Origin: a virus | Taxonomy: Duplodnaviria > Heunggongvirae > Uroviricota > Caudoviricetes | Length of the DNA stretch: 31,025 nucleotides | IMG/VR virus record: IMGVR_UViG_2802429232_000001 | Location: 1 to 31,025 of that record | Reading direction: 5' to 3' (one strand) | In this document: positions 1 through 31,025 of the stretch, piece after piece | Position numbering within the stretch: the first letter of the stretch is position 1 | Layout of the letters: each line of letters starts with the position of its first letter | Made by a program: the position numbers and the translations under genes | Notes under the pieces: generated by a model | The model's input: only the letters and a program-made list of their open reading frames with translations | Database searches by the model: none | Told to the model about the DNA's origin: nothing

Positions 1-791
1 GCATTCGTTTCGCTGGTCTTCGCTGCCGTCTGGCTGGACTTTGCGTTAGTTTCGCTCGTCTTCGCGGCTTTCTGGCTGTTAGCCGCAGCAGTTGCTGATC
101 CAGCTGCTGAAGTCGCAGAACCAGCTGCAGCACTCTCGCTTTCGGCTGCTGCATCCTGGCTGTTTTTTGCTGCGGTAGCGGAGTTGGCGGCAGCACTCTG
201 ACTCGATTTTGCAGCTACCTCGCTATTTTTCGCATTAGTTTCGCTGGTCTTTGAAGCTGTCTCACTCGCTTTTGAGTTAGTTTCTGATTTTTTGGCCGCT
301 GTTGCGCTCGCTGCCGCCTCTTTAGCTTTTTGTGCAGCGGTGTTAATTATGGGAGTATTTTCTTTATACCATTCTAGGTTCTCATTGTGCTCATTAACGA
401 TCTGCGTAAGGGATTTTACGGTTAATTCCGTGCCATCTTCACGCTCAATTGTTATTTCATCCACAGCAGTCAGCCAACTACGCATCATTTTTGAATCGGC
501 TGACATGCGAGACATAAGCGCAGTAAAACGAGCACTAAATTGGGTCAAATCACCTTCATAGGTCGTAATTATTCTGCACGGAACATTTGTTTGGGTGCTG
601 CCACCGTAGGCTTCAACAAGAGTTAACGAAGTGTCACTCTCGATTGATTTTATTTCATATAACTTATTATCGGGGCCAATCAATATCATACCTGGAAGGA
701 CGCCGTTCGCCGTCACTCCCCAGGCTGTGCCTGTTCCCACTACAGTTTTATTTCCTTTAGTGAGATTTATTGTACCTTCCCTGTACCACAT
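1..791 (-). CDS. Side tail fibre protein, N-terminal ~263 codons (gene continues beyond window start)
   Basis: Not in ORF track because no stop falls in the window. Minus-strand frame is open from ATG at ~791 to position 1, with a GGAGCAAAGGA Shine-Dalgarno just upstream. Translation begins MWYREGTINLTKGNKTVVGTGTAWGV and runs into Ala/Ser/Thr-rich shaft repeats (SETNAKNSEVAAKSSQSAA, AAKTSETNAKSSQTAAKTSETN) typical of lambdoid Stf / T4 gp37-type fibres. Position immediately after J fits. Confidence 0.6.
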   Translation of the reverse strand, partial: MWYREGTINLTKGNKTVVGTGTAWGVTANGVLPGMILIGPDNKLYEIKSIESDTSLTLVEAYGGSTQTNVPCRIITTYEGDLTQFSARFTALMSRMSADSKMMRSWLTAVDEITIEREDGTELTVKSLTQIVNEHNENLEWYKENTPIINTAAQKAKEAAASATAAKKSETNSKASETASKTSETNAKNSEVAAKSSQSAAANSATAAKNSQDAAAESESAAAGSATSAAGSATAAANSQKAAKTSETNAKSSQTAAKTSETN

Positions 792-884
792 TTATCCTTT
801 GCTCCTAGATATGGTGGGCGTTCCATGCCCACCATTAAGTTAGTACCTACCTATTTTTACAGAAATGATTATTTTTTTCCACAA

Positions 885-3800
885 TCAAAGCTGACCAATC
901 CTAACTCGAAGGACATTATTGTCATCATAAACGTCAATCCTCTGACCATTTATAACCAATCTCCCATTGCCGCCACTATTGCTGTTGATCTCAAGCGTTC
1001 CATTTTTACCAAATCGCCATCCGGCTCGTCCGCTTACGAAGTTTGTTGATTGCAAGTCACCTACCTTTGCATTTGTGATAGTACCATCCTTAATATACGC
1101 ACCATTCATGTATGCAACGCTGTTTTCGATAACAAATGGTGTGGTGATCTTTCCGTTAACTGAGTTGACTAGACCAAATCGATCTGCTTGCACCAAAAAC
1201 TGGGAAAGCCCCGTGGTGTCAATTCCAAGCGCAATACCTGCGACATATTTTTGCCCACCACTTGTTGACGTTTCCATCTTCAACGTCCACGCGGTTGAAA
1301 CCTTTTTGTTAGTATCAGCAATAGCAGTTGCCTGCTCTTGAATTGTCGCTGTATTTCCATCAACTGATGCTTTTAAGGTGTCAATTCGTCCACTTAGAGC
1401 ATTGTCGGCGTTTGTGCGCACAGTCGCCTCAGACGTAATCGCGGCATTAATATCTTTGCTCGTTTGCGCCTGTAGATTAGTGATACTAGAAGCCAAAGCC
1501 GAATCAGCGTCAGTTCTGGCTTTCGTCTCTTCTGCTACAGCCGCCTTAATATCTTTACCCGTCTGGCTCTTCAATGTGGTTATCTGTTGTGCTAAAGATT
1601 CATCAGCAGTTGCTCGGGCAATTTTTTCTTCAGATATAGCTGCACTAATATCGCCTTCAATTTTGGCTTGTAACGATAGTATTTCTTTTGAAAGTGCTTC
1701 ATCGGCACTAGCTCGTGCCTCTTGTTCACTCACAATTGCGGCAGAAATATCATCGTTAATCTTTGATTCAAGTTTGGTGATTCTGCTTGCAATAGCATTA
1801 TCAGCATCTACACGAGCCGTTGTTTCTTCAGTGATTGAAGCTCTGATATCCTCATTTATTTCAGCGCGAATTTCTTCCATTTTCGTAGCCATTGCAGATA
1901 TATCGTCTGCAAAAGCCTTCTGAGTTGTGGTGATCTTCGCATTACTCACCATCTGCTTGTGCTGATCTTCATCCTGACGCAAAGCAAGATCGATGTTTGT
2001 TTTAGCCAATGCCTCAATGTTTGTCGTAACTTCGGCACTAGAACGTTCAACTTCAGCCACGGTTTTTTTCATTTCTTCAATGGTGGCTAAACTGCTATCT
2101 ACAGTTGACTTCATCGCCTCGATTTCTTTCGCGTTTGCCAAGTCACCCTCAACTCGTGCTTCACGCTCCTCCGCAATTAAAGCCGATGAATTGTCAAGTG
2201 CTGCATTTGCCGCCTCAACAGCTCCAGCTACAGCTTTACCCTGCTCTGATACAGTTTCCTGCAACTGAATTAAGGCAGCGTTAGAGTTTGCAACCTCCTT
2301 AAGTGCGTCTTCCACCTTGCTTACAGTACTGGAAACATCCGTTTTAAGATCGTTTTGAGCTTCTTCAAGCCGCCGATCTGTCTCTGTAAACTTGTCATCA
2401 AGGCTTTTCAGACTTTCATCCATCTGTTCATAGATGGAATCCACCGCCTCCTGAGATACTTTTGAGTCGATTTCCTCAAGTAAAGCCTGGCCAAGTTCAG
2501 AAGACGTAATTTTGCCTGTCAGGAACGACAGTACATCGCGAGTTGTCGCCTCTGTCCCCAAGTTTGAGTTCGGAGGACTTAACATACCTCGCTTGTTCGA
2601 TGCTCGAACCCAGTAATACCACGTTTCGCTATCCCCAAGACCAGCATGTGTAAAGGTGGTGCTTGCAGACTCTGCGATCAGTTTCGCTGTATCCAGATTG
2701 TTGGTCTGGGATGCGTAAACATTAATGTGATCAAGGTCTACCGAATCTGGATTAACCCAATTCAGTATCACATTACGATAGTCCCCAACGGCCGTTAATG
2801 ACGTTGGGGCATCCGGCGGTGTCATTGTGCCCAGCACCTGATAAACGGTACTGATAATCTCTGTTTTTTTACCGTTGAATGAAACCGCATACAGCTGGAA
2901 GTCGTAGCGTCCATTCTCCGCAACATTAACGATTTCGTATTGCTCTTCGGTTACACGCGCCGATTGCCAGTTCGATACATTGTTTTCATCAGAACGTCGC
3001 CAACTGATCCAATACTCTGGAGATTTCCCTTCCCATGTTGCAGTCAGTTTTACTGACAGGTTGCCAGGGCTTGAGAGATAAGTCCCTTCGGTGATTTGCA
3101 AATTAGACGGCTTGGAGTAAGTCGGGTCCAATACCGTCGTATTTTGCGGGATAAGCGTTGCACCATTGTCGATCGCCTCATATTTAGACGGATTGTTCTC
3201 AACAGCGGTGATGTCAAAGCTACCCGGCGTTTCCCCCTGCGCGATGTTAACGATGCGAACGCGCATAGGTTCGAGGTCTGGTTCTGTAATAGTCCAGACG
3301 CCGTTCAAAACAGGCGTCTCAGCCGAAGACAGGGCTTTTGAAAACGTAACTTTTGTTATATTTTCGCCAGTTTCAAGAACATCGCGTTCAACGATTTTGC
3401 CTTCCTGATTCAGTATTCGAATAAAGCAGCCGCCTTTGGCTAACGACACAGGCGCATCGAGTGTGACGCTGTTTTTGGTAAACGCCACAATTCGACCTGA
3501 GTTACGTTTGCCTGCGCGATATTTGTTCTGAATCAGAACGGTTTCACCAGGCATCAGAAATGACGCGTCTAAGCCGGCAGTAAATGTAATTACATCCGAC
3601 TCCATTCTGGCGGTATATAAAAGCCATAAACCAACTCGGTGAGCCTGCCCTCGGCTTGTACAGCCAAATGCTACGACTTCTGTCTTACGCTCACCATAAC
3701 GGCGCATTGCGTCCTGATCTTCAACGTACTCGATGTTTTGCTTATAACCGTCCTCCTTGTTGTTGTAGGTTACGAGCGCAACGGATGGGCGATCTTTACG

Positions 3801-5045
3801 CGCAGAACCTTTATAGGTAAACAATCCATCTTTGACGTTAGAGTTGGTAAACATCATTACCGGATCTGATGGGCTATCCTGCATGATGTTAACCATCCCA
3901 CCAGCCCAAAACACCATGCCGCGGAATGCTCCAGCAATATCCTGAATTAGCCGGTATGCGTCCTGTCGACTGGTGATCTGCGTATTGATTGCAAAGCGTT
4001 TCTCTTTGCCACCAAAGCCATCATCGACCTCTTCGTCACAATATCGACCAATCTGGTACAACTGGCCAAGGTCAATCATAGATTCCGACACATACTGACC
4101 AAGGCCATATCGAGCATTGGTCAGCAAATCAAAGAGAATCCACGCGGGGTTCGAAGAAGACAACAGCTTAAAAGTGCCATCCCATACCCCAGCGTAAGTG
4201 TTACTGGACTCGTTATAGTTTGAAGGTACTCGAATTTTTAGGCCACGCACCAGATAAGAGCGAGATGGCATGGTGCTGCCGAATTGCTCAGAGTTTACCT
4301 TCAATCCAACCAAAACAGAGTTTGGATAGTTCATCGGTGTATCGACAATTTCCCCGATTGAATCCACCCATGTATCGTTATAGAGATACTGGCTACTGTT
4401 ATCATCGGTAATACGGACTACACGAACCTTGTATGCGCGTCCAGGCTTAGGCAGCTTCAGCTCGTAGCTACGGTAATAAACGCCGGTCTTCTTTGCTGTT
4501 AGCTTAATGCCAACGCTTTTTTCACCTTCCGCGACCACATCTACAAATGTTGAGTCGCCATTTGCTATCTGGAACTTGTACTCAACAGTCGTACCGTTCG
4601 TGTCACCAGTTTTTTTATCTATGCTTCGCAAAGAAGGAAACTTCATGATGACACGAACCCGATCAGCTTCATCGTTATCGATTGAAACCGTTACATAATG
4701 TGTTTTTTTTAACTGGATATTGACGGATTTAGGCGTTTCAACGAAATCAAAGCCAGACATTGGAGTCTGGTCTTGTGAACCGTCGCGAAAATCCCATGTG
4801 ATTCCGCTGAAGTTGGAGGAACCGTCCTCATTTACAATCGGCAGATCGTCGATAAAAATAGATCTTGCGCCATTTACTAAGCCGCCAATTACCCCTTCCC
4901 CAAGAAGATCGAGGATAGCGGCCATTGCACGAGAATTTACGGTATCGTCGGCTTCAACCGGTGTACGGCTGGAGCTTTTGCTGCTTTTTTTACCACCCGC
5001 ACCGGCAATAAACAGCGGTAGCTTTTTCTTCTTGAACTGTTCCAT
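885..5045 (-). CDS. J: Central tail fibre / host specificity protein (lambda J-like) with FN3 domain and coiled-coil repeat insertion
   Basis: ORF track 885..5051 (1388 aa); start moved to ATG at 5045 (MEQF), the listed start being TTG. Conserved J blocks recalled from lambda: NYPNSVLVGLKVNSEQFGS, VPSNYN, GVWDGTFK, FGCTSRGQAHRVGLWLL, and C-terminal YVAGIALGIDTTGLSQFLVQADRFGLVN. Follows I/K/L/M as in lambda. Confidence 0.85.
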   Translation of the reverse strand: MEQFKKKKLPLFIAGAGGKKSSKSSSRTPVEADDTVNSRAMAAILDLLGEGVIGGLVNGARSIFIDDLPIVNEDGSSNFSGITWDFRDGSQDQTPMSGFDFVETPKSVNIQLKKTHYVTVSIDNDEADRVRVIMKFPSLRSIDKKTGDTNGTTVEYKFQIANGDSTFVDVVAEGEKSVGIKLTAKKTGVYYRSYELKLPKPGRAYKVRVVRITDDNSSQYLYNDTWVDSIGEIVDTPMNYPNSVLVGLKVNSEQFGSTMPSRSYLVRGLKIRVPSNYNESSNTYAGVWDGTFKLLSSSNPAWILFDLLTNARYGLGQYVSESMIDLGQLYQIGRYCDEEVDDGFGGKEKRFAINTQITSRQDAYRLIQDIAGAFRGMVFWAGGMVNIMQDSPSDPVMMFTNSNVKDGLFTYKGSARKDRPSVALVTYNNKEDGYKQNIEYVEDQDAMRRYGERKTEVVAFGCTSRGQAHRVGLWLLYTARMESDVITFTAGLDASFLMPGETVLIQNKYRAGKRNSGRIVAFTKNSVTLDAPVSLAKGGCFIRILNQEGKIVERDVLETGENITKVTFSKALSSAETPVLNGVWTITEPDLEPMRVRIVNIAQGETPGSFDITAVENNPSKYEAIDNGATLIPQNTTVLDPTYSKPSNLQITEGTYLSSPGNLSVKLTATWEGKSPEYWISWRRSDENNVSNWQSARVTEEQYEIVNVAENGRYDFQLYAVSFNGKKTEIISTVYQVLGTMTPPDAPTSLTAVGDYRNVILNWVNPDSVDLDHINVYASQTNNLDTAKLIAESASTTFTHAGLGDSETWYYWVRASNKRGMLSPPNSNLGTEATTRDVLSFLTGKITSSELGQALLEEIDSKVSQEAVDSIYEQMDESLKSLDDKFTETDRRLEEAQNDLKTDVSSTVSKVEDALKEVANSNAALIQLQETVSEQGKAVAGAVEAANAALDNSSALIAEEREARVEGDLANAKEIEAMKSTVDSSLATIEEMKKTVAEVERSSAEVTTNIEALAKTNIDLALRQDEDQHKQMVSNAKITTTQKAFADDISAMATKMEEIRAEINEDIRASITEETTARVDADNAIASRITKLESKINDDISAAIVSEQEARASADEALSKEILSLQAKIEGDISAAISEEKIARATADESLAQQITTLKSQTGKDIKAAVAEETKARTDADSALASSITNLQAQTSKDINAAITSEATVRTNADNALSGRIDTLKASVDGNTATIQEQATAIADTNKKVSTAWTLKMETSTSGGQKYVAGIALGIDTTGLSQFLVQADRFGLVNSVNGKITTPFVIENSVAYMNGAYIKDGTITNAKVGDLQSTNFVSGRAGWRFGKNGTLEINSNSGGNGRLVINGQRIDVYDDNNVLRVRIGQL
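1359..1853 (-). repeat. Five tandem, diverged 99-bp (33-aa) coding repeats inside J, within a longer coiled-coil segment (~1359-2500)
   Basis: Protein-level periodicity: EDIRASITEETTARVDADNAIASRITKLESKIN / DDISAAIVSEQEARASADEALSKEILSLQAKIE / GDISAAISEEKIARATADESLAQQITTLKSQTG / KDIKAAVAEETKARTDADSALASSITNLQAQTS / KDINAAITSEATVRTNADNALSGRIDTLKASVD. Coordinates derived from residue counts. Confidence 0.7.
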
Positions 5046-5062
5046 GTTCAAAAAATCCTTGT

Positions 5063-5656
5063 TTACATTAGCTGGTCAATCGTGATTGAAGAACTCACAA
5101 CCTGTGAGCCAACCAGAATTTCCTCGCCATAGATAAGTTGTACTGGGTTGCCCTGGTTTTCTGTATTTTGAGGGCCGTCGAAATAATAAGAGTTCGAGTT
5201 ATCTGCCTGTCTCACACTTTCGTTAGTGGCTTGCGGCGATATGATTTGTGATATGCCGCCCATCATCAGTGACAAACCGAGAGGTGCTAAAGCAGGCATC
5301 ACTACCGCCGATACAACCAACAAAGCGGCCCCTACTACCGTCTGAAACCACCCAAAAGCAGATCCACCGCTTCCTCGCGGAACAGGTGTAATGCGGATTT
5401 TGGCAATGTTGTCAGACTGCCCCATCATCTGATATTCACTTTCGTCAACAGACCACTTGTGGCCCTGTTTATTGGTGATCTGGATGTGGTAACTGTCATA
5501 GGTTTTGATATTGCGCTTCATCCATGCTTTAAACCCAGGCTTGTTGGCTTCAATTAAATCCAGAGCCTGTTTTGTATTGCGCACCTTTAGATGCCAGTGG
5601 CGACCAAAATGTTTAGCCATAGGTCCGCCAAGCTGCACATGAACTAACTCAGACAC
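5063..5656 (-). CDS. I: Tail assembly protein (lambda I-like)
   Basis: ORF track (197 aa). Sits between K and J and overlaps K's end as in lambda. Gly/Ala-rich hydrophobic central segment and C-terminal LIYGEEILVGSQVVS resemble lambda I (VLYGEMRVGSRVVS). Confidence 0.7.
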   Translation of the reverse strand: MSELVHVQLGGPMAKHFGRHWHLKVRNTKQALDLIEANKPGFKAWMKRNIKTYDSYHIQITNKQGHKWSVDESEYQMMGQSDNIAKIRITPVPRGSGGSAFGWFQTVVGAALLVVSAVVMPALAPLGLSLMMGGISQIISPQATNESVRQADNSNSYYFDGPQNTENQGNPVQLIYGEEILVGSQVVSSSITIDQLM

Positions 5657-6441
5657 GTCTCATCTCCCTTGAGCAAGTCTCTGTGACGCAAGTGATGCGT
5701 CGTATGTTTCTGATACATTCCGCCGTAATAAGCACGACAACTAAGACGGTCGATCTGGTGATGAAGAATCATTCCATCGCCGATATAAACCGCGCAGTGA
5801 TCTGGCATTTTCCCGTATTGAATAAAGAAGACGTCCCCACGTTGAGGCTCTGTTCCAGGCGCAAGCCGTACCAACCCTTCGTTTCGGTAGTTCTGGTCGA
5901 GAATGTCGTTATCGCCGGTGTACCACGATGGAATATGCAGGTGTGCGTTCGGGTTAAGCTCGACGTTAAACTCACGCTTCAAATAGTCCCGACACAACAT
6001 CCAGCAATCGAATACGCCAAATACATACGGTCTACCCAGGTATGGCATTTCGAAACCATCAGGTGTGATCACATTCATCTCGCTAAAATGGAAAGGGGCA
6101 TCTCCCTCAACATTCTTGCGAATAGCCAGAATCATCCACGGAACTTCCGTCGCTTCACAGCCTGCACGATCGGCATCAGATGCTTCTGCTGATTCATCAG
6201 TATGTGAATGCCAGATTGCGATTACGTCACCTGCATCCTCTGCCGCTATAATGTCGTCAACGTGCATTACAAAAGTGTTCTGCGGGTTCTCCGAAACATT
6301 TCGCGCTTCCATAAAGCGATATTTGTCGCCATTAGTTCTCACCAGAAAGCCACACGCTTCATTAGGGTAGCGATTTATGGCGCAGAGATAGATTTGCTGC
6401 ATAACATCAGAGCCAAGCTCAGGGATTGCTTTATTACCCAT
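5644..6441 (-). CDS. K: Tail tip assembly protein (lambda K-like) with MPN/JAMM and NlpC/P60 domains
   Basis: ORF track 5644..6468; start moved to second Met (MGNKAIPELG) at 6441, preceded by GGAG. Exact JAMM motif HxHx7Sx2D in IWHSHTDESAEASDAD; Cys (FDCWMLCRDY) and downstream His consistent with NlpC/P60. Confidence 0.8.
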   Translation of the reverse strand: MGNKAIPELGSDVMQQIYLCAINRYPNEACGFLVRTNGDKYRFMEARNVSENPQNTFVMHVDDIIAAEDAGDVIAIWHSHTDESAEASDADRAGCEATEVPWMILAIRKNVEGDAPFHFSEMNVITPDGFEMPYLGRPYVFGVFDCWMLCRDYLKREFNVELNPNAHLHIPSWYTGDNDILDQNYRNEGLVRLAPGTEPQRGDVFFIQYGKMPDHCAVYIGDGMILHHQIDRLSCRAYYGGMYQKHTTHHLRHRDLLKGDETCLS

Positions 6442-7132
6442 ATCGCGTAGCTCCAATAAACCCGCCAAAATGGATCACTCCGTTGGCAAAATAATTCCGA
6501 CGCGCATTACAGGCGTCATAACGTTTTGTGCAGTAATCAGCACCAGACATAGACGTCTGCTGGTTATTTTTGTCGAAATATGGACCGGTATAGCCGCATT
6601 CTGGCCCTCGGTATTTCCACGGGCAGGTGTTTTTAATGATCTGACGATACGGCAGTTGCACCCCCATCAAATCGAACACACTGGACAACTCAAACTCGAC
6701 AACCTGATGAGTTTCGAGCGTTTTCTGTTCGATAAACCACATTTCATCCGGGAAATGTTGGTTTGGATCTGCTGTTGGATTACCGTCTTTAAAATTAACG
6801 GCATCGAGGAAGCGAGCCAGCGTCATCTTGCGAATAATGCGGCAGCCAACAAGATCGTCGTTTGCCTGAACTTCCGCAGAGACGGTTCCGGCAAAGTTCG
6901 ATACCTGAATTTTTGGACGTGGCAACGTTCCCTGGCCCGTTTTGTCAAAGCCTGATGCTTTGATTGGCCACGGCTCGTATGTCACTCCTTGCCAGACGAC
7001 TGGTTGCATCAGTTCGTTTGTTCCGGCGTGGAAGAATAGCTTCCCCCCTGAAGTTGTGTTCGACATATCCAGTACGAACAACTCAATGAGTGCAGAGGGA
7101 GATAAGCTCTGAATATCAGCTTTAATTCCCAT
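6434..7132 (-). CDS. L: Tail tip protein (lambda L-like) with C-terminal Cys cluster
   Basis: ORF track 6434..7165; start moved to Met12 (MGIKADIQS) at 7132, preceded by AAGGATGAAACA. Blocks VWQGVTYEPWPIKASGF, ARFLDAVNF and the four-Cys C-terminus (CPW..ECGY..C..C) match lambda L as recalled. Confidence 0.85.
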   Translation of the reverse strand: MGIKADIQSLSPSALIELFVLDMSNTTSGGKLFFHAGTNELMQPVVWQGVTYEPWPIKASGFDKTGQGTLPRPKIQVSNFAGTVSAEVQANDDLVGCRIIRKMTLARFLDAVNFKDGNPTADPNQHFPDEMWFIEQKTLETHQVVEFELSSVFDLMGVQLPYRQIIKNTCPWKYRGPECGYTGPYFDKNNQQTSMSGADYCTKRYDACNARRNYFANGVIHFGGFIGATRYG

Positions 7133-7214
7133 TGTTTCATCCTTGAAATAAGTAGGCGCTAACATCCTGTCAGCGCCACAATGATAGTAAATCAGTACTT
7201 ACTTATCCAGATGC

Positions 7215-7550
7215 TTAAGCCTCAAATACTTGTCTGAATGTAGCAGTTAAGACACAGTACCCCTGATATCGCTTGACCGTATGACTGTCACATACAACTA
7301 CAATCTGCTTGCCTCTTGGATTAACCCAATAGAACGATTCAACGCCTGATCGCTCAGTCAGGAAGTCATCGATTGCATTAATTTCGTTGTATGATCTGGT
7401 AAAGGTTAACGACCATTCTTCTTTAATACGATTAAGACCTTGAGCCTGTCGCTGCTCGTAGTCATCACCAAAATTAAGTACCGTTACATTCGGTTTTACG
7501 CTTTTTTCAGATTCGTAATCTGGATACCAATTAAACGTTTGTCTTTCCAT
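7215..7550 (-). CDS. M: Minor tail protein (lambda M-like)
   Basis: ORF track (111 aa). Immediately downstream of tape measure; FGDDYEQRQAQGLN resembles lambda M FGDGYSQRAPAGLN. Confidence 0.8.
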   Translation of the reverse strand: MERQTFNWYPDYESEKSVKPNVTVLNFGDDYEQRQAQGLNRIKEEWSLTFTRSYNEINAIDDFLTERSGVESFYWVNPRGKQIVVVCDSHTVKRYQGYCVLTATFRQVFEA

Positions 7551-7565
7551 CTCACATCCTTGTGA

Positions 7566-7587
7566 GACTGCCCCCGTCGGGGCAGTC
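7566..7587 (-). other. GC-rich hairpin in the tape measure-M spacer
   Basis: GACTGCCCC-cgtc-GGGGCAGTC; no U-run follows, and the M RBS (AAGGA) lies just downstream. Confidence 0.4.
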
Positions 7588-7592
7588 GATAG

Positions 7593-10500
7593 TTAGTTAC
7601 GTTGAGTGTTTGGGTTGAGTGATCCGCCAGGGCGTTTTTCTTGAGCGATAGTCTCAAGTACGACGGCTTTCACCCGCTGAGCTGCATTATTCCATATGCT
7701 TTCTGTATCGCCGGATTCAGTTGTGCTACCGTCACTATGGACGTTGATCTCAATTGATACAGGAGAAAGAACATTTCCGCCTCCACTCATACCATCGGTA
7801 CTGAGCGTTACAGGGATTGTTCGGCCATCAGGCAATGGAACATACGCCTCATTCATAGAACCTTCCCCAAACAACGCTAATTGAGGTGAGTTAGCAATAC
7901 CGCCTTTCTGGTATGCCCGGAGCGGGATCACGCCGTCTTTTCCGAATATTCCTCCATTTGCAAACTTCGGGATTGCAGGAATGCCTTTAGTTCCGTCAGC
8001 CACACTGCTAGTTGCGGTTTTAGCAGAGCTTGATGTCACACTGTCGAAACCACCACCTGCCCATACTGAAACCAACCCAGATGCAACTGTCGCGCCGAAA
8101 TTCAACCACTTATTACCAGAGCCGGAAGCATTAGCTCCAAGCATTGCAAACGCGGCAGACAGAGCACCGGTAACAGAGCTGAGGTTCTGCATCGAGAAGA
8201 TGGAATCCTTCACTGCTTTTGTCTCAGCATCTTTGGCTTCGGTGCTATCAAATAGTCCTGATACCCAGCTACCAATCGCATTTGTTGCTGTGCCAATTGC
8301 GCTGGTGGTCTGCTGTGTCGTTTGCCCCAATCCAGTTACCGAACTGGACGTCTCCTTCGTGGCTTCTCCTACCGACTTGTCGCCGTTAACAGTGTTGCCC
8401 ATTCGTACCTCTTGATTGGCAACGGCGGAAGCAACCCCGGTCAGCAAATTACCACTCTGTGAACTACCAGCTGCGGTGGTTCCCATCCCCAACATGTTCA
8501 TTAGAGGCAGCGTGATCTGCGACTTCACGACCATATTGGTGATATCTTTCAAAATGGACTGAGATAGGCTGGAGAAGCTCATCTTCCCGTTAATAACGAA
8601 ATCAGTCAGGACATCAGTTAAGCCACTAAACAAATCAGTCCAGGTGCTTTCGATCTGCTCTGCCAGGTTTTCGTATTCCAGTGCTAACTTCTGCGTCGCA
8701 GTCCCTGTCTCTTTAATGAGCGCGGTATTGCCAGCAGCAATAAGTTGATTGATTTTCTTTGTATAAAGCGCCACGACTTTAGGATCAGACGCCTTATCAC
8801 GAAGTTCTATCAACGCTTTGAGATTGCGGTTGTAGGTGTCTTCGAAATCAGCAACTTTCTCTTCGCGAGACGGCGTATAGCCAGCACTAATAATGGAATC
8901 CGCCTCCGGTGCCCAAGTGGAGATCATCTGCTCAACATTGCGGCGATTAAACATCTCGCGATATTCAGGTGTCGCATTTTTGAGGTCTTCAAGACGTTTT
9001 TTCGCCTTGTCGATCATCTCTTGAGTGATGAACTCGTTAGGAACCGCATTAGCCAAATCTGTCAGCGATTTCGTTGTATCGCGAAGAGACTGATCAAACG
9101 ATACCGTAGCCTTAGAGCTTTCACCCATTTGCCCCATAAGCTGATCGGCTTTGTCCAGAGCCTTCTGGTATCCGGCTGCCAGTTTCTGTTGCGCTGCCTG
9201 TTCTTTCTTTGCTGCTCTCTCGGCTGCTTTTGCGGTACGGTTTGCTGCCTTATCCGCTGCTTCAGCATCAAGTTCACGAGCTTTTGTCAGAGTCTTAATT
9301 ACTGCGATGCGGTCATTTTCTGACAACTGCTCTAATTTCACATCACCGTAAATTTTCTTCTGTCTTAATTGCTCCTTGAGTTGTCGAGGCCCAACAACAG
9401 GTTGACCTTGTAAGTCGTATAATGCGGAACCATCTAGATTGACTCTTTGATACCTTTTAGAGTCCATCTGCTGTTTCCAAAAACCAGTCATAGTTTTGGA
9501 ATTAGCATCAACTGGTGTGCTTGAAAACTCACCAATTTTACCGCCATTAATTGACTTAAGACCGCTACCAGCTTTCACACTAAGGCTGGTCGTAACATTT
9601 TCGATCTGCTCTTCTATCGATTTCTTGTTAGCTATCTGAGCATCAATCCGAGCCTGAATTTCTTTGAGCTGTTCAGTATTATTTGCCGTTGTAGCCTTTT
9701 TAAAATCCTCATTTAAGTTAACAAGATCATTAAGAATACCCTTCTGAATATCCTGATAACCTTTGAGTTTTTGAAGATCCGCCTCAGAATATAAACGCTC
9801 GATTTTTGCGTTATTCGCGCCTCTTAATTGACTCTTCTCGTGATCAGATAGGTCAGTTCTGCCGGCAATCTCCTCATTCTTCTTGTTAAGCTGCTCCAAC
9901 TCCTTAGCATTTGCAACCAAAGAGACGTTTGCCTTCTGGTTTACTTCGGCAATTGCATCGTCTAAACCTTTGGTGACGCTTTTATAGACGCTCTTCTCAA
10001 TGCCTTCGCCAAGTGTTTTAGCTATGTCATCGCGTTCTTTCTTTAGGTTTTCAAGTTGTTGTTTGGTGCTGTTAACGTCAACATCTGTTTCATAAACCAG
10101 CCCATCTCTTGAAACCTGTGATCGTTTACCTGTTGTTACCTCCTTCTCTAGCTTGCTGATCTGACGATCTTTCTCTCGCTTTGCAGACTCCAGCATCGCG
10201 CGATCTGCCGCCGTCATTGCTTCAGGTATCTCTCTGACTTTATTTACGACATCCTCAATTTTTCCTCTGAGTACCTGCATGTAAAAAATCAGCGATGACA
10301 CTGCTGTTACTGCTGCGGTAAAAGCAAAACCTATCGGATTTGCGGCCATGAACGCAACCAATCCACTGAACGCATTACGAATAGCGAAGATTAAAGATGG
10401 TATAGGTGATAGCCCCATGCTCGCTGCCCGATTAAATCGTTTAACGGCTGTGGAAGCGAGATTAAATGTCCCTTGTATAGTGGTAGACATATTCGCAAAA

Positions 10501-12122
10501 GCAGACGTCATCTGACTGGCAGTTCCTATAACTCCAGAAATACCAGCCTTAAGTAGCTTAAAGGCCACCATAGCAGCTACTACCTTGCCGAAGGCAATGA
10601 CCAGTTCTTGATTTTTAATCAGCCACATTGCCAAATCACGCAAGCCATCCACAGCCGTTGTCAATCCACTTCCCAATGAGTGAGCAAAAGACATACCATC
10701 TGTGCTATTCATCAAAGAGGTAAGTTCTTTCATCCCCTCTTTTAAAGAGGACAAATAACCAGCTTGGCCAACTTTATCCGCAAATAGCGTAAAGGCCGTC
10801 TGCATCTGCGCCAACGTACCGGTAAAAGTGTTCATCATTTCGGACGCAGCCCCCTCGTTCTGCATCTTCAACTCTTTGAACATAAGTGCCAGTGCGTTTT
10901 TGGCTTCTACCGTTCCAGATGCTACAGCTTTAGTTAACTCGCCCATTGTCAGACCAGCAGCCTTGGCCATTGCGTTCATTGCTGTCGGAATCGCCTCACC
11001 TAATTGCTGGCGAAGCTCTTCCATCGATACAACACCCTTACCAGACATCTGCTGAACAGCAATGGATGCACGCTTCAGAAGTTCGCTATCCCCACCAAAA
11101 CGAGCAACGGAATCGACAAGAGTCTTTAAAGAGCCATCTGTTGGATCTAATCCTGCTGAGCGGAATTTAACGAACGAATCGGTTAGAGCTTCCATCGCAA
11201 ATGGGGCGCTCTTAGCCATATCCACGATGTACTTCATATCATCAGCGGCAGCCTGGCCAGGGTTGGACTTCTCCTTATTCAACCCTCGAAGCATCACCCG
11301 CATACGTTCCATTTCGGCCGCAGCTTCAACAATAGGCTTCTGCCACCCAAACATGATGTCAGTAACCGTTCTGGCTGCATCTCCGATCTCGCCAAGCAGG
11401 AAAATGTTGCCACGAAGGCCAGAGAACATACCTCCTTCGTTACTTTTACCGCTATGGCCAGAAGCGCCGCTACGCCGCCCGCTACCACCATCGCCACTTC
11501 CAGATGTACGAACGCGTACCGGCTTGCTAATCAGTTGCTGACGTCCGATAACTTCGTCCATCTGCTCACGAACCTTTTTCAGTCCCTCGGCAGCCTGACT
11601 CGTTGTGACACCCCAATTACTGAGTCGCTTCGTCGTGGTATTAAGGCGCGTATTCATGCCACTCACGGACGCAGAGGCTTCTTTGACCTCCGTACCAAAG
11701 CGGCTTGCGCTTTTGCTTGCATAGGTCGCCCAATCAGAGAAATCATTTAGCTCTGATTGCACTTTTCGTAATGACGCGGTGAGTTTATCTACTGAAGAAG
11801 TTGTCGTATCGACGCGCTCAATTAGGGCTTTAAGACCAGAATTGAGGCTGGTGATGTTGCCACGCATTTTACGCGTAGCATCTGAAGCAAGCTCAAAACC
11901 GGCAGCTACATCCTGTAGTTTATCTGCCGTAGAATCGAGCTTGCTTTCCAGAACGCCAATGATACGGGCGACCGAACCCAAAGAGCGTTCAAAGGTTTGG
12001 ATTTTTTGAGCAGGCTTTGTTACCTGCTCACCAAATCGAGTAAGCAGTTTCCCCGCACGATCGATTGACGCTGTAAACTGTTTGTCTTCCAGCGACAGGA
12101 TAAACTCTACGTTTTGTGACAT
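7593..12122 (-). CDS. Tail tape measure protein (~1509 aa)
   Basis: ORF track 7593..12143 uses a TTG overlapping the T frame; start moved to ATG at 12122 (MSQNVEF). Coiled-coil N-terminal third, hydrophobic Gly/Ala-rich central segments, position between G-T and M. Confidence 0.85.
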   Translation of the reverse strand: MSQNVEFILSLEDKQFTASIDRAGKLLTRFGEQVTKPAQKIQTFERSLGSVARIIGVLESKLDSTADKLQDVAAGFELASDATRKMRGNITSLNSGLKALIERVDTTTSSVDKLTASLRKVQSELNDFSDWATYASKSASRFGTEVKEASASVSGMNTRLNTTTKRLSNWGVTTSQAAEGLKKVREQMDEVIGRQQLISKPVRVRTSGSGDGGSGRRSGASGHSGKSNEGGMFSGLRGNIFLLGEIGDAARTVTDIMFGWQKPIVEAAAEMERMRVMLRGLNKEKSNPGQAAADDMKYIVDMAKSAPFAMEALTDSFVKFRSAGLDPTDGSLKTLVDSVARFGGDSELLKRASIAVQQMSGKGVVSMEELRQQLGEAIPTAMNAMAKAAGLTMGELTKAVASGTVEAKNALALMFKELKMQNEGAASEMMNTFTGTLAQMQTAFTLFADKVGQAGYLSSLKEGMKELTSLMNSTDGMSFAHSLGSGLTTAVDGLRDLAMWLIKNQELVIAFGKVVAAMVAFKLLKAGISGVIGTASQMTSAFANMSTTIQGTFNLASTAVKRFNRAASMGLSPIPSLIFAIRNAFSGLVAFMAANPIGFAFTAAVTAVSSLIFYMQVLRGKIEDVVNKVREIPEAMTAADRAMLESAKREKDRQISKLEKEVTTGKRSQVSRDGLVYETDVDVNSTKQQLENLKKERDDIAKTLGEGIEKSVYKSVTKGLDDAIAEVNQKANVSLVANAKELEQLNKKNEEIAGRTDLSDHEKSQLRGANNAKIERLYSEADLQKLKGYQDIQKGILNDLVNLNEDFKKATTANNTEQLKEIQARIDAQIANKKSIEEQIENVTTSLSVKAGSGLKSINGGKIGEFSSTPVDANSKTMTGFWKQQMDSKRYQRVNLDGSALYDLQGQPVVGPRQLKEQLRQKKIYGDVKLEQLSENDRIAVIKTLTKARELDAEAADKAANRTAKAAERAAKKEQAAQQKLAAGYQKALDKADQLMGQMGESSKATVSFDQSLRDTTKSLTDLANAVPNEFITQEMIDKAKKRLEDLKNATPEYREMFNRRNVEQMISTWAPEADSIISAGYTPSREEKVADFEDTYNRNLKALIELRDKASDPKVVALYTKKINQLIAAGNTALIKETGTATQKLALEYENLAEQIESTWTDLFSGLTDVLTDFVINGKMSFSSLSQSILKDITNMVVKSQITLPLMNMLGMGTTAAGSSQSGNLLTGVASAVANQEVRMGNTVNGDKSVGEATKETSSSVTGLGQTTQQTTSAIGTATNAIGSWVSGLFDSTEAKDAETKAVKDSIFSMQNLSSVTGALSAAFAMLGANASGSGNKWLNFGATVASGLVSVWAGGGFDSVTSSSAKTATSSVADGTKGIPAIPKFANGGIFGKDGVIPLRAYQKGGIANSPQLALFGEGSMNEAYVPLPDGRTIPVTLSTDGMSGGGNVLSPVSIEINVHSDGSTTESGDTESIWNNAAQRVKAVVLETIAQEKRPGGSLNPNTQRN

Positions 12123-12129
12123 TCCCTTG

Positions 12130-12482
12130 TCATCCTCTGCCAAATATTTGCATCAGTTGCTCTTTGGCGTCAGGGTCTGCCTTATCCTGGCTTGGATCGT
12201 AGACTTTATCTGTTACGACTGGTCTTCCAATCCTGAGTTGCAAACCCTCCATGAACGCCTTCACAGCCTCGCCATCCGCCTGGGACGCACGAGCGACTTG
12301 TAAGTTGCGGACATCCTCTTCCGCACGCAGACGGTCTATATTGCGACTGAGCATCCAGAACATCGTGAGAGGGATGTTCAATAGCTCTAATGGCGACACG
12401 GCGTAGTGAGCAACTACACGACTGAAATAGAATCCGAGATCTATTGAAACGGTCCTTGTCCCGGATTCATCGCGGGAAATTA
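12130..12482 (-). CDS. T-like extension frame, probably expressed only as a G-T fusion via programmed -1 frameshift
   Basis: ORF track 12130..12399 has only a GTG start and no RBS. Its frame is -1 relative to G and is open for the whole stretch from just upstream of the G stop to 12130, ending 8 nt before the tape measure ATG. Confidence 0.5.
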
Positions 12483-12520
12483 CTTTGCCCCTTCGCCAGC
12501 CGCTTTTTCGTTTTCTTCAT
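12480..12520 (-). promoter_or_regulatory. Candidate -1 ribosomal frameshift window at the 3' end of G
   Basis: The -1 frame carries TGATGA about 13 codons before the G stop and is open from there on, so any shift must occur in GAA GAA AAC GAA AAA GCG GCT GGC GAA GGG GCA AAG TAA. No canonical XXXYYYZ heptamer; closest are A_AAA_G and A_AAG next to the stop. Confidence 0.4.
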
Positions 12521-12797
12521 CAATCACTTCCATAGCGAAGGTGAAGATCTGCTGGAGTTGCGGAACAGTCAGTTTTTCAAGAACTTCGTCAGGTACTGAA
12601 GGGATAACCTTACGAACCAGATCTGCATAAGCTGTCACTTGCTCAACAGGAGACATGTTCATGAGATCTTTGCCTTCCATCTGCTTGATGGAAACGAACA
12701 GACCTACCGTCATTTCAACAATGGGATATTCCTGACCGCCAAATTTGATGCTTTTCTTCGGAGGCAGAATGGAATCGAGATCGAGTAATTTGGTCAT
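12480..12797 (-). CDS. Tail assembly chaperone (lambda G-like)
   Basis: ORF track (105 aa), AGGA RBS, acidic C-terminus (EVIDEENEKAAGEGAK), located between major tail and tape measure genes. Confidence 0.65.
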   Translation of the reverse strand: MTKLLDLDSILPPKKSIKFGGQEYPIVEMTVGLFVSIKQMEGKDLMNMSPVEQVTAYADLVRKVIPSVPDEVLEKLTVPQLQQIFTFAMEVIDEENEKAAGEGAK

Positions 12798-12810
12798 TGG
12801 TTAAAATCCT

Positions 12811-12839
12811 TTTAAAAGAGAGGCTCATCCTGAGCCTCT
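12811..12839 (-). terminator. Hairpin plus short U-run between major tail gene and G (possible attenuating terminator)
   Basis: AGAGGCTCA-tcc-TGAGCCTCT inverted repeat; on the transcribed strand it is followed by CTTTTAAAAGG. Confidence 0.45.
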
Positions 12840-12852
12840 GCTTAATTACTGA

Positions 12853-13599
12853 TTAATCTGCGGAGTTAATCGTTACTGACTTAGTAGCCTTCTTAGAACC
12901 GCTATTGCTGGTGAAGGAGATGTTTGCAGTACCCTGCGCCACACCGCGCACAAGACCCGTTTGATCTACCGTGGCCTTTTCCTGGTCTTCGGATTCCCAA
13001 ACACCGGTTTTGTCTGCGGCATCAGCTGGAGTGATTTCGGCTGTCAGTTGCACAGTTTCTCCAGCTTTTACGGTTGGAGATTCCGGTGAGATCGACACAG
13101 TTTTTACCGGTTTAGGACCGCTCATTTTGCCCAGAACGCCTTCATCATCCGGGTATGCGCTGAACTGAACAGAGAACACACGAACATCATCAGACTGGTA
13201 GGTCATAGTGAAGTTGCCCGCGGTTGCCGCTTTCGGGATGGTCAACACATAGTCGGTGGTGTCCTGCGGAGTCAGAACCAGCTCCTTCGCCACATCAATC
13301 AGGTTAACGCCCTGTGCAGATGTGATCGTGACAGAGTTGTCATCTTCGCTCAGAGTAGAACCAGGCATCAGGTCAACCATGTTTTGGAGTACAGACTCAG
13401 CCAGAGGCGCGGTGATGGTAATGTTGCGCCCCTGAACTAATTCGGAAATTACGGTCTGCCCCAACTGATCGACGGTGACTTTCAGCGTTTCAGTGGCTAC
13501 TTCAACCTGAACACCACCTTTGGTGTAACCCAAATCCACACCACCAAACGACACCTTACAGGCACCAAGTTTGATGTTTTTTACATGGGTATTAGACAT
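12853..13599 (-). CDS. Major tail protein with C-terminal Ig-like (Big_2-type) domain (lambda V-like architecture)
   Basis: ORF track 12853..13635; start moved to Met13 (MSNTHVKNIKLG) at 13599, preceded by AAAGGAG. C-terminal ~80 aa (VSISPESPTVKAGETVQLTAEITPADAADKTGVWESEDQEKATVDQTGLV) has the Big_2 pattern. Position directly upstream of G/T/tape measure. Confidence 0.75.
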   Translation of the reverse strand: MSNTHVKNIKLGACKVSFGGVDLGYTKGGVQVEVATETLKVTVDQLGQTVISELVQGRNITITAPLAESVLQNMVDLMPGSTLSEDDNSVTITSAQGVNLIDVAKELVLTPQDTTDYVLTIPKAATAGNFTMTYQSDDVRVFSVQFSAYPDDEGVLGKMSGPKPVKTVSISPESPTVKAGETVQLTAEITPADAADKTGVWESEDQEKATVDQTGLVRGVAQGTANISFTSNSGSKKATKSVTINSAD

Positions 13600-13649
13600 T
13601 GATGGAAAACTCCTTTTTCCGTTAATTCTACGCATTCATTGCGCTAATG

Positions 13650-13665
13650 GTAAGTATATACTTAC
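13650..13665. promoter_or_regulatory. Perfect 16-bp palindrome GTAAGTATATACTTAC upstream of major tail gene
   Basis: Read directly from sequence; lies in the 75-bp spacer between the preceding gene stop (13674) and the major tail RBS. Confidence 0.5.
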
Positions 13666-13673
13666 TAATTGAG

Positions 13674-14057
13674 TTAATTCAATAAATAGCCAGCAAATTC
13701 AACAGGAATGCCTGCTTCTATTAATGCCCCATCATTTTTGGGATAAATGATTGGCATCGCCATCGGTCGTACAAGTCGAAAATAAACACCACCAGATTCC
13801 GTTTCCTCTACTGGAAACATCTCAATGATTTTATTGGTTTTCTCAACCGTCGTAGTAATTGACGAACCACGCACAATGATTGTGAATGATTCGTGATAAA
13901 AGCCCTGTAGCTCATGATCGATGCTGATACCGGTATTTGGGTTAATAAGCAGGACGCCAGATTTCACATTGGCAGGCAAGTAGTGACAGAAAATGTCAGT
14001 CCCGACCGTGCCAATCTTTGCCTTCTGCATCAAACTTGCAAACGCTTCAATAAACAC
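13674..14057 (-). CDS. Head-tail joining / tail completion protein (hypothetical)
   Basis: ORF track 13674..14180 overlaps the upstream gene by 122 nt with an implausible N-terminus. Trimmed to GTG at 14057 (GAGAGG 5 nt upstream); ATG at 14030 is the alternative. Function inferred from position only. Confidence 0.4.
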   Translation of the reverse strand: MFIEAFASLMQKAKIGTVGTDIFCHYLPANVKSGVLLINPNTGISIDHELQGFYHESFTIIVRGSSITTTVEKTNKIIEMFPVEETESGGVYFRLVRPMAMPIIYPKNDGALIEAGIPVEFAGYLLN

Positions 14058-14058
14058 A

Positions 14059-14532
14059 TTAACCTCTCGTAAATCCGGCTTTTCTGGCAGCCTCAAGAAT
14101 CGCTTCTGAGAACTGCTTCTCGCTAATTTCCACCGCTCTTTCCAGAAAGTGTGGCCCAACACGGGGTTTAACACCGGCAATGGGTGGGTTTGTCACGTTC
14201 TTCATTCGAGAAAGATAACCGAGTCGGTATTTACCCAGCTCCATGTACTTAGCATAGTCACCTACTTCTACGCCCGGATGCCCCTGACGTGGTTTTGCTC
14301 CAGACACAGAAAGCTCAATACGCAGCCCTGAATAACCTTCTTTAATCACCCTGGCAAAGATGGCTGTCTCCAGAGATCCGGTTTCCAGCGGGGCCATTGC
14401 ACGGCTGAGACGCTCAACCAAACGCGCCAGCTTTTCCATGTCCCGGATAAGATATCGCTTAAATGCTTTCTGGCTGTTGTTGAGTCGATTCCCCGCACGT
14501 TTGAACTGATGCGCATCGTATTTCAGACCCAT
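14059..14532 (-). CDS. Head-tail joining protein (hypothetical)
   Basis: ORF track (157 aa); position between head genes and major tail gene. Confidence 0.45.
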   Translation of the reverse strand: MGLKYDAHQFKRAGNRLNNSQKAFKRYLIRDMEKLARLVERLSRAMAPLETGSLETAIFARVIKEGYSGLRIELSVSGAKPRQGHPGVEVGDYAKYMELGKYRLGYLSRMKNVTNPPIAGVKPRVGPHFLERAVEISEKQFSEAILEAARKAGFTRG

Positions 14533-14867
14533 ATATTCGCCCCTACTTCAAGATGCCCAGGTCTTCCTCGTAGCCCCCAGCGGCGATGAACACTGGACAC
14601 CTTTAATTTTTGACCTTCAAGGATCAGCACATCATCAAGTTGTACAGCCGCTTCTAAAGGGACAACTAACACAGCATCAAACAGCTCCAGACTCGCCTTA
14701 CCACGACTACCAGAGCTATCAGCACGAACTGACGATTTCTCATTACTCTGTTCGAACTTAACCACGCCGACATTCGTCTTCCTGACGAATTGTAATTGCG
14801 CCTCACCGTAAACGTTCTTTGCGCCAAAGCGGTAGATCGCAATTTCTGTTTGCCATGAAATATTCAT
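14523..14867 (-). CDS. Head-tail joining protein (hypothetical)
   Basis: ORF track 14523..14963; start moved to Met33 (MNISWQTE) at 14867, preceded by GGGAGAG. Position only. Confidence 0.4.
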   Translation of the reverse strand: MNISWQTEIAIYRFGAKNVYGEAQLQFVRKTNVGVVKFEQSNEKSSVRADSSGSRGKASLELFDAVLVVPLEAAVQLDDVLILEGQKLKVSSVHRRWGLRGRPGHLEVGANIWV

Positions 14868-14946
14868 GCTCTCTCCCTGTTGTTGTCGGTCGCTCTCATT
14901 ACTGGCCAAAAACCCTTTAGACCAAAAGTAAATAATGCGACTGGCG

Positions 14947-15780
14947 TTACGCACGGCGAACAATCATACGGTTGTTGATGTAACTGACCAGCAAGCGCCA
15001 GGTACTGCGAGCCACATGCACGTTTGCAGCTTTACCGGTACGGTACATGTTGGTTGTTTCACCGATTGACTCTGACAAAATGCCATCCTCTCGTGCTGCG
15101 GCAACATCATTGCCATTTGCGATCTCACACGCTTCGTTGACAACGGCAAGCATCAACGCTTCTTTGAAGTAGTCAGGGAACTCTTCAAACTTCTCCTGCG
15201 TCATCTTTTCCCAATCGACTAAATCATGCCGGTACGCTCCATCTGCTCCCCACGGAATGTCATACACATTCAGCATATTTTGAGGGCGATCGTATCGGTC
15301 AAAGTCGATACGTAGAATTTTGCGGATTGAGAACGGTAAAGTTTTAATTCGTCTGGTAGCCTCAATGAGACGCTTGCGCATTAAGCCTTCACCATCCGAC
15401 AGCAAAGTGTCCCCATTCAGCATATCGATCGCCTGCATTTGAGCATCAGCGACAGTTGCAAACGACTGTTCTGGTATCGACAGTTCAAAACTATTCAGCA
15501 GAACATACATTTGCCGCTCTTCATGCGTCAGACCCGATGCAACAGCCTTCACAATGACGTACCGCAGATCTCGCTCTTTCTCAGAGAGCTGGTTATATTC
15601 AGCCGACACGACAACCGGAATCGACATTTGACCGCTGGTAATTTCTAGCGGCTCGCCATCAACGAGAATAGCCCCGGTGCTGTCCTTTACTGTGTAGGTA
15701 GCAGATTCGATATCCAGCACGTTGAAGGCAAATGAAAGAGAAACAGCTTCACCGCTACGATACGAGTCGATCTGCGCCAT
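14947..15780 (-). CDS. Hypothetical virion structural protein (277 aa)
   Basis: ORF track; start overlaps the upstream stop by 1 nt (TAATG), indicating translational coupling within the late operon. Confidence 0.5.
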   Translation of the reverse strand: MAQIDSYRSGEAVSLSFAFNVLDIESATYTVKDSTGAILVDGEPLEITSGQMSIPVVVSAEYNQLSEKERDLRYVIVKAVASGLTHEERQMYVLLNSFELSIPEQSFATVADAQMQAIDMLNGDTLLSDGEGLMRKRLIEATRRIKTLPFSIRKILRIDFDRYDRPQNMLNVYDIPWGADGAYRHDLVDWEKMTQEKFEEFPDYFKEALMLAVVNEACEIANGNDVAAAREDGILSESIGETTNMYRTGKAANVHVARSTWRLLVSYINNRMIVRRA

Positions 15781-16214
15781 TACTCACCGCCTTGTGCTTT
15801 CAGGATGCCTTCAATCATCTCGACAATTCCTTTCGCTTTGACACCAACCTGATTACCAATAACTCGTAGACCGGCAATACCTTCGTTGTCTGCAATGGAC
15901 TCCAGCTCTTCTCGTGTGAAAGCCTGGATCTGTTTGGCCGGTTCATCTGGTGTTCCACGTTTCATTGGCACAATGTCAGGCGCTGCTGGCTCGGTAATCA
16001 GGTCTGCTGTCAATTCACCACGATCACTGTATGCGGCAGACGGAGAGACATTTTTGCCCTCTACTGTTGACGCTCGCATTGAAGCACAAATCCTCTGCTG
16101 ATCGATAAAAGGCAACTCCGCTACGGATACCCCGTTCTCGAACTGAACGCCACACAGCATTCCCGAATAACCGGAAAATTGCGGTTCTAATAAAACAATT
16201 TTTGCTGGTTTCAT
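15780..16214 (-). CDS. Hypothetical virion protein (144 aa)
   Basis: ORF track; lies between the Ig-like decoration gene and the 277-aa gene. Confidence 0.5.
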   Translation of the reverse strand: MKPAKIVLLEPQFSGYSGMLCGVQFENGVSVAELPFIDQQRICASMRASTVEGKNVSPSAAYSDRGELTADLITEPAAPDIVPMKRGTPDEPAKQIQAFTREELESIADNEGIAGLRVIGNQVGVKAKGIVEMIEGILKAQGGE

Positions 16215-16258
16215 AACGCTTTCTCTCCTCTTGGGCGGCTTTCGCCGCCCAATATCGG

Positions 16259-17179
16259 TTATTCCTGTGCGGCAGTGACCTCTACGGTCGCTGTCGCTTT
16301 GTGGCTACCATCTTGGGTAGTAACCTCGATTGTGGCAGTGCCAGCCGCAACACCAGTTACAACACCGGTTTCGCTGTCCACCGTTGCAAACTCGGTATTT
16401 TTGGATTCCCAAGTAACGGTTTTATTTGTGGCTCCTGCCGGCTCGACATTTGCGGTCAGCCGAACAGTTTTGTTTGCCTCAACGGTTGTGCTATTTGGGT
16501 CGATTTCGACGCCTGTAACAGCCACAACAGGCGCAGTTACTTCCACCGTTGCAGTTGCCTTTTTGCTACCATCTTGGGAAACGATCTCAATCGTCGCAGT
16601 GCCAACTTCTACACCAGTTACGTTCCCGCTCTGGTCTACCGTTGCCTTATCTTCATTTTTGGAAGACCAGGTAACAGCCTTATTCGTCGCATTTGACGGC
16701 TGAACATTCGCTTTCAGACTGACTGATTTCCCTTTCTCAACAGACGTTGATTCTGGCGTTACCGTTACGGATTGAACGGCTACCGGATTTACGGTGACTT
16801 CCACTGAAGCGGAAAGCTGGGTTTCCTGATCAGTTGCAGTAATTTTTGCTTTGCCTGGGGCTACGCCAGTTACTAATCCAGTGCCGTTAACGGTTGCAAT
16901 TTGATCATTGGCTGACTTCCAGGTGAATGAACTGGCACTCTTACCCATACTAATACCTGCACTAAGTTGAACAGTTTTCCCAACCAAAACTGATGGTGAA
17001 GCCGGAGTTATGTTTACGGATTGGGAGAAGGGAACCGCCTGCAAACAAGCAGATAGCTGACTTTGTTGCCGCTCGGTTAAAGGTTCATCGGAGATAGAAT
17101 TGGTAAATCCGGCACGGCACATATGCCCCGTAAAATCCGAAAATGCCTCTTCCGTAATCTTCATCTTTTGTTCTGGCAT
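16259..17179 (-). CDS. Ig-like (3x Big_2-type) capsid decoration / surface protein
   Basis: ORF track (306 aa). Three ~80-aa repeats of the pattern VTVTPESTSVEKGKSVSLKANVQPSNATNKAVTWSSKNEDKATVDQSGNVTGVEVGTATIEI. Lies immediately downstream of the putative major capsid gene. Confidence 0.6.
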   Translation of the reverse strand: MPEQKMKITEEAFSDFTGHMCRAGFTNSISDEPLTERQQSQLSACLQAVPFSQSVNITPASPSVLVGKTVQLSAGISMGKSASSFTWKSANDQIATVNGTGLVTGVAPGKAKITATDQETQLSASVEVTVNPVAVQSVTVTPESTSVEKGKSVSLKANVQPSNATNKAVTWSSKNEDKATVDQSGNVTGVEVGTATIEIVSQDGSKKATATVEVTAPVVAVTGVEIDPNSTTVEANKTVRLTANVEPAGATNKTVTWESKNTEFATVDSETGVVTGVAAGTATIEVTTQDGSHKATATVEVTAAQE

Positions 17180-17191
17180 TTCTCGCTCCTA

Positions 17192-17221
17192 CAAAAAGGG
17201 TGGGCGTATAGCCCACCCTTT
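17192..17221 (-). terminator. Intrinsic terminator after putative major capsid gene
   Basis: AAAGGGTGGGC-gtata-GCCCACCCTTT; on the transcribed strand a GC-rich 8-11 bp stem is followed by TTTTTGT. Lies between the capsid stop (17253) and the next gene RBS. Confidence 0.7.
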
Positions 17222-17252
17222 AACATAGATAACTACTTATCTACTACACTGA

Positions 17253-18128
17253 TTAAATTTTTACATTGGTCAGTGCAGCGATAGCCTTATCGTGCTTATT
17301 CGCCAGAGAGCAGTACCACTTCACACGGGTACGTACTGCGTCTTTGTTCTGTACAGTACCAATGTTTTCAACAACGATACCTGCGTTGTCGCCGCCATAC
17401 AGACCAGTAACGCCGTTCTCTTCTGACAGATGCAGGCAGTAGATGCTTGCTTTGCCAGAATCGGTCGGGATGAAGTCGTTGATGATGAACGGAACGCCGT
17501 TATGACACAGCATCGGACGACCGAAGTTCTCCATCATGATTTCAGACGGACCTACGTTTACTGTACGCAGCAGCGCACGATAAGCACGCAGGTGCTCTGA
17601 ACGCATCATGATGCAGTCAGCACCAAGATCTTTCACCGCATCGACCAGTTCGTCGAACATAGAGAAAGTCATAGATGCACCGGCGATATCGATCTTCTGA
17701 TCTGCGTGCATCAGGCGTGGAATGCCGTCAAACGCTTTGTTGTTGGAGCTGGAGTCACCCAAAATCAGGTTGCGGCGGAACGCACGAGCCAGACCTTTAA
17801 CTTTCTGACGAACCTGAATAGCCAACTGGTTATTGGTGTCGGCCATAGTGGTTGCTAGGAATTTATCAACGTCTACGTCACCAGCCAGAATACGCAGTTT
17901 CGCAACGCATTCTTCGAAGGTTGCTGCACCTTCAGGGATGGTGTCGTTAACGTCGATGAAGGTAGCTTCACTCAGCGTTTTTTCACGGTTGTACAGATAT
18001 GCCTTTGAATTAATTTTCATAAAAGGCAGGATGGCAAACAGGTCATCGCGATCGATGATAGTTTCGATCACACCCTGTTCAAGTTCGTTGTTAGACAGCT
18101 TTTCAGCTTCTTCACGCAGTAATGGCAT
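17253..18128 (-). CDS. Putative major capsid protein
   Basis: ORF track (291 aa). Position after portal and scaffold, AAGGGAA RBS, and the strong terminator directly downstream (expected for the most abundant late transcript). Fold not verified. Confidence 0.55.
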   Translation of the reverse strand: MPLLREEAEKLSNNELEQGVIETIIDRDDLFAILPFMKINSKAYLYNREKTLSEATFIDVNDTIPEGAATFEECVAKLRILAGDVDVDKFLATTMADTNNQLAIQVRQKVKGLARAFRRNLILGDSSSNNKAFDGIPRLMHADQKIDIAGASMTFSMFDELVDAVKDLGADCIMMRSEHLRAYRALLRTVNVGPSEIMMENFGRPMLCHNGVPFIINDFIPTDSGKASIYCLHLSEENGVTGLYGGDNAGIVVENIGTVQNKDAVRTRVKWYCSLANKHDKAIAALTNVKI

Positions 18129-18153
18129 CTATCAATTCCCTTTGATTTAGATG

Positions 18154-19041
18154 TTACTTAAGTCCAATTTTCCCCAGACCGGAGGCCAACTTATCCATAG
18201 TCGACTTGTTCTTCGGTTGGGATATTGTGTAGGTCGATTTGGAATGTGAGCCTACACCCTGCTTGGCTTCGCTACGCATCAATGCGTCAGCTTCCGGATC
18301 TGCCCGCACAATGCGTTCAATCGCGGATTCAAACGGCAACGGCTTACCTTCACCGTCAACCAGAACAGCTCGTTCTTTATGACCTGCCGGTTTGTCATAA
18401 CCCACTACGCTACCGTCTTCACCCACTTCAAAATGAGAACCGTAGATCACGCGGGCTTTTGCCGGAGTCATCAGAACTTTGTCACGTAGGAAGAGAGAGT
18501 TACTGAAGGAAGCGCCCACGGTCATCTCGACTAATTGAGATTTCAGTGATGCGTTTTCACTTTCCAGTGCTGCATAACGTTCGTCACGCTGTGCCAGCTC
18601 TGCCTGGTGTGCTTCGATCATCTGTTTTTTAACAGCATCGAACTCACCACGACGCTCCAGTTCAGCTTGCTCCGCCTCACGACGTGCGTTTTCTGCGGCC
18701 TGTTCAGCTTCTAAAAGCTGGCGAGCACGAGCCGGATCGATATCACCGTACTGAGCAAGCTGATCGGCCAATGTGCGCTCTTTCTCTTTGCGCTTCATGT
18801 TCTCCTTCAGCAGTTCAGCACCAGCTTTCTTGGTTTTACGAAGTTCGGCCAGTAACTCTTCCTGAGTCATGCCAGCGTATTCGTCATCGCCCTTCGGCTG
18901 CTCTTTTTGTTCACCCTGTTTGTCAGGATCTTGTGTACTCTGCTCATTATCAGCAGCTACACCGCCAGCGCCTCCACGCTCATGCGCTTCAGCGACATCC
19001 ATCAGACCACGACGGGCCAAAAGCATTTGCCACAGATTCAT
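18154..19041 (-). CDS. Scaffolding-like protein (acidic, coiled-coil)
   Basis: ORF track (295 aa). Highly charged Glu/Ala/Arg/Gln-rich helical segment (AELLKENMKRKEKERTLADQLAQ, EAEQAAENARREAEQAELERR), between portal and capsid genes. Confidence 0.55.
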   Translation of the reverse strand: MNLWQMLLARRGLMDVAEAHERGGAGGVAADNEQSTQDPDKQGEQKEQPKGDDEYAGMTQEELLAELRKTKKAGAELLKENMKRKEKERTLADQLAQYGDIDPARARQLLEAEQAAENARREAEQAELERRGEFDAVKKQMIEAHQAELAQRDERYAALESENASLKSQLVEMTVGASFSNSLFLRDKVLMTPAKARVIYGSHFEVGEDGSVVGYDKPAGHKERAVLVDGEGKPLPFESAIERIVRADPEADALMRSEAKQGVGSHSKSTYTISQPKNKSTMDKLASGLGKIGLK

Positions 19042-19062
19042 AAAAATTCCTTTTGTTACTTA

Positions 19063-20637
19063 TCACTCGTTCTCTTGAGTAGATGAGTCCCCATTCCCTC
19101 GGGGTTGATCTTGCCCGCTTTCTTGGGCTGCACCACGATCATAAGTAAGTACTGACTTATTTTCAAGGGTATTTAGATCATTTTTTGGAGGAAAATTCAA
19201 GAGATCTTTATCAAATTCCTTTTTCATCGCCTCAGTAATGTTCGGGAAAATCTTCTCAATAAGCATTTCCATCTGGTGACGACGTACAGAGTCCGGTGCC
19301 TGAAGTAATGACAGTTTCTCGGCAACAGAAAATTCATCAGTAAGGCCACGAATATCGAAACTTTCTGGATACGCAATTAAAGAGTGGTCTTCGTCCAGAT
19401 CTACCCCCATCCATTTCGCAACCAGTAGCATGATTTGGCGTTCAGCCCTTTCCAGACGCTCTGCTTTTGTGACAAGCAAGCTATTTACACGCTGGAAGTC
19501 ATACATTTTTGCGGCACCAGATGAATTATCGATTCCCTGTGCGTTGTCCTGCTTCGTTCGCTCACCAGCTACACCAACTGAATGGTAGATTTCGTTAATC
19601 ACCGTCTTAATCGTAGTGATGATCATCTGAGCTTGTTTCGGGTCTGGTGACAGATAAAACGGCTGGTTTCCACCTTCAGAATCGTAGGTGAAGACTCGCT
19701 TTGTGCCCATTTCAAGCACTTTAGTGTGGTTTTCATCACCAGGTAAAAGCGACTGTACCGGTATAGCCAACTGGCTAAATGTCTGATCCTGAATAATGGC
19801 ATCAAGGTTTGACAGATAGTTTGCAACCGCACGATCAAGATAAGCGATATCATCGATCAACGATGGGCTGAAATACGGTGATTCACTTTCTCCAATACAA
19901 TCAACAGGAAACACAGGAACTACGCCGAGATTATGCTCACCGCTATCCTCTAAAATAACTTTTGCCTGACGGCGACCTGCTCCACCAGCGCCCTTCTTCA
20001 CTTCCTCACGGAACAGATACCACTCGTTTTGTGTCCACAGACGATAACGTTGGTATTCCTGACCTGTAGAAGTAAAAGGATCTGCGTCATCACGAGCGAC
20101 TTCCACAATTAACGCCCACAACATATTCCCGTCGTCGTCCCATGCCACATCCAGCATTTGCTGAGGTGAAATCCAGTAGGCGTAGGCGCGAGCATCTTTC
20201 TTTTTCTCGTCAGCTACTGACTCAACATCACCACTCATCGTGCTATCGACAACAACCCATATGCGACCGTAAATAGACGACTGCAAATCAATAGCGGCCA
20301 TAAATGAGTCAATAGAGGCATTCTGGCGAGTCGCACGTTTCCAGAAATTGCGGATCTGCTCTGGTGCCTCTTCGATATTTCTATGAATGTCTTCTTTAAA
20401 GAGATATTTGTTGATGAGGTTTACCACCTCACGAGTGTGGTTGAAGCGATAAGCACGTTCAACTCGCTCCTTAAACTCCTGATCTCCCTCTTTAAAGTAA
20501 CGAAAGATATTGTCTGTAAACCAACCACGCCCGCCAGCGTAAGTGCTGGCGAGGAAGTCCCAATGTTCTTTTTTCTTTTCGTATTCCGGGTGGCGTCGCG
20601 CCACCAGATCCTTAATTTGTTTGTCGTTCAATTCCAT
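19063..20637 (-). CDS. Portal protein
   Basis: ORF track (524 aa); size and position immediately downstream of large terminase. Confidence 0.65.
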   Translation of the reverse strand: MELNDKQIKDLVARRHPEYEKKKEHWDFLASTYAGGRGWFTDNIFRYFKEGDQEFKERVERAYRFNHTREVVNLINKYLFKEDIHRNIEEAPEQIRNFWKRATRQNASIDSFMAAIDLQSSIYGRIWVVVDSTMSGDVESVADEKKKDARAYAYWISPQQMLDVAWDDDGNMLWALIVEVARDDADPFTSTGQEYQRYRLWTQNEWYLFREEVKKGAGGAGRRQAKVILEDSGEHNLGVVPVFPVDCIGESESPYFSPSLIDDIAYLDRAVANYLSNLDAIIQDQTFSQLAIPVQSLLPGDENHTKVLEMGTKRVFTYDSEGGNQPFYLSPDPKQAQMIITTIKTVINEIYHSVGVAGERTKQDNAQGIDNSSGAAKMYDFQRVNSLLVTKAERLERAERQIMLLVAKWMGVDLDEDHSLIAYPESFDIRGLTDEFSVAEKLSLLQAPDSVRRHQMEMLIEKIFPNITEAMKKEFDKDLLNFPPKNDLNTLENKSVLTYDRGAAQESGQDQPRGNGDSSTQENE

Positions 20638-20663
20638 TTGAATAACCTTAGATAATTACTTAC

Positions 20664-21920
20664 CTACCGAGAACCACCAAGAATAACACGGTTTTTGACT
20701 GGATACCTACGATGTACTGGATAGCCCAATGCGTCTGCACTATGCTCAATGCCACCTGTCTTATCCATATCTCGTGTTCCAGGCTTGTAGATGACTTTTT
20801 CCAGTGAATCAATCAAATGCTTGCACTTCGGATCGATATACAGCCGGATATCTCCAGATGCGGACATCAGCATTCGGTTAACAGCATTAACACGATCCGC
20901 AATTGGCGGGTGCTTTTTCGAATAATCGACACGTAAGAATCCCTTCTCTTTGAATATGTCTACGTCAGACTCCCCACGAGCATGTTGGCGATAAGCACCT
21001 GCCGGATCTGGAAATACCGTTACCTGTGATTTCCAGCGCCAGAAGCGTCTCTCAAGCTCATCACAAACTTCTGCCGTGTTAGAGGAAAAGAGCACCAATT
21101 CATCAATTGCCCATAGCTCACCATTTGGCTGAGGTTGCAAAATTACTGAAGACATCGGGTCAATGTTGAAGTCCTGCCCTACCCATATAGGCAACCGAGG
21201 GTTGAACTGAAGCGGTTTTACATGCACGTTACGATCGAACGGGTAGTAAACGCGCCCGGACATGTTCTCAAAGCTGGCCAGGTACTCCTGAGCGAACGAT
21301 TTGGGGTCCATATCGTTCTTAGCAGCTTCAATTTCCGCCGTAGGCACAAACGGAGAATCGGCAGTTACAAACTGCCAGCTCTTCCACTGTCCCTTTCTTT
21401 GCAGCTCTACGTTCTGGCCTATAGTCCACAGTTTGTGAAATTCCGAGAAGCCTTTTGGCGTACCAATGATCAGTGCACCGCCGCGTGTCGATGAAAGAGT
21501 AGGTCGTAACACCTTGTACCAGGTGTCAGCCTTCATATCCTGAAATTCATCAAGCACTACAAAATGCAACGCTACGCCGCGCAGAGTGTCAGGCTTATCA
21601 GCACCTTTGAGGGCGATCTCCGAACCGTTCTTCAACACGATTGTCATCGTGGTGTCGTTCTTTTTCCTAACCCACTTACGAGGCAGAACTTCCTGTAGAT
21701 CGTCCCACAAAATCTGGCGAGCCATCTGGTAAGTAGGAGCGACATACCAGACCCTTTGCTTTTTTTCCTTTGCCGCCGCACGAATAATAGTGGAGATCGA
21801 CAACCGGGATTTTCCCCAGCGTCGACCAGCACAAACAACTTTAAATCGATGCGGAGACTGGAAGACTTTCATCTGTCCAGAATGCAGTTGCACAAGACTG
21901 AGCGAGGACGGGATTGCCAT
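20664..21920 (-). CDS. Terminase large subunit
   Basis: ORF track (418 aa). Walker A-like VVCAGRRWGKSRLS, Walker B-like HFVVLDEFQD, acidic nuclease-domain motifs (VGQDFNIDPMS, FPDPAG). Start overlaps small-subunit stop by 1 nt (TAATG). Confidence 0.8.
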   Translation of the reverse strand: MAIPSSLSLVQLHSGQMKVFQSPHRFKVVCAGRRWGKSRLSISTIIRAAAKEKKQRVWYVAPTYQMARQILWDDLQEVLPRKWVRKKNDTTMTIVLKNGSEIALKGADKPDTLRGVALHFVVLDEFQDMKADTWYKVLRPTLSSTRGGALIIGTPKGFSEFHKLWTIGQNVELQRKGQWKSWQFVTADSPFVPTAEIEAAKNDMDPKSFAQEYLASFENMSGRVYYPFDRNVHVKPLQFNPRLPIWVGQDFNIDPMSSVILQPQPNGELWAIDELVLFSSNTAEVCDELERRFWRWKSQVTVFPDPAGAYRQHARGESDVDIFKEKGFLRVDYSKKHPPIADRVNAVNRMLMSASGDIRLYIDPKCKHLIDSLEKVIYKPGTRDMDKTGGIEHSADALGYPVHRRYPVKNRVILGGSR

Positions 21921-22552
21921 TATTCGTCCTCCCCTTCACTTCCATCATCTGTCGCATCAAATTCGCTTAGAGCTTCTTCTTCCAACGTCTCAAGCAATTC
22001 GTCATCGATGATTTCAGGCTCGTCGTCTTCCTGACGTAATTTCGCCACCTGGGAAGGCGTAAGCTCACCAAATACCAGGTTCGGAATTTCTTCCTCGTCA
22101 TTTTCCGCATGATCCATGCCCAATGCTTTGGACGAAACTTCAAAGCATTTTGCAAGGGTATTACTGGCTCTCTGTAAGCTCTTGAGAGAATCCTCAATCG
22201 CCCCTAAAGGCTTACCCTCACGTTTGGCCGTAGTGACTTCGACCATCACCATCTGCCCCAACGCATACGCCCAGCCGTCATAACGTGTACGACGTTCTTC
22301 TATCTTTTCCGCACGGGCTTTAGCGCGAAGCTCTGCGTCAGATTTAAGAGACTCACGAACCATCTTCCCAACAGAGTCCGCGCCTTTCTCTAATCCTCGC
22401 TTTTTGAAATGTCTGGAGAGTGTTTCACGACGAATGCCGTACTCTTCCTCCAGCTTTGAGAGTGTATATTCGCCTGACGTCCATTTGGCTTCAGCTTCGG
22501 CCCACTCCGCTGGTGTCAGGCGAGTTTTTACCTCGTCTTTTTCGACCGTCAT
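21920..22552 (-). CDS. Terminase small subunit (putative)
   Basis: ORF track (210 aa). N-terminal HTH-like region, very acidic C-terminus, AGAGGGA RBS, translationally coupled to the large subunit. Confidence 0.55.
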   Translation of the reverse strand: MTVEKDEVKTRLTPAEWAEAEAKWTSGEYTLSKLEEEYGIRRETLSRHFKKRGLEKGADSVGKMVRESLKSDAELRAKARAEKIEERRTRYDGWAYALGQMVMVEVTTAKREGKPLGAIEDSLKSLQRASNTLAKCFEVSSKALGMDHAENDEEEIPNLVFGELTPSQVAKLRQEDDEPEIIDDELLETLEEEALSEFDATDDGSEGEDE

Positions 22553-22747
22553 AGATCCCTCTAAAACACACAGAGCGCGTCCATGCGCTCTAAAACAACT
22601 TGTTTACTGCATCTGCTAACCAACTTGTTTTCTGGGGTGTTTAATTAGGTCTGGCATGTCTTACGAAGCCTGCTTCCGTATATATTTAATAAGTTACTTA
22701 TTATTTATATATACAGAAGCAGGTCTTTAAATAAGCTCCCAGACCGA
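22553..22747. promoter_or_regulatory. Highly structured 195-bp non-coding region upstream of small terminase: direct repeats, hairpin and a ~60-bp AT-rich imperfect palindrome (candidate cos/pac and/or late promoter)
   Basis: CTCTAAAACA twice (~22559 and ~22588); CAACTTGTTT twice (~22596 and ~22621); hairpin AGAGCGC-gtccat-GCGCTCT (~22572-22591); palindrome CCTGCTTC..TATATAT..AATAAGT-t-ACTTATT..TATATATA..GAAGCAGG (~22665-22727). Confidence 0.5.
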
Positions 22748-23014
22748 TTACATCACCAGTAACTTCGCTTTGGCTCGACCTAAAGTGGTTAACCCAAGAG
22801 TTCGGCGGTGATAGCGATTGTCACTGCGTTGGCGCGTATGCCCTTTCTCCACCAGCCCCTTTTTTATCAGAGCGCGAATTGAGAACTGGATACTTTGCTT
22901 GGTTGTCTTGTACGGCAAAACTTCAAGCAATTCGTCCAGGTCAAGTAGATGACCTCGCTCATAACCGAGATTGAGCGTTTTGATGATGTCCTTTTGTTTA
23001 TCGGTTAACGTCAT
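22748..23014 (-). CDS. Small winged-helix DNA-binding protein (putative)
   Basis: ORF track (88 aa); basic, helix-rich (SIQFSIRALIKKGLVEKG followed by a basic tail); last gene of the ParB/ATPase module. Confidence 0.4.
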   Translation of the reverse strand: MTLTDKQKDIIKTLNLGYERGHLLDLDELLEVLPYKTTKQSIQFSIRALIKKGLVEKGHTRQRSDNRYHRRTLGLTTLGRAKAKLLVM

Positions 23015-23023
23015 GGCAAATCC

Positions 23024-23923
23024 TTATGCCGGTAAAGCAATTTCTAACGGTTTATCCAAAGGTTGTTTGTCGAATGCCAGCAGTGGCAGCGTGTCAGGCA
23101 GTCGACGACCAAAGTCAGGGTTTCGATACACACCATACAACGGAGACGTAAAGCTCAGGTTGTGAATGTCCTTGAGCAGCTTCACAATGCTGGCCTCGTC
23201 CACCAGACTGTCGGCAATGTCCTGAATCGTCGTGCCACGATTCCGCCCAGCTTTTGCCAGGGAACTGTTCTTGTGGTAGTCCGCCACCAGATCACGCAGT
23301 GCACGGCGACGACGAGACTCGCTCATAGCGAACAACTCTTTGACGATCGCCTCGTTATCACCCGGGTCGGAGCGGAAATGGCGCTGGAACACACGCAGTG
23401 CACTTTCATAGCTCTTCGGTCGCTCAGGGCGGATGAACTTAAACCCTGCTTTCATGGCGAAGGGATTGTATTTGCTCATCGATGACTGGATCTCAATGAT
23501 TGGCCGGTCATGCATCCTGCTAACCAGGTTAATCATTCGATAAGAGACGCCTACGCCACGGTACTGAGTATCCACAACTGAGCGGCTGATCACCGCAAAG
23601 TTGTTATTCACGTACCGGCCCCAGTACTGGTTAGCCACGGTGGTATTGGTGGTTGGTTTCAACTTAGGAAACATGCGATGGCGAGGTGCCAGCAGAAGTT
23701 TCGGGTAAGCCATAACCACGACGCCCACCAGACGATCATCCAGTTCGCAGCGATAGTATGTTGGCGCGAAAGGTTTGCCGTCTGTTTTGTAGTGAAGCGA
23801 CTTAAGAGCGTGCCAGTCCTCTACAGTTCCCTTTGTGACAGTCATTCGCTCCAGAAAGTCCAGATGACGCGGAAACTCTTCAGGGCGGTAGCGTTTGATG
23901 ATGATATCTGCCATGTCGATCAC
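23024..23923 (-). CDS. Hypothetical protein with GNAT acyltransferase-like motif and Arg-rich C-terminal extension
   Basis: ORF track (299 aa). AVISRSVVDTQYRGVGVSYRMINLV matches GNAT motif A (R-x-x-G-x-G/A). Start overlaps upstream stop (ATGA). Confidence 0.4.
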   Translation of the reverse strand: MIDMADIIIKRYRPEEFPRHLDFLERMTVTKGTVEDWHALKSLHYKTDGKPFAPTYYRCELDDRLVGVVVMAYPKLLLAPRHRMFPKLKPTTNTTVANQYWGRYVNNNFAVISRSVVDTQYRGVGVSYRMINLVSRMHDRPIIEIQSSMSKYNPFAMKAGFKFIRPERPKSYESALRVFQRHFRSDPGDNEAIVKELFAMSESRRRRALRDLVADYHKNSSLAKAGRNRGTTIQDIADSLVDEASIVKLLKDIHNLSFTSPLYGVYRNPDFGRRLPDTLPLLAFDKQPLDKPLEIALPA

Positions 23924-24174
23924 CTGCGCTCGATATTGGCATTGATGAAATCCAGGCGAAGAGACTCCATCGCCCCTACCATGACATACGGGCGCCCGCC
24001 GTTATGCCAGCAATCAAGAACACTGCCGTCGTTGTTGATCATCAACAGCGCCAGGCTCTGGCTTTTTCCTTCTCTGGCGTGCTGAAGTGCTTCTTCCAGC
24101 AGGCGGATGACTTCCACGTTGTTGTTATCAGTCTCTTTCGATGGCTTCAGCTCTACGATCTTCAAATCAGGCAT
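23920..24174 (-). CDS. Hypothetical small protein (84 aa)
   Basis: ORF track; overlaps upstream gene end by 8 nt; part of the tightly coupled module. Confidence 0.4.
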   Translation of the reverse strand: MPDLKIVELKPSKETDNNNVEVIRLLEEALQHAREGKSQSLALLMINNDGSVLDCWHNGGRPYVMVGAMESLRLDFINANIERR

Positions 24175-24805
24175 ATTCCACCTTCACGCGTTCTTTGTAG
24201 TGCTTGGTGATCTGCATATCCGGGCGCAGCGCGTTCTTCAGGTCTTCGTGAGTCGTCGCCACCATTACCGTCGCACCAACCTTTCGAGCGGCACGCTGGA
24301 GGTTAGACGCCACAACCTGAGCGGTTACACGGTCTAGAACAGCGCCGAACTCGTCAGCAGCCCATACTTTAGCGCCTGACTCAATCAGTTTGGCAATCTT
24401 GAGACGATATTTCTGGCCGTCTGACATTTCAGAAGGCTTGCGAACAAACAGATATGCATCGTTCAGACCAGCCATAGATAACAACCCAAGCGCATCACTG
24501 GTCGTTTTGCCCAACTGATCGATGACGTTAACCTCATTATCGAAGGTAAAATCATCGATGGAGGCCACAGATAGCCCTTCATCCTTCATCTGGTGTTGCA
24601 GCTCGCGCAGCACAACGGATTTGCCGGAACCGGATTGGCCGGTAATGTACACCACATCGCCCTGCTTCACTTCCAGCTCCAGATTGTCGTAAAGCGTCCA
24701 CTCTTTTTCGTCCAGGCCAAGCCCGAACGACTCAGCGATTTCCAACGTGCGCGTGGTTTTATTTACGCGTGTCTGAAACGATACGTTGATGATGTATTTG
24801 CTCAT
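24167..24805 (-). CDS. Minimal ABC-type ATPase (nucleotide-binding domain only)
   Basis: ORF track (212 aa). Walker A GQSGSGKS, ABC signature-like MSDGQKYRL, Walker B KVWAADEFG, H-loop VATTHE. No membrane partner nearby. Start overlaps upstream stop (ATGA). Confidence 0.7.
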   Translation of the reverse strand: MSKYIINVSFQTRVNKTTRTLEIAESFGLGLDEKEWTLYDNLELEVKQGDVVYITGQSGSGKSVVLRELQHQMKDEGLSVASIDDFTFDNEVNVIDQLGKTTSDALGLLSMAGLNDAYLFVRKPSEMSDGQKYRLKIAKLIESGAKVWAADEFGAVLDRVTAQVVASNLQRAARKVGATVMVATTHEDLKNALRPDMQITKHYKERVKVEYA

Positions 24806-25470
24806 GCAGCCATCTCCCCGGAAGAGATCTTCTCCGCATATGCCACAAATGCGTCTACCCCGCTTTCTCCCGTCATTTCTTCCATGTGGGCAAGCAAATC
24901 ACCAACAACAATGGCAGAGCCAGCAGGGAGCGTTTTAAAGCCCAATACGTCGACAACACGTACTTCTTCCGCTGCAACTTCACGACTGATCTCGGTGTGT
25001 TCATCCTTCTGTCGTTTAGTTTCTTCGCCAAGATCGATAACTAGCGAGTCGGTGTCCATTTCTTCTGTCATACTGCCAACGAGAACATTCAACTCACGCT
25101 CTTCAAAGCCGAAAACCTCGATATCGTCCAGAACAAGCGACTCAAGCTCTTTCTGTAGCTTAATTGCATCGTAATCAATGCTGGCAAGTCGGTTATCTTC
25201 AAGGCGCTTCGCACGAACCTCGTCATCACTGAGATCATCGCGAACAATAACCGGTACGCGCTCAAGTCCAGCAAAAATTGCAGCCTCACGGCGGCCGTGG
25301 CCAGTAATAATTACGTCGTTCTTATCGACCGTAATTGGCTGGTCAAATCCGCGCTTTTTAATGGCTGCGGCTAGATCTCGGATCTGCTGTTCATCATGCT
25401 TTTTGGCATTCATCTCATAGGGAATAAGATCTGCCGGGTCGCGATATACGATTTCAAACTTTTTGGTCAT
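24802..25470 (-). CDS. ParB/Srx-fold N-terminal domain protein (second copy)
   Basis: ORF track 24802..25503; start moved to Met12 (MTKKFEIVY) at 25470, AAGGAG upstream, overlapping the upstream stop (TAATG). ParB-box-like ITGHGRREAA; acidic C-terminal half. Confidence 0.6.
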   Translation of the reverse strand: MTKKFEIVYRDPADLIPYEMNAKKHDEQQIRDLAAAIKKRGFDQPITVDKNDVIITGHGRREAAIFAGLERVPVIVRDDLSDDEVRAKRLEDNRLASIDYDAIKLQKELESLVLDDIEVFGFEERELNVLVGSMTEEMDTDSLVIDLGEETKRQKDEHTEISREVAAEEVRVVDVLGFKTLPAGSAIVVGDLLAHMEEMTGESGVDAFVAYAEKISSGEMAA

Positions 25471-26150
25471 TACATACGCTCCTTGTAGTAGTCGACCAGC
25501 CACACCAGAGCCTCACCAGCGTTCTCCATTTCATTACCGGTGTTAATAGCCTGCTCTTTGATGATGTTTTTTATGGTTTCTGCAACACGATCTGACGCAT
25601 CGAAAGTTACTTTGAAGCGCATGGTCTGATGTTCCGCACCCACACGTTCGGTTTTCTCTCGTTTGTCGGTATCGACAGGCTCATCACTACCACGAGACAA
25701 AGCCTCCAGTGCTTCAAGGTCGATTGCCGCCTCTTTTGCTAAAACCATCGAGATTTCGTCGTCATACGGGGCGATTTCAGACAGTTGATAGTCAAGTTCT
25801 GACTGAATTTCTTCAATGAAGCGTTGCAATGCGATTTGGTCGTCTTCACCGTATCGCTCGTTGTCCACCAGTGACATCTGTTTAGCTACGACATCGCTAA
25901 TTTTGCCCACAGAAAGCACCGGAACCGTTGAAATTCCTTGCTCAATAGCAGCACGCCAGCGATGTTCGCCGCCGAGGATTTCAAAAAATCCATCTTCAAG
26001 TTCACGAGCCAAAATTGGCTTAAAAAAGCCCAATTTTTCGATAGAACCTTTCAGTTTTTCAAAATTCTGCGCACCAACCGAATTGGTGTTCCAGGTATTC
26101 GGGCGAAGGTTGGCAACATCAACCTGCAAAATCGTGATTTTTACATCCAT
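25470..26150 (-). CDS. ParB/Srx-fold N-terminal domain protein (first copy)
   Basis: ORF track 25470..26168; Met1 (26168) or Met7 (26150) are both possible. ParB motif FEILGGEHRWRAA; acidic C-terminal half. Confidence 0.6.
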   Translation of the reverse strand: MDVKITILQVDVANLRPNTWNTNSVGAQNFEKLKGSIEKLGFFKPILARELEDGFFEILGGEHRWRAAIEQGISTVPVLSVGKISDVVAKQMSLVDNERYGEDDQIALQRFIEEIQSELDYQLSEIAPYDDEISMVLAKEAAIDLEALEALSRGSDEPVDTDKREKTERVGAEHQTMRFKVTFDASDRVAETIKNIIKEQAINTGNEMENAGEALVWLVDYYKERM

Positions 26151-26168
26151 TTTATTGCTACAATCCAT

Positions 26169-26232
26169 TAAGTAATCACTTACTTATTATAATAGCCAAA
26201 TAACATACAAAAGGCACTAAGGAAAGAGGTTT
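26169..26232. promoter_or_regulatory. Divergent intergenic region with inverted repeat TAAGTAA-tcac-TTACTTA and TATAAT-like element
   Basis: Only 64 bp separate the divergent gene starts. Inverted repeat at ~26169-26186; TATAAT at ~26188-26193, readable on both strands; no convincing -35. Strong SD AAGGAAAGAGG precedes the helicase ATG. Confidence 0.4.
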
Positions 26233-27792
26233 ATGACTGTTCGGATTGTATCTAACGCAGTAAATGCACTTATTTCTGGCGCAGATGACAAGGTAAAGCA
26301 ACTGGTGCAACAGATGTTGAGCTACGAAGTCGAGACTGGCGACTGGAAGGGCACAAGCACGATGTTCAACTGGAGTAAAAACTCGTTCCCTGCTGGCTTT
26401 GCCAAGCCTGTAGCGGCGAACTTGAACAAGGCGGGCATCAAATGTGTTCATATCCGCAAAGACAAAGCTCCGGCGCTTGGAAAGCCAAATCCGGCGGTCA
26501 ACCCATTCCCATACAATCCTGATTATGCATATCAGGATCAGACTGTGGAAACACTGGTTCGAGAGGGAATGATGATTGCGCAGATCGCTACTGGTGGCGG
26601 GAAATCTAATGTTGCCTGCAAAGCAGCTGCACGTATCGGTCGAATGACATTATTTTTAACAACCCGCTCTGTTCTGATGTTTCAGATGGCCGAAAACTTC
26701 CAGAGATCCATCGACTACCGCGCCGAAAATGGCGAACCGTGGTTAAAAGACCAAAAGGTTGGAGTCATTGGCTCGGGTGAGTTCCAGGTATCACGACATA
26801 TCAACGTCGCTACAGTTCAAACTCTGGCAAGTTTCCTTGAAGAACCACCACGCGATGCAACTCCAGATAAGAAGAGCTACCACCTCAAACGTCGGGACTT
26901 GGTGAAACGCTTCCTTTCAAGTGTCTCTCTTCTTATTCTGGAAGAGGCGCATGAGTCTTCAGGCTCTAATTTCTATGACATTGCCAGATTATGTGCGAAC
27001 GCAGACTATCGCCTGGCGCTTACGGCAACGCCGTTCATGAAGGATTCTACGGAAGCCAACATGCGTCTGATGGCAGTGGCCGGGCGAATTGAAATAAAAG
27101 TCACGGAAAAGTACCTGATTGATAGAGGCATTCTGGCAAAGCCATACTTCCTTTATCATAAAGTTGCCTACAAGCCGGACGAGGCCAGAATCAAGGCAGA
27201 ACTTGCCAACAAACACCTCAATTTTAGAGTAGGTATGAGCACTGCCTACCAAAAGGCTTATCAGTTGGGGATCGTGTATAATTTGGGACGTAATGAGGCC
27301 ATTGTTCGCGAAGCATTGCTCTATAAGCAACATTCTCTCAATTGTATGACTCTGGTTCGTCTTAAACGCCACGGGCAAATCCTGATGGAAATGATGAAAG
27401 AGTCCGGCCTTAGAGTTGACTTCATTTATGGGGAATCGAACCAGTCGACAAGGCAAGCAAAGCTGAACAGTTTAGCGTCTGGCGACATAGATGTTTTAAT
27501 AGGCTCGACTATTCTGGATGTCGGTGTTGATGTGCCAAGCGTTGGTGCGGTCATTCTTGCTGGTGGTGGGAAAGCAGAAGTTGAAATGAGACAACGTGTC
27601 GGTCGTGGCTTACGAGCCAAGAAGAATCAGGCAAACGTGTGTTTTATCACTGATTTCATTGACATTAGCAACAAATACCTGTTGTCTCACTCTTATGAGC
27701 GAAAACACATCATCGACACCACACCTGGCTTTGCAGAAGGTGTATTGCCTGTTGATGGCGCATTCGATTTTGGAGTTCTGAAACGAGATTAG
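26233..27792 (+). CDS. Superfamily 2 helicase (DEAD/DEAH-like, ResIII-type core)
   Basis: ORF track (519 aa). Motif I IATGGGKSN, motif II LILEEAHE, motif III LTATPF, motif VI QRVGRGLR. Confidence 0.8.
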   Translation: MTVRIVSNAVNALISGADDKVKQLVQQMLSYEVETGDWKGTSTMFNWSKNSFPAGFAKPVAANLNKAGIKCVHIRKDKAPALGKPNPAVNPFPYNPDYAYQDQTVETLVREGMMIAQIATGGGKSNVACKAAARIGRMTLFLTTRSVLMFQMAENFQRSIDYRAENGEPWLKDQKVGVIGSGEFQVSRHINVATVQTLASFLEEPPRDATPDKKSYHLKRRDLVKRFLSSVSLLILEEAHESSGSNFYDIARLCANADYRLALTATPFMKDSTEANMRLMAVAGRIEIKVTEKYLIDRGILAKPYFLYHKVAYKPDEARIKAELANKHLNFRVGMSTAYQKAYQLGIVYNLGRNEAIVREALLYKQHSLNCMTLVRLKRHGQILMEMMKESGLRVDFIYGESNQSTRQAKLNSLASGDIDVLIGSTILDVGVDVPSVGAVILAGGGKAEVEMRQRVGRGLRAKKNQANVCFITDFIDISNKYLLSHSYERKHIIDTTPGFAEGVLPVDGAFDFGVLKRD

Positions 27793-27794
27793 TT

Positions 27795-28073
27795 ATGAGC
27801 GAAAAGAAAACAACTTATTGCCAAGTGGCATTGTCTGATAAGGCCAATGAAAAACTTGGAAAATTTCAAATAAAACTCAAAGAGAAAAAAATCAAGATGT
27901 CTAAGGCTGAAGTTATCAATGCCATTCTGGAGACGATGACTATGGCTGAATTTGACAAAGTCACATCTGCCGTTGGGGTTTCCGCTAAGACGCGTGAGAA
28001 AATCATGCGCATCTATGAGAACTCCAATATGACAAAAAAAGATCTAGAGGAAATACTGAGCAGGTTGCCGTAA
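27795..28073 (+). CDS. Hypothetical small protein (92 aa), Lys/Glu-rich
   Basis: ORF track; start 2 nt after helicase stop, so co-transcribed. Confidence 0.5.
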   Translation: MSEKKTTYCQVALSDKANEKLGKFQIKLKEKKIKMSKAEVINAILETMTMAEFDKVTSAVGVSAKTREKIMRIYENSNMTKKDLEEILSRLP

Positions 28074-28105
28074 CATTTCATATTTACCCCCTATCAACTA
28101 ATTCT

Positions 28106-28141
28106 ATGATGTGCTCACTTGTTAGAAAGGAGCACATCATG
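28106..28141 (+). promoter_or_regulatory. Perfect 11-bp inverted repeat ATGATGTGCTC-N13-GAGCACATCAT covering the SD and start codon of the next gene
   Basis: Read directly; the right arm ends in the ATG at ~28139 and the loop contains AAGGAG. Could form an mRNA hairpin occluding translation initiation, or be a dimeric-protein operator. Confidence 0.5.
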
Positions 28142-28705
28142 AGTTGGTTAAAAGAATTATCATTTGTTGACACCACTGGCGCTAAGAAAAATCATTCTTT
28201 CTGGAAAGTCAGCGATCCTTCTGATTTTCTTGTTGGTGCTAATGCTGCGTTTGAATTGCTTAACTTTTATCAACGTTATCCTGAAATGAAACACAGTCCA
28301 CTCCTGTACAGAATAACAAACGATATGAATAGGTCTGGTTTATTATCAAGTGAGTCAGCGAAAGGCTTTTTTAGCAAAATTACGCCACACATATCATTCG
28401 ATGCAGCAAACGAAATTGATTATCTATCCACGAAACCTCAAGAACAATTATCTGTACCACCTGAGAAAAAAGAAAGACGAATTGCCAGCATTGAAAATAT
28501 ATCGAAAGAGCTTCGCACAACAACGTTGAGGCTGCTGAACTTTCTTACGCTACTTAATTGGATAGATGATCAAACATTGATTCCATCAACCGATGCGTTG
28601 GATAACAGAGTCCTTCGTCTAAACAAAAAATCGCAATTTGGTTTTGTGTTCACCAAAAAAGGTGAAGATTTAATCAAAAGAAAATATAGATTATTGAATG
28701 ATTAA
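28139..28705 (+). CDS. Hypothetical protein (189 aa), AT-rich gene
   Basis: ORF track 28106..28705; start moved to ATG at 28139 (MSWLKEL), which has AAGGAG 7 nt upstream. Visibly lower G+C than the structural genes (by eye, not computed). Confidence 0.5.
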   Translation: MSWLKELSFVDTTGAKKNHSFWKVSDPSDFLVGANAAFELLNFYQRYPEMKHSPLLYRITNDMNRSGLLSSESAKGFFSKITPHISFDAANEIDYLSTKPQEQLSVPPEKKERRIASIENISKELRTTTLRLLNFLTLLNWIDDQTLIPSTDALDNRVLRLNKKSQFGFVFTKKGEDLIKRKYRLLND

Positions 28706-28710
28706 TAGTC

Positions 28711-28740
28711 TACATGCAGGTGTATGAGAGCACCTGCATG
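28711..28740 (+). terminator. 11-bp perfect hairpin ACATGCAGGTG-N8-CACCTGCATGT after the 189-aa gene (terminator-like or operator)
   Basis: Read directly; the T-run (TTTTTT) sits ~13 nt downstream rather than adjacent, so not a textbook intrinsic terminator. Confidence 0.4.
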
Positions 28741-28850
28741 TGACATTCATCACATTTTTTGAAGTACACACCTCCGGCTGAAAAAATTTCTTGATTGGCT
28801 GAACGATATTTGTAGGCTTTTCAATTGATAACTAAGGTCGGATACTGTAG

Positions 28851-29339
28851 ATGAGTATTTCTATAAACAAAATAATTAACTCTTTACGACATAAAATATC
28901 ACATGGAAAAGATGTTCTTTTTAAAGACAAATATTATCTATTCAACTTAGTGCCGTACAAATGTACAAAATTTTATATCACTCGGGACTGTAAATATTCA
29001 GTTTCAATCACAAAAGACATGAAGAAAATCTCTTCAGAAGAGTACTTCATATCACATATTTATATCTACCCATTTAAATTAGAACCATTAAATATAATTC
29101 TTCCAACAATAAAAGGGGTTGAACTTGAAGGTTATACTTTAAGCTCTAACTTTAATGATATGGGTGTACAAAAACCAGGGTCAAGGTCATACTACGCCTA
29201 CAAAGTAAAATGCAATAACTACAACGCACTTAACATGCTAATCAGCAAACTTGAAACGGAGATAGTCAAAGGAAATCTAAATGATGATCATGAAAAATTA
29301 GAACAAATAGAAAAACTTAGAAAGTGTGATGTTAAATAA
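28851..29339 (+). CDS. Hypothetical protein (162 aa), strongly AT-rich gene
   Basis: ORF track. Lys/Asn/Ile/Tyr-rich; composition by eye roughly 30-35% G+C, clearly below the rest of the window. Confidence 0.5.
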   Translation: MSISINKIINSLRHKISHGKDVLFKDKYYLFNLVPYKCTKFYITRDCKYSVSITKDMKKISSEEYFISHIYIYPFKLEPLNIILPTIKGVELEGYTLSSNFNDMGVQKPGSRSYYAYKVKCNNYNALNMLISKLETEIVKGNLNDDHEKLEQIEKLRKCDVK

Positions 29340-29354
29340 TTGGATTATCATGAT

Positions 29355-29954
29355 ATGAAAATGAAACTTTCGTTACTCCTTGCTTGTATATGCCTCCCGG
29401 CGTTTTCCGCCAACGCATTATCAGATTTCGTCTCTGACATGCAAAAAACGTACAGCATGTATACTTCTGAAGACGTACTAAAATACAAATCACGAGGTCT
29501 GATTCAACCAGTCTGGTATAGATTCTCAGATAACGCAGAAGAAACAATACTTCATGCAGGAAAAGAAAGATTACGGTTGCAAATTAACGGGACCGCAGTA
29601 CCAGAAAACGCTAATGTAAGCTCTAACGAGGCCATGAAGCCATCTGGAATTGTTTTAGAAATTCAAGACGGTACACTCTATTGTGATGAAATGGCTACAA
29701 CGGGTTGCCAAGTGAACATCAGAGTTGGCAATGAAGAACCTATTGTCACTTATGCTAAGACTGAAGGGAATACCAGTGGGAAGGTATTGTTTATTGATGA
29801 AAACACAACAAAACGTATCGTTCGCGACATCAAGAAAACAACGAACTCTAAATCCGTCGATAAAAAAATCTATGTTGAAGTCCCCTTCTTGGTCGTTGGT
29901 AACAAAGAATTTAAATTTGGATTGCTGAAAACACCTCTAAGAGTATCAGAATGA
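29355..29954 (+). CDS. Secreted protein or lipoprotein (signal peptide MKMKLSLLLACICLPAFSANA)
   Basis: ORF track 29340..29954 begins at a TTG; first ATG at 29355 gives a classic signal peptide with a possible lipobox (LLAC) or signal peptidase I site (AFSA-NA). Confidence 0.5.
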   Translation: MKMKLSLLLACICLPAFSANALSDFVSDMQKTYSMYTSEDVLKYKSRGLIQPVWYRFSDNAEETILHAGKERLRLQINGTAVPENANVSSNEAMKPSGIVLEIQDGTLYCDEMATTGCQVNIRVGNEEPIVTYAKTEGNTSGKVLFIDENTTKRIVRDIKKTTNSKSVDKKIYVEVPFLVVGNKEFKFGLLKTPLRVSE

Positions 29955-30472
29955 GAACATTGGACATCACCTACGGCATACCGGCTGAAGTATGGCCGCG
30001 AAACTACGAACATGCTGAACGCACCTTGCTCTTCTGGCGGAGTGCTCAATTTCCTGTAAGAGTCACTCTCGAAGACGGCCAAGTGTTTTGCATGTATGTC
30101 TACGGGCTGTTGAGCGCAAGAAATAAGCTGAACCTCACACCAGATCCGTTTAGCAACACAAATCGTGTAAGGCTCCCTCTTGAGCGCATTAGCACAATTG
30201 AGTCAGGCATAGAAGAGGTTGACACTTCATTCACAGGTCGACTAACACTGAACAATGAACAGATGGTTAATCAGCCATCACGCCGTGACTTTTTTGCGAT
30301 ATGTCGCAAGGCTTATCAAAACGACCAATCTATAAGGGTCTACATGGCAGACGGTCGTGAAATAGAAGGGGTATCAAGAGGCGTTGATGCTTGCCAGGTC
30401 ACTCTTAAGTTAGAAGACGGCAGAAAAATACTTGTTTTCTTCGATTGGGTTGAACGAATTTTACCTTTTTGA
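29951..30472 (+). CDS. Protein with two Rof/YaeO-like repeats (putative Rho-interacting Sm-like fold)
   Basis: ORF track (173 aa); start overlaps upstream stop (ATGA). Both halves carry hydrophobic-x-hydrophobic-x-(E/K)DG cores (RVTLEDGQVF, RVYMADGREIEG, QVTLKLEDGRKILVF) and a tail RVRLPLERISTIES that resemble E. coli Rof (LTLELKDGEKLQAKA, RELRLDKITSFS) as I recall it. Confidence 0.45.
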   Translation: MRTLDITYGIPAEVWPRNYEHAERTLLFWRSAQFPVRVTLEDGQVFCMYVYGLLSARNKLNLTPDPFSNTNRVRLPLERISTIESGIEEVDTSFTGRLTLNNEQMVNQPSRRDFFAICRKAYQNDQSIRVYMADGREIEGVSRGVDACQVTLKLEDGRKILVFFDWVERILPF

Positions 30473-30475
30473 GTT

Positions 30476-30772
30476 ATGAAATCGATACTATTGACATCTT
30501 TATTTTTAGTTTACTCAATTTCGGCCAATGCAAAGGATGATATCGCAATTATTCAGTCGCTGATGAATGACGTATGCTCAACGTCTCAGAATGTACCAGT
30601 TTGCATGTTTAAACTTTCAGCAGCTGTAAAACTAGGGATAAACATTGGTAAGACCGCTCAACTATGTGAACAAGTGGAAAATTATGAACCATGTGAATCG
30701 AACAACTCTTCTGTGCAGTTCGTTGATGCGTTATTTGACACCAATCGTAAGGCTGTAGAGTCAGTCCGATAA
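30476..30772 (+). CDS. Small secreted Cys-containing protein (signal peptide MKSILLTSLFLVYSISANA)
   Basis: ORF track (98 aa); cleavable signal peptide; mature part has four Cys. Confidence 0.5.
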   Translation: MKSILLTSLFLVYSISANAKDDIAIIQSLMNDVCSTSQNVPVCMFKLSAAVKLGINIGKTAQLCEQVENYEPCESNNSSVQFVDALFDTNRKAVESVR

Positions 30773-30784
30773 ATGTATAAGGGT

Positions 30785-30813
30785 AATAACCGGCTAAGTC
30801 CGGTTATTTTTTT
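30785..30813 (+). terminator. Intrinsic terminator closing the plus-strand accessory operon
   Basis: AATAACCGG-ctaagt-CCGGTTATT followed directly by TTTTTTT, 13 nt after the last stop codon. Confidence 0.75.
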
Positions 30814-31025
30814 AAATGCCATTTATTAAATACACCTCCAATTCTACCCCGTATAAATATATAAGGTTATAAGCCGCAATTAATTATTTATTTAGGGAAC
30901 ACCTTCGACGATCTCGATTTTATTTCTAGGACTTCCGTCCCTGCAAAAAATTTAAAAAAAAACATGCAATCTTTTTTTGCGTATCGATAATTTAACGAAT
31001 AAGAAACGAGAGTAAAAATTTTCTT

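Follow-up and report, generated by a model that had tools for sequence, protein, structure and literature searches.

A 33-residue repeat array of varying copy number in the J-like central fibre of an SSU5-like phage-plasmid: a candidate fold-switch shaft

The central fibre shaft of the F7 pyocin changes from a trimeric coiled coil into a beta-prism, thereby opening the tip, and an SxSxxMxxLxS motif with its residue classes was described for this switch (He et al., bioRxiv 10.64898/2026.01.28.702463). Mutations at the tested motif residues of F7 abolish activity while assembly is unaffected; the switch has been seen experimentally in one tailocin only, in a preprint (10.64898/2026.01.28.702463). 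The shaft of the F2 pyocin was described as mainly heptad with a stutter (bioRxiv 10.64898/2026.02.24.707460). In phage lambda a short helical shaft lies between FN3 and prism and rearranges upon LamB binding (PMC11101478). An extensive switch was not seen in lambda and T5 (He et al., bioRxiv 10.64898/2026.01.28.702463, discussion). For phage SSU5, binding of the LPS core via a tail fibre has been reported, according to the statement in PMC12312913 that cites Kim et al. 2014.

The DNA analysed here (the window, 31,025 nucleotides) stems from an SSU5-like phage-plasmid of E. coli. It is 99.8% identical at the DNA level to an E. coli phage-plasmid, all 231 occurrences in E. coli genomes are on plasmids, and protein identity to SSU5 is 88%. 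Its J-like gene (window 885-5045, minus strand) encodes 1386 aa according to the ORF list and translation; the locus holds a single long ORF (885-5051, minus strand) with the first ATG at 5045 and a TGA stop at 885-887. Dozens of independent assemblies, some of them complete plasmids, carry the same 1386-aa protein, as does phage SSU5. Pfam domains found are FNIII-A_GpJ (aa 102-236, E = 1e-29), Phage-tail_3 (aa 358-521, E = 1e-35), fn3 (aa 745-824, E = 1.5e-5) and the tail-tip fibre domain PF09327 (aa 1234-1368, window 942-1346, E = 9e-42), and the PHROG label is 'central tail fiber J'. By sequence it matches lambda gpJ and the F2 pyocin fibre, both of solved structure (phmmer against lambda J 8iyk, E = 2e-125), and Foldseek matches of the PF09327 region are the lambda gpJ central fibre (8xcj/8xci) and the SU10 tip fibre (7z4b). 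An extra C-terminal domain is present in some SSU5-like J alleles.

The genes around J are arranged in the order tape measure protein-M-L-K-I-J-side fibre, as found by Pfam analysis of the neighbouring ORFs, and are syntenic in SSU5, Cyrano and PhiR41_1. The upstream tail-tip module (5063-12143, like all these genes on the minus strand) consists of the I-like protein (5063-5656, named after its annotated syntenic counterparts in Cyrano and PhiR41_1), K with JAB and NlpC/P60 domains (5644-6468), L (6434-7165), M (7215-7550) and the tape measure protein (7593-12143). On the other side of J the side tail fibre gene starts with an ATG at 789-791 and continues past the window start (1-791, from translation); the J-side fibre order is likewise annotated in SSU5, Cyrano and PhiR41_1. 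Domain set, distal prism and operon position all fit, and the protein is a hub plus central fibre of the TipJ / lambda gpJ type. The hub and FN3 domains (aa 1-838, window 2532-5045, assigned by Pfam and alignment to lambda J 3-836) are conserved and close the tail tip.

Lambda gpJ (PDB 8iyk, 8xcj, 8xci) belongs to the same family: its hub, FN3 and tip-fibre prism align with window J, and the gene order M-L-K-I-J is the same. Window aa 19-860 align to lambda J 3-836 and window aa 1230-1358 to lambda J 840-971. Between the FN3-aligned and tip-aligned parts lambda has 3 residues (836 to 840) whereas window J has ~370, so that the extra residues lie exactly at the FN3/tip junction. The conserved C-terminus of ~157 aa described in the earlier note corresponds to aa 1230-1386. 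Lambda gpJ carries a C-terminal LamB-binding domain (~972-1132, Ig-like), while in window J only 18 aa separate PF09327 from the C-terminus and a domain of this receptor-binding type is absent. Such a domain is peculiar to alleles of the lambda type, and family membership does not depend on it.

The helical segment of window J comprises 388 aa in total (~aa 839-1226) and starts with a proximal stalk of heptad-like periodicity (aa 839-1061, window 1863-2531), assigned from its hydrophobic period and partly by AlphaFold2. Structure modelling, one of the checks proposed for the array, was done in two AlphaFold2 runs, both of a monomer and with shallow alignments. Residues 1030-1218 were predicted as helix, with pLDDT values of 96-98 in units 3-5 of the array; of the proximal stalk only aa 1030-1061 were in the model, and these were helical as well. 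Upstream of aa 1030 the stalk is probably helical too, judging from its hydrophobic period of 3.54, whose power is higher than the 99th percentile of the shuffles. The beta-prism state was absent from both monomer runs with their shallow alignments, which gave helix only. Directly after the helix, strands were predicted at aa 1220-1228, 1231-1243 and 1249-1260, and similarly in the second model. This junction (aa 1220-1260, window 1266-1388), where the last half of unit 5 meets the first beta-strands, is a candidate for the non-switching 'seed' of a beta-prism in the sense of He et al. The shaft may be trimeric, given its homology to solved trimeric shafts; its helix is predicted with confidence and its periodicity is amphipathic.

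Between the helical stalk and PF09327 lie five ungapped, in-register units of 33 aa (aa 1062-1226, window 1368-1862, minus strand; from the unit table, profile, motif and AlphaFold2). Units 1 to 5 are encoded at 1764-1862, 1665-1763, 1566-1664, 1467-1565 and 1368-1466, respectively. The earlier note had recognized this same array, but placed it 3 aa out of register at 1359-1853. The unit table confirms that the array is real, as do the self-identity of the stalk relative to shuffles (z = 8.3 at lag 33 and 7.4 at lag 66) and the scores of a unit-derived profile, 55-59 bits for each array unit. The same profile detected a weak unit-like motif in the proximal stalk (aa 954-980, window 2106-2186, 10 bits). 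Mean pairwise identity among the units is ~48% for amino acids and ~52% for nucleotides; they are therefore old. DNA identity ranges from 42 to 59% between units and the longest exact in-register match of any pair is 11 nt. Tandem Repeats Finder reported nothing on the array DNA because the copies are too diverged. The hydrophobic period in the array is 3.66, equal to 33/9, and in the helical state each module would make nine turns with a hendecad-like period of 33/9 = 3.67. Glu13, Arg17 and Asp21 are invariant in the array units and form a charged ladder on predicted core positions.

The unit is widespread: it was found 1-26 times in ~137 of 150 diverse cluster representatives. A search of lambda J (1132 aa) with the 33-aa unit gave no match even at E <= 100, in line with the prior claim that lambda lacks the array. 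The term insertion, used in the earlier note, is thus apt for the alignment with lambda but not for a recent event, in view of the 52% nucleotide identity, the wide occurrence of the unit and the short shaft of lambda at the same place. Judged from these comparisons, the array is best described as an expanded ancestral module.

HMMER aligned window aa 1135-1358 with residues 970-1193 of the F2 pyocin fibre 25vf (E = 2e-27), and on sequence grounds the array is regarded as a homologue of the helical shaft in the central fibre of F-type pyocins. SxSxxMxxLxS occurs twice in all five units, in reverse at unit positions 8-18 and forward at 23-33. With residue classes chosen from the frequencies printed in He et al., 13 motif matches were counted in the array against 2.7 +/- 1.5 in shuffles, and 0 of 2000 shuffles reached 13, although the five units are mutual copies and the enrichment therefore represents fewer independent observations than the count suggests. 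Motif density is 7.9 per 100 aa in the array versus 0.4-1.25, the level of chance, in the upstream stalk, hub, tip, tape measure protein and side fibre; the proximal stalk was not enriched (2 observed, 3.1 expected). In the 25vf alignment the S-class residues A987, A995, V1010 and A1017 fall on unit positions 25, 33, 16 and 23, the M-class residues V1007, L1022, I1054 and E1039 on positions 13, 28, 28 and 13, and R1043 on the invariant Arg17. Hence each of the eight motif residues published, of which four were tested by experiment, lands within window units 3-5 on a position of its own motif class. The two exposed controls, A998 and A1011, land outside the motif.

Arrays of relatives hold 3, 4, 5, 6, 7, 9, 10 or 11 whole units and their length is always a multiple of 33 aa. 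Exact gains and losses of one unit (99 nt) occur at short microhomologies between genes that are otherwise 97-99.6% identical, which bears out the copy-number variation suggested in the earlier note. The genes of PhiR41_1 and CMS-2020a are told apart by an indel of exactly 99 nt, flanked by GCTGCTATTAA, and by 16 mismatches in 4.6 kb. In variant P0095 a hybrid junction is located at the 11-nt AAAGATATTAA, which is common to window units 4 and 5. Reciprocal products of the 10-unit array of Cyrano type, one with 11 and one with 9 units, were both found. The hub and FN3 part of the window J gene shares 99% DNA identity with phage Cyrano as far as window position ~2469 (~aa 860), where similarity breaks. 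Whole modules would be gained or lost through unequal recombination at 11-nt microhomologies of neighbouring units. Such changes would alter the reach of the fibre and also its stroke, provided that the switch exists. Invariance among relatives and an artefactual origin were both looked for, and the array is neither invariant nor an artefact.

It is proposed, with a probability of roughly 0.55, that the array is a metastable fold-switch shaft which opens the tail tip and of which whole units are gained or lost by recombination. Before firing the shaft would be a metastable coiled coil. Engagement of the cell surface, probably via the side fibres encoded next door, would trigger its refolding onto the small beta-prism that adjoins it on the C-terminal side. 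A single beta-hairpin may then arise from every 33-aa module, because each contains a pair of SxSxxMxxLxS strands of opposite orientation whose small residues would come to lie at the prism corners; this geometry was derived from published residue numbers. By standard geometry, refolding would shorten the shaft about five-fold, from ~24 nm to ~5 nm for five units, pulling the FN3 closure apart so that the tip opens and tape measure protein and DNA are released. Against a switch, the small residues beside core positions could also reflect tight packing of a trimeric helical bundle, and with 10-11 units an array is roughly double the length of the segment observed to switch (163 residues). Tentatively, the 33-residue unit may be the structural quantum of a fold-switch spring, nine turns when loaded and one beta-hairpin rung when fired, with an allelic series that tunes reach and stroke. 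If true, unequal crossing-over has made a natural allelic series of 3-11 units in one phage-plasmid family, and of 1-26 across metagenomes, that tunes the reach and stroke of tip opening, for example to the thickness of the host O-antigen or capsule.

A stable trimeric coiled coil could instead set the distance between tail tip and distal tip domain without any refolding, as a passive spacer or ruler that reaches through O-antigen or capsule and whose length is tuned by copy number. The confident helix in both AlphaFold2 runs and the whole-unit length variation of 3-11 units in relatives agree with such a role. So do related arrays, in which units of 32, 33, 36 and 39 aa with periods of 3.56, 3.67, 3.60 and 3.54 always amount to whole helical turns (9, 9, 10 and 11), and lambda and T5, which function without an extensive switch (He et al., discussion). 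However, a spacer leaves it unexplained that the six S positions per unit, exposed in the coil according to He et al., are 100% small in 42 distinct units of relatives although neighbouring exposed positions vary freely (in these units both L positions are 100% Leu, Ile or Val, and non-motif positions have an entropy of 2.2-2.6 bits). Nor does it account for the invariant Glu-Arg-Asp ladder on predicted core positions, or for the exact match to residues whose mutation kills F7 pyocin activity with assembly intact. A purely passive role is possible but less likely than a switch, and the spacer function suggested in the earlier note is probably not the whole function, since small residues occupy the coil-exposed positions and the array aligns with the fold-switch determinants of the pyocin.

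The repeats might also be binding sites for the N-terminal domains of side fibres, with more units giving more, or differently placed, fibres. This would be compatible with the fold-switch shaft as well as with a spacer. The helical shaft of the F2 pyocin central fibre indeed bears three side-fibre trimers (PMC13455828; bioRxiv 10.64898/2026.02.24.707460), but they attach at a single kink near the proximal shaft and not per repeat. The side fibre gene lies immediately downstream of J in the window and the N-terminal 105 aa of its product match the F2 pyocin side fibre 25ve_A, but marginally (E = 0.0078) and slightly less well than a distal tail protein (E = 0.00096). A helix break at G1131 in unit 3, a conceivable docking site, appeared in one AlphaFold2 model and was missing from the second, and the units are highly regular with no kink residues conserved across them, which makes docking improbable as the role of the repeats. 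An assembly artefact or recent duplication, suggested by nothing but the general risk of mis-assembly of tandem repeats, can be dismissed, as copies that are 42-59% identical in DNA with exact in-register matches of at most 11 nt cannot be collapsed by reads and the gene recurs in independent assemblies.

Taken as a candidate fold-switch shaft, the array has its nearest counterpart in the F-type pyocin central fibre (F7 CFP; F2 PyoF10/PA0641; PDB 25vf, 25vj, 26ci), which like window J consists of hub, FN3, long helical shaft and PF09327 tip, and likewise lacks a lambda-type receptor-binding domain. At the residues tested in F7, window J keeps the motif's S, M and L positions as well as the Glu-Arg pair, and in both systems a side-fibre gene is adjacent, with weakly similar N-termini. 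The pyocin unit is ~32 aa long with single-residue gaps in loops, whereas the 33-aa unit gives a period of 3.67 throughout the window array. The shaft is longer in the window, 388 aa including a proximal stalk of 223 aa, versus ~265 aa (818-1083) in F7. Window J comes from an infectious phage-plasmid that must pass DNA, while the pyocin is a tailocin, and a switch in window J is proposed by homology only. The systems in the He et al. 2026 preprint have, like window J, a high-propensity coiled coil right before a small prism and SxSxxMxxLxS in alternating orientation. The main text of that preprint does not mention SSU5-like phage-plasmids or use the word 'repeat', and it describes neither a modular 33-aa unit nor the copy-number polymorphism found here in SSU5-like J. 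Compared by sequence, the tip fibres PDB 9l9p_S, 9ze4_N, 23gd_D and SU10 7z4b_EA have fewer units than window J, and some are a separate protein without hub. They nevertheless share the same unit type, ...EALSREIDQLKAQIGDDIQA..., followed by a PF09327-type tip ending in ...LRVxIGxL.

The sole long open reading frame at the locus of the central fibre gene spans window positions 885-5051 on the minus strand. With the first ATG at 5045 and a TGA stop codon at 885-887, the coding region specifies a protein of 1386 amino acids (J). Pfam domains were found in the order FNIII-A_GpJ (aa 102-236), Phage-tail_3 (aa 358-521), fn3 (aa 745-824) and the tail-tip fibre domain PF09327 (aa 1234-1368). This is the domain set of the lambda-type tail-tip protein J, and PHROGs labels the protein "central tail fiber J". 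Genes resembling I, K (JAB plus NlpC/P60), L and M, as well as a gene for a tape measure protein of 1516 amino acids, lie upstream on the same (minus) strand. A side tail fibre gene (window 1-791, minus strand) starts at 791, 94 nt downstream of J, and continues past the window edge. The J gene is 99.8 % identical across its length to that of plasmid NZ_CP117002.1, and the protein shares 88 % identity with its homologue in Salmonella phage SSU5. The gene is present in approximately 226 of 5426 complete E. coli genomes, at 231 matching places, all of which are on plasmids. On sequence grounds, the source of the window is an SSU5-like phage-plasmid of E. coli. Such elements are common in this species and are known carriers of resistance genes (PMC9600943). 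In plasmids NZ_CP115313.1, NZ_CP053233.1 and AP026520.1 the J match is fragmented, with an IS element or transposase annotated beneath the split matches (e.g. IS1203), suggesting that the central fibre gene is disrupted in these phage-plasmids.

Two adjoining ORFs with a ParB_N domain and an ABC-type ATPase (window 24167-26168, minus strand), followed by a DEAD/ResIII helicase (window 26233-27792, plus strand), likely serve plasmid maintenance or replication beside the virion module. A 173-aa ORF (window 29951-30472, plus strand) matches Pfam Flag1_repress, the FljA-like phase-1 flagellin repressor, from end to end (E = 2e-68), suggesting by homology that the phage-plasmid could alter flagellin expression of its host. 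Big_2 Ig-like domains occur once on the likely tail tube protein (window 12853-13635, minus strand) and in three copies on a 306-aa protein adjoining the capsid gene (window 16259-17179, minus strand), suggesting decorated tail and head surfaces.

Five ungapped units of 33 residues occupy aa 1062-1226 of J (window 1368-1862). Row printing, self-identity of J (8.3 SD above shuffles at lag 33 and 7.4 SD at lag 66) and a profile built from the five units (each unit scoring 55-59 bits) agree that the five-repeat array described in the earlier note is real. The coordinates 1359-1853 proposed there denote the same array, but are three residues out of register. Mean pairwise identity between units is 48 % for protein and 52 % for DNA. 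Tandem Repeats Finder reported no repeats in window 1-8000 because the DNA copies are too diverged, and the units are detectable at the protein level only. No two units share an exact in-register match of more than 11 nt, so that collapse or expansion of the array during assembly is not credible. The same 1386-aa protein was also found in many independent assemblies, and an assembly artefact, against which the earlier note had advised a check, is thus ruled out. A lone, weakly scoring copy (10 bits) of the unit core, SALIAEEREARVEGDLANAKEIEAMKS, is located in the proximal stalk (aa 954-980, window 2106-2186), 81 residues ahead of the array, and is kept in all SSU5-like alleles examined.

The suggestion that copy number could vary between relatives was borne out. 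A first protein search returned almost solely near-identical E. coli proteins; diversity was drawn from a cluster-representative search, a profile search and IMG/VR loci. Four units are present in the nr protein P0095 (1353 aa), five in the window, SSU5 and the alleles carrying an extra C-terminal domain, six in E. coli alleles of 1425-1426 aa and in Citrobacter freundii, nine in PhiR41_1 and plasmid AH02, ten in Cyrano and CMS-2020a, and eleven in pCUPF07B. The 80 IMG/VR loci added three and seven units, and in every one of them the array spans a whole multiple of 33 aa. The range thus runs from 3 to 11 in whole-unit steps, and the mechanism is visible at several junctions. Between PhiR41_1 and CMS-2020a (SCU-175), a stretch of 4.6 kb shows 16 mismatches and a single indel of exactly 99 nt, bordered by the 11-nt sequence GCTGCTATTAA. 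P0095 carries a hybrid of units 4 and 5, joined at the 11-nt sequence AAAGATATTAA common to these two units of the window. Compared to the array of Cyrano, an additional hybrid unit, 5/4, is present in pCUPF07B and its reciprocal, 4/5, in AH02, as expected for the two products of unequal crossing-over. Length differences between J genes of these plasmids are therefore real whole-unit polymorphisms, not sequencing errors. A high-frequency switch such as phase variation was rejected on two grounds, the shortness of the microhomologies (11 nt) and the stability of the alleles over many isolates. The whole J gene of the window matched 45 complete E. coli genomes over at least 80 % of its length and the distal 1.6 kb of the 10-unit Cyrano gene matched 167, numbers that compare only approximately because the two queries are unequal in length. 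More widely, 3492 cluster representatives match the distal region of J at E <= 1e-3, and the best 150 of these hold 1-26 copies of the unit, in J-like proteins and separate fibre proteins alike. A literature search for earlier descriptions of J proteins whose repeats of this type vary in copy number retrieved nothing specific; the 33-residue modular build and the natural 3-11-unit series are without description in the literature searched.

The hub part of J shares 99 % DNA identity with phage Cyrano up to approximately aa 860 (window ~2469), where similarity breaks. Judged from this break, the J gene is mosaic, the whole shaft plus tip behaving as an exchangeable module. Some alleles combine a 5- or 6-unit array with an added C-terminal domain of ~140-160 aa. 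The S56 plasmid B allele of E. coli (1525 aa) is one of these, and in that of C. freundii (1543 aa) a lambda-like stretch lies in the added C-terminal region. A Klebsiella clade of SSU5-like elements (locus L006, vB_KpnS_p4727) shares the hub at 73 % identity and differs in the distal part. The vB_KpnS_p4727 homologue has no 33-aa unit array, globular domains interrupt its helical stretches between aa ~1050 and 1868, and the window's C-terminal tip was left unmatched in the tblastn alignment, which covered query aa 1-1053 only.

The hydrophobic residues of the array recur with a period of 3.66 residues (33/9), which is hendecad-like, and those of the 223-residue upstream stalk (aa 839-1061) with a heptad-like period of 3.54; both peaks lie above the 99th percentile of shuffled sequences. 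Related proteins have unit spacings of 32, 33, 36 and 39 residues, with periods of 3.56, 3.67, 3.60 and 3.54, corresponding to 9, 9, 10 and 11 whole turns. Because the repeat length itself partly constrains such peaks to its harmonics, the sole informative feature is that the harmonic nearest 3.6 is chosen, and in every spacing class the dominant harmonic is the one closest to the alpha-helix. AlphaFold2 monomer models predict a helix across aa 1030-1218, with a pLDDT of ~80 in the longer construct (aa 1029-1386, 49 sequences) and 96-98 in the shorter one (aa 1128-1300, 55 sequences). Predicted beta-strands begin at aa 1220, within the last half of unit 5. Glu13, Arg17 and Asp21 fall on predicted core positions in all five units.

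A PDB sequence search linked the J region to the F-type pyocin central fibre (F2 entry 25vf), lambda gpJ and several other tip fibres. J is a J-type central fibre with an F-pyocin-like shaft, and the most likely role of this shaft, at moderate confidence, would be an F-pyocin-like fold switch. In the F7 pyocin the shaft turns from a trimeric coiled coil into a beta-prism, a change that opens the tip and thereby drives out the tape measure protein; its strands follow the motif SxSxxMxxLxS in alternating orientation, and the switch was predicted for 21 of 24 siphophage fibres (He et al., bioRxiv 10.64898/2026.01.28.702463). Experimentally, the precedent is limited to a single tailocin in that preprint. 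All five units of J carry the motif twice, once reversed (unit positions 8-18) and once forward (23-33). With residue classes chosen from the frequencies printed in He et al., 13 matches were counted in the array against 2.7 +/- 1.5 in shuffles (none of 2000 reaching 13), the units not being independent of each other, while enrichment in the upstream stalk, hub, tip, tape measure protein and side fibre was at chance level. When J is aligned with the F2 fibre by HMMER, each of the 12 numbered positions carries the residue given in print for F7 and F2. The four mutation-tested S residues (A987, A995, V1010 and A1017) align with window positions of the same class, as do the three M residues that served for modelling (V1007, L1022 and I1054) and E1039 at an M position, whose salt-bridge partner R1043 coincides with the invariant R17. 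Two exposed control residues of F7 fall on non-motif positions. In 42 distinct units taken from relatives, small residues alone occupy the six S positions, and Leu, Ile or Val the two L positions; Glu13, Arg17 and Asp21 are invariant and other positions vary freely. Within each unit, turn-like stretches set the two motif segments apart, one of 4 residues rich in Asp, Asn and Ser and one of 7 residues rich in Gly and Asp. From these findings together, one beta-hairpin per unit is proposed for the fired state. By standard geometry the five units would then pass from a helix of ~24 nm to a sheet of ~5 nm.

A purely passive spacer is a serious rival to the fold switch. Both AlphaFold2 monomer runs, in which a sheet conformation of the array was sought, gave the helical state, as a spacer would. 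A spacer function, as put forward in the earlier note, is nevertheless probably only partly right, as the unit also carries the F-pyocin switch motif and the matching residues. The shaft may, alongside other roles, dock side fibres, as the long trimeric helical shaft of the pyocin fibre does (PMC13455828; bioRxiv 10.64898/2026.02.24.707460), but the N-terminus of the downstream fibre matches the F2 pyocin side fibre at only E = 0.0078. A helix break at G1131 in the first AlphaFold2 model was rejected as a docking kink, being missing in the second model and not aligning with the F2 kink (G955). In the side fibre itself, a globular domain at the N-terminus precedes a stretch of short 'SETNAK.S..AAK'-like repeats rich in Ala, Ser and Thr; its N-terminal 105 aa also weakly match a distal tail protein (E = 0.00096).

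If J works like the F7 pyocin fibre, it would provide a test system for ATP-free opening of non-contractile tails, with culturable infectious phages (SSU5, Cyrano) on hand, a regular and easily engineered repeat, and a natural 3 to 11-unit series including near-isogenic one-unit variants. Comparing the members of this series would reveal whether reach, stroke or host range depends on how long the switching segment is. The modular unit and this series make the fold-switch idea directly testable in infectious phage.

Lambda J (1132 aa) aligns to the window protein in two blocks, residues 3-836 with aa 19-860 and residues 840-971 with aa 1230-1358. The earlier statement that it lacks such an array holds, as a search of lambda J with the 33-aa unit gave zero matches even at E <= 100. 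Its C-terminal receptor-binding domain has no counterpart in the window protein. Recognition of the LPS core by SSU5 is reportedly due to a tail fibre, rather than J (PMC12312913), and this fits a J protein devoid of a receptor-binding domain. The ~370 extra residues of the window protein lie precisely at the junction of the last FN3 domain with the tip prism. They were earlier called an insertion, which is apt only for the alignment; in lambda, too, this position holds a short alpha-helical shaft (PMC11101478), so that the term greatly expanded shaft suits the region better than foreign insertion.

Follow-up and report, generated by a model that had tools for sequence, protein, structure and literature searches.

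The window considered here, meaning the whole stretch of 31,025 nucleotides, carries the tail-tip gene J, the genes M and L, the tail-completion and tail-tube genes, the major-capsid, scaffold and portal genes, terL and a divergent region between a UvsW-helicase gene and parB. Its DNA is 99% identical to that of Cyrano, a phage-plasmid with a complete genome that was used as the full-genome reference. A palindrome of 20–30 bp recurs at the gene boundaries, with the consensus ATGATAAGTAAGT/ACTTACTTATCAT (the slash separates the arms), in which TAAGTA is the half-site and GGTAAGyrCTTACC the core. Seven full copies lie in the window and about 25–30 in Cyrano, nearly all intergenic, and the palindrome occupies approximately one third of the intergenic regions in the SSU5-type phage-plasmid. 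A first-pass annotation had listed eight occurrences, and all eight strings are present at those positions and read on the minus strand as it had described. Five belong to full members; two others are half-sites only, and one is the apex of a different, three-copy hairpin. Two full members, at 830–859 and 19136–19165, were absent from that list.

Sites in the window and their conservation

Peaks in the window were listed down to a PWM score of 9. The first full site lies 3' of the stop codon of J (tail tip; 830..859; minus strand TAAAAATAGGTAGGT/ACTAACTTAATGGTG; PWM 18.5), with orthologous sites in Cyrano (22443) and SSU5 (21932). The site in the M–L spacer (7182..7211; minus strand TCTGGATAAGTAAGT/ACTGATTTACTATCA; PWM 19.2) includes the previously listed 7195–7207, has three mismatches to the 20-mer consensus of SlmA sites and recurs at the same junction in SSU5 and in a 72% Klebsiella relative. 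Between the tail-completion and tail-tube genes, the site at 13645..13674 (PWM 21.5) contains the perfect 16-bp palindrome GTAAGTATATACTTAC (13650–13665), found in SSU5 too, and overlaps two sigma70-like promoter matches on the minus strand, TTGAAT-18-TATACT (13682 to 13653) and TTACCA-17-TAGAAT (13653 to 13625). The next site (17220..17249; minus strand GTGTAGTAGATAAGT/AGTTATCTATGTTAA; PWM 16.1; previously 17231–17242) is directly 3' of the major-capsid stop codon and 5' of an intrinsic terminator, a terminator-like hairpin that follows right after it (17218 to 17202). SSU5, the 72% Klebsiella relative and an Acinetobacter relative share this order of stop, site and terminator.

The best-scoring site of the window (19136..19165; PWM 25.8; three mismatches to the 20-mer consensus) lies within the 3' end of the portal gene. 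It sits in the spacer of a sigma70-like promoter, TTGAAA-17-TATGAT (10/12 match; 19166 to 19138), directed towards the scaffold and capsid genes, and the 30-mer is identical in SSU5. At the terL–portal junction (20643..20672; minus strand TCTCGGTAGGTAAGT/AATTATCTAAGGTTA; PWM 18.9; previously 20655–20664), the terL stop codon TAG falls inside the left arm, and the same core is found at this junction in SSU5 (as a perfect TAGGTAAGTGCTTACCTA), the 72% Klebsiella relative, Aeromonas and Acinetobacter. The site in the divergent UvsW-helicase/parB region (26163..26192; minus strand TTATAATAAGTAAGT/GATTACTTAATGGAT; PWM 20.8), formerly listed as the third palindrome, directly follows a TATAAT hexamer, has three mismatches to the 20-mer consensus and is present at the same place in 5/5 lineages compared. 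Its layout (−10 hexamer, one nucleotide, palindrome) is the same as at the promoter of the candidate repressor gene described below.

Three of the listed strings stand apart. The palindrome at 22688–22702 is the apex of a GC-clamped, AT-rich hairpin of about 60 nt (CCTGCTTCTGTATATA...TATATACGGAAGCAGG; 22667..22725), a non-regular member with a weak PWM score of 15.7, an RNA fold of −33.4 kcal/mol (z = −9.7) and three copies per genome. After the portal stop (19055..19066, minus strand), the string TGA TAAGTAAC is a half-site without a partner arm and is absent from the PWM peaks (<9); it is found in SSU5 and missing in the 72% Klebsiella relative, and is probably an incidental or decayed site. 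The string at the scaffold end (18154..18163, minus strand; CTTAAG TAA C) is likewise a half-site absent from the PWM peaks (<9). It is not a member of the family, because it consists of the scaffold gene's last codon (Lys) and its stop; four lineages keep AAG TAA C, as coding sequence and stop, with no second arm.

The core GTAAGY/RCTTAC is located at the same gene junctions in distant Klebsiella, Aeromonas and Acinetobacter relatives, namely at terL–portal, between helicase and parB, and after the capsid gene, with a portal identity of only 52–72% and differing flanking spacer sequences. In nickie, a lytic Pseudomonas relative, the 31 kb examined (of 112 kb) showed no recurrent palindrome.

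Frequency and placement

The first-pass annotation had judged the motif too frequent and too consistently placed for chance, and the counts bear this out. TAAGTA/TACTTA has 19 matches on both strands of the window against 9.06 ± 3.1 in dinucleotide-preserving shuffles, with 0/100 shuffles reaching 19. The longer strings RATAAGTAA (4 vs 0.52 expected; 0/100 shuffles) and TAAGTAA (8 vs 3.2 expected; 3/100 shuffles) are also in excess. Moreover, 11 of the 19 hexamers are not wholly within coding sequences, while non-coding DNA makes up 7.1% of the window (binomial P=1e-8).

The intergenic-to-coding comparison that had been proposed gives the same picture for the whole Cyrano genome, where 44 hexamer copies lie in non-coding DNA (13% of the genome) and 25 in coding DNA. 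At 11.7, the ratio of intergenic to coding density for TAAGTA exceeds that of every other hexamer among the 30 with the highest z-scores, to which this ranking was confined. Further, the 14-mer TAAGTAnnTACTTA with at most one mismatch has 14 copies in Cyrano against 0.03 expected, and 24 of the 25 Cyrano sites with a PWM score of at least 16 are intergenic.

Sequence and structure of the palindrome

Half-sites are paired at spacings of −2, 2 or 6 only, and always inverted, never everted. The palindrome is conserved in sequence and not in structure. Pairing between the arms was found in 70.4% of cells, compared with 71.8 ± 1.6% after partner shuffling, and 429 of 500 shuffles were at least as high. 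Watson–Crick counts equal the independent-arm expectation at every position, and no covariation between the arms was detected (score 0.157 vs 0.173 shuffled; 500 shuffles). The palindrome thus behaves as two independent half-sites. G.T and A.C mismatches in the arms are about equally frequent, and folding energy showed no strand asymmetry (27 vs 26, sense vs antisense). Because the arms fit the consensus independently, without covariation and without a strand bias in folding, the element is read as a protein–DNA site and not as an RNA hairpin.

An RNA function had been proposed earlier in the form of a processing site, and would see the sites as AU-rich hairpins recognized by RNase III or RNase E or acting as 3' stabilizers, comparable to the RNase III sites of T7 or to REP elements. 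The location in transcribed spacers, in many cases soon after a stop codon, is in keeping with this, and each site can fold (−4 to −11 kcal/mol). Late-operon spacers without the motif bear GC-rich hairpins instead, an observation that may also be counted in its favour. However, the stems are short and weak, neither strand folds better, the arms do not covary, and the family has members in a divergent promoter region and at the repressor's promoter. We therefore consider an action in RNA very improbable. The sites are not intrinsic terminators either, being AT-rich and without a T tract; terminator-like hairpins are separate features, as after the capsid site.

Promoters, stop codons and terminators

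Some sites are embedded in sigma70-like promoters; the overlap is clear at parB, in the case of the promoter within portal, and before the tail-tube gene. Many sites, though, have no promoter at a fixed distance, and promoter-like matches in the region were not enriched (10 vs 17.8 expected), which counts against the repressor-operator reading put forward below. A hairpin immediately follows three of the sites; it is terminator-like after capsid and after RuvC, and GC-rich without a T tract after J. These three sites, therefore, cannot be simple promoter operators. Many sites are found 0–25 nt past a stop codon (16 are nearer the stop vs 10 nearer the next start), while some are more than 100 nt from any stop codon. 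There is at most a mild bias towards the better arm being upstream (60 vs 41 hexamers on the sense strand).

The element could in principle be part of a promoter itself, used by host RNA polymerase with a phage sigma factor or activator, as are the T4 late box, the MotA box and the P1 Lpa box, so that every gene or gene group gets its own start. Its sequence GATAAGTA resembles the T4 late box, sharing six of eight positions with the T4 consensus, TATAAATA; at some sites an extended −10 follows at about 17–19 nt from the axis (TGTAAGAAT, TGTATAAGAT), and the Acinetobacter relative encodes a sigma-70-family protein. That protein, however, has no detectable homologue in Cyrano or SSU5. A −10 at a fixed distance from the sites was no commoner than in control windows or on the opposite strand. 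In addition, the element is symmetric and terminators directly follow several sites, which leaves such a promoter function with little credibility.

The stop codons bear on another earlier proposal, an all-frame translational stop spacer whose (TAAG)n-like arms, with TAA/TAG in several frames on both strands, would stop stray ribosomes at gene ends. TAGGTAAGTAA does have stops in 3/3 frames. A stop lies inside the site at terL and the portal stop abuts a TAAGTAA half-site, while the scaffold TAA is found only in the half-site that is not a member. Several sites supply or follow the upstream stop, but this appears to be a side-effect only, since a stop spacer leaves unexplained the palindromic second arm, the fixed spacing classes, the sites more than 100 nt from stops, the non-translated divergent site and the copy within the portal reading frame. 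This proposal, already disfavoured, is the least credible of those considered.

Candidate repressor

The remaining earlier suggestion, a binding site for a phage regulator, is the one favoured by the evidence, although the protein then named, a winged helix-turn-helix (wHTH) protein of 88 aa, is a poor fit. It has a winged-helix fold and a homologue in nickie, whose examined 31 kb are without palindromes, and an XRE-family repressor fits much better. From sequence comparisons, we consider it reasonably probable that the palindromes are dispersed operators of the element's own putative XRE-family helix-turn-helix repressor. The candidate is CYRAN_45 of Cyrano, whose gene adjoins the integrase gene and lies outside the window.

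The repressor is encoded in 865 SSU5-type plasmids, and its spread over hosts resembles that of the portal of SSU5 type. In the phage collection, all temperate phage-plasmid records contain it, against none of approximately 30 lytic relatives, and homologues exist in the Acinetobacter and Aeromonas elements. Its distribution equals that of the palindrome core, except in SSU5, which has no repressor gene and yet keeps about 30 good sites; this exception would have to be a recent deletion in a putative virulent derivative. From E. coli to Acinetobacter the recognition helix keeps the pattern N-x-LS-x-IK-x-G, a stretch that can also be aligned in Aeromonas, so that a conserved helix would match a core that is invariant among the sites. 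The repressor promoter (TTTACA-16-TAATAT) of E. coli, Salmonella pHCM2 and Klebsiella is followed by one base and then by a perfect GGTAAGyrCTTACC, and Cyrano has no other perfect 12-mer. In the two Acinetobacter plasmids and in Aeromonas, the region before the repressor gene has poor palindrome copies or none. The assignment of the binder thus draws on co-occurrence and on one site that looks autoregulatory.

In the plasmid-prophage state, a repressor dimer would occupy the palindromes. A site overlapping a promoter would block initiation, as predicted for the start regions of the repressor's own and parB promoters and for the portal-internal promoter, in whose spacer a site lies. A site within an operon junction might form a roadblock or anchor cooperative binding. 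A single repressor could in this manner silence about 100 kb of lytic genes spread over many transcription units. GGTAAGTGCTTACC and the window sites are the predicted targets of the CYRAN_45-family protein.

Resemblance to SlmA sites

A host protein also has to be weighed. SlmA, a nucleoid-occlusion factor of the TetR family, binds a 12-mer, GTGAGTACTCAC, in which G1, T2, A4 and G5 are required, position 3 may be any purine and position 6 any pyrimidine; a G-to-A change at position 3 gives a Kd of ~60 nM vs ~50 nM (PMC3020112). The core GTAAGT/ACTTAC of the element fits this rule, the consensus core GTAAGTACTTAC conforms to the 12-bp SBS palindrome GTRAGYRCTYAC, and position 6 is a pyrimidine in all 48 half-sites. 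Arms of TAAGT with a 4-bp period are common to the element, the 20-bp SlmA consensus AAGTAAGTGAGCGCTCACTTACGT and the natural site SBS17 (...CCATTTACTTAC...) (PMC4423959). With at most five mismatches to the 20-mer, the window has 9 matches vs 0.45 expected, Cyrano 27 vs 2.6 and SSU5 30 vs 1.35. Perfect SlmA 12-mers number one in Cyrano, three in SSU5 and 11 in the Acinetobacter element (whole plasmid), and the published SlmA patterns had no match in the controls (first 50 kb of P1; 31 kb of nickie). Among the strong Cyrano sites, 19/24 have at least one perfect SlmA half-site and 18/24 have at most two mismatches in the 12-mer. Conversely, with a PWM built from the element only, SBS17 obtains P=2e-5 and the SBS consensus P=9e-5, in the centred register in either case. 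It also counts in favour of SlmA that no phage or plasmid of the SSU5 type was found to encode a homologue of it.

With about 25 sites per copy, the element would form a strong platform for DNA-activated SlmA. Possible consequences include the sparing of plasmid copies from septation, a division block after induction-driven amplification and a transcription factor titrated by copy number. SBS copies on a multicopy plasmid delocalize SlmA and block Z-ring formation (PMC4117426), and SlmA can act as a transcription factor (PMC5519180). Since the core equals an SlmA site, SlmA might be the true binder or a second one, which argues against a repressor-only reading.

Nevertheless, several features speak against SlmA. 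Position 3 of the 48 half-sites is A in 41, G in one, T in four and C in two, and the tolerance of SlmA for G or A is not reflected. The real binder seems more selective than SlmA, because this position is nearly always A, whereas SlmA takes both and its chromosomal consensus is G. G1 and G5, most required by SlmA, are conserved at only 79% and 67%, while positions −10 A, −9 T and −8 A, beyond the SlmA core, are well conserved, with −10 differing from the SlmA consensus. Chromosomal SlmA sites are mostly intragenic (2/24 intergenic), whereas those of the element are almost all intergenic and one lies on the repressor's own promoter. Further, a 6-bp half-site might resemble one of the ~200 known E. 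coli motifs by chance. SlmA is encoded in E. coli and Aeromonas; an Acinetobacter search returned Burkholderiales only. On balance, binding of the sites by SlmA seems unlikely to us, if clearly more plausible than the RNA, promoter or stop-spacer proposals.

An SlmA role can coexist with the repressor model, because competition between SlmA and the repressor for these sites is possible. It is conceivable, though we doubt it, that the operators double as SlmA sites, which would be masked by the repressor in the lysogen. Loss of the repressor and replication of the element would then leave hundreds to thousands of sites uncovered at a distance from the nucleoid, and induction would delocalize and activate SlmA and block Z-ring formation. 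If so, this would be a cis-acting, DNA-encoded arrest of host division, or a protection of copies from the septum in the plasmid state. Such an arrest would do without a specialized inhibitor protein of the kind of P1 Icd or lambda Kil.

Significance

SSU5-type phage-plasmids are common and often carry resistance genes. The SSU5-type portal is found in about 970 records of the plasmid collection, from hosts including Klebsiella, E. coli, Acinetobacter, Enterobacter, Yersinia pestis (pMT1) and Salmonella Typhi (pHCM2). No description of lysogeny or lytic gene control in these elements was found in the literature searched. If the palindromes are indeed repressor operators, the operator sequence, a map of about 25–30 control points per genome and a named candidate master repressor become available, and induction, immunity between elements and copy-number control become directly testable. 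The operator core matches the SlmA site exactly, which offers a testable hypothesis that ties a mobile element to the host nucleoid-occlusion system. No paper linking SlmA with SSU5-type elements was found in the literature searched; recruitment of SlmA by a phage-plasmid would be a novel, if tentative, possibility.

Comparison with known systems

Dispersed palindromes read by one protein are known from KorB of RK2 and Noc of B. subtilis, both of the ParB family, with 12–70 sites of 13–16 bp, which the present sites resemble. The window encodes two ParB_N-domain proteins, and a site lies just upstream of the first. Both were rejected as the binder, because they have homologues in nickie, whose examined 31 kb contain no palindromes, and the motif therefore does not track them.

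Chromosomal SlmA sites share with the element the palindrome core GTRAGY/RCTYAC and 4-bp-periodic, TAAGT-like flanks over about 20 bp, and many element sites are at least as good as the validated SBS17 and SBS12 (three and five mismatches to the 20-mer). They differ in density, which is ~100-fold higher here (about 25 per 108 kb vs 24–52 per 4.6 Mb of chromosome), as well as in the nearly exclusive intergenic placement, the almost invariable A at position 3 and the extension of the best-conserved positions beyond the core.

The stoperators bound by gp71 of the Cluster A mycobacteriophage L5 similarly comprise dozens of repressor sites across a genome, in short intergenic spacers and also within operons, where binding is thought to stop elongation. 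Stoperators are asymmetric 13-mers in strict orientation to transcription, whereas the sites here are symmetric and show no single orientation.

The C1 operators of P1 offer a further parallel: P1 too is a plasmid prophage of ~100 kb with many transcription units, and its many scattered operator copies lie across sigma70 promoters of lytic genes, as they may here. In its annotated record, monovalent C1 operators are given for ref, mat, ssb, c4 and kilA/repL. A C1 monomer binds the asymmetric 17-mers of P1; the palindromic sites here imply a dimer, unlike P1 C1, and the candidate, a small HTH protein of the XRE type, has no relation to C1. Another difference is that the sites here are also located in tight junctions of the late structural operon and before terminators. 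As with P1-type operators, the many copies are almost confined to non-coding DNA, the putative cognate repressor is co-distributed with them (except in SSU5), and one such site lies on the promoter of the repressor gene itself.

Enrichment and structure of the element

The window matches the E. coli phage-plasmids CMS-2020a and Cyrano (pLF82) at 98.8-99% identity; its identity to Salmonella phage SSU5 is ~82%. Cyrano resides in E. coli LF82. Because Cyrano (108,379 bp) is a complete, annotated genome, it was the base for genome-wide statistics, and SSU5 and more distant relatives formed the comparison set. The packaging, head and tail genes are read from the window minus strand: terS (21920-22552), terL, portal, scaffold, capsid (17253-18128), tail tube, tape measure, M, L, K, I and J.

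The first-pass annotation had proposed a TAAGTA/TACTTA element recurring at gene boundaries beyond chance, and all eight strings that it listed are present in the window where it placed them. Counted on both strands, TAAGTA occurs 19 times, compared with 9.06 ± 3.1 in dinucleotide shuffles (0 of 100 shuffles reached 19), and RATAAGTAA occurs four times against 0.52 expected. Eleven of the 19 hexamers do not lie fully within coding sequence, whereas the non-coding share of the window is 7.1% (P = 1e-8). In an unbiased hexamer census of Cyrano, TAAGTA/TACTTA ranks third by excess over composition, and its 44 intergenic versus 25 coding copies give a density ratio of 11.7, the highest among the 30 hexamers listed. 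Neither a frequency explained by composition nor an equal coding frequency was found, and the motif is therefore real.

Aligning all intergenic TAAGTA copies revealed a partner arm, with TAAGTA as the half-site of a larger palindrome. In Cyrano, TAAGTAnnTACTTA with at most one mismatch occurs 14 times against 0.03 expected. Inverted half-site pairs (TARGTA...TACYTA) occur at spacings of 2 and 6 only, plus -2 in SSU5, and there are no everted pairs bar one isolated SSU5 pair at spacing 29. Iterative refinement yielded a symmetric matrix with the consensus aaATGATAAGTAAGT followed by ACTTACTTATCATtt, with a TpA step every 4 bp. Sites scoring at least 16 number 25 in Cyrano, 24 of them intergenic, and 23 in SSU5; 25 of 81 spacers of at least 15 nt are occupied by palindrome sites.

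The window holds seven full sites, at 830-859, 7182-7211, 13645-13674, 17220-17249, 19136-19165 (inside the portal gene), 20643-20672 and 26163-26192. Five of the eight sites first listed fall within these palindromes. Two others are single half-sites, at 19055-19066 and at 18154-18163; the scaffold gene's conserved Lys and stop codons make up the second of these. The remaining one is the apex of a different hairpin.

Conservation among phage-plasmids

In all, 966 plasmids carry the SSU5-type portal, their hosts including Klebsiella, Escherichia, Acinetobacter, Enterobacter, Yersinia, Salmonella and Aeromonas. Distant relatives compared were plasmids of Klebsiella (72% portal identity), Aeromonas (55%) and Acinetobacter (52%). 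The same core stands at the same junctions in all three, namely between terL and portal, between helicase and parB, 3' of the gene for capsid or tail tube, and ahead of terS, while the remaining spacer sequence around it is unrelated. The local core forms are GATAAGTAAGTAnnnACTTACTTA in Klebsiella, gATCAGTAAGTGyTTACTGAtc in Aeromonas and ATATTAGTAAGCRCTTACTAATAT in Acinetobacter. The lytic Pseudomonas phage nickie shares 50% portal identity and the same helicase-parB...terS synteny, and no recurrent palindrome was found within the 31 kb of it examined. The Aeromonas plasmid (pKAM329_1) also carries genes annotated as RNA chaperone Hfq (41338-41655) and HU-family DNA-binding protein (16754-17029).

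A DNA site versus an RNA structure or promoter element

When 55 sites were folded, the sense strand fared no better than the antisense strand (27 vs 26). Watson-Crick combinations at each mirror-position pair match the expectation for arms that fit the consensus independently, and G.T and A.C mismatches between arms are similarly frequent. Among 24 Cyrano sites, 70.4% of cells are paired, compared with 71.8 ± 1.6% when 3' partners are randomly dealt, and the covariation score is 0.157, compared with 0.173 for randomly dealt partners. These three lines speak against the hairpin reading, and equal strand folding, independent arms and lack of covariation together indicate a symmetry of two half-sites for a predicted protein dimer, not a stem held by compensatory change. 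An RNA processing site, one of the functions first suggested, is not borne out, and nor is an all-frame stop spacer.

A promoter element of fixed geometry is likewise unsupported, as -10-like hexamers at a distance of 16-22 nt from the axis do not exceed the frequency seen in control windows or on the opposite strand; promoter-like matches show no overall enrichment. The Acinetobacter plasmid (CP116441.1) encodes a sigma-70-family sigma factor at 3078-3743, between MoxR-like ATPase and DNA polymerase III alpha genes, which was set aside, as tblastn detected no homologue in either Cyrano or SSU5. Likenesses to the sites of Fur, LexA, TyrR, NarL, Arc, DnaA and IHF were dropped, their spacing or orientation being unfit.

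Other elements in the late region

A second palindrome family, tAAGAAAACAAnTTGTTT, has nine copies in Cyrano (82, 29259, 32080, 58595, 80549, 81278, 93114, 93165 and 96286), all intergenic and for the most part 10-60 nt ahead of a start codon. In the window, the copy (22593-22605) lies ~40 nt upstream of terS. In layout the family resembles a -10-like TAAGAA with an operator placed after it, at the start site, and it may be a second regulator's site or a late-promoter element.

The different hairpin, whose apex is the annotated palindrome at 22688-22702, is a ~60-nt GC-clamped, AT-rich structure, CCTGCTTCTGTATATA...TATATACRGAAGCAGG, present in three copies (window 22667-22725; Cyrano 31160-31215, locus L002, and 28085-28140, locus L003). 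Its RNA fold reaches -33.4 kcal/mol (z = -9.7), and T runs follow two of the three copies on the sense strand, as in terminators. In GenBank, the SSU5 and Cyrano records each start inside the window copy, which could reflect a genome terminus or pac region, or a plain assembly break.

Late-operon spacers that lack the palindrome (window 12853-17250; Ig-hyp, tube-G and TMP-M) have GC-rich hairpins instead. A terminator-like hairpin follows the gene of each abundant structural protein (capsid, tail tube), which suggests attenuation setting transcript ratios. Since a promoter-like TTACCA-17-TAGAAT is followed by AAAGGAG and ATG (window 13584-13653, minus strand), the tail-tube gene probably starts at 13584, as in the Cyrano annotation, and not at the first in-frame ATG at 13635.

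Candidate regulators

The first-pass annotation had offered a regulator-binding site as a third function, with an 88-aa protein as a possible binder. This protein, encoded upstream of terS, models as a winged helix (pLDDT 72) with the DNA-binding domains of LexA, DtxR and MecI as best structural matches, so its winged-helix label is reasonable. Nickie nonetheless encodes homologues of it, of both ParB_N-domain proteins and of terS, and with no palindromes in the 31 kb examined there, the 88-aa and ParB-like proteins were rejected as binders; the regulator-binding function is the one favoured, without that partner. An FljA-like protein (29951-30472, plus strand, 173 aa) has a full-length match (E = 1.9e-68) to Pfam PF03614, "Repressor of phase-1 flagellin", and on a phage-plasmid it might disturb host flagellin expression. 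It was also rejected, having no homologue in the 41-kb Aeromonas and Acinetobacter loci. Judged by homology, none of these window-encoded candidates tracks the motif's distribution.

Outside the window, Cyrano encodes a small XRE-family HTH protein annotated as a putative repressor (CYRAN_45, 42188-42574) beside the integrase. It occurs in 865 plasmids with a host spread like that of the portal and in all temperate phage-plasmid records within the phage collection, compared with none of the collection's lytic relatives. Homologues lie in syntenic position in Acinetobacter and in Aeromonas (hhalign probability 98.6% for the latter), and the predicted recognition helix, N-x-LS-x-IK-x-G, is kept across the aligned homologues, which fits the invariant site core. 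In E. coli, Salmonella Typhi pHCM2 and Klebsiella, the repressor's promoter TTTACA-16-TAATAT is followed after one base by a perfect GGTAAGyrCTTACC, the sole perfect 12-mer in the whole Cyrano genome; repressors that regulate their own gene classically show this arrangement. The window parB promoter has the same layout (TATAAT-A-AGTAAGTGATTACTT). The best-scoring window site forms the spacer of a strong sigma70-like promoter match, TTGAAA-17-TATGAT (10/12; 19166-19138, minus strand), within the portal 3' end and directed to the scaffold and capsid genes, and this 30-mer is identical in SSU5 despite ~82% overall identity.

Given the co-distribution, the autoregulatory layout and the promoter overlaps, we consider the palindromes to be probably dispersed operators of the XRE repressor. 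There are weak points. SSU5 has the sites but lacks the repressor gene, so that the operator reading requires a recent deletion; sites upstream of the repressor gene are poor or absent in Acinetobacter and Aeromonas; and hairpins follow three of the sites, terminator-like in two cases.

Resemblance to SlmA-binding sites

The palindromes might instead, or in addition, be bound by the host nucleoid-occlusion factor SlmA, which we regard as unlikely. SlmA recognizes GTGAGTACTCAC, with G1, T2, A4 and G5 required, any purine at position 3 (G-to-A shifts Kd from ~50 nM to ~60 nM) and any pyrimidine at position 6 (PMC3020112), and by this specificity the operator core reads as a legal SlmA site. Matches to the published 20-bp consensus, AAGTAAGTGAGCGCTCACTTACGT (PMC4423959), with at most five mismatches number 9 versus 0.45 in the window, 27 versus 2.6 in Cyrano and 30 versus 1.35 in SSU5. 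Perfect SlmA 12-mers number 11 in the Acinetobacter plasmid and none in the first 50 kb of P1 or in 31 kb of nickie. A matrix built from the element's sites alone scores the natural site SBS17, GTTAGTGACCATTTACTTAC (PMC4423959), at P = 2e-5 and the consensus at P = 9e-5, both in the centred register, and position 6 is a pyrimidine in 48/48 half-sites. By tblastn, E. coli SlmA has no homologue in any SSU5-type record, and an element-encoded SlmA or TetR binder was rejected; the Acinetobacter plasmid's single TetR gene is only generically TetR-like and lies in an IS-flanked cargo island. Several points speak against SlmA as the main binder: 41 of 48 half-sites have A at position 3 and one has G, though SlmA accepts either; conservation is lower at G1 and G5 than at positions beyond the SlmA core; chromosomal SlmA sites are mostly intragenic (2/24 intergenic); and one palindrome copy sits on the XRE repressor's own promoter. 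In a genome-contig search aimed at SlmA in Acinetobacter, the best 80 matches listed were all from Burkholderiales.

SBS copies on multicopy plasmids delocalise SlmA and block division (PMC4117426). That the putative operators double as SlmA sites, exposed upon induction, seems unlikely; the resemblance itself is unexpected and testable, and no paper linking SlmA to SSU5-type elements was found in the literature searched.

Comparison with known repressor systems

In the literature searched, neither the motif nor the way SSU5-type elements are regulated was found described, although this phage-plasmid family, in which the proposed operators lie, is widespread in the clinic. Dispersed prophage-repressor operators are an already known kind of element, which the palindrome family would join. 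The P1 plasmid prophage has many C1 operators (annotated P1 record), and the putative XRE operators would act alike, while the intra-operon copies perhaps act like the stoperators of mycobacteriophages.

Follow-up and report, generated by a model that had tools for sequence, protein, structure and literature searches.

We propose that the 195-bp non-coding spacer preceding a putative small terminase gene (terS) is a control region at the head of a packaging and virion operon, built from elements that are not specific to the terminase. We give this reading a probability of about 0.5. The window, by which we mean the whole 31,025-nucleotide stretch that was analysed, carries the spacer at 22553-22747 on the minus strand, between the stop codon of a gene for an 88-aa protein and the putative terS ATG. 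At the same even odds, the 100 bp nearest terS would combine a promoter box, an operator or leader motif and the leader terminator of a late operon. The initial annotation had put forward a packaging initiation site and named a late promoter or operator as the alternative. That alternative fits the terS-proximal 100 bp better than a cos site does, although no sigma-70 promoter passes a scan.

Read in gene sense, the spacer would open with a nested palindromic module of about 100 bp, one of three per genome, followed some 20 nt on by a conserved TAATTAAACACC box, the regular forerunner of the motif AAACAAnTTGTTT. Two copies of this 13-bp motif would come next, then a hairpin and U-run at which most transcripts would end, some 10 nt short of the terS ribosome-binding site, and finally terS itself. 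Transcription would start near 22633 and be gated at the operator motif. The genes terS, terL, portal and those beyond would be reached only on read-through of the leader terminator, and read-through or antitermination would lead to late expression. The layout of these elements, their conservation, the spread of the motif over the genome and the three palindromes were observed directly; promoter activity, terminator function and the proteins binding the spacer are all predictions from the sequence. The regulatory reading has the drawback that it must dismiss the end of the SSU5 record inside the palindrome as an assembly break, and it leaves the palindrome's own function unexplained.

Genomic setting of the spacer

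The window belongs to the SSU5-like phage-plasmids, specifically to the 'Cyrano' type of E. coli pECOH89/pLF82, and its genes are on the minus strand. Near the spacer it is 98-99.9% identical to Escherichia phage-plasmids of the SSU5 group (CMS-2020a, PhiR41_1 and Cyrano, which is pLF82) and ~78-80% identical to Salmonella phage SSU5 and Klebsiella relatives. Phage-plasmids of this group are common in clinical Enterobacteriaceae and bear resistance genes, and the group takes in S. Typhi pHCM2 and much of Y. pestis pMT1. The spacer itself was matched in 798 plasmid records at identities of 72-100%, from Escherichia, Klebsiella, Salmonella, Yersinia, Enterobacter and other genera; S. Typhi pHCM2-type plasmids and Y. 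pestis pMT1 were among the matches, at ~83%. In the literature on SSU5-like phage-plasmids we found no published account of the packaging site or of late-gene control. As a feature the spacer is of an ordinary kind, and few details have been worked out for its family. Knowing the virion ends would predict the capacity for extra DNA, such as resistance cassettes, and the ability to transduce, while the 13-bp motif and the three palindromes offer testable handles on the switch from lysogeny to lysis.

With a GC content of 39%, against 46% for the window, the spacer interrupts a long run of co-directional genes. From the divergent ParB/helicase spacer (26169-26232) to the virion genes, no other sizeable gap occurs. 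As the initial annotation had it, the spacer lies immediately before the putative small terminase gene. In favour of that assignment, the gene product has the architecture of a small terminase and the gene overlaps that for the large terminase (TerL). On the minus strand, this putative terS (21920-22552, 210 aa) overlaps the start of TerL (20664-21920; Pfam Terminase_6N, Terminase_3 and Terminase_6C), which is followed by the portal gene from the ORF list (19063-20637). Two ABC-type ATPases and two proteins with a ParB N-terminal domain are encoded on the same strand, farther upstream of the 88-aa gene; the two ParB-type genes are 2-3.5 kb upstream.

Proteins encoded on either side

Identification of the 210-aa protein as the small terminase is reasonable, mainly from its position and its modelled architecture. 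Its AF2 model shows an N-terminal three-helix bundle (helix-turn-helix), two long helices and an acidic tail. The protein belongs to PHROG 867, which is annotated merely as 'DNA binding domain'; it had no match in Pfam and none among PDB sequences, and its fold matches are weak, with two of them to proteins annotated as small terminase. The terS ATG at 22552-22550 is preceded by the Shine-Dalgarno sequence AGAGGGA (22556-22562, minus strand), which is invariant in nine aligned relatives.

The closest solved relative of TerL is the P74-26-type TerL ATPase domain (4zni), and its distant relatives include T5-like and Jersey-like terminases. Phage nickie has the whole cassette in the order ParB, ABC, small protein, gap, 'TerS', TerL and portal. 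The nickie TerL and TerS are 56% and ~32% identical, respectively, to those of the window, and the gene in the position of the 88-aa gene encodes a protein that is 31% identical. The 88-aa protein (22748-23014, minus strand) is winged-helix-like according to its AF2 model and fold matches, which are to the N-terminal domains of LexA, DtxR and DnaD at probabilities of 0.9-0.99 with non-significant E-values. On the strength of this model, it is a candidate binder of the spacer elements.

A dispersed 13-bp motif

Two different 10-bp direct repeats, each said to occur twice in the spacer, are indeed all present. Repeat CTCTAAAACA lies at 22559 and 22588, and repeat CAACTTGTTT sits within longer 17-nt repeats at 22593-22609 and 22618-22634. 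Shuffled sequences seldom contain two such pairs of 10-mers in 195 bp (P ~0.001, 1000 dinucleotide shuffles). In gene sense, the repeat AACAACTTGTTT corresponds to a 13-bp palindrome, AAACAAGTTGTTT, whose general form is AAACAAnTTGTTT. The copy proximal to terS (AAACAAGTTGTTT) occupies 22593-22605 and the distal copy (AAACAAGTTGGTT) 22618-22630, both on the minus strand and 25 bp apart. Before the distal copy stands TAATTAAACACC-CCAGA, as elsewhere in the genome. Its conserved, -10-like box TAATTAAACACC, at 22636-22647 on the minus strand, was recognised in an alignment of 16 motif sites and is the putative promoter of the terS operon. The distal copy shows the genome-wide context of the motif exactly (CCTAATTAAACACCCCAGAAAACAAGTTGG).

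Within the 31-kb window, the motif is confined to the terS spacer. We counted its occurrences in NZ_CP024271.1, a complete relative with the same spacer sequence (100% identity). Allowing one mismatch at most, AAACAAnTTGTTT occurs there at 16 sites per 100 kb, compared with 0.3 expected, and every one of the 16 is followed, 12-66 nt on, by a start codon of the same (plus) strand. Among the genes behind these sites are those for a ParA-like ATPase and a DnaB-like protein, nrdB and many small genes; a GATAAT or TAATTAAACACC box plus AGA precedes most sites.

These findings speak against the suggestion that the direct repeats are binding sites for the small terminase, as the motif recurs genome-wide before unrelated genes and the duplication is absent in Klebsiella. 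The Klebsiella relatives have one motif copy with a CTAATTAA box before it and lack the segment with the second copy. Because they are without one copy, the 'direct repeat' at terS appears as a lineage-specific duplication of 25 bp. The other repeat, CTCTAAAACA, consists of the tail of the proximal motif copy and, 29 nt on, of the T-run and ribosome-binding site; it is conserved just partly in other lineages.

The motif at terS extends beyond the SSU5 group. In the homologous terS gap of nickie, the 10-mer ACAAGTTGTT is found as an inverted pair, and it occurs nowhere else in nickie's 112 kb. We estimated the chance of an exact 10-mer in this gap at <0.001, which argues that the motif at terS is ancient. 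It is probably bound by a conserved protein. Candidate binders are the 88-aa winged-helix-like protein and the helix-turn-helix of the 210-aa protein, and a helix-turn-helix protein encoded beside the integrase in NZ_CP024271.1 is a further candidate regulator. A distribution like that of the 13-bp motif is what an operator or conserved mRNA leader would show, rather than an element that a terminase recognises. The motif may be the operator of a dimeric DNA-binding regulator, or a 5' leader, common to at least 14 other genes, and its action could be on the transcript instead of as a DNA operator.

The operators of the phage P1 repressor C1 offer a close parallel. Both are short motifs found at many promoter-proximal positions (here 16 per 100 kb, 16/16 of the sites), including the head of the virion operon. 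The P1 C1 operator is a 17-bp asymmetric site, whereas the motif described here is a 13-bp palindrome with candidate binding proteins, and nickie, a virulent relative, has it solely in the terS gap.

Hairpin and putative leader before terS

Between the motif copies and terS lies the hairpin that had been described with a 7-bp stem; we found it with a stem of eight pairs. This G+C-rich hairpin at 22571-22592 (minus strand), located with a terminator scan, has five G-C pairs among the eight and a 6-nt loop. On the coding strand it reads TAGAGCGC-ATGGAC-GCGCTCTG and is followed directly by the T-run TGTGTTTTAG at 22561-22570 (minus strand), which ends about 10 nt before the terS ATG. Intrinsic terminators have this arrangement, a G+C-rich stem-loop with a U-run after it on the coding strand. 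The hairpin's strength is moderate, and the scan gave one match per 800 bp, equal to the expectation from shuffles.

The stem is kept and the loop varies among relatives from E. coli, Salmonella, Yersinia, Enterobacter and Klebsiella. In the S. Anatum plasmid pSAN1-1735, the stem has one compensatory change from G-C to A-T and a wobble. It is the structure rather than the sequence of the hairpin that is conserved among relatives, as judged from few informative stem changes. In nickie this position is taken by a 9-bp G+C-rich hairpin of unrelated sequence, with TATTTTTCG behind it. The simplest reading is that the hairpin may act as a leader terminator before the packaging operon.

Upstream of the hairpin, a scan of 22300-23100 for the sigma-70 consensus returned no full promoter, and the -35 region is poor; the TAATTAAACACC box may nonetheless serve as the promoter of the terS operon, judging from its recurrence before the motif. 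The resulting layout resembles the PR'-leader-tR' region of lambda, on which Q acts: a promoter-like box, a short leader and a terminator-like hairpin before a very long late operon, with the position of the hairpin here conserved in a distant relative. It differs in that the hairpin here is ~10 nt from the terS ribosome-binding site, in that no Q-like antiterminator was identified, and in that both promoter and terminator are predicted.

A palindromic module in three copies

The terS-distal part of the spacer contains the AT-rich imperfect palindrome of ~60 bp that the initial annotation had noticed. It measures 55 bp (22669-22723), with 17-nt arms (22669-22685 and 22707-22723) that are 94% complementary and a 21-nt spacer (22686-22706). 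Its central 33 bp (22679-22711) have a GC content of 6%. The palindrome is nested in outer arms, GGTCTGG and CCAGACC (22636-22654 and 22739-22757); the outer arm GGTCTGGGAG at 22736-22745 (minus strand) pairs with CCAGACC at 22648-22654. As single-stranded DNA, the nested unit of 122 nt has a predicted folding energy of -26.4 kcal/mol (z = -8.1), and none of 200 shuffles was as stable. The longest exact inverted repeat of the spacer was not unusual compared with shuffles, and the above-chance signal of symmetry stems from the long imperfect palindrome.

The arm sequence did not recur elsewhere in the 31-kb window. The complete relative NZ_CP024271.1 contains three palindromes. Copy 1 (13.1 kb) is the one upstream of terS. 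Copy 2 (46.3 kb; 46270-46330) lies in a divergent intergenic region upstream of genes for a DnaB-like helicase and a primase, and copy 3 (92.6 kb; 92586-92644) directly follows the dam methylase gene; they are 33 and 79 kb downstream of copy 1, respectively. The same three contexts were found in dozens of IMG/VR contigs. In two plasmids, pLAO59 and pYLPI6a, only the non-terminase copies were matched; one of the two, a deletion derivative of 51.6 kb from Cronobacter, has neither terS nor terL annotated. Motifs of the TCTGGG type border every copy on one side, and motifs of the CCCAGA type border it on the opposite side. These hexamers occur six times in the 31-kb window, and two of them flank the palindrome (22631 and 22738).

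Conservation is uneven within the palindrome. Apart from a single changed base in one Klebsiella plasmid, the terS-side half of copy 1, ACTTATTAAATATATACGGAAGCAGG, is the same across genera; the other arm changes, and does so without compensation. A nearly invariant half facing an uncompensated arm favours recognition of the DNA by a protein over a selected hairpin, and the place of copy 2 between divergent genes disfavours a role as terminator. On these two grounds, uncompensated arm change and the divergent genes around copy 2, we discarded the idea that the palindrome works as an RNA hairpin. An Rfam scan of 22300-23100 (E <= 1) gave merely spurious matches of miRNA hairpins to the palindrome. 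The palindrome may be a site of packaging or processing, a binding site resembling an origin or a centromere, or a neutral repeat.

Record ends and a possible packaging terminus

A repeat-rich spacer beside a terminase gene does not by itself make a cos site. The linear record of SSU5 (JQ965645) starts with AATATATACGGAAGCAGG and ends with GTGACTTATTA. BLAST coordinates and the end sequences place its ends at 22686/22687 of the window, one base into the 21-nt spacer of the palindrome and beside the terS-side arm. The two ends, when joined, give the plasmid sequence with nothing lost or gained. The Cyrano record ends at 22685/22686. It is the re-annotated plasmid pLF82, whose authors compare pLF82 with SSU5; we infer that Cyrano was re-cut to match SSU5 and is not independent evidence.

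One explanation of the SSU5 end is that concatemers are cleaved by the terminase within copy 1, where the terS-side arm meets the palindrome spacer (22686/22687), which we regard as possible but hold only tentatively. The virion chromosome would then start 133 bp before terS and be packaged rightward through terS. A cohesive end is possible, and the boundary of a long direct terminal repeat (DTR) is likelier for this terminase family; elements unique to copy 1 would confer the specificity that copies 2 and 3 lack. Such a terminus is compatible with the regulatory reading. It would account for a record that ends at the boundary between arm and spacer and joins seamlessly into the plasmid. SSU5 gene 001 is annotated just as 'DNA-binding protein', which makes a deliberate cut to start at the terminase unlikely. 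The most conserved block of the spacer brackets 22686/22687, and the place and orientation relative to terS are the customary layout of cos and pac sites.

The same record end may have another source. Three draft or metagenome contigs (L045, L128 and L129) end inside palindrome copies 2 and 3, and two more (L144 and L155) end in the palindrome spacer. Since contigs break within copies 2 and 3, assembly alone can produce a record that ends in the palindrome, and where a GenBank record stops within a palindrome is weak evidence. A scan of IMG/VR and metagenome sequences with the arm sequence returned no contig starting at the arm boundary where SSU5 is cut, and we found no report of SSU5 termini in the literature. 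Further arguments against a terminus at copy 1 are the two additional palindromes per genome, the single primary record that ends here (Cyrano being derived from it), the starts of the PhiR41_1 and Nican01 records at gene starts, and the nickie terS gap, which has no comparable large palindrome. The SSU5 record also has neither the terminal duplication nor the missing bases expected of end-repaired cohesive ends. For the palindrome as cleavage site, which the initial annotation had suggested, the SSU5 record end stands in favour, and the three copies per genome and the assembly breaks at copies 2 and 3 stand against.

The analogy with lambda that underlay this suggestion fails on uniqueness, on the type of terminase and on the nature of the repeats. 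As in the lambda cos region (cosQ-cosN-cosB), a non-coding segment lies directly upstream of the small terminase gene (Nu1 in lambda), with a partly symmetric element and then repeats between this element and the gene, and one phage record is linearised inside the symmetric element. A lambda-type cos, however, is a single cleavage site per genome, whereas the symmetric element here is present in three copies, as counted in NZ_CP024271.1. Lambda-type cos is served by a GpA/Nu1-type terminase, while the TerL here is Terminase_6N/Terminase_3-like with a Terminase_6C match, and a related phage is reported to have a long DTR rather than cos. Finally, where lambda has site-specific terminase-binding repeats (the R sites of cosB), the R-site-like repeats here are found genome-wide.

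The boundary of a long DTR, as in T5 and as reported for Nican01, fits better than a lambda-like cos. The TerL here is near that of nickie and distantly T5-like, the genome is that of a siphovirus of ~105 kb, and a fixed end at the palindrome would suit a repeat boundary. T5 differs in having its terminase genes away from the genome end. The fixed ends reported for Nican01, a Nickievirus, count in favour of a terminus, together with the 56% identity to the TerL of nickie, a phage of the same genus, and the distant T5-like relatives, and make a fixed virion end plausible for this terminase family. Nican01 was classified as 'DTR (long)' by PhageTerm (PMC11256456), and its record has been re-cut at the TerL ATG. 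Another tree puts a Nickievirus TerL among 3' cos phages (PMC8537276).

All three palindromes might be processing sites that form hairpins or cruciforms, with copy 1 serving as the fixed end of the terminase or the boundary of a long terminal repeat; we consider this decidedly unlikely. Copies 2 and 3 would be spared because they are without the terS-proximal recognition elements, or would be replication or organising sites. The proposed hairpin intermediate in T7 concatemer processing provides a parallel. If true, packaging, replication and late transcription would be tied together by one sequence module in a family that is widespread in the clinic.

Other explanations for the palindromes

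The three nested palindromes, with their TCTGGG/CCCAGA arrays, might be dispersed sites that load a DNA-organising phage protein, the candidate binders being the two ParB-like proteins or the 88-aa winged-helix protein. They would be extra centromeres, lytic replication origins or chromosome-organising sites, and the location of copy 1 at terS would be incidental. Although we judge this explanation unlikely, several observations agree with it. All three copies are intergenic and conserved across genera, copy 2 occupies a divergent promoter region upstream of the helicase and primase genes, and an AT-rich core with short flanking repeats at approximately helical spacing is reminiscent of origins and centromeres. 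Two proteins with ParB N-terminal domains and the winged-helix protein are, moreover, encoded immediately upstream. Four centromere palindromes are dispersed over the phage-plasmid N15 and influence its late gene expression as well, and its SopB sites are likewise few, large and scattered, with some near lytic or late genes and ParB-family genes in the same genome; their sequence is unrelated, and binding by ParB here is putative. Against this explanation, nickie has the ParB/ABC/winged-helix cassette without a large palindrome, and three origins or centromeres are without direct support. The palindrome is also the same across replicon types (IncFIB and rep_cluster_488), which disfavours a tie to any one plasmid maintenance system.

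A functionless repeat is a very improbable source of the palindromes. Here a MITE-like module with outer inverted repeats GGTCTGGGAG and CTCCCAGACC would have landed in three intergenic places and been selfish or neutral since. The nested terminal inverted repeats, the length of ~100 bp and the intergenic positions have the look of such an element, and one relative has a 31-bp stretch (AAGTAACTTATTAAATATATACGGAAGCAGG) that copies 1 and 2 share without change. Many relatives, however, have the palindrome at these three positions, with copy 1 in five genera, so any mobility is not recent. One half of the palindrome is nearly invariant while the neighbouring non-coding DNA diverges, and no target-site duplication is evident. 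Nor did the palindrome have matches outside SSU5-like elements in the phage collection searched.

Several known types of site were rejected by eye, on spacing or sequence: a LexA box, a loxP/dif-type recombinase site, a Tus Ter site and the N15 telomere. Concerted evolution of the copies was likewise set aside, being inconsistent across contigs. As to orientation, the three copies are co-oriented in NZ_CP024271.1, which in other lineages apparently does not extend to copy 3.

The gene neighbourhood of the terminase in a virulent relative

The gene order of window positions 19063-27792, from a temperate SSU5-like phage-plasmid, is the same as that of positions 1624-11081 in the virulent Pseudomonas phage nickie. 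From a helicase on the opposite strand, this cassette runs through two ParB-like proteins, an ABC ATPase, a small protein, a second ABC ATPase and a small winged-helix protein to a gap, which is followed by the HTH protein and putative small terminase TerS, the large terminase TerL and the portal protein. ParB-like and ABC ATPase genes are placed directly ahead of the terminase in both genomes. The two TerL proteins share 56% identity, and the remainder of the nickie genome is also mostly colinear with the SSU5-like element. The 88-aa protein next to the gap (22748-23014, minus strand) belongs to PHROG 900, and its structural model shows a winged-helix DNA-binding domain whose basic wing is disordered; the counterpart at the same position in nickie is 31% identical.

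The first ParB-like gene and the DEAD-box helicase gene diverge from a 64-bp spacer that contains an inverted repeat, TAAGTAATCACTTACTTA (26169-26186), similar to the centre, AATAAGTAACTTATT, of the 55-bp palindrome upstream of terS. The two could have one binding protein in common, or their likeness could be due to chance in AT-rich DNA.

A palindromic motif upstream of genes

Across the complete relative NZ_CP024271.1, every site of the 13-bp palindromic motif AAACAAnTTGTTT lies 12-66 nt 5' of a start codon (positions 1309, 1686, 2170, 3073, 3837, 13180, 13205, 43955, 47192, 60984, 73391, 84832, 95052, 95782, 96496 and 99402). A terminator-like hairpin and a GATAAT/TAATTAAACACC box often lie ahead of these sites. 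In SSU5-like elements the motif appears to be either an operator shared by a whole regulon or a conserved 5' leader.

In the predicted terS leader RNA (22553-22650, minus strand), base pairing of AAAACAA with UUGUUUU joins the two motif copies directly beside the terminator hairpin (z = -2.9). This predicted pairing could be an alternative structure or a mere by-product of the palindromic motif.

Conservation of the spacer in other plasmids

The complete spacer, with palindrome, motifs and hairpin, is kept at ~83% identity in the plague pMT1-type and typhoid pHCM2-type plasmids. The genes beside it are intact in the annotated Y. pestis pMT1-type record; the S. Typhi record carries no annotation. 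The 51.6-kb Cronobacter sakazakii plasmid pCsaCS931a appears to have arisen from an SSU5-like element by deletion. Its annotation contains few virion genes and neither terS nor terL, and it retains the third copy of the palindrome, adjoined by an extended TCTGG-type repeat array.

Follow-up and report, generated by a model that had tools for sequence, protein, structure and literature searches.

GNAT-fold enzymes are known to act on nucleic acids. Mom of phage Mu (PDB 8bv8), which modifies DNA adenines, acts alone. In TmcA/NAT10, a P-loop ATPase is fused to a GNAT domain for the ATP-dependent N4-acetylation of cytidine in RNA, so that the target is a nucleic-acid base. The 5mYOX systems of phages encode a thymine dioxygenase of the Fe/2-oxoglutarate type and, beside it, a ParB-like partner, often near terminase genes, with terminases present in 19% of the neighbourhoods (PMC13229309). 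The post-replicative base-modifying enzyme requires its ParB-like partner, which has a nucleotide-binding and a C-terminal domain but no obvious DNA-binding domain; mutations of the NTP-binding residues of that ParB have no effect (PMC13229309). DNA modification by the cellular Dnd phosphorothioation systems combines ParB-like DndB, the ABC ATPase DndD and the small DNA-binding protein DndE with the enzymes DndA and DndC (PMC10853773). ParB domains are also fused to phage DNA methyltransferases (phrog_498; PADLOC MTase_II, PDLC03229), typically in prophage genes (PMC12704722). Finally, passages of PMC3592412 describe HNH endonuclease genes beside cos and terminase genes.

We analysed a viral DNA of 31,025 nucleotides (hereafter the window), which is an SSU5-like phage-plasmid matching Escherichia phage CMS-2020a at 99.5% identity. 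It contains a six-gene module (SSU5_125-130) reminiscent of all these systems. As in the 5mYOX systems, ParB-like proteins are encoded beside a putative modifying enzyme, but the latter is a predicted GNAT-fold protein, the ParB-like proteins are a pair of paralogues, and an ABC ATPase is encoded as well. The parts list is that of Dnd, but the module is viral, no homologues of DndA, DndC or DndE were found in it, and its sole PADLOC match pointing to Dnd is a marginal DndF P-loop match of the ABC ATPase. Like TmcA, the module couples an NTPase to a GNAT domain, but the ATPase of TmcA is of the helicase type and is accompanied by an RNA-binding domain; none of the searches made related the module to TmcA/NAT10 by sequence. 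The two ParB-like proteins lack the methyltransferase domain of the ParB-methyltransferase fusions, the enzyme of the module being separately encoded and of another fold. In the arrangement given in those passages of PMC3592412, HNH endonuclease genes share the position of the module, as the last ones ahead of the cis packaging site and of the genes for TerS, TerL and portal, but their fold and chemistry are wholly different. No description of the module was found in the literature searched, and profile searches place its genes in no characterised replication, partition or packaging module, in agreement with the original prediction of an uncharacterised system.

Gene content and setting of the module

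Six tightly packed ORFs occupy positions 22748-26168 on the minus strand, all in one direction. They are g1 (25470-26168; 232 aa, or 226-227 aa from an alternative start at M7), g2 (24802-25470; 222 aa), g3 (24167-24805; 212 aa), g4 (23920-24174; 84 aa), g5 (23024-23914; 296 aa) and g6 (22748-23014; 88 aa). The real start of g2 is the ATG at 25470; a GTG at 25503 was rejected. Overlapping stop and start codons, originally proposed for the whole set, are found at the g1/g2 (TAATG, 1 nt), g2/g3 (ATGA, 4 nt) and g3/g4 (ATGCCTGA, 8 nt) junctions, but not at the g5/g6 junction, which has a 9-nt spacer. The g4 and g5 genes overlap (GTGA) if the latter starts at the alternative GTG at 23923, whereas the ATG start that agrees with SSU5_129 and P0001 leaves a spacer of 5 nt. 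Three or four of the five junctions thus overlap, and the remaining spacers are at most 9 nt.

All six genes belong to strong PHROG families (E-values of 1e-45 to 1e-165), and the order of five of them is kept even where relatives share just 42-50% identity; they are therefore real genes rather than chance ORFs. The core genes code for ParB1, ParB2, the ABC protein, the GNAT-like protein and a winged helix-turn-helix (wHTH) protein, in an order unchanged in 27 of 27 divergent relatives. In contrast, g4 (phrog_796, 5e-47) is a variable insert outside the conserved core. It has no match in Pfam, NCBIfam, PADLOC or the PDB and is missing from PhiR41_1, whose ABC gene abuts the GNAT gene; in other relatives the same junction is filled by unrelated small genes (Phage_gp49_66, RyR, DUF2829). 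The functional unit initially described as a six-gene module is thus better seen as five core genes plus an insert.

The module heads a minus-strand gene block of ~25 kb. On its other side, a DEAD/ResIII (UvsW-like) helicase gene (26233..27792, plus strand; Pfam ResIII, DEAD and Helicase_C; phrog_16) is transcribed divergently and is syntenic with the module in all relatives, head-to-head in all 27 divergent ones. The 64-bp AT-rich gap between g1 and the helicase gene (26169..26232) contains a TATAAT hexamer readable on both strands. A consensus promoter scan of this gap called no full promoter, and the divergent promoter region proposed at the outset is kept as a putative bidirectional one. 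Downstream of the module and on the same strand lie the genes of a terS-like DNA-binding protein (21920-22552), the large terminase (20664-21920) and the portal protein (19063-20637). The assignment of this block (19063..22552) comes from phrog_867 (2e-100), with which the SSU5 annotation concurs; Terminase_6N and SPP1_portal are recorded for its homologues in L083-L085.

Protein families and gene fusions

Each of the ParB/Srx, ABC and GNAT motifs first read in the ORFs was borne out by profile or fold. The g1 protein passes Pfam ParB_N (3.3e-13, 49.9 bits for a gathering score of 26.3), matches phrog_723 (2e-79) and resembles the N-terminal domains of Spo0J/ParB/Noc (E ~1e-9). Its ParB/Srx nucleotide-binding fold, at the N-terminus, is connected through an acidic linker to a small C-terminal domain. 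Its GGEHRWRAA stretch aligns with the nucleotide-binding motif GERRxRAA of Spo0J/ParB, and VDNER with VENLQR. No confident HTH was found in g1, the AF2 model being confident for residues 10-102 only. The g2 protein, which is paralogous to g1 over its full length (28% identity in the alignment) and has the motif ITGHGRREAA, also passes ParB_N (1.5e-8, 35.0 bits for a gathering score of 26.3). It matches phrog_930 (1e-112), PADLOC MTase_II (2.9e-17) and, over N-terminal positions 29-179, phrog_498, named 'DNA methyltransferase' (5e-32). The closest relatives of its N-domain are the ParB domains fused to phage DNA methyltransferases, whose ParB region is matched less strongly by g1.

Databases and the literature take the two ParB copies to be 'involved in DNA segregation', and paired ParB genes have been termed partition genes (PMC7969092). 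A role in plasmid or phage genome partition would fit the ParB_N matches, the likeness of g1 to chromosomal ParB/Noc proteins and the phage-plasmid nature of the element. The module shares with ParABS the N-terminal nucleotide-binding fold with its GxxRxxA motif, but no ParA/MinD-type ATPase was found in it or in the scanned neighbours, nor any confident HTH or parS array. It is also kept in integrated prophages, archaeal proviruses and free-isolated phages, some members fuse ParB to the other components, and the module moves with conserved phage genes, unlike parA and the replication genes, which are variable (PMC7969092). Partition, one of the roles suggested in the original prediction, is thus very improbable.

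The g3 protein is a minimal ABC-type ATPase devoid of a membrane partner or coiled coil. It passes Pfam ABC_tran (5.9e-13, 50 bits for a cut-off of 25), and its Walker A, signature (SDGQ), Walker B (DEF), D-loop and H-switch are kept in 63 relatives. Its PDB relatives are transporter nucleotide-binding domains, which places it in the transporter class and not with the DNA-clamping SMC/Rad50/RecF proteins; the current annotation of the module as an 'ABC transporter' was rejected. The g6 protein (phrog_900, 2e-45) is a probable winged-helix DNA-binding protein, as suggested by weak wHTH profile matches (PADLOC CARF-wHTH, 4.5e-5; NCBIfam Sta1/Lrs14, ~3e-3). Its sequence has no match in the PDB. 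Its gene directly follows the GNAT gene in 26 of the 27 divergent relatives, often with overlapping stop and start codons.

The g5 protein has a GNAT fold with a helical insert of ~90 residues between strands beta6 and beta7. The CoA-loop motif is kept (R119 and G122 do not vary in the split family, nor do R310 and G313 in the fused one described below), and an invariant Glu in beta5 and Tyr in beta7 are candidate catalytic residues. Distant members of the family pass the Pfam Acetyltransf_1 cut-off. The comparison with Mom made in the original prediction holds for a generic GNAT-fold similarity but not for family membership. The two proteins have ~11% identity and no Pfam or PHROG link, Mom lacks the helical insert, and g5 resembles it no more than it does dozens of GNATs that acetylate proteins or small molecules. 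The BFVD structural matches of g5 all have E-values of ~1e-4 to 1e-5. Unlike Mom, g5 is obligatorily paired with or fused to an ABC ATPase, and often to ParB as well.

The g3 and g5 proteins correspond to the two halves of a widespread ABC-GNAT protein that most other viruses make as a single chain, a relationship new here, and ParB is its optional third part, fused to it in some members. The best 150 cluster representatives of the g5 family include 67 single-chain ABC-GNAT proteins and four ParB-ABC-GNAT proteins with ParB at the N-terminus; further ParB-ABC-GNAT fusions are found in L128 and in four archaeal loci (L174, L192, L198, L237). An HMM of the split ABC proteins recovers the corresponding part of the fused ones with E-values of 1e-52 to 1e-80, and the JGI name of the fused family is 'ABC-type ATPase with predicted acetyltransferase domain'. 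Many fused members have no ParB partner. Two representatives (P0210 and P0175) are fusions of a family B DNA polymerase (PolB) with ABC-GNAT, of which P0210 is present on at least 24 contigs, within a PrimPol/RecA/exonuclease module. One fused ABC-GNAT form is housed in an SPbeta-type replication module, one family member has an intein in its ABC domain, and one archaeal protein carries a fused TFIIB repeat. The ABC-GNAT, ParB-ABC-GNAT and PolB-ABC-GNAT fusions support a single DNA-directed machine much more strongly than synteny alone would.

The genes co-occur far beyond the genome of the window. The lineage covers Enterobacteria, Pseudomonas, Rhizobium, Xanthomonas-group and Ectothiorhodospira hosts, with presence and order of the module strictly kept, including in an integrated prophage (L083, on a 3.27-Mb contig with flagellar genes alongside) and in free-isolated phages (nickie, Rhizobium and Stenotrophomonas phages). 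Archaeal proviruses (Bathyarchaeia) also carry the unit. Such strict conservation across diverse bacterial hosts and archaeal viruses fits a core life-cycle function. It argues against host-specific counter-defence, in which the GNAT would acetylate a host or phage protein (for instance a nucleoid protein, a nuclease or a defence effector) or a nucleotide-like signal for host takeover, with ParB and ABC as nucleotide sensors or regulators rather than DNA loaders. The GNATs of phage conflict proteins are generally predicted to target proteins (PMC5512222), the nucleotides bound by ParB folds are ATP, CTP or GTP, the last being the ligand of a bacterial ParB-acetyltransferase fusion (PMC12704722). 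Moreover, variable small genes are inserted in and around the module of relatives in the fashion of accessory genes, including a Tad2-like gene near that of L085. Nevertheless, the intein and the PolB fusions indicate DNA metabolism and g5 has no match in PADLOC, and we consider protein or small-molecule acylation unlikely.

Terminase adjacency and flanking non-coding sites

The module is adjacent to terminase genes at all 27 loci of the SSU5 lineage (27/27). Elsewhere, the same adjacency occurs with an HK97-type portal (L128), a lambda-type portal (L158) and a GpA-type TerL (L154). TerL is immediately upstream (position -1) in 42 of 77 archaeal provirus loci, and the fused gene of archaeal viruses comes right after TerL, with which it is co-oriented. 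Counting bacteria and archaea, TerL is thus a neighbour of the unit in no fewer than five unrelated packaging modules, which is also new here.

In the non-coding gap of 195 bp between the module and terS (22553..22747), a palindrome of 55 nt spans positions 22669-22723. The gap also has two direct repeats with the sequence CAGwAAACAAGTTGkTT, at 22593-22634, and a terminator-like hairpin with a T-run after it, at 22571-22592. The folding energy of the hairpin is -17.3 kcal/mol (z = -7.2). The ends of the linear SSU5 record fall within the palindrome, and large palindromes are present in the corresponding gap of three of seven distant relatives tested (L083, L085, L087). Apart from the two repeat copies of the gap, no repeated parS-like site was found. 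The gap is a candidate cis site, as an operon boundary, a pac/cos site or a loading site.

These features would suit a packaging accessory, in which ParB-ABC-GNAT and the terminase mark, open or hold pac/cos, resolve concatemers or deliver DNA to TerS/TerL. By analogy with the HNH proteins beside cos and terminase genes, the GNAT might then acylate a packaging protein or be structural. Besides the conserved gap lying exactly between module and terS, the ability of ParB-fold domains to nick DNA (PMC5512222) is in line with this role. However, fused ABC-GNAT proteins also occur in replication modules with no nearby terminase and fused to PolB, the kept CoA-loop and catalytic-type residues favour chemistry over scaffolding, a TerS-like protein is already encoded separately, and packaging in most tailed phages proceeds without such accessory proteins. 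Packaging and base modification, which were among the roles first suggested along with anti-restriction, both fit the evidence, but an accessory role of this type appears rather unlikely.

The hairpin and repeats, together with the position of the module at the head of the gene block, are also compatible with ParB-like proteins that would load near the module-terS boundary as NTP-dependent sliding clamps and turn the long late operon on or off, the ABC-GNAT and wHTH proteins being co-regulators. KorB is a precedent of a ParB-type clamp in transcription control (cited in PMC13229309), and the TFIIB repeat of the archaeal member points the same way. Regulation would leave the enzyme-like GNAT site and the ABC and PolB fusions unexplained, many fused members lack ParB, and parS-like repeats are limited to two copies; we regard it as quite improbable.

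A possible machine for DNA modification before packaging

The five core genes, annotated as an 'ABC transporter' and 'partition proteins', probably form one DNA-directed enzyme machine. By analogy with Mom, Dnd and the ParB-dependent T-dioxygenases, we tentatively favour, at somewhat less than an even chance, a ParB-gated, ATP-driven acyltransferase that would covalently modify the phage's own DNA after replication and before packaging. This preference is based on the fusions, the links to DNA metabolism (the PolB fusions, the SPbeta-type replication module, the ABC intein and the invariant helicase neighbour), the terminase adjacency, the catalytic competence and the precedents. Terminase adjacency is a position typical of late-acting DNA-modification genes, but it could also be the mere boundary between replication and structural modules. 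Other observations against DNA modification are the likeness of g5 to ordinary GNATs, the transporter class of the g3 ABC domain, the terminator-like hairpin between the module and terS, and the fused members in replication modules far from terminase genes. The literature searched contains no report of modified virion DNA in SSU5-like phages.

In the favoured mechanism, the g1 and g2 paralogues would pair as an NTP-gated (hetero)dimer and keep the enzyme attached to DNA, like the ParB partner of the T-dioxygenases. This gating step is uncertain even in the 5mYOX precedent, given that mutations of the NTP-binding residues had no effect there. Recognition of a sequence or site would fall to the wHTH protein g6, for which the palindrome and repeats right downstream of the module are possible targets. 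The ATP-driven closing of the ABC dimer might be passed on via the helical insert of g5, such that the target base is presented to the acyl-CoA site. The acylated DNA would then be packaged by the adjoining terminase and may be shielded from host nucleases at the next infection.

Gene order and conservation of the module

The six minus-strand ORFs predicted at 22748-26168 are all present. They code for two ParB-like proteins (g1, 25470-26168, 232 aa; g2, 24802-25470, 222 aa), an ABC ATPase (g3, 24167-24805, 212 aa), a small protein (g4, 23920-24174, 84 aa), a GNAT-like protein (g5, 23024-23914, 296 aa) and a putative wHTH protein (g6, 22748-23014, 88 aa). The true start of g2 is the ATG at 25470 rather than an upstream GTG, and the ATG start of g5 agrees with SSU5 and with a 296-aa protein from our searches (P0001). 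The overlapping stop and start codons described for the series hold for g1/g2 (TAATG), g2/g3 (ATGA) and g3/g4 (8-nt overlap), but g5 and g6 are separated by a 9-nt spacer. Similarly, a 5-nt spacer lies between g4 and the ATG start of g5, and a GTGA overlap arises only if g5 starts at a GTG. Of the folds initially read from the sequence, Pfam bears out ParB_N for g1 and g2 and ABC_tran for g3, each above its curated cut-off. All six proteins belong to large PHROG families.

The region 22500-26400 shares 99.5% identity with Escherichia phage CMS-2020a, 98% with phages PhiR41_1 and Cyrano, 86% with Salmonella phage SSU5 (counterparts SSU5_125 to SSU5_130) and ~81% with Klebsiella SSU5-like phage-plasmids; hence, the window is an SSU5-type phage-plasmid. 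Public annotations call g1 and g2 'ParB-like partition protein', g3 'ABC transporter', g5 'ABC transporter ATP-binding subunit', and g4 and g6 'hypothetical'. In Cyrano, g5 appears as 'MK0520 protein, ABC-type ATPase fused to a predicted ...', and g5 homologues carry the JGI name 'ABC-type ATPase with predicted acetyltransferase domain'. Only the generic annotations and this JGI name of the fused protein are already on record for the ParB-ABC-GNAT unit; a full-text search of the literature found no published account of it, though a prior description is possible. A paper on nicked Pseudomonas phage DNA was considered as a lead and set aside, as it deals with an unrelated phage group.

Elsewhere in the window, a plus-strand gene (29951-30472) codes for a 173-aa protein matching Pfam Flag1_repress (repressor of phase-1 flagellin, FljA-like; E 1.9e-68). 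It belongs to a plus-strand gene block of low GC (~28000-31000; 0.35-0.40 vs ~0.47 elsewhere) that resembles an accessory island acquired by the phage-plasmid and could change host flagellar expression.

A scan of viral contigs with the g5 alignment retrieved only near-identical SSU5-type loci, and diversity was taken from distant homologues and from a scan with the fused family described below. Distant g5 homologues (42-50% identity) were traced to their own contigs, to IMG/VR loci and to phages in culture from Pseudomonas (nickie), Rhizobium, Stenotrophomonas and Xanthomonas. For synteny, profiles built from the relatives were run against stop-to-stop ORFs in all six frames, independently of crude metagenomic ORF calls. 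In all 27 of the 27 divergent loci long enough to judge, a helicase gene on the opposite strand is followed by ParB1, ParB2, ABC, GNAT-like and wHTH genes, then by a gap, terS, terL (the large terminase, TerL) and portal, so that the proposed gene association extends beyond this genome. At locus L087 the wHTH profile found no match, yet an annotated 80-aa ORF (EVB78_034) occupies the wHTH position. The record of Xanthomonas phage JGB6 (L088, OQ436456) breaks the genes for helicase, ParB, ABC, GNAT-like protein, terminase and capsid into several short CDS each; these look like frameshift sequencing errors in the deposit and not biology.

The ParB2-ABC and ABC-GNAT spacing varies by up to 1.4 kb among relatives, the spaces being filled by unrelated small genes (Phage_gp49_66, RyR, DUF2829 and others). 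Inserts at these junctions were seen at loci L084, L087, L129, L137, L138 and L143, and as g4 (phrog_796) in the window, with the core order undisturbed. Since the fillers vary and PhiR41_1 is devoid of g4, g4 is one of several interchangeable inserts; the functional unit is five genes. A few kb upstream of the helicase gene, locus L085 has a Tad2-like gene (4163-4456; anti-Thoeris sponge family, weak Pfam match), which shows that counter-defence genes occur in the variable region beside the module. Two E. coli proteins retrieved with g5 are near-identical (98-99%) hybrids: P0027 (301 aa) combines the N-domain of a ParB with the last two thirds of g5, and P0030 (257 aa) the ABC domain with part of g5. 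Both probably arose by deletion within the module in some E. coli elements, and they suggest its decay in some plasmid copies.

The ABC and GNAT-like proteins

The g3 protein has the Walker A, Q-loop, LSGGQ-type signature, Walker B, D-loop and H-switch of an ABC nucleotide-binding domain and scores 50 bits against ABC_tran (cut-off 25). Its motifs GQSGSGKS, SDGQ, DEF, LD and H are kept in 63 relatives. That this domain lacks a transporter partner, as stated in the original prediction, was substantiated in 27 relatives, with neither a permease gene nor a fused transmembrane domain in the module or its neighbours. The g5 protein, annotated as an ABC transporter ATP-binding subunit, has no P-loop and adopts a GNAT fold. 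We rejected the ABC transporter reading of g3 and g5 because there is no permease and because the fused partner of the ABC domain is a GNAT domain.

The AlphaFold model of g5 is confident (pLDDT 86.6) and has a mixed alpha/beta fold with the beta4-alpha3-beta5 core of GNAT proteins. The YRGVGVS segment, initially picked out as GNAT motif A, indeed forms the CoA-pyrophosphate loop between beta4 and alpha3, with R119-G-V-G122-V-S fitting the pyrophosphate-binding consensus Q/R-x-x-G-x-G/A. R119 and G122 are invariant in 34 homologues of the split family, in which the ABC and GNAT parts are separate genes, as are their counterparts R310 and G313 in 38 homologues of the fused family, in which one chain carries both. 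The best curated GNAT score of g5 is to Acetyltransf_10 (E 0.038, 14.4 bits vs a 23.6 cut-off), and distant fused relatives exceed the Acetyltransf_1 cut-off of 20.7 (27.8, 26.6 and 25.6 bits). Neither g4 nor g5 belongs to a family in Pfam, NCBIfam or PADLOC, and a PDB sequence search with the g5 profile returned nothing meaningful.

According to DSSP, strand beta6 of g5 (159-161) is followed by ~90 helical residues, and strands 259-264 and 275-277 bear an invariant YG-x-x-x-NP motif. The model thus suggests a single GNAT domain with a large helical insert rather than two domains. Across the split and fused families alike, the following are invariant: a His-Tyr pair close to the N-terminus, R-x-x-G in the CoA loop, a Met, the beta5 Glu and the Tyr of the last strand. 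In GNAT enzymes, catalytic residues typically include a Glu on beta5 and a Tyr close to the C-terminal strands. Judging from the alignments, both the enzyme-type residues of the GNAT part and the ATPase motifs are kept. Membership of the Mom family was rejected for g5, in view of the lack of a PHROG or Pfam link and of ~11-12% identity in structural alignments, with generic fold similarity only; Mom of phage Mu is one among many GNATs equally similar to g5. As for g6, a probable wHTH protein, its winged-helix profile matches are all weak.

The g5 family profile was run exhaustively with HMMER against 1.84 billion cluster representatives and matched 870 of them at E <= 0.001. The best 150 of these 870 comprise 67 single-chain ABC-GNAT proteins, four ParB-ABC-GNAT triple fusions (P0199, P0223, P0227 and P0232), 38 stand-alone GNAT-like proteins of 200-340 aa, a longer one of 362 aa and 40 fragments. 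The g3 and g5 profiles cover successive halves of the 67 fused representatives (ABC, 1e-52 to 1e-80; GNAT, 1e-23 to 1e-34). As the ABC profile used for this comparison was built solely from split g3-type proteins and nevertheless matches the fused ones, g3 and g5 are two halves of one protein and no chance pair of neighbours. The window therefore holds the split version of the ABC-GNAT family, an ABC nucleotide-binding domain followed by a g5-type GNAT. Further ParB-ABC-GNAT fusions are found at locus L128 and at four archaeal loci. Taken together, the protein sequences show ParB, ABC and GNAT to be parts of one predicted machine.

Other domain combinations were also seen. In P0210, present in at least 24 contigs, and in P0175, ABC-GNAT is fused to a family B DNA polymerase. 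The replication module around the P0210 gene (8001-11783 of contigs L090/L091) also codes for PrimPol, RecA, a 5'-3' exonuclease and an SMC-like ATPase, and another fused ABC-GNAT member lies within an SPbeta-type replication module. The ABC domain of one ABC-GNAT protein (P0161, 847 aa) is split by an intein with a LAGLIDADG homing endonuclease; inteins usually reside in highly conserved proteins of DNA metabolism. Another protein, presumably archaeal (P0154, 665 aa), is an ABC-GNAT chain ending in a TFIIB cyclin-type repeat, which hints at a link with the transcription machinery in some lineages.

The ParB-like proteins and partition

Both ParB-like proteins exceed the PF02195 threshold of 26.3 bits (49.9 for g1, 35.0 for g2), and their GxxRxxA arginine motifs align with GERRYRAA of Spo0J, in agreement with the ParB/Srx fold originally attributed to them. 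The AF2 model of g1 is confident for residues 10-102 only (N-domain pLDDT 70-88). Among the matches listed for g1 (at least 120), all are at least 84% identical to it. The g1 and g2 proteins are full-length paralogues with 28% identity, and the ParB domain of g2 is closest to those in phage ParB-methyltransferases. ParB folds bind CTP, ATP or GTP and in phages frequently share a chain with a methyltransferase; in a bacterial fusion with an acetyltransferase the nucleotide bound is GTP, and the nucleotide specificity of these folds is not predictable from sequence (PMC12704722).

The phage-plasmid literature assigns paired ParB genes to segregation and also places them in the conserved part of these elements, with parA variable (PMC7969092). 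Of the features of a ParABS partition system, no ParA-type ATPase was found in the module or the neighbouring genes scanned, g3 remains below the cut-off for CbiA/ParA (E 0.0033), neither g1 nor g2 matches HTH_ParB in Pfam, and as regards centromere repeats a single repeat in two copies was detected. In the NCBIfam search with g1 and g2, TIGR00180 reached 43 bits vs a cut-off of 58. The module also persists in an integrated prophage, located next to flagellar genes on a 3.27-Mb contig, in archaeal proviruses and in phages isolated as free viruses, and its ParB part can be fused to the ABC-GNAT enzyme. The module is probably not a partition system, and a segregation role for g1 and g2 appears extremely improbable.

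Packaging context and possible DNA acylation

The proximity to packaging genes is not restricted to the SSU5 lineage. At L128 the triple fusion is followed by a 168-aa gene, TerL and an HK97-type portal; L158 has ParB, ABC-GNAT, TerL and a lambda-type portal; and at L154 a GpA-type TerL precedes an 82-aa gene, ParB and ABC-GNAT. The fused ABC-GNAT gene comes immediately after a Terminase_6N TerL in a further, large group of metagenomic viruses. A scan of species-representative genomes identified this group as proviruses of Bathyarchaeia, Nitrososphaeria and Methanocella, with TerL at position -1 of the fused gene in 42 of 77 loci (raw count). Conserved structural genes lie upstream of the fused gene in these proviruses, and variable genes downstream. 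Given these SSU5-lineage, L128, L158, L154 and archaeal settings, the link with the packaging region recurs across terminase and portal families and in both prokaryotic domains. A minority of ABC-GNAT members belong to replication modules instead of lying beside terminase genes, and the unit is shown to be tied to DNA polymerase, helicase and terminase contexts. A role as a packaging accessory, one of the main rivals of the reading proposed below, is unlikely.

Many metagenomic viral contigs of the archaeal lineage (including L094, L096, L101, L107, L112, L113, L118, L120, L124 and L126) stop a few hundred bases past the fused ABC-GNAT gene. This gene seems to mark the end of a conserved virus block, or the end of the provirus or genome.

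The sole sizeable non-coding stretch of the gene block, at 22553-22747, separates the module from terS. It contains a 55-nt palindrome (22669-22723; fold -17.3 kcal/mol, z = -7.2), GC-rich in its outer arms and AT-rich at its centre, the direct repeat CAGwAAACAAGTTGkTT in two copies (22593-22634) and, just before terS, a terminator-like hairpin with a T-run (22571-22592). The repeat motif has six matches in the window vs 2.6 expected, and the real ones are the two gap copies only. The deposited linear SSU5 genome both starts and ends inside the palindrome, and of the seven distant relatives examined, three (L083, L085 and L087) have a comparable palindrome at this place. The gap may be an operon boundary or terminator, a packaging (pac/cos) site, or a loading site for the DNA-binding parts of the module. 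That the module itself acts as a regulatory clamp on the late operon is very improbable.

Precedents exist for ParB-assisted DNA modification, and the folds of the ParB-ABC-GNAT unit are all known. A phage ParB-like protein with a nucleotide-binding and a C-terminal domain, devoid of a DNA-binding domain, is needed to activate a post-replicative thymine dioxygenase; terminases occur in 19% of these gene neighbourhoods (PMC13229309). In the DNA-modification system Dnd, the ParB-like component is accompanied by an ABC ATPase and a small DNA-binding protein (PMC10853773). Membership of Dnd or of another PADLOC defence system was rejected for the module, with no significant match of signature proteins in PADLOC 2.0: g4 and g5 had no match, the ParB-like proteins matched only the ParB part of MTase_II, and g3 gave generic P-loop matches only.

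By analogy with these systems, we tentatively propose that the module codes for a ParB-gated, ATP-driven ABC-GNAT enzyme that would acylate phage DNA before packaging. The g1 and g2 proteins would form an NTP-gated dimer keeping the ABC-GNAT enzyme on phage DNA, and g6 would contribute site recognition. ATP-driven dimerization of the ABC domain might present a base to the acyl-CoA site, and the acylated DNA would then be packaged. ParB-fold nucleotide switches would, in such a DNA-acylation system, load the enzyme onto viral DNA ahead of packaging. Acylation of a protein or small molecule instead, for host takeover or counter-defence, we consider quite unlikely. The broader claim that ParB-ABC-GNAT is an unrecognized ATP-driven DNA-acylation system of bacterial and archaeal tailed viruses, and a second DNA-modifying GNAT lineage after Mom, is conceivable yet doubtful. 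Were DNA the substrate, the module would represent a new way of acylating DNA.

Action of the ParB-CTPase fold outside chromosome segregation has only recently been shown, and a ParB-ABC-GNAT machine whose range extends from enterobacterial phages to proviruses of Bathyarchaeia would add a new case amenable to experiment. Databases label the module genes 'ABC transporter', 'ABC transporter ATP-binding subunit' and 'partition protein ParB'; the evidence indicates that they are components of one enzyme machine within the conserved phage core. SSU5-type phage-plasmids, which carry resistance genes, occur widely in E. coli, Klebsiella, Salmonella and Yersinia. If the proposed acylation is true, these elements, common in clinical Enterobacteriaceae, would bear an undetected covalent DNA modification, and if the module modifies DNA or aids packaging, it would have a bearing on their host range and transfer.

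What the first reader, a model, noticed from the sequence alone, without database searches (positions are those of the whole stretch)
28106..29339. AT-rich two-gene cassette with its own hairpin signals inside the plus-strand arm (likely horizontally acquired moron)
Seen in sequence: the 189-aa and 162-aa genes are visibly AT-richer than the structural genes (by eye, not computed); they are bracketed by an 11-bp perfect inverted repeat over the first gene's SD/ATG and an 11-bp perfect hairpin after it. Established: phage morons with deviant composition often encode defence, anti-defence or superinfection-exclusion functions. Inference: the proteins have no motifs I recognise and could be a novel accessory function.
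Basis: partly seen in the sequence, partly recalled or inferred. Interest (0 to 1): 0.6.

Follow-up and report, generated by a model that had tools for sequence, protein, structure and literature searches.

The report
Swappable accessory genes in a phage-plasmid
Two small AT-rich genes of unknown function sit in a gene-swapping hotspot of an E. coli phage-plasmid: the first is an old resident, poorly expressed in the one lysogen with RNA-seq, whose ribosome-binding site lies in a conserved hairpin predicted to block it, and the second is one of several interchangeable alleles, so this is a familiar kind of locus holding uncharacterised candidates for phage-conflict functions.

Summary
Segment 28106-29339 has GC 0.335 against 0.474 elsewhere (z -6.7), and both 11-bp perfect inverted repeats exist and exceed chance. 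The window is an SSU5-supergroup E. coli phage-plasmid. The two genes are not one cassette but separate modules joined at 28819/28820. Gene 1 (28139-28705, 188 aa) is not a recent import. Diverged homologs (22-43% identity) occupy the same slot, between helicase/p92 and the FljA-like gene, in loci from seven genera (tblastn hits in four more). In 4 of 5 diverged lineages its SD/start lies inside a strong hairpin kept by compensatory change. In a Cyrano lysogen its mRNA is 8-30 times lower than that of the upstream gene. Gene 2 (162 aa) is one allele of a hypervariable family (162-, 182-, 191/204-aa forms, 20-30% identical) placed next to an identical gene 1. The same slot holds an McrA-like HNH nuclease in one relative, and a SIR2 gene in a chromosomal remnant. 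No known domain, defence-model hit or confident structure was found. Best reading: a cargo hotspot for conflict or lysogenic-conversion genes under tight translational control. The biochemical function remains unknown.

The parts
27795..28073 (+). p92: conserved 92-aa gene upstream (context). Its last ~25 nt belong to the gene 1 module.
   Evidence: phrog_1466. Present in all relatives examined. It is the lysogen-expressed CYRAN_117. Homology to a gene 1-less relative ends at 28048.
28049..28819 (+). Module A: gene 1 with its 5' hairpin, 3' hairpin and a conserved 114-nt tail. It is exchanged as one block.
   Evidence: blastn breakpoints against L001, L002, L003 and L021.
28083..28110 (+). Weak sigma-70-like match TTTACC-16-TATGAT. 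The -10 overlaps the start of the 5' arm.
   Evidence: 9 of 12 matches, and such sites are no more frequent than in shuffles. The -35 is not conserved in other genera. Unverified.
28096..28149 (+). 5' stem-loop that contains the SD (28127-28132) and start codon (28139-28141) of gene 1. The inner perfect 11-bp stem is 28106-28116 / 28130-28140.
   Evidence: The position is conserved with different sequences in Citrobacter/Klebsiella/Salmonella (G:C to C:G swap), L011 and Morganella.
28139..28705 (+). Gene 1: 188-aa basic (pI 9.3) cytoplasmic protein with two conserved blocks joined by a variable linker. Family phrog_13473.
   Evidence: dN/dS is 0.11. No Pfam, NCBIfam or PADLOC hit above threshold.
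28712..28741 (+). 3' stem-loop after the gene 1 stop, followed by a small GTGA..TCAC hairpin (28740-28753) and a T-run (28755-28760). Probably a terminator or 3'-end stabiliser.
   Evidence: The sequence differs but the structure is kept in L013, L005, Citrobacter and Klebsiella. Canonical intrinsic terminators occupy this position in Morganella L007 and L011. The terminator scan did not call it.
28770..28819 (+). Conserved non-coding tail: ACCTCCGGCTG (28770-28780), then TTGATT (28791-28796), a 16-nt spacer and TAGGCT (28813-28818). The allele-swap junction falls directly after it.
   Evidence: Conserved upstream of every gene 2 allele in Escherichia, Citrobacter and Klebsiella. The promoter reading is by eye (7 of 12) and untested.
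28820..29962 (+). Module B: the cargo in this window, gene 2 plus the 199-aa exported protein.
   Evidence: Replaced by other cargo in L001, L002, L017 and L021.
28851..29339 (+). Gene 2: 162-aa basic cytoplasmic protein (phrog_25050), GC 0.288. One allele of a hypervariable superfamily.
   Evidence: Related to the 191/204-aa and 182-aa alleles. dN/dS is 0.37.
29355..29954 (+). 199-aa protein with an N-terminal signal peptide (phrog_18942). It travels with the 162-aa allele but also occurs alone.
29951..30472 (+). FljA-like gene (Flag1_repress): the conserved right border of the variable slot.
   Evidence: Pfam PF03614, E = 1.9e-68. Present in all relatives examined.

Best explanation
The segment belongs to a ~2.7-kb AT-rich accessory arm of an SSU5-supergroup E. 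coli phage-plasmid, lying between the helicase/p92 genes and the FljA-like gene. It consists of independently exchangeable single-gene modules. Gene 1 is a long-standing resident of this slot. Its Shine-Dalgarno sequence and AUG are buried in a -30 kcal/mol RNA stem-loop, and a terminator-like stem-loop follows it. Transcripts reading in from the helicase/p92 genes should therefore be translationally silent, and the gene is poorly expressed in lysogens until some trigger opens or bypasses the hairpin (inferred). Directly after gene 1's conserved tail lies a cargo position where unrelated or highly diverged genes replace one another. Gene 2 is one such allele, accompanied here by an exported 199-aa protein. 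Other occupants are an McrA-like HNH nuclease, a SIR2 protein and various lipoproteins. On that basis the most likely role of gene 2, and possibly gene 1, is in conflict between mobile elements or in lysogenic conversion: defence, exclusion or counter-defence. Tight translational control would fit products that are costly or toxic. The architecture, hotspot behaviour and hairpin conservation are shown here. The RNA-level mechanism, the trigger and the conflict function are inferred.
For: Identity of the element: 98-99.9% DNA identity to Escherichia phage CMS-2020a, Cyrano, PhiR41_1 and ~105-115 kb non-mobilizable plasmids; Cyrano is described as SSU5-like (PMC9928086). Module junctions at 28048, 28819/28820 and 29962. 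Six E. coli locus configurations. Gene 1 homologs occupy the same slot at 22-43% identity, while the helicase is 58-92% and p92/FljA are 26-65%. tblastn finds the family in 179 plasmids of 8 genera. The hairpin covers the SD in 4 of 5 diverged lineages with different sequences (perfect repeats of 11, 14-16, 12 and 7-9 bp; P<0.001 for three, 0.06 for L011). In the alignable clade 100% of cells are paired, with one G:C<->C:G and one C:G<->U:G pair, while slid registers give 15-60%. G-U pairs in the outer stem favour RNA over a DNA palindrome (sequence). In Cyrano lysogens gene 1 mRNA is 3.7/2.3 log2 units in LB against 7.2/6.3 for the adjacent p92, and about 5.8 against 9-10 later. A 100%-identical gene 1 sits next to gene 2 alleles only 20-30% identical to each other. 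Gene 2 dS against L005 is 0.26, while gene 1 is 1.07 and the helicase 1.59, which indicates recent exchange. An HNH/McrA-like 377-aa protein fills the slot in L021 (PDB 6ghc E = 6e-4; PADLOC HNH 2e-5, mREase_IV 3e-5) and has its own SD-covering 8-bp hairpin. A 28.5%-GC SIR2 gene (PADLOC ThsA 3e-31) is inserted exactly at the post-gene 1 junction in L009.
Against: No biochemical clue for either protein. Pfam, NCBIfam, PADLOC and PDB sequence searches found no significant or above-cutoff match, and PHROGs gave only families of unknown function. The AlphaFold models are unreliable (pLDDT 41.5 and 49.4) and Foldseek gave no hit at E <= 1e-3. The SIR2 example is known only from a chromosomal remnant, not from a plasmid. 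The homology of the HNH protein's N-terminal part to gene 2 is weak (hhalign probability 35%; one BLASTP E = 6e-5 to the 182-aa allele). Providencia lacks the 5' hairpin. An own promoter for gene 1 is only a weak consensus match with a non-conserved -35. Gene 2 in this window shows no significant structure at its start. The RNA-seq comes from Cyrano, which has different downstream cargo, and only from non-induced conditions.
Confidence: 0.5

Rival explanations
1. One reading: one recently acquired two-gene moron cassette that carries its own signals and is expressed from the prophage to benefit the host.
For: Deviant GC. Patchy presence among relatives. A hairpin follows gene 1.
Against: The genes separate at a clean junction and occur independently. 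Gene 1 is syntenic in loci from seven genera at 22-43% identity. Low GC persists through 57% divergence. Gene 1 is at background expression in a lysogen. Both hairpins belong to gene 1 only.
Confidence: 0.08
2. The 5' inverted repeat works mainly at the DNA level, as a palindromic operator overlapping the gene 1 promoter. It would be bound by a repressor (p92, gene 1 itself or the phage repressor), not act as an RNA hairpin.
For: The arm sequence ATGTGCTC/GAGCACAT is invariant across Escherichia, Citrobacter, Klebsiella and Salmonella, while the loop and flanks vary. A -10-like hexamer overlaps the 5' arm. Symmetric changes in both arms are also expected for a palindromic operator. By eye, p92 resembles a ribbon-helix-helix protein and gene 1 has helix-turn-helix-like stretches.
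Against: The 3' arm always includes the SD whatever its sequence. Perfect stems of 11-16 bp are atypical for operators. The outer stem extension pairs only through G-U. No DNA-binding family was detected in p92 or gene 1.
Confidence: 0.15
3. Genes 1 and 2 are early lytic or host-takeover genes, possibly anti-defence, used on infection or induction. They would not be lysogen-protective cargo.
For: Gene 1 is nearly silent in lysogens. The proteins are small, basic, fast-evolving orphans in an AT-rich arm next to helicase and ParB-like genes. This profile matches phage early accessory regions (own knowledge).
Against: The neighbouring p92, lipoprotein and FljA-like genes are expressed in lysogens. 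The same slot carries restriction-like HNH and SIR2 genes, which are defence-type rather than takeover-type. No anti-defence model was available to test.
Confidence: 0.2
4. Gene 1 and gene 2 form a toxin-antitoxin or abortive-infection pair.
For: They are adjacent small genes. Translation of gene 1 is tightly restrained. A constant gene is paired with a diversifying partner.
Against: A 145-nt spacer with a terminator-like hairpin lies between them. Gene 1 occurs without any gene 2-type partner in Cyrano, Providencia, Morganella and L011. No TA or Abi family hit was found.
Confidence: 0.07

Closest known systems
Phage morons (extra genes between conserved genes; Juhala et al. 2000, own knowledge; usage as in PMC9928086)
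   Same: Small genes of deviant, AT-rich composition are inserted between conserved genes. They vary in presence among relatives, and gene 1 is followed by a terminator-like hairpin.
   Different: Gene 1 is an old syntenic resident and is not expressed above background in the one lysogen with data. Its start is masked rather than freely expressed. The unit of exchange is a single gene, not the pair.
Variable defence hotspots of P2-like phages and P4-like satellites (Rousset et al. 2022, own knowledge)
   Same: Fixed conserved flanks with interchangeable cargo at one position. The cargo includes restriction-like (HNH/McrA-like) and SIR2 genes and many proteins of unknown function.
   Different: The element family differs (SSU5-supergroup phage-plasmids). 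Most cargo here has no match to known defence models. A conserved, hairpin-locked gene (gene 1) and a conserved non-coding tail sit just upstream of the cargo position.
Fold-back inhibition of IS10/IS50 transposase translation (Davis, Simons & Kleckner 1985; Schulz & Reznikoff 1991; own knowledge)
   Same: An inverted repeat whose 3' arm contains the SD/AUG, while the 5' arm lies at or upstream of the gene's putative own -10. Read-through transcripts would fold and be untranslatable, and native transcripts would not.
   Different: The native promoter and transcription start are unverified here. The gene is a phage-plasmid accessory gene, not a transposase.
McrA-type Type IV restriction enzymes (PDB 6ghc)
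   Same: The 377-aa cargo allele in relative L021 has a matching C-terminal HNH motif, preceded by a different N-terminal region.
   Different: This applies to a relative's allele, not to the window's gene 2, which lacks any nuclease domain. The link between the N-terminal region and gene 2 is weak.

Membership tests
Moron | Present in some genomes and absent from closely related ones at the same position | tested here: met
   Gene 1 is in 79 and gene 2 in 22 of 192 related plasmids. L003 and pCTX lack both.
Moron | Nucleotide composition deviates from the surrounding genome | tested here: met
   GC 0.335 against 0.474, z -6.7.
Moron | Own promoter and terminator flank the gene | tested here: inconclusive
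   The terminator-like hairpin is conserved. The promoter is only a 9/12 consensus match, no better than shuffles, and its -35 is not conserved.
Moron | Expressed from the repressed prophage | tested here: not met
   Published Cyrano lysogen RNA-seq: gene 1 (CYRAN_116) averages 9.0 in LB, near the levels of the structural genes, and is not on the moron list. Gene 2 was not testable because it is absent from Cyrano.
Known anti-phage defence systems (PADLOC 2.0) | Significant match to a defence-protein model | tested here: not met
   Gene 1 has only SspC at E = 0.0064, 12 bits. Gene 2 and all its alleles have none.
Prophage/satellite-type defence hotspot | Conserved flanks with alternative cargo that includes recognised defence genes | tested here: inconclusive
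   Alternative cargo is shown. The HNH/mREase_IV-like protein in L021 is a weak match (E about 1e-5). SIR2 is seen only in the chromosomal remnant L009.
Fold-back inhibition (IS10/IS50 type) | Inverted repeat whose 3' arm sequesters the SD/AUG | tested here: met
Fold-back inhibition (IS10/IS50 type) | The native transcript starts inside or after the 5' arm and so lacks it | not testable with these tools
   The only evidence is a -10-like hexamer overlapping the 5' arm. Mapping the transcription start is required.
Toxin-antitoxin pair | Tightly linked, co-transcribed pair that always occurs together, with known toxin or antitoxin domains | tested here: not met
   A 145-nt spacer with a hairpin separates them. 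Gene 1 occurs alone in several lineages. No domains were found.
Bro-N / KilA-C (ANT) antirepressor-like proteins (my recollection of motif patterns) | Match to PF02498 and/or PF03374 | tested here: not met
   No such hit at E <= 10 in any of 10 diverged members, and no annotated PHROG recurs.
SSU5-supergroup phage-plasmid (the element as a whole) | Close DNA similarity and synteny with recognised members | tested here: met
   Cyrano is described as SSU5-like in PMC9928086.

The most novel reading that the evidence does not exclude
Gene 1 and the gene 2 superfamily together form a previously unrecognised two-part conflict system specific to SSU5-supergroup phage-plasmids. Gene 1 would be the constant partner, translationally locked by a hairpin. 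The gene 2 position would supply a hypervariable specificity or effector partner, one allele of which is fused to an HNH nuclease. Cargo would be swapped at a fixed junction just after a conserved promoter-like tail, so the locus would act as an expression platform for interchangeable effectors.
Probability: 0.15. Interest if true: 0.7.

Novelty: new member of a known kind. Interest (0 to 1): 0.4.

Why it matters
SSU5-type phage-plasmids are common in clinical Enterobacteriaceae, yet most of their accessory genes have no assigned function. This analysis pins down a precise cargo junction, a set of interchangeable orphan alleles, and a conserved RNA-level lock on a resident gene. That yields concrete candidates to screen for new defence, exclusion or counter-defence activities, and a compact example of insulation from read-through expression outside insertion sequences. 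If the genes prove to have no conflict phenotype, the locus is simply another mosaic accessory region.

Tried and rejected
Structure: both AlphaFold jobs gave unusable models (pLDDT 41.5 and 49.4). Foldseek of the gene 2 model against the PDB gave no hit at E <= 1e-3, only generic alpha/beta matches.

Sequence homology: Pfam, NCBIfam and PADLOC gave no significant or above-cutoff match for either gene or any allele, and PHROGs gave only families of unknown function. PDB profile searches for whole proteins and for the separate N- and C-terminal blocks of gene 1 gave only E > 0.1. The exhaustive HMMER search returned 11 proteins, all from the same family.

Hunches from motif patterns, none supported by any scan and kept only as leads: gene 1 C-terminal block as KilA-C/winged helix, gene 1 N-terminal block as Bro-N or PadR-like (best PDB hit 2esh, E = 0.56), and p92 as ribbon-helix-helix.

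Long-range pairing of the conserved ACCTCCGGCTG motif with the SD of each gene 2 allele: fold z-scores ran from -1.3 to +0.8, and duplex energies beat shuffles in only 2 of 5 alleles. Rejected as unsupported.

Rfam: no match in 27500-31025 at E <= 1.

SIR2 cargo on real plasmids: not found.

Species-representative genomes: the first attempt failed because the alignment was too divergent. The second returned one locus.

The weak YmgB/AriR Pfam match of gene 2 (E = 0.0012, below the cut-off) was disregarded.
Full report
WHAT IS THERE. The window is part of a ~105-115 kb SSU5-supergroup phage-plasmid of E. coli. Region 27700-29600 is 98-99.9% identical to Escherichia phage CMS-2020a and to non-mobilizable plasmids such as NZ_CP124469, and partly identical to phages Cyrano and PhiR41_1. 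Cyrano is described as SSU5-like in PMC9928086. Genes from 885 to 26168 lie on the minus strand. A plus-strand arm begins at 26233 with a DEAD/UvsW-type helicase (519 aa). It continues with p92 (27795-28073), gene 1 (28139-28705), gene 2 (28851-29339), a 199-aa protein with a signal peptide (29355-29954), an FljA-like gene (29951-30472; Pfam Flag1_repress, E = 1.9e-68) and a 98-aa secreted protein.

Segment 28106-29339 has GC 0.335, against 0.474 +/- 0.021 for equal-sized windows elsewhere (z -6.7), and is the window minimum. GC3 is 0.307 for gene 1 and 0.270 for gene 2, against about 0.47. Both 11-bp perfect inverted repeats are present, at 28106-28116/28130-28140 and 28712-28722/28731-28741. 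None of 1000 dinucleotide shuffles reached 11 bp. The RNA folds are -29.7 kcal/mol (z -8.5) and -26.8 kcal/mol (z -5.1). There are two corrections. The true start of gene 1 is ATG 28139, behind SD AAGGAG, giving 188 aa. The in-frame ATG at 28106 has no SD and falls out of frame in Salmonella. Both hairpins flank gene 1 only.

NOT ONE CASSETTE. Pairwise blastn against relatives gives clean junctions at 28048, 28819/28820 and 29962. In PLSDB, 192 plasmids share the helicase/p92 junction, 79 carry gene 1 and 22 carry gene 2, and every gene 2 carrier also has gene 1. Among 5426 complete E. coli genomes, 132 have some part of the arm, always on plasmids. Of these, 36 have both modules, and the listed rows show further groups with gene 1 only or the 199-aa gene only. 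E. coli relatives show at least six configurations:
- p92-lipoprotein-FljA
- p92-p199-FljA
- p92-gene 1-(minus-strand 266-aa lipoprotein)-FljA
- p92-gene 1-191 aa-117 aa-lipoprotein-FljA
- p92-gene 1-182 aa-FljA
- p92-gene 1-gene 2-p199-FljA-p98, the form in this window

GENE 1 IS AN OLD RESIDENT. Word-based and exhaustive HMMER searches found only a small family. Its diverged members all sit in the same slot, ParB-ParB-helicase-p92-like-[homolog]-...-FljA-like. The loci examined are Citrobacter (43% identity), Klebsiella (41%), Salmonella (42%), an unnamed 110-kb lineage (27%), Providencia (25%) and Morganella (22%). Gene 1 has diverged about as much as its neighbours p92 and FljA, while the helicase is far more conserved. 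Against Citrobacter the identities are helicase 92%, p92 60%, gene 1 43% and FljA 63%. Against Providencia they are 58%, 26%, 25% and 26%. tblastn finds the family in 179 plasmids of eight genera. dN/dS is 0.11, so it is a real gene under purifying selection. The protein has two conserved blocks joined by a variable linker and has no signal peptide or membrane segment.

THE HAIRPINS ARE CONSERVED STRUCTURES. In Citrobacter, Klebsiella and Salmonella the 5' stem is kept and extended to 14-16 bp, with a G:C to C:G double change. L011 has a different 7-9 bp stem. Morganella has an unrelated 12-bp stem, TATTCACTCCGT/ACGGAGTGAATA. In every case the 3' arm contains the SD and ends within a few bases of the AUG. 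Providencia has no such stem. On the alignable clade all cells are paired, with one pair changed on both sides and one C:G<->U:G pair, while slid registers give 15-60% pairing. The outer extension in E. coli pairs partly through G-U, which favours an RNA structure. The 3' hairpin likewise changes sequence but keeps its place. In Morganella L007 and L011 it is a canonical GC-rich stem followed by a T-run. These data fit RBS sequestration plus termination.

A -10-like TATGAT overlaps the start of the 5' arm. If it is real, native transcripts would lack the 5' arm, and only read-through transcripts would be locked, as in IS10/IS50 fold-back inhibition (own knowledge). The promoter match is weak and its -35 is not conserved, so this step is inferred.

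PUBLISHED EXPRESSION DATA. In LF82 lysogens of Cyrano, whose gene 1 is about 99% identical, log2(FPKM+5) for gene 1 (CYRAN_116) is 3.7/2.3 in LB and about 5.8 in later conditions. The adjacent upstream p92 gene (CYRAN_117) is at 7.2/6.3 and about 9-10. The authors list p92, but not gene 1, among lysogen-expressed morons (PMC9928086). No terminator is predicted between the two genes. The drop fits an untranslated, unstable or prematurely terminated message (inference).

GENE 2 IS ONE ALLELE OF A HYPERVARIABLE FAMILY. Gene 2 has only three close clusters (96%, 80% and 57% identity). The 191-aa protein that follows gene 1 in PhiR41_1 is a distant homolog (hhalign probability 92%, E = 7e-7, shared PF...LSSNFN core). 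So are a 204-aa Klebsiella protein and a 182-aa E. coli protein. The 191-aa allele gives tblastn matches in 61 Klebsiella and 3 Cronobacter plasmids at under 60% identity. A 100%-identical gene 1 can sit beside alleles that share only 20-30% identity with each other. Gene 2's synonymous divergence from L005 is 0.26, while its neighbours are at 0.5-1.6, which indicates recent exchange. Its dN/dS is 0.37. Its GC stays at 0.28-0.29 in Citrobacter and L005, so AT-richness is a maintained trait. H-NS targeting of such DNA is plausible from general knowledge but was not tested. All alleles begin directly after a conserved tail, ACCTCCGGCTG...TTGATT-16-TAGGCT, that ends at 28819. This may be a weak promoter for whatever cargo follows (by eye, untested).

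WHAT ELSE OCCUPIES THE SLOT. A survey of 33 loci found, after an identical gene 1 on a 111.5-kb IMG/VR contig (L021), a 377-aa protein with an McrA-like HNH motif (PDB 6ghc E = 6e-4; PADLOC HNH 2e-5, Type IV methyl-directed restriction enzyme 3e-5). That gene has its own 8-bp SD-covering hairpin (z -2.8). Cyrano is a ~1-kb deletion derivative of this allele. The N-terminal region of the 377-aa protein matches the 182-aa allele by BLASTP (26.5% over 147 aa, E = 6e-5). It matches the superfamily profile only weakly (probability 35%), so a gene 2-type domain fused to a nuclease is suggestive, not shown.

In a chromosomal island (L009/L010), the 3' half of a Morganella-type gene 1 and the lipoprotein gene flank a 3.1-kb, 28.5%-GC insertion. 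The two flanks are 21 nt apart in the phage-plasmid. The insertion encodes a 945-aa SIR2 protein (PADLOC ThsA 3e-31, Dsr2 5.5e-23). That SIR2 gene was not found on any PLSDB plasmid. The remaining cargo consists of exported proteins and lipoproteins of unknown function.

FUNCTION. No domain, defence-model or solved-structure match was obtained for gene 1 or gene 2. Both structure predictions were of low confidence. I therefore commit only to this: the locus is a cargo hotspot under tight translational control, and the company it keeps points to roles in conflict between mobile elements or in lysogenic conversion. Rival readings (DNA operator, early lytic or anti-defence genes, toxin-antitoxin pair, single recent moron) are listed with their evidence.

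VERDICT. This is a real feature of a known kind: a mosaic accessory hotspot of a temperate element. It contains uncharacterised protein families already catalogued as PHROGs of unknown function, plus a well-supported conserved RBS-sequestering hairpin. Interest is moderate.

Noticed in passing
window 29951-30472: A full-length homolog of FljA, the Salmonella repressor of phase-1 flagellin (Pfam Flag1_repress, E = 1.9e-68), is conserved at the right edge of the slot in every relative examined, but is itself highly divergent (26-92% identity). Its role in a phage-plasmid is unexplained.
   Followed up: partly
window 27795-28073: The 92-aa gene upstream of gene 1 is conserved across the supergroup and is one of the transcriptome-defined morons of Cyrano (CYRAN_117, 12-fold above background). 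By eye its N-terminus looks ribbon-helix-helix-like, but no family or PDB match supports that.
   Followed up: partly
window 30471-30772: The 98-aa secreted-protein gene is a separate insertion/deletion: absent from Cyrano and PhiR41_1, present in CP053388. A canonical terminator follows at 30785-30808.
   Followed up: partly
L009 5942-10111 (also L010): A chromosomal island is built from a fragment of a Morganella-type phage-plasmid locus (gene 1 3' half and the lipoprotein gene), with a 945-aa, 28.5%-GC SIR2 (ThsA/DSR2-like) gene inserted exactly at the post-gene 1 junction.
   Followed up: yes
L021 7708-8841: A 377-aa McrA-like HNH protein occupies the gene 2 position on a 111.5-kb viral contig. 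Cyrano (L001, about 5980-5994) carries a ~1-kb internal deletion of this gene, so its annotation shows an apparently empty gap.
   Followed up: yes
window 28106-28138: Many database entries annotate gene 1 as 199 aa, starting from the ATG inside the 5' arm of the hairpin (cluster P0002, 483 members). The upstream ATG lacks an SD and is out of frame in Salmonella, so this is probably a start-codon mis-call.
   Followed up: yes
window 28818-28831: A CAATTG-centred palindrome (TTTTCAATTGATAA) sits exactly at the module A/module B junction. It may be chance.
   Followed up: no
relatives H238 (NZ_JBRBPR010000004.1) and H240 (NZ_JBWDPP010000001.1): ISVsa5 and IS5 insertions interrupt this arm in some E. 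coli plasmids.
   Followed up: no
L016 3766-3794: Klebsiella's gene 2-type gene is preceded by a local 9-bp hairpin (GCCTCCATTT/AAATGGAGG) that covers its SD. The annotated ATG start is probably wrong, and a GTG start downstream matches the PhiR41_1 protein's N-terminus.
   Followed up: partly
L007/L008 about 10700-11010: The Morganella phage-plasmids carry a HigB-toxin gene a few kb downstream of the locus.
   Followed up: no

What the first reader, a model, noticed from the sequence alone, without database searches (positions are those of the whole stretch)
28106..28141. Perfect 11-bp inverted repeat enclosing the SD and start codon of the 189-aa gene
Seen in sequence: ATGATGTGCTC-N13-GAGCACATCAT with the ATG in the right arm and AAGGAG in the loop. 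Inference: either an mRNA hairpin that keeps the gene translationally silent until melted or processed, or an operator for a dimeric DNA-binding protein; both imply regulated expression of the AT-rich cassette.
Basis: seen in the sequence. Interest (0 to 1): 0.45.

Follow-up and report, generated by a model that had tools for sequence, protein, structure and literature searches.

The report
Hairpin locking a phage-plasmid gene's start
A very stable, evolutionarily conserved stem-loop buries the ribosome-binding site and start codon of one accessory gene of an SSU5-type E. coli phage-plasmid; it most likely keeps read-through mRNA from the neighbouring operon untranslated, which is a well-known kind of control found here in a new place.

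Summary
Window 28106-28116 and 28130-28140 form a perfect 11-bp inverted repeat around a 13-nt loop. The Shine-Dalgarno AAGGAG straddles the loop/stem junction and the ATG lies at the stem base. As RNA the region folds at -29.7 kcal/mol (z = -8). Opening this ribosome-binding site costs 27.5 kcal/mol, against 7.9 ± 3.3 for 29 neighbouring genes.

The window is an SSU5/pHCM2-like E. coli phage-plasmid. Every homologue of the 188-aa gene examined has the same hairpin (18 distinct sequences from several enterobacterial genera, protein identity down to 35%). The 12-bp helix is intact in 17 of 18. Support for pairing is one compensatory G-C to C-G swap, one G-U change, and clade-specific lower helices built from codons 2-4. 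Loop length is free (13, 14, 16 or 25 nt), which argues against a rigid dimer operator.

Published RNA-seq of phage-plasmid Cyrano, which has the identical hairpin, shows a 7-30-fold RNA drop across this gap.

Best reading: a cis-acting mRNA lock that silences translation of read-through transcripts. How the lock is released is unknown. One thing remains unexplained: the arm sequences are invariant, while the gene's 3' hairpin has turned over completely in sequence. This is a new member of a known kind, of moderate-to-low interest.

The parts
28106..28116 (+). 5' arm of the hairpin (anti-RBS arm), ATGATGTGCTC
   Evidence: The core ATGTGCTC is identical in 17 of 18 distinct relatives.
28117..28129 (+). 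13-nt loop ACTTGTTAGAAAG. Its 3' AAG is the first half of the Shine-Dalgarno sequence.
   Evidence: Loop sequence and length vary among relatives (13, 14, 16, 25 nt) except for the purine-rich 3' end. In the E. coli clade CUU/AAG adds 3 pairs inside the loop.
28130..28140 (+). 3' arm GAGCACATCAT, made of the second half of the SD, the 6-nt spacer and the A and T of the start codon
   Evidence: It is invariant except C to T in L012 (giving G-U) and C to G in the non-E. coli clade, where the change is compensated in the 5' arm.
28127..28132 (+). Shine-Dalgarno AAGGAG, 6 nt upstream of the ATG
   Evidence: Read. GGAG is kept in all 18 relatives.
28139..28141 (+). Start codon of the 188-aa gene
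   Evidence: RefSeq CDS start. The N-terminal alignment MSWLKEL / MNYLAEL fixes this ATG. The upstream in-frame ATGs at 28106 and 28109 have no SD, and they fall out of frame in the 14- and 16-nt-loop relatives.
28096..28104 (+). 5' strand of the lower helix, AACTAATTC (E. coli clade)
   Evidence: It pairs with 28141-28149, with two U.G pairs that work only on the sense strand. The sense strand folds 4-9 kcal/mol better than the antisense strand in this clade.
28141..28149 (+). 3' strand of the lower helix, GAGTTGGTT (G of the ATG plus codons 2-4)
   Evidence: Other clades have a different extension, (TA)GTT/AAC(TA), also built from codons 2-3. Pair 10-68 reads AU:5, GC:3, GU:1.
28074..28105 (+). 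G-free, pyrimidine-rich spacer between the stop codon of the 92-aa gene and the hairpin. It contains the conserved block TTTACCCCC (28083-28091).
   Evidence: no G in 32 nt. A block TTT(A/T/C)(C/T)CCC is conserved about 17-18 nt upstream of the stem in all clades. Its role is not tested; a 30S standby platform and a Rho loading site are my inferences.
28083..28110 (+). Candidate sigma-70 promoter TTTACC-16-TATGAT, whose transcripts would start in the loop and lack the 5' arm
   Evidence: One search lists it at 9/12, but 14 such sites were found against 11.9 expected. In the other clades the -35 is about 2/6 and the -10 is CATCAT. It is a weak candidate only.
28139..28705 (+). The controlled gene, 188 aa, phrog_13473, function unknown. 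The C-terminal third is possibly a winged-helix / KilAC(ANT)-like domain.
   Evidence: PHROG hit at 8e-132; no Pfam hit for the window protein. ANT (PF03374) is hit by 3 of 27 members at E = 0.026. The AF2 model has pLDDT 78; fold hits are weak (E >= 0.02) but repeatedly wHTH / KilAC / antirepressor.
28712..28741 (+). 3' stem-loop of the same gene (11-bp perfect inverted repeat, 8-nt loop), 7 nt after the stop codon
   Evidence: A 7-12 bp stem (10-12 bp in 10 of the 11) is kept in 11 of 11 relatives with almost entirely different sequence. It serves as an internal control showing how a structure-only constraint evolves in these genomes.
26233..28073 (+). Upstream co-oriented genes (DEAD/DEAH helicase 26233-27792; 92-aa protein 27795-28073) that supply the read-through transcripts
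   Evidence: In phage-plasmid Cyrano these are CYRAN_118 and CYRAN_117, both transcribed in lysogens (PMC9928086 S1 Table).

Best explanation
The inverted repeat acts in the mRNA, not in the DNA. When RNA polymerase reads from the helicase/92-aa operon into the 188-aa gene, the transcript folds at once into a 12-23-bp stem-loop. This buries the strong SD (AAGGAG) and the AUG, so 30S subunits cannot load and the gene stays untranslated.

The untranslated message is then probably lost by Rho-dependent polarity or decay; this step is inferred.

The hairpin therefore insulates a tightly controlled accessory gene from transcription that is constitutively on in the lysogen. Expression must need an RNA whose 5' end lies inside the hairpin (from its own promoter or by processing) or an active opener. 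Which of these applies is not known.

Shown here: the structure, its stability, its conservation with the gene, and the free loop. Taken from the literature: the RNA level drops across the gap in a 97%-identical phage-plasmid. Inferred: the translational block, the polarity and the release mechanism.
For: (1) Anatomy. SD and AUG lie in the 3' arm, with near-optimal SD and 6-nt spacing. A strong SD inside a strong stem suggests an on/off lock rather than a merely weak site.

(2) Energetics. The fold is -29.7 kcal/mol, z = -7.96; the core alone is -18 to -21 in all clades. Opening positions -18 to +6 costs 27.5 kcal/mol, against a mean of 7.9, sd 3.3, max 15.3 for 29 other CDS of the sibling plasmid.

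(3) Co-inheritance. The hairpin precedes every homologue found, in Escherichia, Klebsiella, Enterobacter and others, and precedes no other gene. Pattern scans of viral and metagenome contigs gave only chance matches elsewhere.

(4) Pairing is kept. 12 bp are paired in 17 of 18 sequences: one G-C to C-G double change, one G-C to G-U, and a U.G versus C-G base pair. Shifted-register controls give 22-52% paired against 87%.

(5) Loop length varies (13, 14, 16, 25 nt) with fixed arms. A hairpin tolerates this; spaced half-sites do not.

(6) Clade-specific helix extensions recruit codons 2-4 and use G.U pairs on the sense strand. In the E. coli clade the sense strand folds 4-9 kcal/mol better than the antisense strand.

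(7) Cyrano has the identical hairpin. Across 10 RNA-seq samples, log2 fpkm is 6.3-9.9 for the upstream 92-aa gene and 2.3-5.9 for the 188-aa gene (PMC9928086 S1 Table).

(8) SSU5 lacks the gene and has a canonical intrinsic terminator at the same position. The operon boundary therefore sits here.
Against: - No experiment shows that translation is blocked.
- Covariation in the 12-bp core is thin: one compensatory event, and otherwise invariance, which is uninformative about pairing.
- The arms are far more conserved than pairing requires. The 3' hairpin of the same gene turned over completely in the same genomes. Some sequence-specific constraint is therefore unaccounted for.
- In L301 the two left-arm transitions would be G.U on the antisense strand, not the sense strand.
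- Outside the E. coli clade, sense and antisense folds are about equally stable.
- The RNA-seq drop could equally reflect termination, processing or H-NS silencing of the AT-rich DNA.
- No release mechanism is identified. The candidate internal promoter is at chance level and is poorly conserved.
Confidence: 0.6

Rival explanations
1. The stem-loop is primarily the 3' boundary of the helicase/92-aa operon: a non-canonical terminator, or a 3'-end-stabilising or processing hairpin. Its overlap with the next gene's RBS is secondary.
For: - In Cyrano, RNA abundance falls 7-30-fold exactly across this gap. The 3'-proximal 92-aa gene is 2-4 times more abundant than the helicase gene, as expected if a 3' hairpin protects transcript ends.
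- SSU5 has a canonical terminator at the homologous position.
- The G-poor, C/T-rich tract upstream could load Rho (inference).
Against: - There is no U-tract. The terminator scan does not call it, and the first residues after the stem are A/G (AGUUGG, AAUUAC).
- The would-be tail is itself base-paired in the lower helix.
- A pure terminator has no need to keep SD, spacer and AUG inside the arm in every lineage.
- It would be expected to drift in sequence as the gene's own 3' hairpin does.
- Any read-through RNA would still be translationally locked, so this reading complements the best one rather than replacing it.
Confidence: 0.15
2. The repeat is a DNA operator. A dimeric or flexibly linked DNA-binding protein binds the two half-sites ATGTGCTC / GAGCACAT and represses a promoter in the 65-bp gap. 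The candidates are the gene's own product, with its putative winged-helix C-terminus, or the RHH-like 92-aa protein.
For: - The arms are sequence-invariant across genera, while the loop and the neighbouring 3' hairpin are free to change. This is what protein recognition predicts.
- The repeat always travels with the 188-aa gene.
- The protein's most conserved segment (KLLNFL..W.D) lies in the putative DNA-binding domain, and a roughly 25-residue low-confidence linker could tolerate variable spacing.
- A promoter-like TTTACC-16-TATGAT overlaps the 5' arm.
Against: - Half-site spacing varies by 1, 3 and 12 bp, which puts the sites on different helical faces.
- Centre-to-centre distance is 25-37 bp, atypical for a dimer.
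- No further copy of the half-site occurs above chance in the 105-kb plasmid.
- The promoter-like site is at chance level and degenerates in the other clades.
- An operator does not explain the clade-specific complementarity extending into codons 2-4, which includes G.U pairs.
- The DNA-binding assignment rests on sub-threshold hits.
Confidence: 0.12
3. The long duplex is an RNase III (or other endonuclease) processing site. Cleavage either activates the gene by freeing the RBS, as in the E. coli adhE and lambda N leaders, or destroys the message.
For: - In the window the duplex reaches about 23 bp with one bulge, and 15-18 bp in several relatives. This is within the RNase III substrate range (my knowledge of the enzyme).
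- A lock of -18 to -30 kcal/mol cannot open spontaneously, so some active release is needed.
Against: - Duplex length is not conserved. It is only 12 bp in L026 and 14 bp in L303, and it is interrupted in L014 and L301.
- No cleavage data exist.
- Sequence invariance of the arms is not a known RNase III requirement.
Confidence: 0.08

Closest known systems
Hairpins that block translation of read-through transcripts: B. subtilis sigG (the 20+ bp hairpin in spoIIG read-through RNA; PMC5942855), phage T4 gene e (lysozyme) early transcripts, and IS10 'fold-back inhibition'. The last two are from my own knowledge.
   Same: - A long stem pairs the RBS of a gene with sequence just upstream.
- The gene lies downstream of an actively transcribed unit.
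- The stem is too stable to breathe open.
- The effect is to uncouple the gene from upstream transcription.
   Different: In those systems a mapped promoter fires between or inside the arms, so the gene's own transcript lacks the 5' arm. Here only a chance-level sigma-70-like site exists, and it is not conserved in the other clades. The loop is only 13-25 nt, so any promoter would have to overlap the 5' arm.
Translational operators bound by a protein: the MS2/Q-beta replicase operator with coat protein, and T4 gene 32 / gp43 / RegA targets (my own knowledge)
   Same: A hairpin containing the SD and/or AUG of a phage gene. Sequence conservation beyond what pairing needs hints at a specific ligand.
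   Different: Known operators are short stems whose loop and bulge bases are read by the protein. Here the loop is free and the conserved part is a perfect 12-bp duplex with no bulge. No binding partner is identified.
RBS-occluding leader opened by RNase III: E. coli adhE and the lambda N leader (my own knowledge)
   Same: The RBS is buried in an intramolecular duplex and needs active processing for translation.
   Different: Cleavage is not shown here, and duplex length is not conserved (12-23 bp).
RNA thermometers (ROSE, fourU, lambda cIII)
   Same: The SD and AUG are sequestered in a stem.
   Different: Thermometers have short stems rich in mismatches that melt at 37-42 C. This stem is perfect, at -18 to -30 kcal/mol.
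Intrinsic terminator at the same genomic position in Salmonella phage SSU5 (L017 4076-4101)
   Same: Same location, just after the 92-aa gene's stop codon. Both are stable stems at the end of the helicase operon.
   Different: The SSU5 element has a GC-rich stem plus a T-run and does not overlap an RBS. The window element has no T-run and contains the next gene's SD and AUG.

Membership tests
cis-acting RBS-sequestering mRNA hairpin | SD and start codon lie within the base-paired part of a stem-loop | tested here: met
   GAG of the SD plus AU(G) lie in the 3' arm, and AAG of the SD is paired inside the loop in the MFE fold.
cis-acting RBS-sequestering mRNA hairpin | The structure is significantly more stable than composition predicts and is unusual among the genome's ribosome-binding sites | tested here: met
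   z = -7.96. Opening energy is 27.5 kcal/mol, against 7.9 +/- 3.3 and a maximum of 15.3 for 29 other CDS.
cis-acting RBS-sequestering mRNA hairpin | Pairing is conserved in homologues, with compensatory or wobble changes | tested here: met
   17 of 18 sequences keep the 12 bp. There is one double change, one G-U, and U.G versus C-G at the base; extension pair 10-68 reads AU:5, GC:3, GU:1. Support is modest because most pairs never vary.
cis-acting RBS-sequestering mRNA hairpin | Disrupting the stem raises translation and compensatory changes restore repression | not testable with these tools
   This needs reporter fusions or toeprinting.
read-through-insulating hairpin (sigG / T4 e / IS10 type) | An upstream transcription unit reads into the gene | tested here: met
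   The genes are co-oriented, separated by a 65-nt gap with no canonical terminator. The upstream genes are transcribed in Cyrano lysogens, and about 3-12% of that signal continues into the gene (PMC9928086 S1 Table).
read-through-insulating hairpin (sigG / T4 e / IS10 type) | The gene's own promoter starts transcription inside the hairpin, so the 5' arm is missing | tested here: inconclusive
   TTTACC-16-TATGAT would place +1 at about 28117, in the loop. But such sites are at chance frequency (14 found, 11.9 expected). In other clades the -35 is about 2/6 and the -10 is CATCAT. No TSS data exist.
intrinsic (Rho-independent) terminator | A GC-rich stem immediately followed by a U-tract | tested here: not met
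   The terminator scan does not report it. The tail is GAGUUGGUU, or AAUUACUU in other clades, and it is itself paired in the lower helix.
palindromic operator of a dimeric DNA-binding protein | Half-sites at a fixed spacing and helical phase | tested here: not met
   The spacer between identical arms is 13, 14, 16 or 25 bp in different relatives.
palindromic operator of a dimeric DNA-binding protein | It overlaps a promoter, or recurs at other regulated promoters of the element | tested here: inconclusive
   Only a chance-level promoter-like site overlaps it. The 8-mer half-site occurs twice elsewhere in 105 kb, against about 3 expected, and never as a pair.
RNA thermometer | A marginally stable stem with mismatches or non-canonical pairs that melts at physiological temperatures | tested here: not met
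   It is a perfect 11-12 bp stem, -18 to -21 kcal/mol for the core and up to -29.7 with the extension.
RNase III processing site | About two helical turns of near-continuous duplex, conserved | tested here: inconclusive
   The duplex is about 23 bp in the window and 15-18 bp in several relatives, but only 12-14 bp in L026 and L303 and interrupted in L014 and L301.
protein-bound translational operator (MS2 type) | Conserved unpaired loop or bulge nucleotides that the protein reads | tested here: not met
   Loop sequence and length vary, and the core has no conserved bulge. Only the duplex sequence is conserved.
any curated RNA family (Rfam 15) | A match to a covariance model | tested here: not met
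   No match at E <= 1 in 25500-31025 on either strand.

The most novel reading that the evidence does not exclude
The hairpin may be more than a passive lock. It could be a sequence-specific switch read by a dedicated partner. The 12-bp arms are identical across several genera of Enterobacteriaceae, whereas the loop and the gene's own 3' hairpin have diverged freely. In one lineage (L301) the RBS-side arm stays identical even though the other arm has decayed.

That pattern would fit one of two arrangements:
- A trans-acting protein or RNA that binds the arm sequence. The gene's own KilAC/winged-helix-like product acting in autoregulation is one candidate; a phage- or host-encoded opener is another.
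- A dual-use sequence in which the 5' arm is also the gene's activator-dependent promoter.

If the 188-aa protein is an antirepressor-type switch protein, this would be the SSU5-family counterpart of the RNA-level antirepressor controls of P1 (c4) and P22 (sar).
Probability: 0.15. Interest if true: 0.55.

Novelty: new member of a known kind. Interest (0 to 1): 0.3.

Why it matters
SSU5/pHCM2-type phage-plasmids are common in clinical Enterobacteriaceae. This gene-plus-hairpin unit is on plasmids of 87 of 5,426 complete E. coli genomes and on 183 PLSDB plasmids. Almost nothing is known about how they regulate their accessory genes.

The hairpin marks one hypothetical gene as deliberately silenced at the translation level while its neighbours are transcribed in the lysogen. 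That flags the gene as probably costly or switch-like, so it is a sensible target for functional work.

Three practical points follow:
- RNA-seq alone would overestimate expression of this gene from read-through RNA.
- The 199-aa annotations that start in the 5' arm are probably wrong.
- The element offers a compact natural insulator part.

The mechanism class itself is textbook.

Tried and rejected
- **Rfam search of 25500-31025** at E <= 1 found nothing.
After filtering for the SD context, only loci with the same gene family remained.
- **Search for further half-site copies** in the window and in the whole 105-kb sibling plasmid gave chance level only.
- **Sigma-70 promoter scan:** the site overlapping the 5' arm is not above background.
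- **Terminator scan:** the hairpin is not called.
- **Function of the 188-aa protein:**
  - There is no Pfam hit for the window protein.
  - PADLOC gives only a 12-bit SspC fragment.
  - The PDB sequence profile finds nothing.
  - Foldseek against PDB and BFVD finds nothing at E < 0.02.
  - Recurrent weak wHTH/KilAC hits are at best a hint.
- **In-frame upstream ATGs (28106, 28109) as the true start:** rejected. They have no SD, and the frame is lost in the 14- and 16-nt-loop relatives.
- **RNA thermometer:** rejected on energy.
- **CRP/FNR-type site for the 5' repeat:** TGTGC...GCACA resembles CRP half-sites, but the spacing is 17 or more rather than 6. Rejected.
- **Hairpin in CMS-2020a (L016)** at the same position is not significant (z = -1.3).
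- **First attempt at RBS-opening energies** used sibling-plasmid coordinates on the window, which is not colinear with it. It was redone on the sibling sequence.

Full report
**What is there**

The window matches about 110-kb non-mobilizable E. coli plasmids that are SSU5/pHCM2-type phage-plasmids. For 27000-29400 it is 100% identical to pAVS0747-B and 97-98% identical to Escherichia phages CMS-2020a, PhiR41_1 and Cyrano. The Salmonella phage SSU5 helicase is about 77% identical.

The finding lies in a 65-nt gap. Upstream is a co-oriented pair of genes: a DEAD/DEAH helicase (26233-27792) and a 92-aa protein (27795-28073). Downstream is a 188-aa hypothetical gene (28139-28705).

The repeat is exactly as reported: ATGATGTGCTC (28106-28116), a 13-nt spacer, then GAGCACATCAT (28130-28140). 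Three details need correcting. The SD AAGGAG (28127-28132) straddles the loop/stem junction. Only the A and T of the ATG are in the perfect arm. The protein is 188 aa.

**Is it more than chance?**

As RNA, 28095-28155 folds into one continuous stem-loop with three parts:
- the 11-bp helix;
- a 9-bp lower helix (28096-28104 with 28141-28149, i.e. codons 1-4), with one bulged U;
- 3 bp inside the loop.

The energy is -29.7 kcal/mol, against -9.8 ± 2.5 for shuffles (z = -7.96).

Perfect inverted repeats of at least 11 bp occur three times in the window, against 0.21 expected. One of the other two sits 7 nt after the stop codon of the same gene.

I computed the cost of making positions -18 to +6 single-stranded for every annotated CDS of the sibling plasmid stretch. 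This gene needs 27.5 kcal/mol. The other 29 average 7.9 ± 3.3, with a maximum of 15.3.

**Comparative evidence**

The protein family is narrow. It is PHROG 13473, with no Pfam match.

It is nevertheless present in SSU5-like elements of Escherichia, Klebsiella, Enterobacter, Cronobacter, Salmonella and Raoultella (PLSDB plasmids); the protein search adds Citrobacter. Identity to the window protein falls as low as 35%.

I recovered 18 distinct versions of the upstream region. All carry the hairpin at the same place. The findings are:

- **The 12-bp helix** (T/C)AT(G/C)ATGTGCTC / GAGCACAT(C/G)ATG is fully paired in 17 of 18.
- **One compensatory change.** Between the E. coli clade and all the others, one pair has changed on both sides (G-C to C-G).
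- **Wobble changes.** L012 has a G-C to G-U change. The closing pair is U.G in the E. coli clade and C-G elsewhere.
- **The loop is free** in sequence and length (13, 14, 16 or 25 nt). Only its purine-rich 3' end, which completes the SD, is kept.
- **The helix continues below the core in a clade-specific way.** It always uses codons 2-4 and whatever lies upstream: AACUAAUUC/GAGUUGGUU in the E. coli clade and (UA)GUU/AAC(UA) elsewhere. One extension pair reads AU in 5 sequences, GC in 3 and GU in 1.
- **Small insertions are tolerated.** L013 has 1 nt and L014 has 4 nt inserted between the core and the ATG. Both keep the upper and lower helices.
- **One lineage has a decayed hairpin.** In L301 the 5' arm has two transitions and an insertion. 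Only the part pairing with AUGAUG remains, at -11.8 kcal/mol.

Register-shift controls give 22-52% pairing against 87% for the proposed structure.

Honest limit: most core pairs never vary, so covariation in the strict sense rests on one event plus wobble changes.

**RNA or DNA?**

Three observations favour an RNA hairpin on the sense strand.
- The spacing between identical arms changes by 1, 3 and 12 bp. That would rotate DNA half-sites onto different helical faces.
- The clade-specific extensions into the coding sequence have no meaning for an operator.
- In the E. coli clade these extensions contain U.G pairs, so the sense strand folds 4-9 kcal/mol better than the antisense strand.

Three observations cut the other way.
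- Outside the E. coli clade the two strands fold about equally well.
- The two L301 transitions would be wobble pairs only on the antisense strand.
- The arm sequences are invariant.

There is no second copy of the half-site above chance, either in the window or in the whole 105-kb sibling plasmid. The only promoter-like site overlapping the repeat is TTTACC-16-TATGAT (28083-28110). It is one of 14 such sites where 11.9 are expected.

**Experimental context from the literature**

Phage-plasmid Cyrano of E. coli LF82 carries the identical hairpin. Its CYRAN_118, CYRAN_117 and CYRAN_116 are the helicase, the 92-aa gene and the 188-aa gene. In the S1 Table of PMC9928086 the values are log2(fpkm+5) in ten samples (LB, medium, and inside macrophages):

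| Gene | Product | log2(fpkm+5) range |
|---|---|---|
| CYRAN_118 | helicase | 5.0-8.4 |
| CYRAN_117 | 92-aa protein | 6.3-9.9 |
| CYRAN_116 | 188-aa protein | 2.3-5.9 |

That is a 7-30-fold drop across the gap in every sample. The authors list CYRAN_117 among genes expressed 12-fold above prophage background in the lysogen.

So the upstream unit is on in the lysogen and the RNA for the 188-aa gene is scarce. This fits three possibilities: an untranslated message lost by polarity or decay, a leaky terminator or processing site, or H-NS silencing of the AT-rich DNA (GC falls from about 45% to about 35% here). It does not discriminate among them.

SSU5 lacks the 188-aa gene. It has a canonical intrinsic terminator at the homologous position.

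**Most likely mechanism**

The best-supported reading is a cis-acting mRNA lock. Read-through RNA from the helicase/92-aa operon folds co-transcriptionally. The near-consensus SD and the AUG are buried in a stem of -18 to -30 kcal/mol, so initiation is impossible. The untranslated RNA is then terminated or degraded; this last step is inferred.

A strong SD inside a strong stem suggests an on/off device rather than a merely weak ribosome-binding site. Thermal melting is excluded by the energy.

Release must come from one of three routes, and none is demonstrated:
- a transcript starting inside the hairpin, on the sigG / T4 gene e / IS10 principle (for sigG see PMC5942855);
- endonucleolytic processing;
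- a trans-acting opener.

The conserved G-free pyrimidine tract 28074-28105 (TTTACCCCC and its equivalents in all clades) could be a 30S standby platform or a Rho loading site. That is my inference only.

**What is not explained**

In the same genomes the gene's 3' stem-loop (28712-28741) keeps a 7-12 bp stem (10-12 bp in 10 of 11 relatives) but has almost completely different sequences in each lineage. That shows what a purely structural constraint looks like at this divergence.

The 5' hairpin behaves differently. Both arms are frozen. In L301 the RBS-side arm is still identical although the other arm has decayed. The SD and the ATG explain only 6 of the 12 positions.

Something else therefore reads this sequence. 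Candidates are a promoter embedded in the 5' arm, a protein, or an RNA.

The gene product has a C-terminal segment that weakly and repeatedly resembles winged-helix / KilAC(ANT) antirepressor domains:
- Pfam ANT is hit by 3 of 27 members at E = 0.026;
- Foldseek hits are at E >= 0.02;
- the AF2 model has pLDDT 78.

Autoregulation is therefore conceivable but unsupported.

**Verdict**

The operator option is weakened. The claim about the whole cassette is too broad.

The element is a new example of a well-known regulatory device, in a poorly studied but clinically common family of mobile elements.

Noticed in passing
window 28712-28741: A stem-loop lies 7 nt after the stop codon of the 188-aa gene (11-bp perfect inverted repeat, 8-nt loop). 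Its sequence is almost entirely different in each of 11 relatives, while a 7-12 bp stem (10-12 bp in 10 of them) is kept. This is textbook covariation, and it contrasts with the frozen 5' hairpin of the same gene.
   Followed up: partly
window 28739-28754 (and 28791-28818): TGTGACATTCATCACA is a perfect CRP core (TGTGA-N6-TCACA) followed by a T-run. It is conserved as [TC]GTGA-N6-T[CT]ACA in 11 of 11 relatives and abuts the 3' hairpin. About 40 nt further on is a conserved block CCTCCGGCTGAAAAAA..TCTTGATTGGCTGA..TTTGTAGGCT (-35-like TTGATT at 28791-28796, -10-like TAGGCT at 28813-28818). This is probably a CRP-dependent promoter for the next genes (28851 onward).
   Followed up: partly
window 29951-30472: This gene encodes a full-length FljA-like 'repressor of phase-1 flagellin' (PF03614, E = 1.9e-68). 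It is conserved in every relative examined, including SSU5. Salmonella FljA is an RNA-binding translational repressor of fliC (my own knowledge), so these phage-plasmids may shut down host flagellin.
   Followed up: no
window 27795-28073: The 92-aa protein (phrog_1466) reads by eye like a ribbon-helix-helix DNA-binding protein: a beta-strand YCQVALSD followed by two helices. Its Cyrano orthologue CYRAN_117 is one of the most highly transcribed phage-plasmid genes in LF82 lysogens (PMC9928086).
   Followed up: partly
window 17195-17221: This is the third perfect 11-bp inverted repeat of the window, AAAGGGTGGGC-tatag-GCCCACCCTTT, in the structural-gene block. It looks like a bidirectional or minus-strand terminator-type hairpin.
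   Followed up: no
L017 4076-4101 (Salmonella phage SSU5): SSU5 lacks the 188-aa gene. At the homologous position, right after the 92-aa gene, it has a canonical intrinsic terminator (11-bp stem, 6 GC pairs, T-run), followed by a lipoprotein gene.
   Followed up: yes
window 28106-28705; L297 5107-5706; P0002: Some annotations (Cyrano CYRAN_116; the 199-aa NCBI entries) start the gene at the ATG inside the 5' arm of the hairpin. Conservation and SD position favour the 188-aa start at 28139.
   Followed up: yes
window 26233-27792: The DEAD/DEAH helicase, annotated 'UvsW helicase' in Cyrano, matches PADLOC PbeA models (E = 3.6e-23). It sits divergently from two ParB-like genes and an ABC-ATPase gene.
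   Followed up: no
L300 6728-10019 (pAVS0747-B 73841-77132), outside the window: The closest sibling plasmid carries full-length metG (methionine-tRNA ligase) and apbC genes, apparently chromosomal genes captured by the phage-plasmid. The window itself is not colinear with this plasmid over its whole length.
   Followed up: no
window 28000-31025: GC content drops from about 45-50% to 33-37% from the hairpin onward. The gene content of this stretch differs between relatives (lipoprotein gene, 162-aa, 204-aa and other ORFs), so it is a variable accessory region downstream of the conserved helicase operon.
   Followed up: partly

Follow-up and report, generated by a model that had tools for sequence, protein, structure and literature searches.

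The window that we analysed, a 31,025-nt stretch of DNA, belongs to an SSU5-type phage-plasmid from E. coli, a temperate element of the siphovirus type. Four of its genes, P162, ORF1, an FljA-like gene and ORF3, form a compact and tightly packed accessory operon that ends at a conserved terminator (Table 1). P162 is probably the first gene of this operon. The operon adjoins helicase and ParB-like genes, is carried on the same strand as the helicase block and lies within a low-GC stretch (38-39% GC at the locus versus 47% for the helicase) of the phage-plasmid, which bears out the placement of the locus in an accessory arm by the original prediction. The coordinates first given for ORF1 and ORF3 agree with the ORF list, in which both are on the + strand. 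The gene of the FljA family that lies between the two had been overlooked.

Table 1. Genes and sequence features of the accessory operon (positions in the window)
Feature	Position	Strand	Description
Inverted repeat	28713..28740	+	perfect 10-bp repeat, directly 3' of P199
P162	28851..29339	+	162-aa cytoplasmic protein, 29% GC; from ORF list
ORF1	29355..29954	+	199-aa precursor; slot A, upstream of the FljA-like gene
ORF1 signal peptide	29355-29417	+	mature protein of ~178 aa
FljA-like gene	29951..30472	+	FljA family, repressor of phase-1 flagellin; between ORF1 and ORF3
ORF3	30476..30772	+	98-aa precursor; slot B, downstream of the FljA-like gene
ORF3 signal peptide	30476-30532	+	mature protein of ~79 aa
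Intrinsic terminator	30785..30808	+	9-bp stem followed by a T-run; closes the operon

The start of the FljA-like gene and the stop of ORF1 overlap as ATGA, and ORF3 starts 3 nt past the stop of the FljA-like gene; judged from this sequence arrangement, ORF1 and ORF3 are both translationally coupled to the FljA-like gene. The 24-mer of the terminator was kept with 0-2 mismatches in 55 of 56 SSU5-type loci, where it is located after the slot-B gene or, when slot B is empty, after the stop of the FljA-like gene. The region around the inverted repeat (28706-28770) has a folding energy of about -25 kcal/mol, and we infer that the transcription unit may have its 5' boundary at this repeat. Promoter searches gave no convincing sigma-70 candidate at the locus and no sigma-28 (flagellar class-3) candidate upstream of it on the + strand, and 26-31 kb contained no Rfam element. 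P162 matched phrog_25050, a family of unknown function, and is optional among the relatives; in divergent phage-plasmids, its place is taken by remote homologues (27% identity and E 3e-6 in L008; E 7e-4 in L007).

ORF1 and ORF3 were originally said to begin with canonical signal peptides. The rule that we applied to this claim called for a basic n-region, a hydrophobic core of ~10-15 residues, small residues at positions -3 and -1, and a stretch up to the cleavage site that is free of acidic residues. The window contains 296 candidate ORFs that start with ATG and encode 60 aa or more, and only two of them passed this rule; these two were ORF1 and ORF3, and their signal peptides are therefore no chance feature. 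Both N-termini are of the Sec/SPase-I type, with cleavage sites placed by the -3/-1 rule (arrows): MKMKLSLLLACICLPAFSANA↓LSD for ORF1 and MKSILLTSLFLVYSISANA↓KDD for ORF3. A signal peptide was retained in every full-length homologue down to 21-23% identity, with variation of the residues themselves, and the claim of canonical signal peptides thus held on both the rule and the conservation.

The possible lipobox that had been noticed in ORF1 fared differently. Recognition by SPase II was defined by a lipobox [LVI][ASTVI][GAS]C, with the cysteine ~15-35 residues from the N-terminus and conserved in the homologues. A literal LLAC motif is present in ORF1, but its cysteine is residue 11, the leucine at position -2 is atypical, and the cysteine is absent from most homologues. 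Neither cysteine of the LLACIC stretch of ORF1 is conserved among them (for example, MTRLAVLTITSILSFSANA↓LSD); what is conserved instead is FSANA↓(L/V)SD. ORF1 was rejected as a lipoprotein on the position of this cysteine and on its lack of conservation. The signal peptide of ORF3 has no cysteine. Because the lipobox lacks conservation and its distance from the N-terminus is too short, we predict soluble periplasmic proteins as the products of both genes, and the conserved SPase-I (A-x-A) signal peptides together with the cysteine pairs lead to the prediction that they are disulfide-bonded and not lipoproteins. We hold this anatomy of the locus, and the export of ORF1 and ORF3, with high confidence.

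The mature ORF1 protein is beta-rich and has an invariant cysteine pair (C110/C118), and the mature ORF3 protein is predicted to be helical, with four invariant cysteines. The dN/dS ratios were 0.12 for ORF1 and 0.30 for ORF3, and both are genuine genes under purifying selection; with overall ratios below 1, neither gene gives a hint that its alleles are under diversifying selection. In existing gene models of ORF3-type genes, the signal peptide is usually trimmed off or unannotated.

The ORF1 and ORF3 families are near-orphans confined to SSU5-like phage-plasmids. Relatives of ORF1 were few: a search of 5.8 billion proteins gave 14 clusters, a search of 1.8 billion representatives gave 8 matches, and both returned phage-plasmid relatives only. 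ORF1 was present in 65 plasmids and ORF3 in 246 plasmids, including 90 Klebsiella records. PhiR41_1, an SSU5-like phage infecting K-12, has no ORF1. The cassette region was found in 219 of 5426 complete E. coli genomes, with the ORF1/ORF3 cassette genes on plasmids only and never on chromosomes. Searches of Pfam, NCBIfam and PADLOC gave nothing significant for ORF1 or ORF3 (the sole NCBIfam match had an E of 0.099), and the PADLOC defence models had no match at E ≤0.1 for ORF1, the FljA-like gene or ORF3. Only families of 'unknown function' were matched by ORF1 and ORF3 in PHROGs, and searches of PDB sequences with their profiles were empty. When ORF1 and ORF3 were compared by tblastn with 50,697 phage records, only phage-plasmids of the same type were found (Escherichia phage CMS-2020a and one Klebsiella phage), the other matches at E up to 10 being noise.

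Structure models were made for both proteins. The AF2 model of ORF1 had a pLDDT of 80.7 and was confident in one of five models. Foldseek comparison of this model with the PDB was insignificant (best E 0.03, TM ~0.2), and comparison with BFVD gave only uncharacterised proteins of T4-like phages (KP15 and RB16, TM 0.5-0.58). The model of ORF3 had a pLDDT of 64, with a disordered middle, and Foldseek comparison of this low-scoring query with the PDB gave nothing below an E of 2.7 and no Spackle. ORF3 was connected to a sister subfamily through phrog_27673 (E 0.0022) and through common invariant cysteines. The sister subfamily matched phrog_1256 (E 1.8e-5) and, weakly, PF26829 (ValRS_modifier); a sister allele gave no such match in our local copy of Pfam, which apparently does not include PF26829. 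An hhalign comparison of the ORF3 superfamily with T4 Vs gave a probability of 58% and an E of 1e-4, and the two appear to be weakly linked.

We then compared 60 related SSU5-like phage-plasmid loci, which are not phylogenetically independent of one another. The FljA-like gene is the fixed element of the locus, being present in 60/60. It matched Pfam PF03614 (Flag1_repress) with 230 bits, for a cut-off of 24, and an E of 1.9e-68 over positions 1-170 of 170, and it also matched phrog_1444. Slot A was filled in 57 loci, by members of the ORF1 family, by phrog_890 lipoproteins or by a 266-aa lipoprotein; in these 57 of the 60 loci, the FljA-like gene has an exported protein encoded next to it regardless of orientation. 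Slot A has received at least four families of exported proteins, mutually without detectable similarity, and ORF1 and the phrog_890 lipoproteins were judged not to share an origin (hhalign probability 0.8%). Replacement by non-homologous genes, as in slot A, is typical of genes in conflict with competitors. Slot B was filled in 24 loci by a small, fast-diverging protein of the ORF3 superfamily, which is marked by four cysteines and a signal peptide, and was cleanly empty in 36. Genes of the ORF3 superfamily are directly 3' of the FljA-like gene even where the latter is only 38% identical. The slot-A alleles and the FljA alleles are unlinked, and the modules are shuffled: in L027, ORF3 is identical, yet the slot-A gene and the FljA allele differ. 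Because Klebsiella plasmids also carry the FljA-like gene, a role limited to flagellin is doubtful.

Clinical Enterobacteriaceae very often carry SSU5-like phage-plasmids, a tail-tip query having matched 1076 plasmids. The locus is carried by Klebsiella plasmids such as pKPHS1, and homologues of ORF3 are found on Salmonella plasmids of ~106.7 kb, which we take to be the size of S. Typhi pHCM2. The searchable literature showed no study of the ORF1, ORF3, FljA-like or slot-A proteins of these plasmids, and we found no paper linking SSU5-type phage-plasmids with FljA, with ORF1/ORF3-type proteins or with exclusion.

Published expression values were available for Cyrano, a relative with a different slot-A gene and no slot-B gene. 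In E. coli LF82 lysogenic for Cyrano, four of five conditions gave log2 fpkm values of 7-8.1 for the FljA-like gene and 7.9-9.4 for the slot-A lipoprotein gene; the majority of the listed Cyrano genes were at ~3-6 log2 fpkm, and the ParB-like and ABC-ATPase neighbours were near background in lysogens (PMC9928086 S1 Table). In LB overnight, the genes of the Cyrano locus were at 1.8-2.9 times background, under the moron cut-off of the authors (PMC9928086). Taken together, the export of the proteins and the transcription of the Cyrano locus in lysogens make a role in the envelope of the carrier cell reasonable.

In the reading that we prefer, the cassette would be expressed from the resident plasmid in a moron-like manner, and its exported products would be binding or 'shield' proteins at work in the carrier cell's periplasm. 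Their likeliest target would be a superinfecting phage that has already adsorbed and is penetrating the cell wall or delivering its DNA. Such an action would be like that of P1 Sim or T4 Spackle/Imm, which are periplasmic or membrane exclusion proteins acting after adsorption, and would involve no masking of an outer-membrane receptor as by Cor or Llp. We put forward this protective mechanism in the periplasm of the lysogen as a tentative possibility; when it is taken together with the anatomy and the export, the combined account comes to somewhat short of an even chance. Searches of Pfam, NCBIfam, PADLOC, PHROGs and the PDB, with Foldseek for the models, showed no resemblance of ORF1 or ORF3, by sequence or by fold, to proteins known from exclusion, immunity or defence. 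The weakness of the models (ORF1 confident in 1/5, ORF3 with a pLDDT of 64), the lack of a convincing sigma-70 promoter, the dN/dS ratios below 1, the origin of the expression values in a relative with other slot contents, their low level in LB overnight and the shared ancestry among the 60 loci were also weighed against the protective reading.

Receptor blocking was the mechanism first proposed for this locus, ORF1 and ORF3 being seen as blockers of the Cor/Llp type directed at the phage's own outer-membrane receptor. The export of both proteins fits such a model, as does the C-terminal tip domain of J, which is of the lambda type (PF09327) and is shared with phages that rely on outer-membrane proteins. 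However, ORF1 has no functional lipobox, neither protein is predicted to be lipidated, and no similarity to Cor, Llp or any named family was found in Pfam, NCBIfam, PADLOC or PHROGs. J is located at 885-5051 and the fibres beyond the start of the window, whereas ORF1 and ORF3 are at 29.3-30.8 kb, ~25 kb off, in the ParB/helicase arm. In the plasmids pEC7518-111k and NZ_CP062814, the ORF1 cassette is 99.5-99.9% identical, yet the distal part of J and the side fibres differ (J is 65% identical in its middle and 78% identical at its C-terminus, or IS-disrupted, and the 346-aa fibre is absent), while in CP100028 the C-terminus of J is 99.3% identical and ORF1 only 52.6% identical. The analogy with Cor and Llp fails on lipidation, on homology, on the distance to the receptor-binding genes and on co-variation with them, and we consider receptor blocking to be extremely improbable. 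A service to the lytic cycle, for instance through antiholin-like control of the time of lysis or through a part in virion release at the periplasmic stage, is very improbable as well. Periplasmic phage proteins do exist, such as T4 RI, and ORF1 and ORF3 are on the strand of the helicase block. A complete lysis block (holin-like, endolysin, i-spanin and o-spanin) is nevertheless present beside the tail fibres, elsewhere on the plasmid, and ORF1 and ORF3 were rejected as lysis genes on this ground. Slot B is also dispensable in 36/60 loci, slot A varies among families without detectable similarity, and the Cyrano equivalents are transcribed in lysogens in which the ParB-like and ABC-ATPase neighbours are near background.

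Two other explanations were weighed. ORF1 and ORF3 could be periplasmic immunity or inhibitor proteins against attack by agents other than phages (T6SS cell-wall effectors, bacteriocins or host lysozyme), and would then be host fitness genes rather than anti-phage genes. Known periplasmic immunity proteins and lysozyme inhibitors are small, exported and disulfide-bonded, and are soluble or lipoproteins; the general make-up of ORF1 and ORF3 is the same, and their alleles are swappable and carried by a mobile element. The Cyrano equivalents were upregulated in the B1/B6/MB1/MB6 samples, presumably cell-culture and macrophage conditions. However, no immunity or inhibitor family was matched in Pfam, NCBIfam, PADLOC or the PDB, there is no cognate effector gene nearby, and the families are limited to one phage-plasmid lineage, while immunity genes normally track widespread effectors and are unusual when confined to a single lineage. 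We consider this explanation unlikely, if worth keeping in mind. It is quite unlikely that the exported proteins share a pathway with the FljA-like protein and that the cassette remodels the flagellum or the envelope of the carrier. The FljA-like protein would then block the translation of flagellin, its periplasmic partner would interfere with or sense flagellar or envelope assembly, and motility, flagellin exposure and susceptibility to flagellotropic phages would all be reduced. The full-length match to the FljA family, the predicted translational coupling of ORF1 and ORF3 to the FljA-like gene, the exported neighbour in 57/60 loci and the persistence of ORF3-superfamily genes behind FljA-like genes of 38% identity speak for such a pathway. 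It is opposed by the abundance of the cassette in plasmids of Klebsiella (90 ORF3 records), which is normally non-flagellate, by the lack of a sigma-28 promoter upstream, by the unlinked slot-A and FljA alleles, by the 36/60 loci with an empty slot B and by the lack of a fold match to flagellar proteins; no paper reporting such an effect was found.

A conserved locus that combines an FljA-like regulator and readily swapped exported proteins is a promising candidate for the effects of a resident element on its host, be it exclusion of phages, protection of the envelope, or control of motility or antigens. It is conceivable, if rather a long shot, that the RNA-binding repressor of the FljA family constitutes, with the exported proteins that are exchanged around it, one lysogenic-conversion module of SSU5-like phage-plasmids. 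If so, the carried plasmid would shut off flagellin synthesis while remodelling or guarding the periplasm, and the phage-plasmid would control motility, exposure of the flagellar antigen and susceptibility to competitors that depend on the flagellum or the envelope; in the non-flagellate Klebsiella, the module would be retargeted. What has been gained is a testable gene map, the dropping of the Cor/Llp model and a corrected gene model for ORF3-type genes.

T5 Llp and the Cor proteins of phi80, T1 and N15 are receptor-blocking outer-membrane lipoproteins which, being small, exported, encoded by siphoviruses and protective of the carrier cell, have features in common with the proposed ORF1 and ORF3 proteins; the lambda/T5-type tail tips of their phages are another likeness to the phage-plasmid studied here. 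Unlike Cor and Llp, the ORF1 and ORF3 alleles do not track the receptor-binding genes. The phrog_890 lipoproteins (SSU5_122 type, weakly DUF2846-like) occupy the same slot as ORF1 in SSU5, pKPHS1 and many phage-plasmids and, unlike ORF1, are true lipoproteins (lipoboxes LITAC, LIGC and VAGC). The middle gene of the locus has a full-length match to the family of Salmonella FljA, and a gene for an exported or secreted protein is directly upstream in both cases, as in fljB-fljA. Unlike Salmonella fljBA, the locus is devoid of a flagellin gene, a hin invertase and a sigma-28 promoter, and the FljA-like gene rides phage-plasmids, including those of Klebsiella.

T4 Vs has, like the slot-B superfamily, a signal-peptide-like start (MTKILVLCIGLISFSASASA↓D) and four cysteines in two pairs. 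However, ORF3 itself has no direct match to the Vs family, the alignment covers mainly the signal peptide and the first cysteine pair, the spacing of the cysteine pairs differs by ~20 residues, and the annotated function of Vs ('valyl-tRNA synthetase modifier') is cytoplasmic and a poor fit with an exported protein. Sim of P1 is a signal-peptide-processed periplasmic exclusion protein of ~25 kDa that is encoded by a phage-plasmid, and Spackle (Sp) of T4 is made as a precursor of ~97 aa with a signal peptide, its mature form being helical and disulfide-bonded. By tblastn against the 50,697 phage records, ORF1 and ORF3 had no sequence similarity to Sim, Spackle or Imm; the resemblance, which is one of analogy only, is in size and location, P1 Sim being the counterpart of ORF1 and T4 Spackle that of ORF3.

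The ORF check confirmed the positions of ORF1 and ORF3, the two genes of the original prediction, which had assigned a signal peptide to each. Both N-termini have a basic start, an unbroken hydrophobic core and an A-x-A site (MKMKLSLLLACICLPAFSANA↓LSD in ORF1 and MKSILLTSLFLVYSISANA↓KDD in ORF3), and of the 296 candidate ORFs in the whole window (ATG start, 60 aa or longer), our signal-peptide rule set selected only these two genes. The signal peptide was kept as a feature in relatives, with varying residues: MTRLAVLTITSILSFSANA↓LSD in ORF1 relatives, MNKKYTLVATPLLVISGFSQA↓DW in a distant ORF1 relative, and MKAILLSSILLASSTAASA↓MDY, MKTVAALTFLTFIFSSSAFS↓QEN and MKFLLLAPILLFSSIVGA↓ETQ in ORF3 relatives. 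The dN/dS was 0.12 for ORF1 and 0.30 for ORF3; both genes are under purifying selection. The possible lipobox of ORF1 did not hold, since the cysteine is residue 11 and neither cysteine of LLACIC is conserved in homologues, unlike the FSANA↓(L/V)SD motif. Mature ORF1 (about 178 aa) has an invariant cysteine pair among homologues, while mature ORF3 (about 79 aa) has four cysteines and one glycine that are invariant; because of these cysteines, the predicted products fit exported, disulfide-bonded periplasmic proteins.

Features of the cassette and of the loci compared with it
Feature	Sequence	Coordinates	Strand	Description
J	window	885-5051	-	lambda-type tail-tip (receptor-binding) protein, PF09327 tip domain
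P92 gene	window	27795-28073	+	after the helicase gene
Inverted repeat	window	28713-28740		right after the P199 stop
P162 gene	window	28851-29339	+	ends 15 nt before ORF1; GC 29%
ORF1	window	29355-29954	+	199-aa precursor; slot A
FljA-like gene	window	29951-30472	+	PF03614 'repressor of phase-1 flagellin', full-length, E 1.9e-68
ORF3	window	30476-30772	+	98-aa precursor; slot B
Intrinsic terminator	window	30785-30808		clean; after ORF3
Lysis block	L061 (same plasmid, just beyond the window start)	1486-3385		holin-like, endolysin and spanin genes, encoding membrane proteins of 99 and 111 aa, an endolysin-like protein of 230 aa (hydrophobic segment at the C-terminal end), and an i-spanin-like protein of 83 aa with an embedded 71-aa o-spanin-like lipoprotein (lipobox ISGC)
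vs	L066 (phage T4)	5387-5734	-	T4 Vs

The window is a portion of an SSU5-like phage-plasmid. Its 26-31 kb part was 90-96% identical to Escherichia phages CMS-2020a, PhiR41_1 and Cyrano and 80% identical to Salmonella phage SSU5, and the ORF1 and ORF3 proteins were 100% identical to those of the E. coli plasmid pAVS0747-B (NZ_CP124469.1; 105 kb, non-mobilizable). The minus strand carries a lambda-type tail module (M, L, K with JAB and NlpC/P60, I, the tape-measure protein and J). From 24 kb there follow an ABC-type ATPase, two ParB-like genes, a DEAD-box helicase and a series of small plus-strand genes, in which the GC content drops from about 47% to 29-39%. One of these encodes P92 (neighbouring genes are named by aa length), which matches Cyrano CYRAN_117 at 100% identity; CYRAN_117 is, according to PMC9928086, a moron with 12-fold above-background expression in LF82 lysogens.

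The gene between ORF1 and ORF3, absent from the original prediction, is FljA-like. Its ATG overlaps the ORF1 stop (ATGA) and ORF3 starts 3 nt past its own stop; P162, ORF1, the FljA-like gene and ORF3 likely form one transcription unit, for which the promoter search gave no convincing sigma-70 or sigma-28 candidate. The strong hairpin after P199, a perfect 10-bp inverted repeat (CATGCAGGTG...CACCTGCATG) without an immediate T-run, might terminate transcription, stabilise RNA or bind a protein. The terminator 24-mer (AATAACCGGCTAAGTCCGGTTATT) had 0-2 mismatches, mostly in the loop, across the window and 55 related loci, and is near-invariant in phage-plasmids of E. coli, Klebsiella and Salmonella between which the products of the flanking genes share 50-70% identity. 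The P162 N-terminus gave a sub-threshold YmgB/AriR-like match (E 0.0012); divergent phage-plasmids carry remote P162 homologues (about 27% identity) in the corresponding place before the FljA-like gene, and in one locus (L008) the homologue overlaps the FljA-like start.

The comparison covered 60 loci, drawn from phages, plasmids, IMG/VR and assemblies, with their genes mapped by tblastn; these loci are phylogenetically non-independent, so the counts show a pattern and should not be read as frequencies. The order was constant: helicase, P92, optional P199 and P162-like genes, slot A (ORF1 here), FljA-like, slot B (ORF3 here), terminator and P216. The FljA-like gene was kept in all related phage-plasmid loci examined, Klebsiella included. 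Slot A was occupied in 57 of the 60 loci, on the same strand by the ORF1 family (14 loci, overlapping the FljA start) or the SSU5-type 140-aa lipoprotein (20), and on the opposite strand by the related pKPHS1-type lipoprotein (11), a 266-aa Cyrano-type lipoprotein (8) or a distant ORF1 relative, P0028 (4). The slot-A lipoproteins have proper lipoboxes, and no homology was detectable between ORF1 and the phrog_890 lipoproteins. Slot B was occupied in 24/60 loci by one of three subfamilies with 21-23% mutual identity, all with a signal peptide and four cysteines. Where slot B was empty, the same terminator 24-mer lay about 15 nt past the FljA-like stop, so that ORF3 is a clean optional last gene. 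Alleles are shuffled between loci: L027 has ORF3, P92 and P199 identical to those of the window with a different slot-A gene and an FljA-like gene only 75% identical, and the 93% FljA allele pairs with three different slot-A families. Three Klebsiella/Enterobacter plasmid hits (H47-H49) matched only the last 66 residues of ORF1 (50% identity) where no gene is annotated; these stretches look like remnants of an ORF1-type gene after slot-A replacement.

A search of 5.8 billion proteins with ORF1 returned 14 clusters and a profile search of 1.8 billion representatives returned 8 hits, every one from SSU5-like phage-plasmids; 65 plasmid records carry it. The ORF3 type occurs in 246 plasmid records of Escherichia, Klebsiella and Salmonella, and its superfamily profile matched phage-plasmid proteins only. 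The cassette region was present in 219 of 5426 complete E. coli genomes, every time on plasmids. Public annotation and the PHROG profiles, which start past it, lack the ORF3-type signal peptide because the gene is either missing (the window's own plasmid record has no CDS for ORF3) or called from an internal Met (59- or 83-aa products in L003, L006 and L007).

Searches of Pfam, NCBIfam, PADLOC and the PDB sequences yielded no useful match for ORF1 or ORF3. The ORF1 model was beta-rich (pLDDT 80.7, only one of five models being confident), with no PDB fold neighbour and likeness in BFVD only to uncharacterised T4-like phage proteins (TM 0.5-0.64). The ORF3 model (three helices, disordered middle, pLDDT 64) had no significant structural neighbour. 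A sister slot-B subfamily matched phrog_1256 at E 1.8e-5 (annotated 'valyl tRNA synthetase modifier') and had a weak match to PF26829 (ValRS_modifier) in Pfam, and hhalign of the superfamily against T4 Vs gave a probability of 58%. Like slot-B proteins, Vs has a signal-peptide-like start (MTKILVLCIGLISFSASASA↓D) and four cysteines, in two pairs; a distant relationship is suggestive, not established. These features fit poorly with the annotation of Vs as a cytoplasmic valyl-tRNA-synthetase modifier.

The original prediction had compared ORF1 and ORF3 to Cor and Llp, lipoproteins that block the phage's own receptor. Such masking is the least probable of the functions considered: beyond the lack of a functional lipobox and of homology, ORF1 and ORF3 lie about 25 kb from J, and the side fibres and the lysis block that adjoins them are farther on, outside the window. 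An own-receptor blocker should co-vary with the receptor-binding protein, and ORF1 does not. Two plasmids have an ORF1 that is 99.5% or more identical to that of the window; in one of them, pEC7518-111k, identity over the entire cassette is 99.9%. In both, J was 99.5-100% identical over its first 800 residues and only 65% in the middle region; the C-terminus was disrupted by IS1203 in pEC7518-111k and 78% identical in the other, and a 346-aa fibre and its 93-aa neighbour were missing from both. CP100028 shows the opposite pattern, with 99.3% identity at the J C-terminus and only 52.6% in ORF1. ORF1 and ORF3 are thus neither lipoproteins nor Cor/Llp-like, which corrects the first reading. Compared with L067 and L068, J is a mosaic (distal 590 residues 65-78% identical), and the fibre genes downstream of it differ wholly between these plasmids.

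In E. coli LF82, which carries Cyrano, the FljA-like CYRAN_114 had a log2 fpkm of 4.2 in LB overnight and 6.9-8.1 in B1/B6/MB1/MB6, and the adjacent slot-A lipoprotein CYRAN_115 had 4.7-5.0 and 7.9-9.4, while the ParB-like and neighbouring genes stayed at 2.3-5.7 throughout (PMC9928086, S1 Table). In LB the two genes stood at 1.8 and 2.9 times the Cyrano background, below the authors' five-fold moron cut-off (PMC9928086). In this relative, which has another slot-A gene and an empty slot B, the resident plasmid therefore does transcribe the locus. A role of ORF1 and ORF3 in the lytic cycle is quite unlikely. A joint role with the FljA-like protein in flagellar or envelope remodelling is improbable, and the many Klebsiella plasmids with the cassette count against it. 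Klebsiella is normally non-flagellate, so the FljA-like target there would not be flagellin mRNA. Protection against non-phage periplasmic attack is somewhat less improbable, and some other function takes the remaining probability.

The comparison of loci showed ORF1 and ORF3 to be co-organised with a predicted FljA-family regulator. Their accessory cassette is mosaic and low in GC, and non-homologous alternatives replace its exported components. The searchable literature gave no description of the ORF1 and ORF3 families, of the fixed pairing of exported proteins with an FljA-like gene or of the two-slot architecture. Exported accessory proteins of a temperate phage are a familiar kind of feature. 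The finding is genuine though modest, and marks out a widespread locus that can be tested. The exchange of genes for exported proteins and the confinement of their families to phages point to a conflict function. We tentatively favour a reading in which ORF1 and ORF3 would be made in the carrier cell, bind something in the periplasm and exclude incoming phages once these have adsorbed, in the manner of P1 Sim or T4 Sp and Imm.
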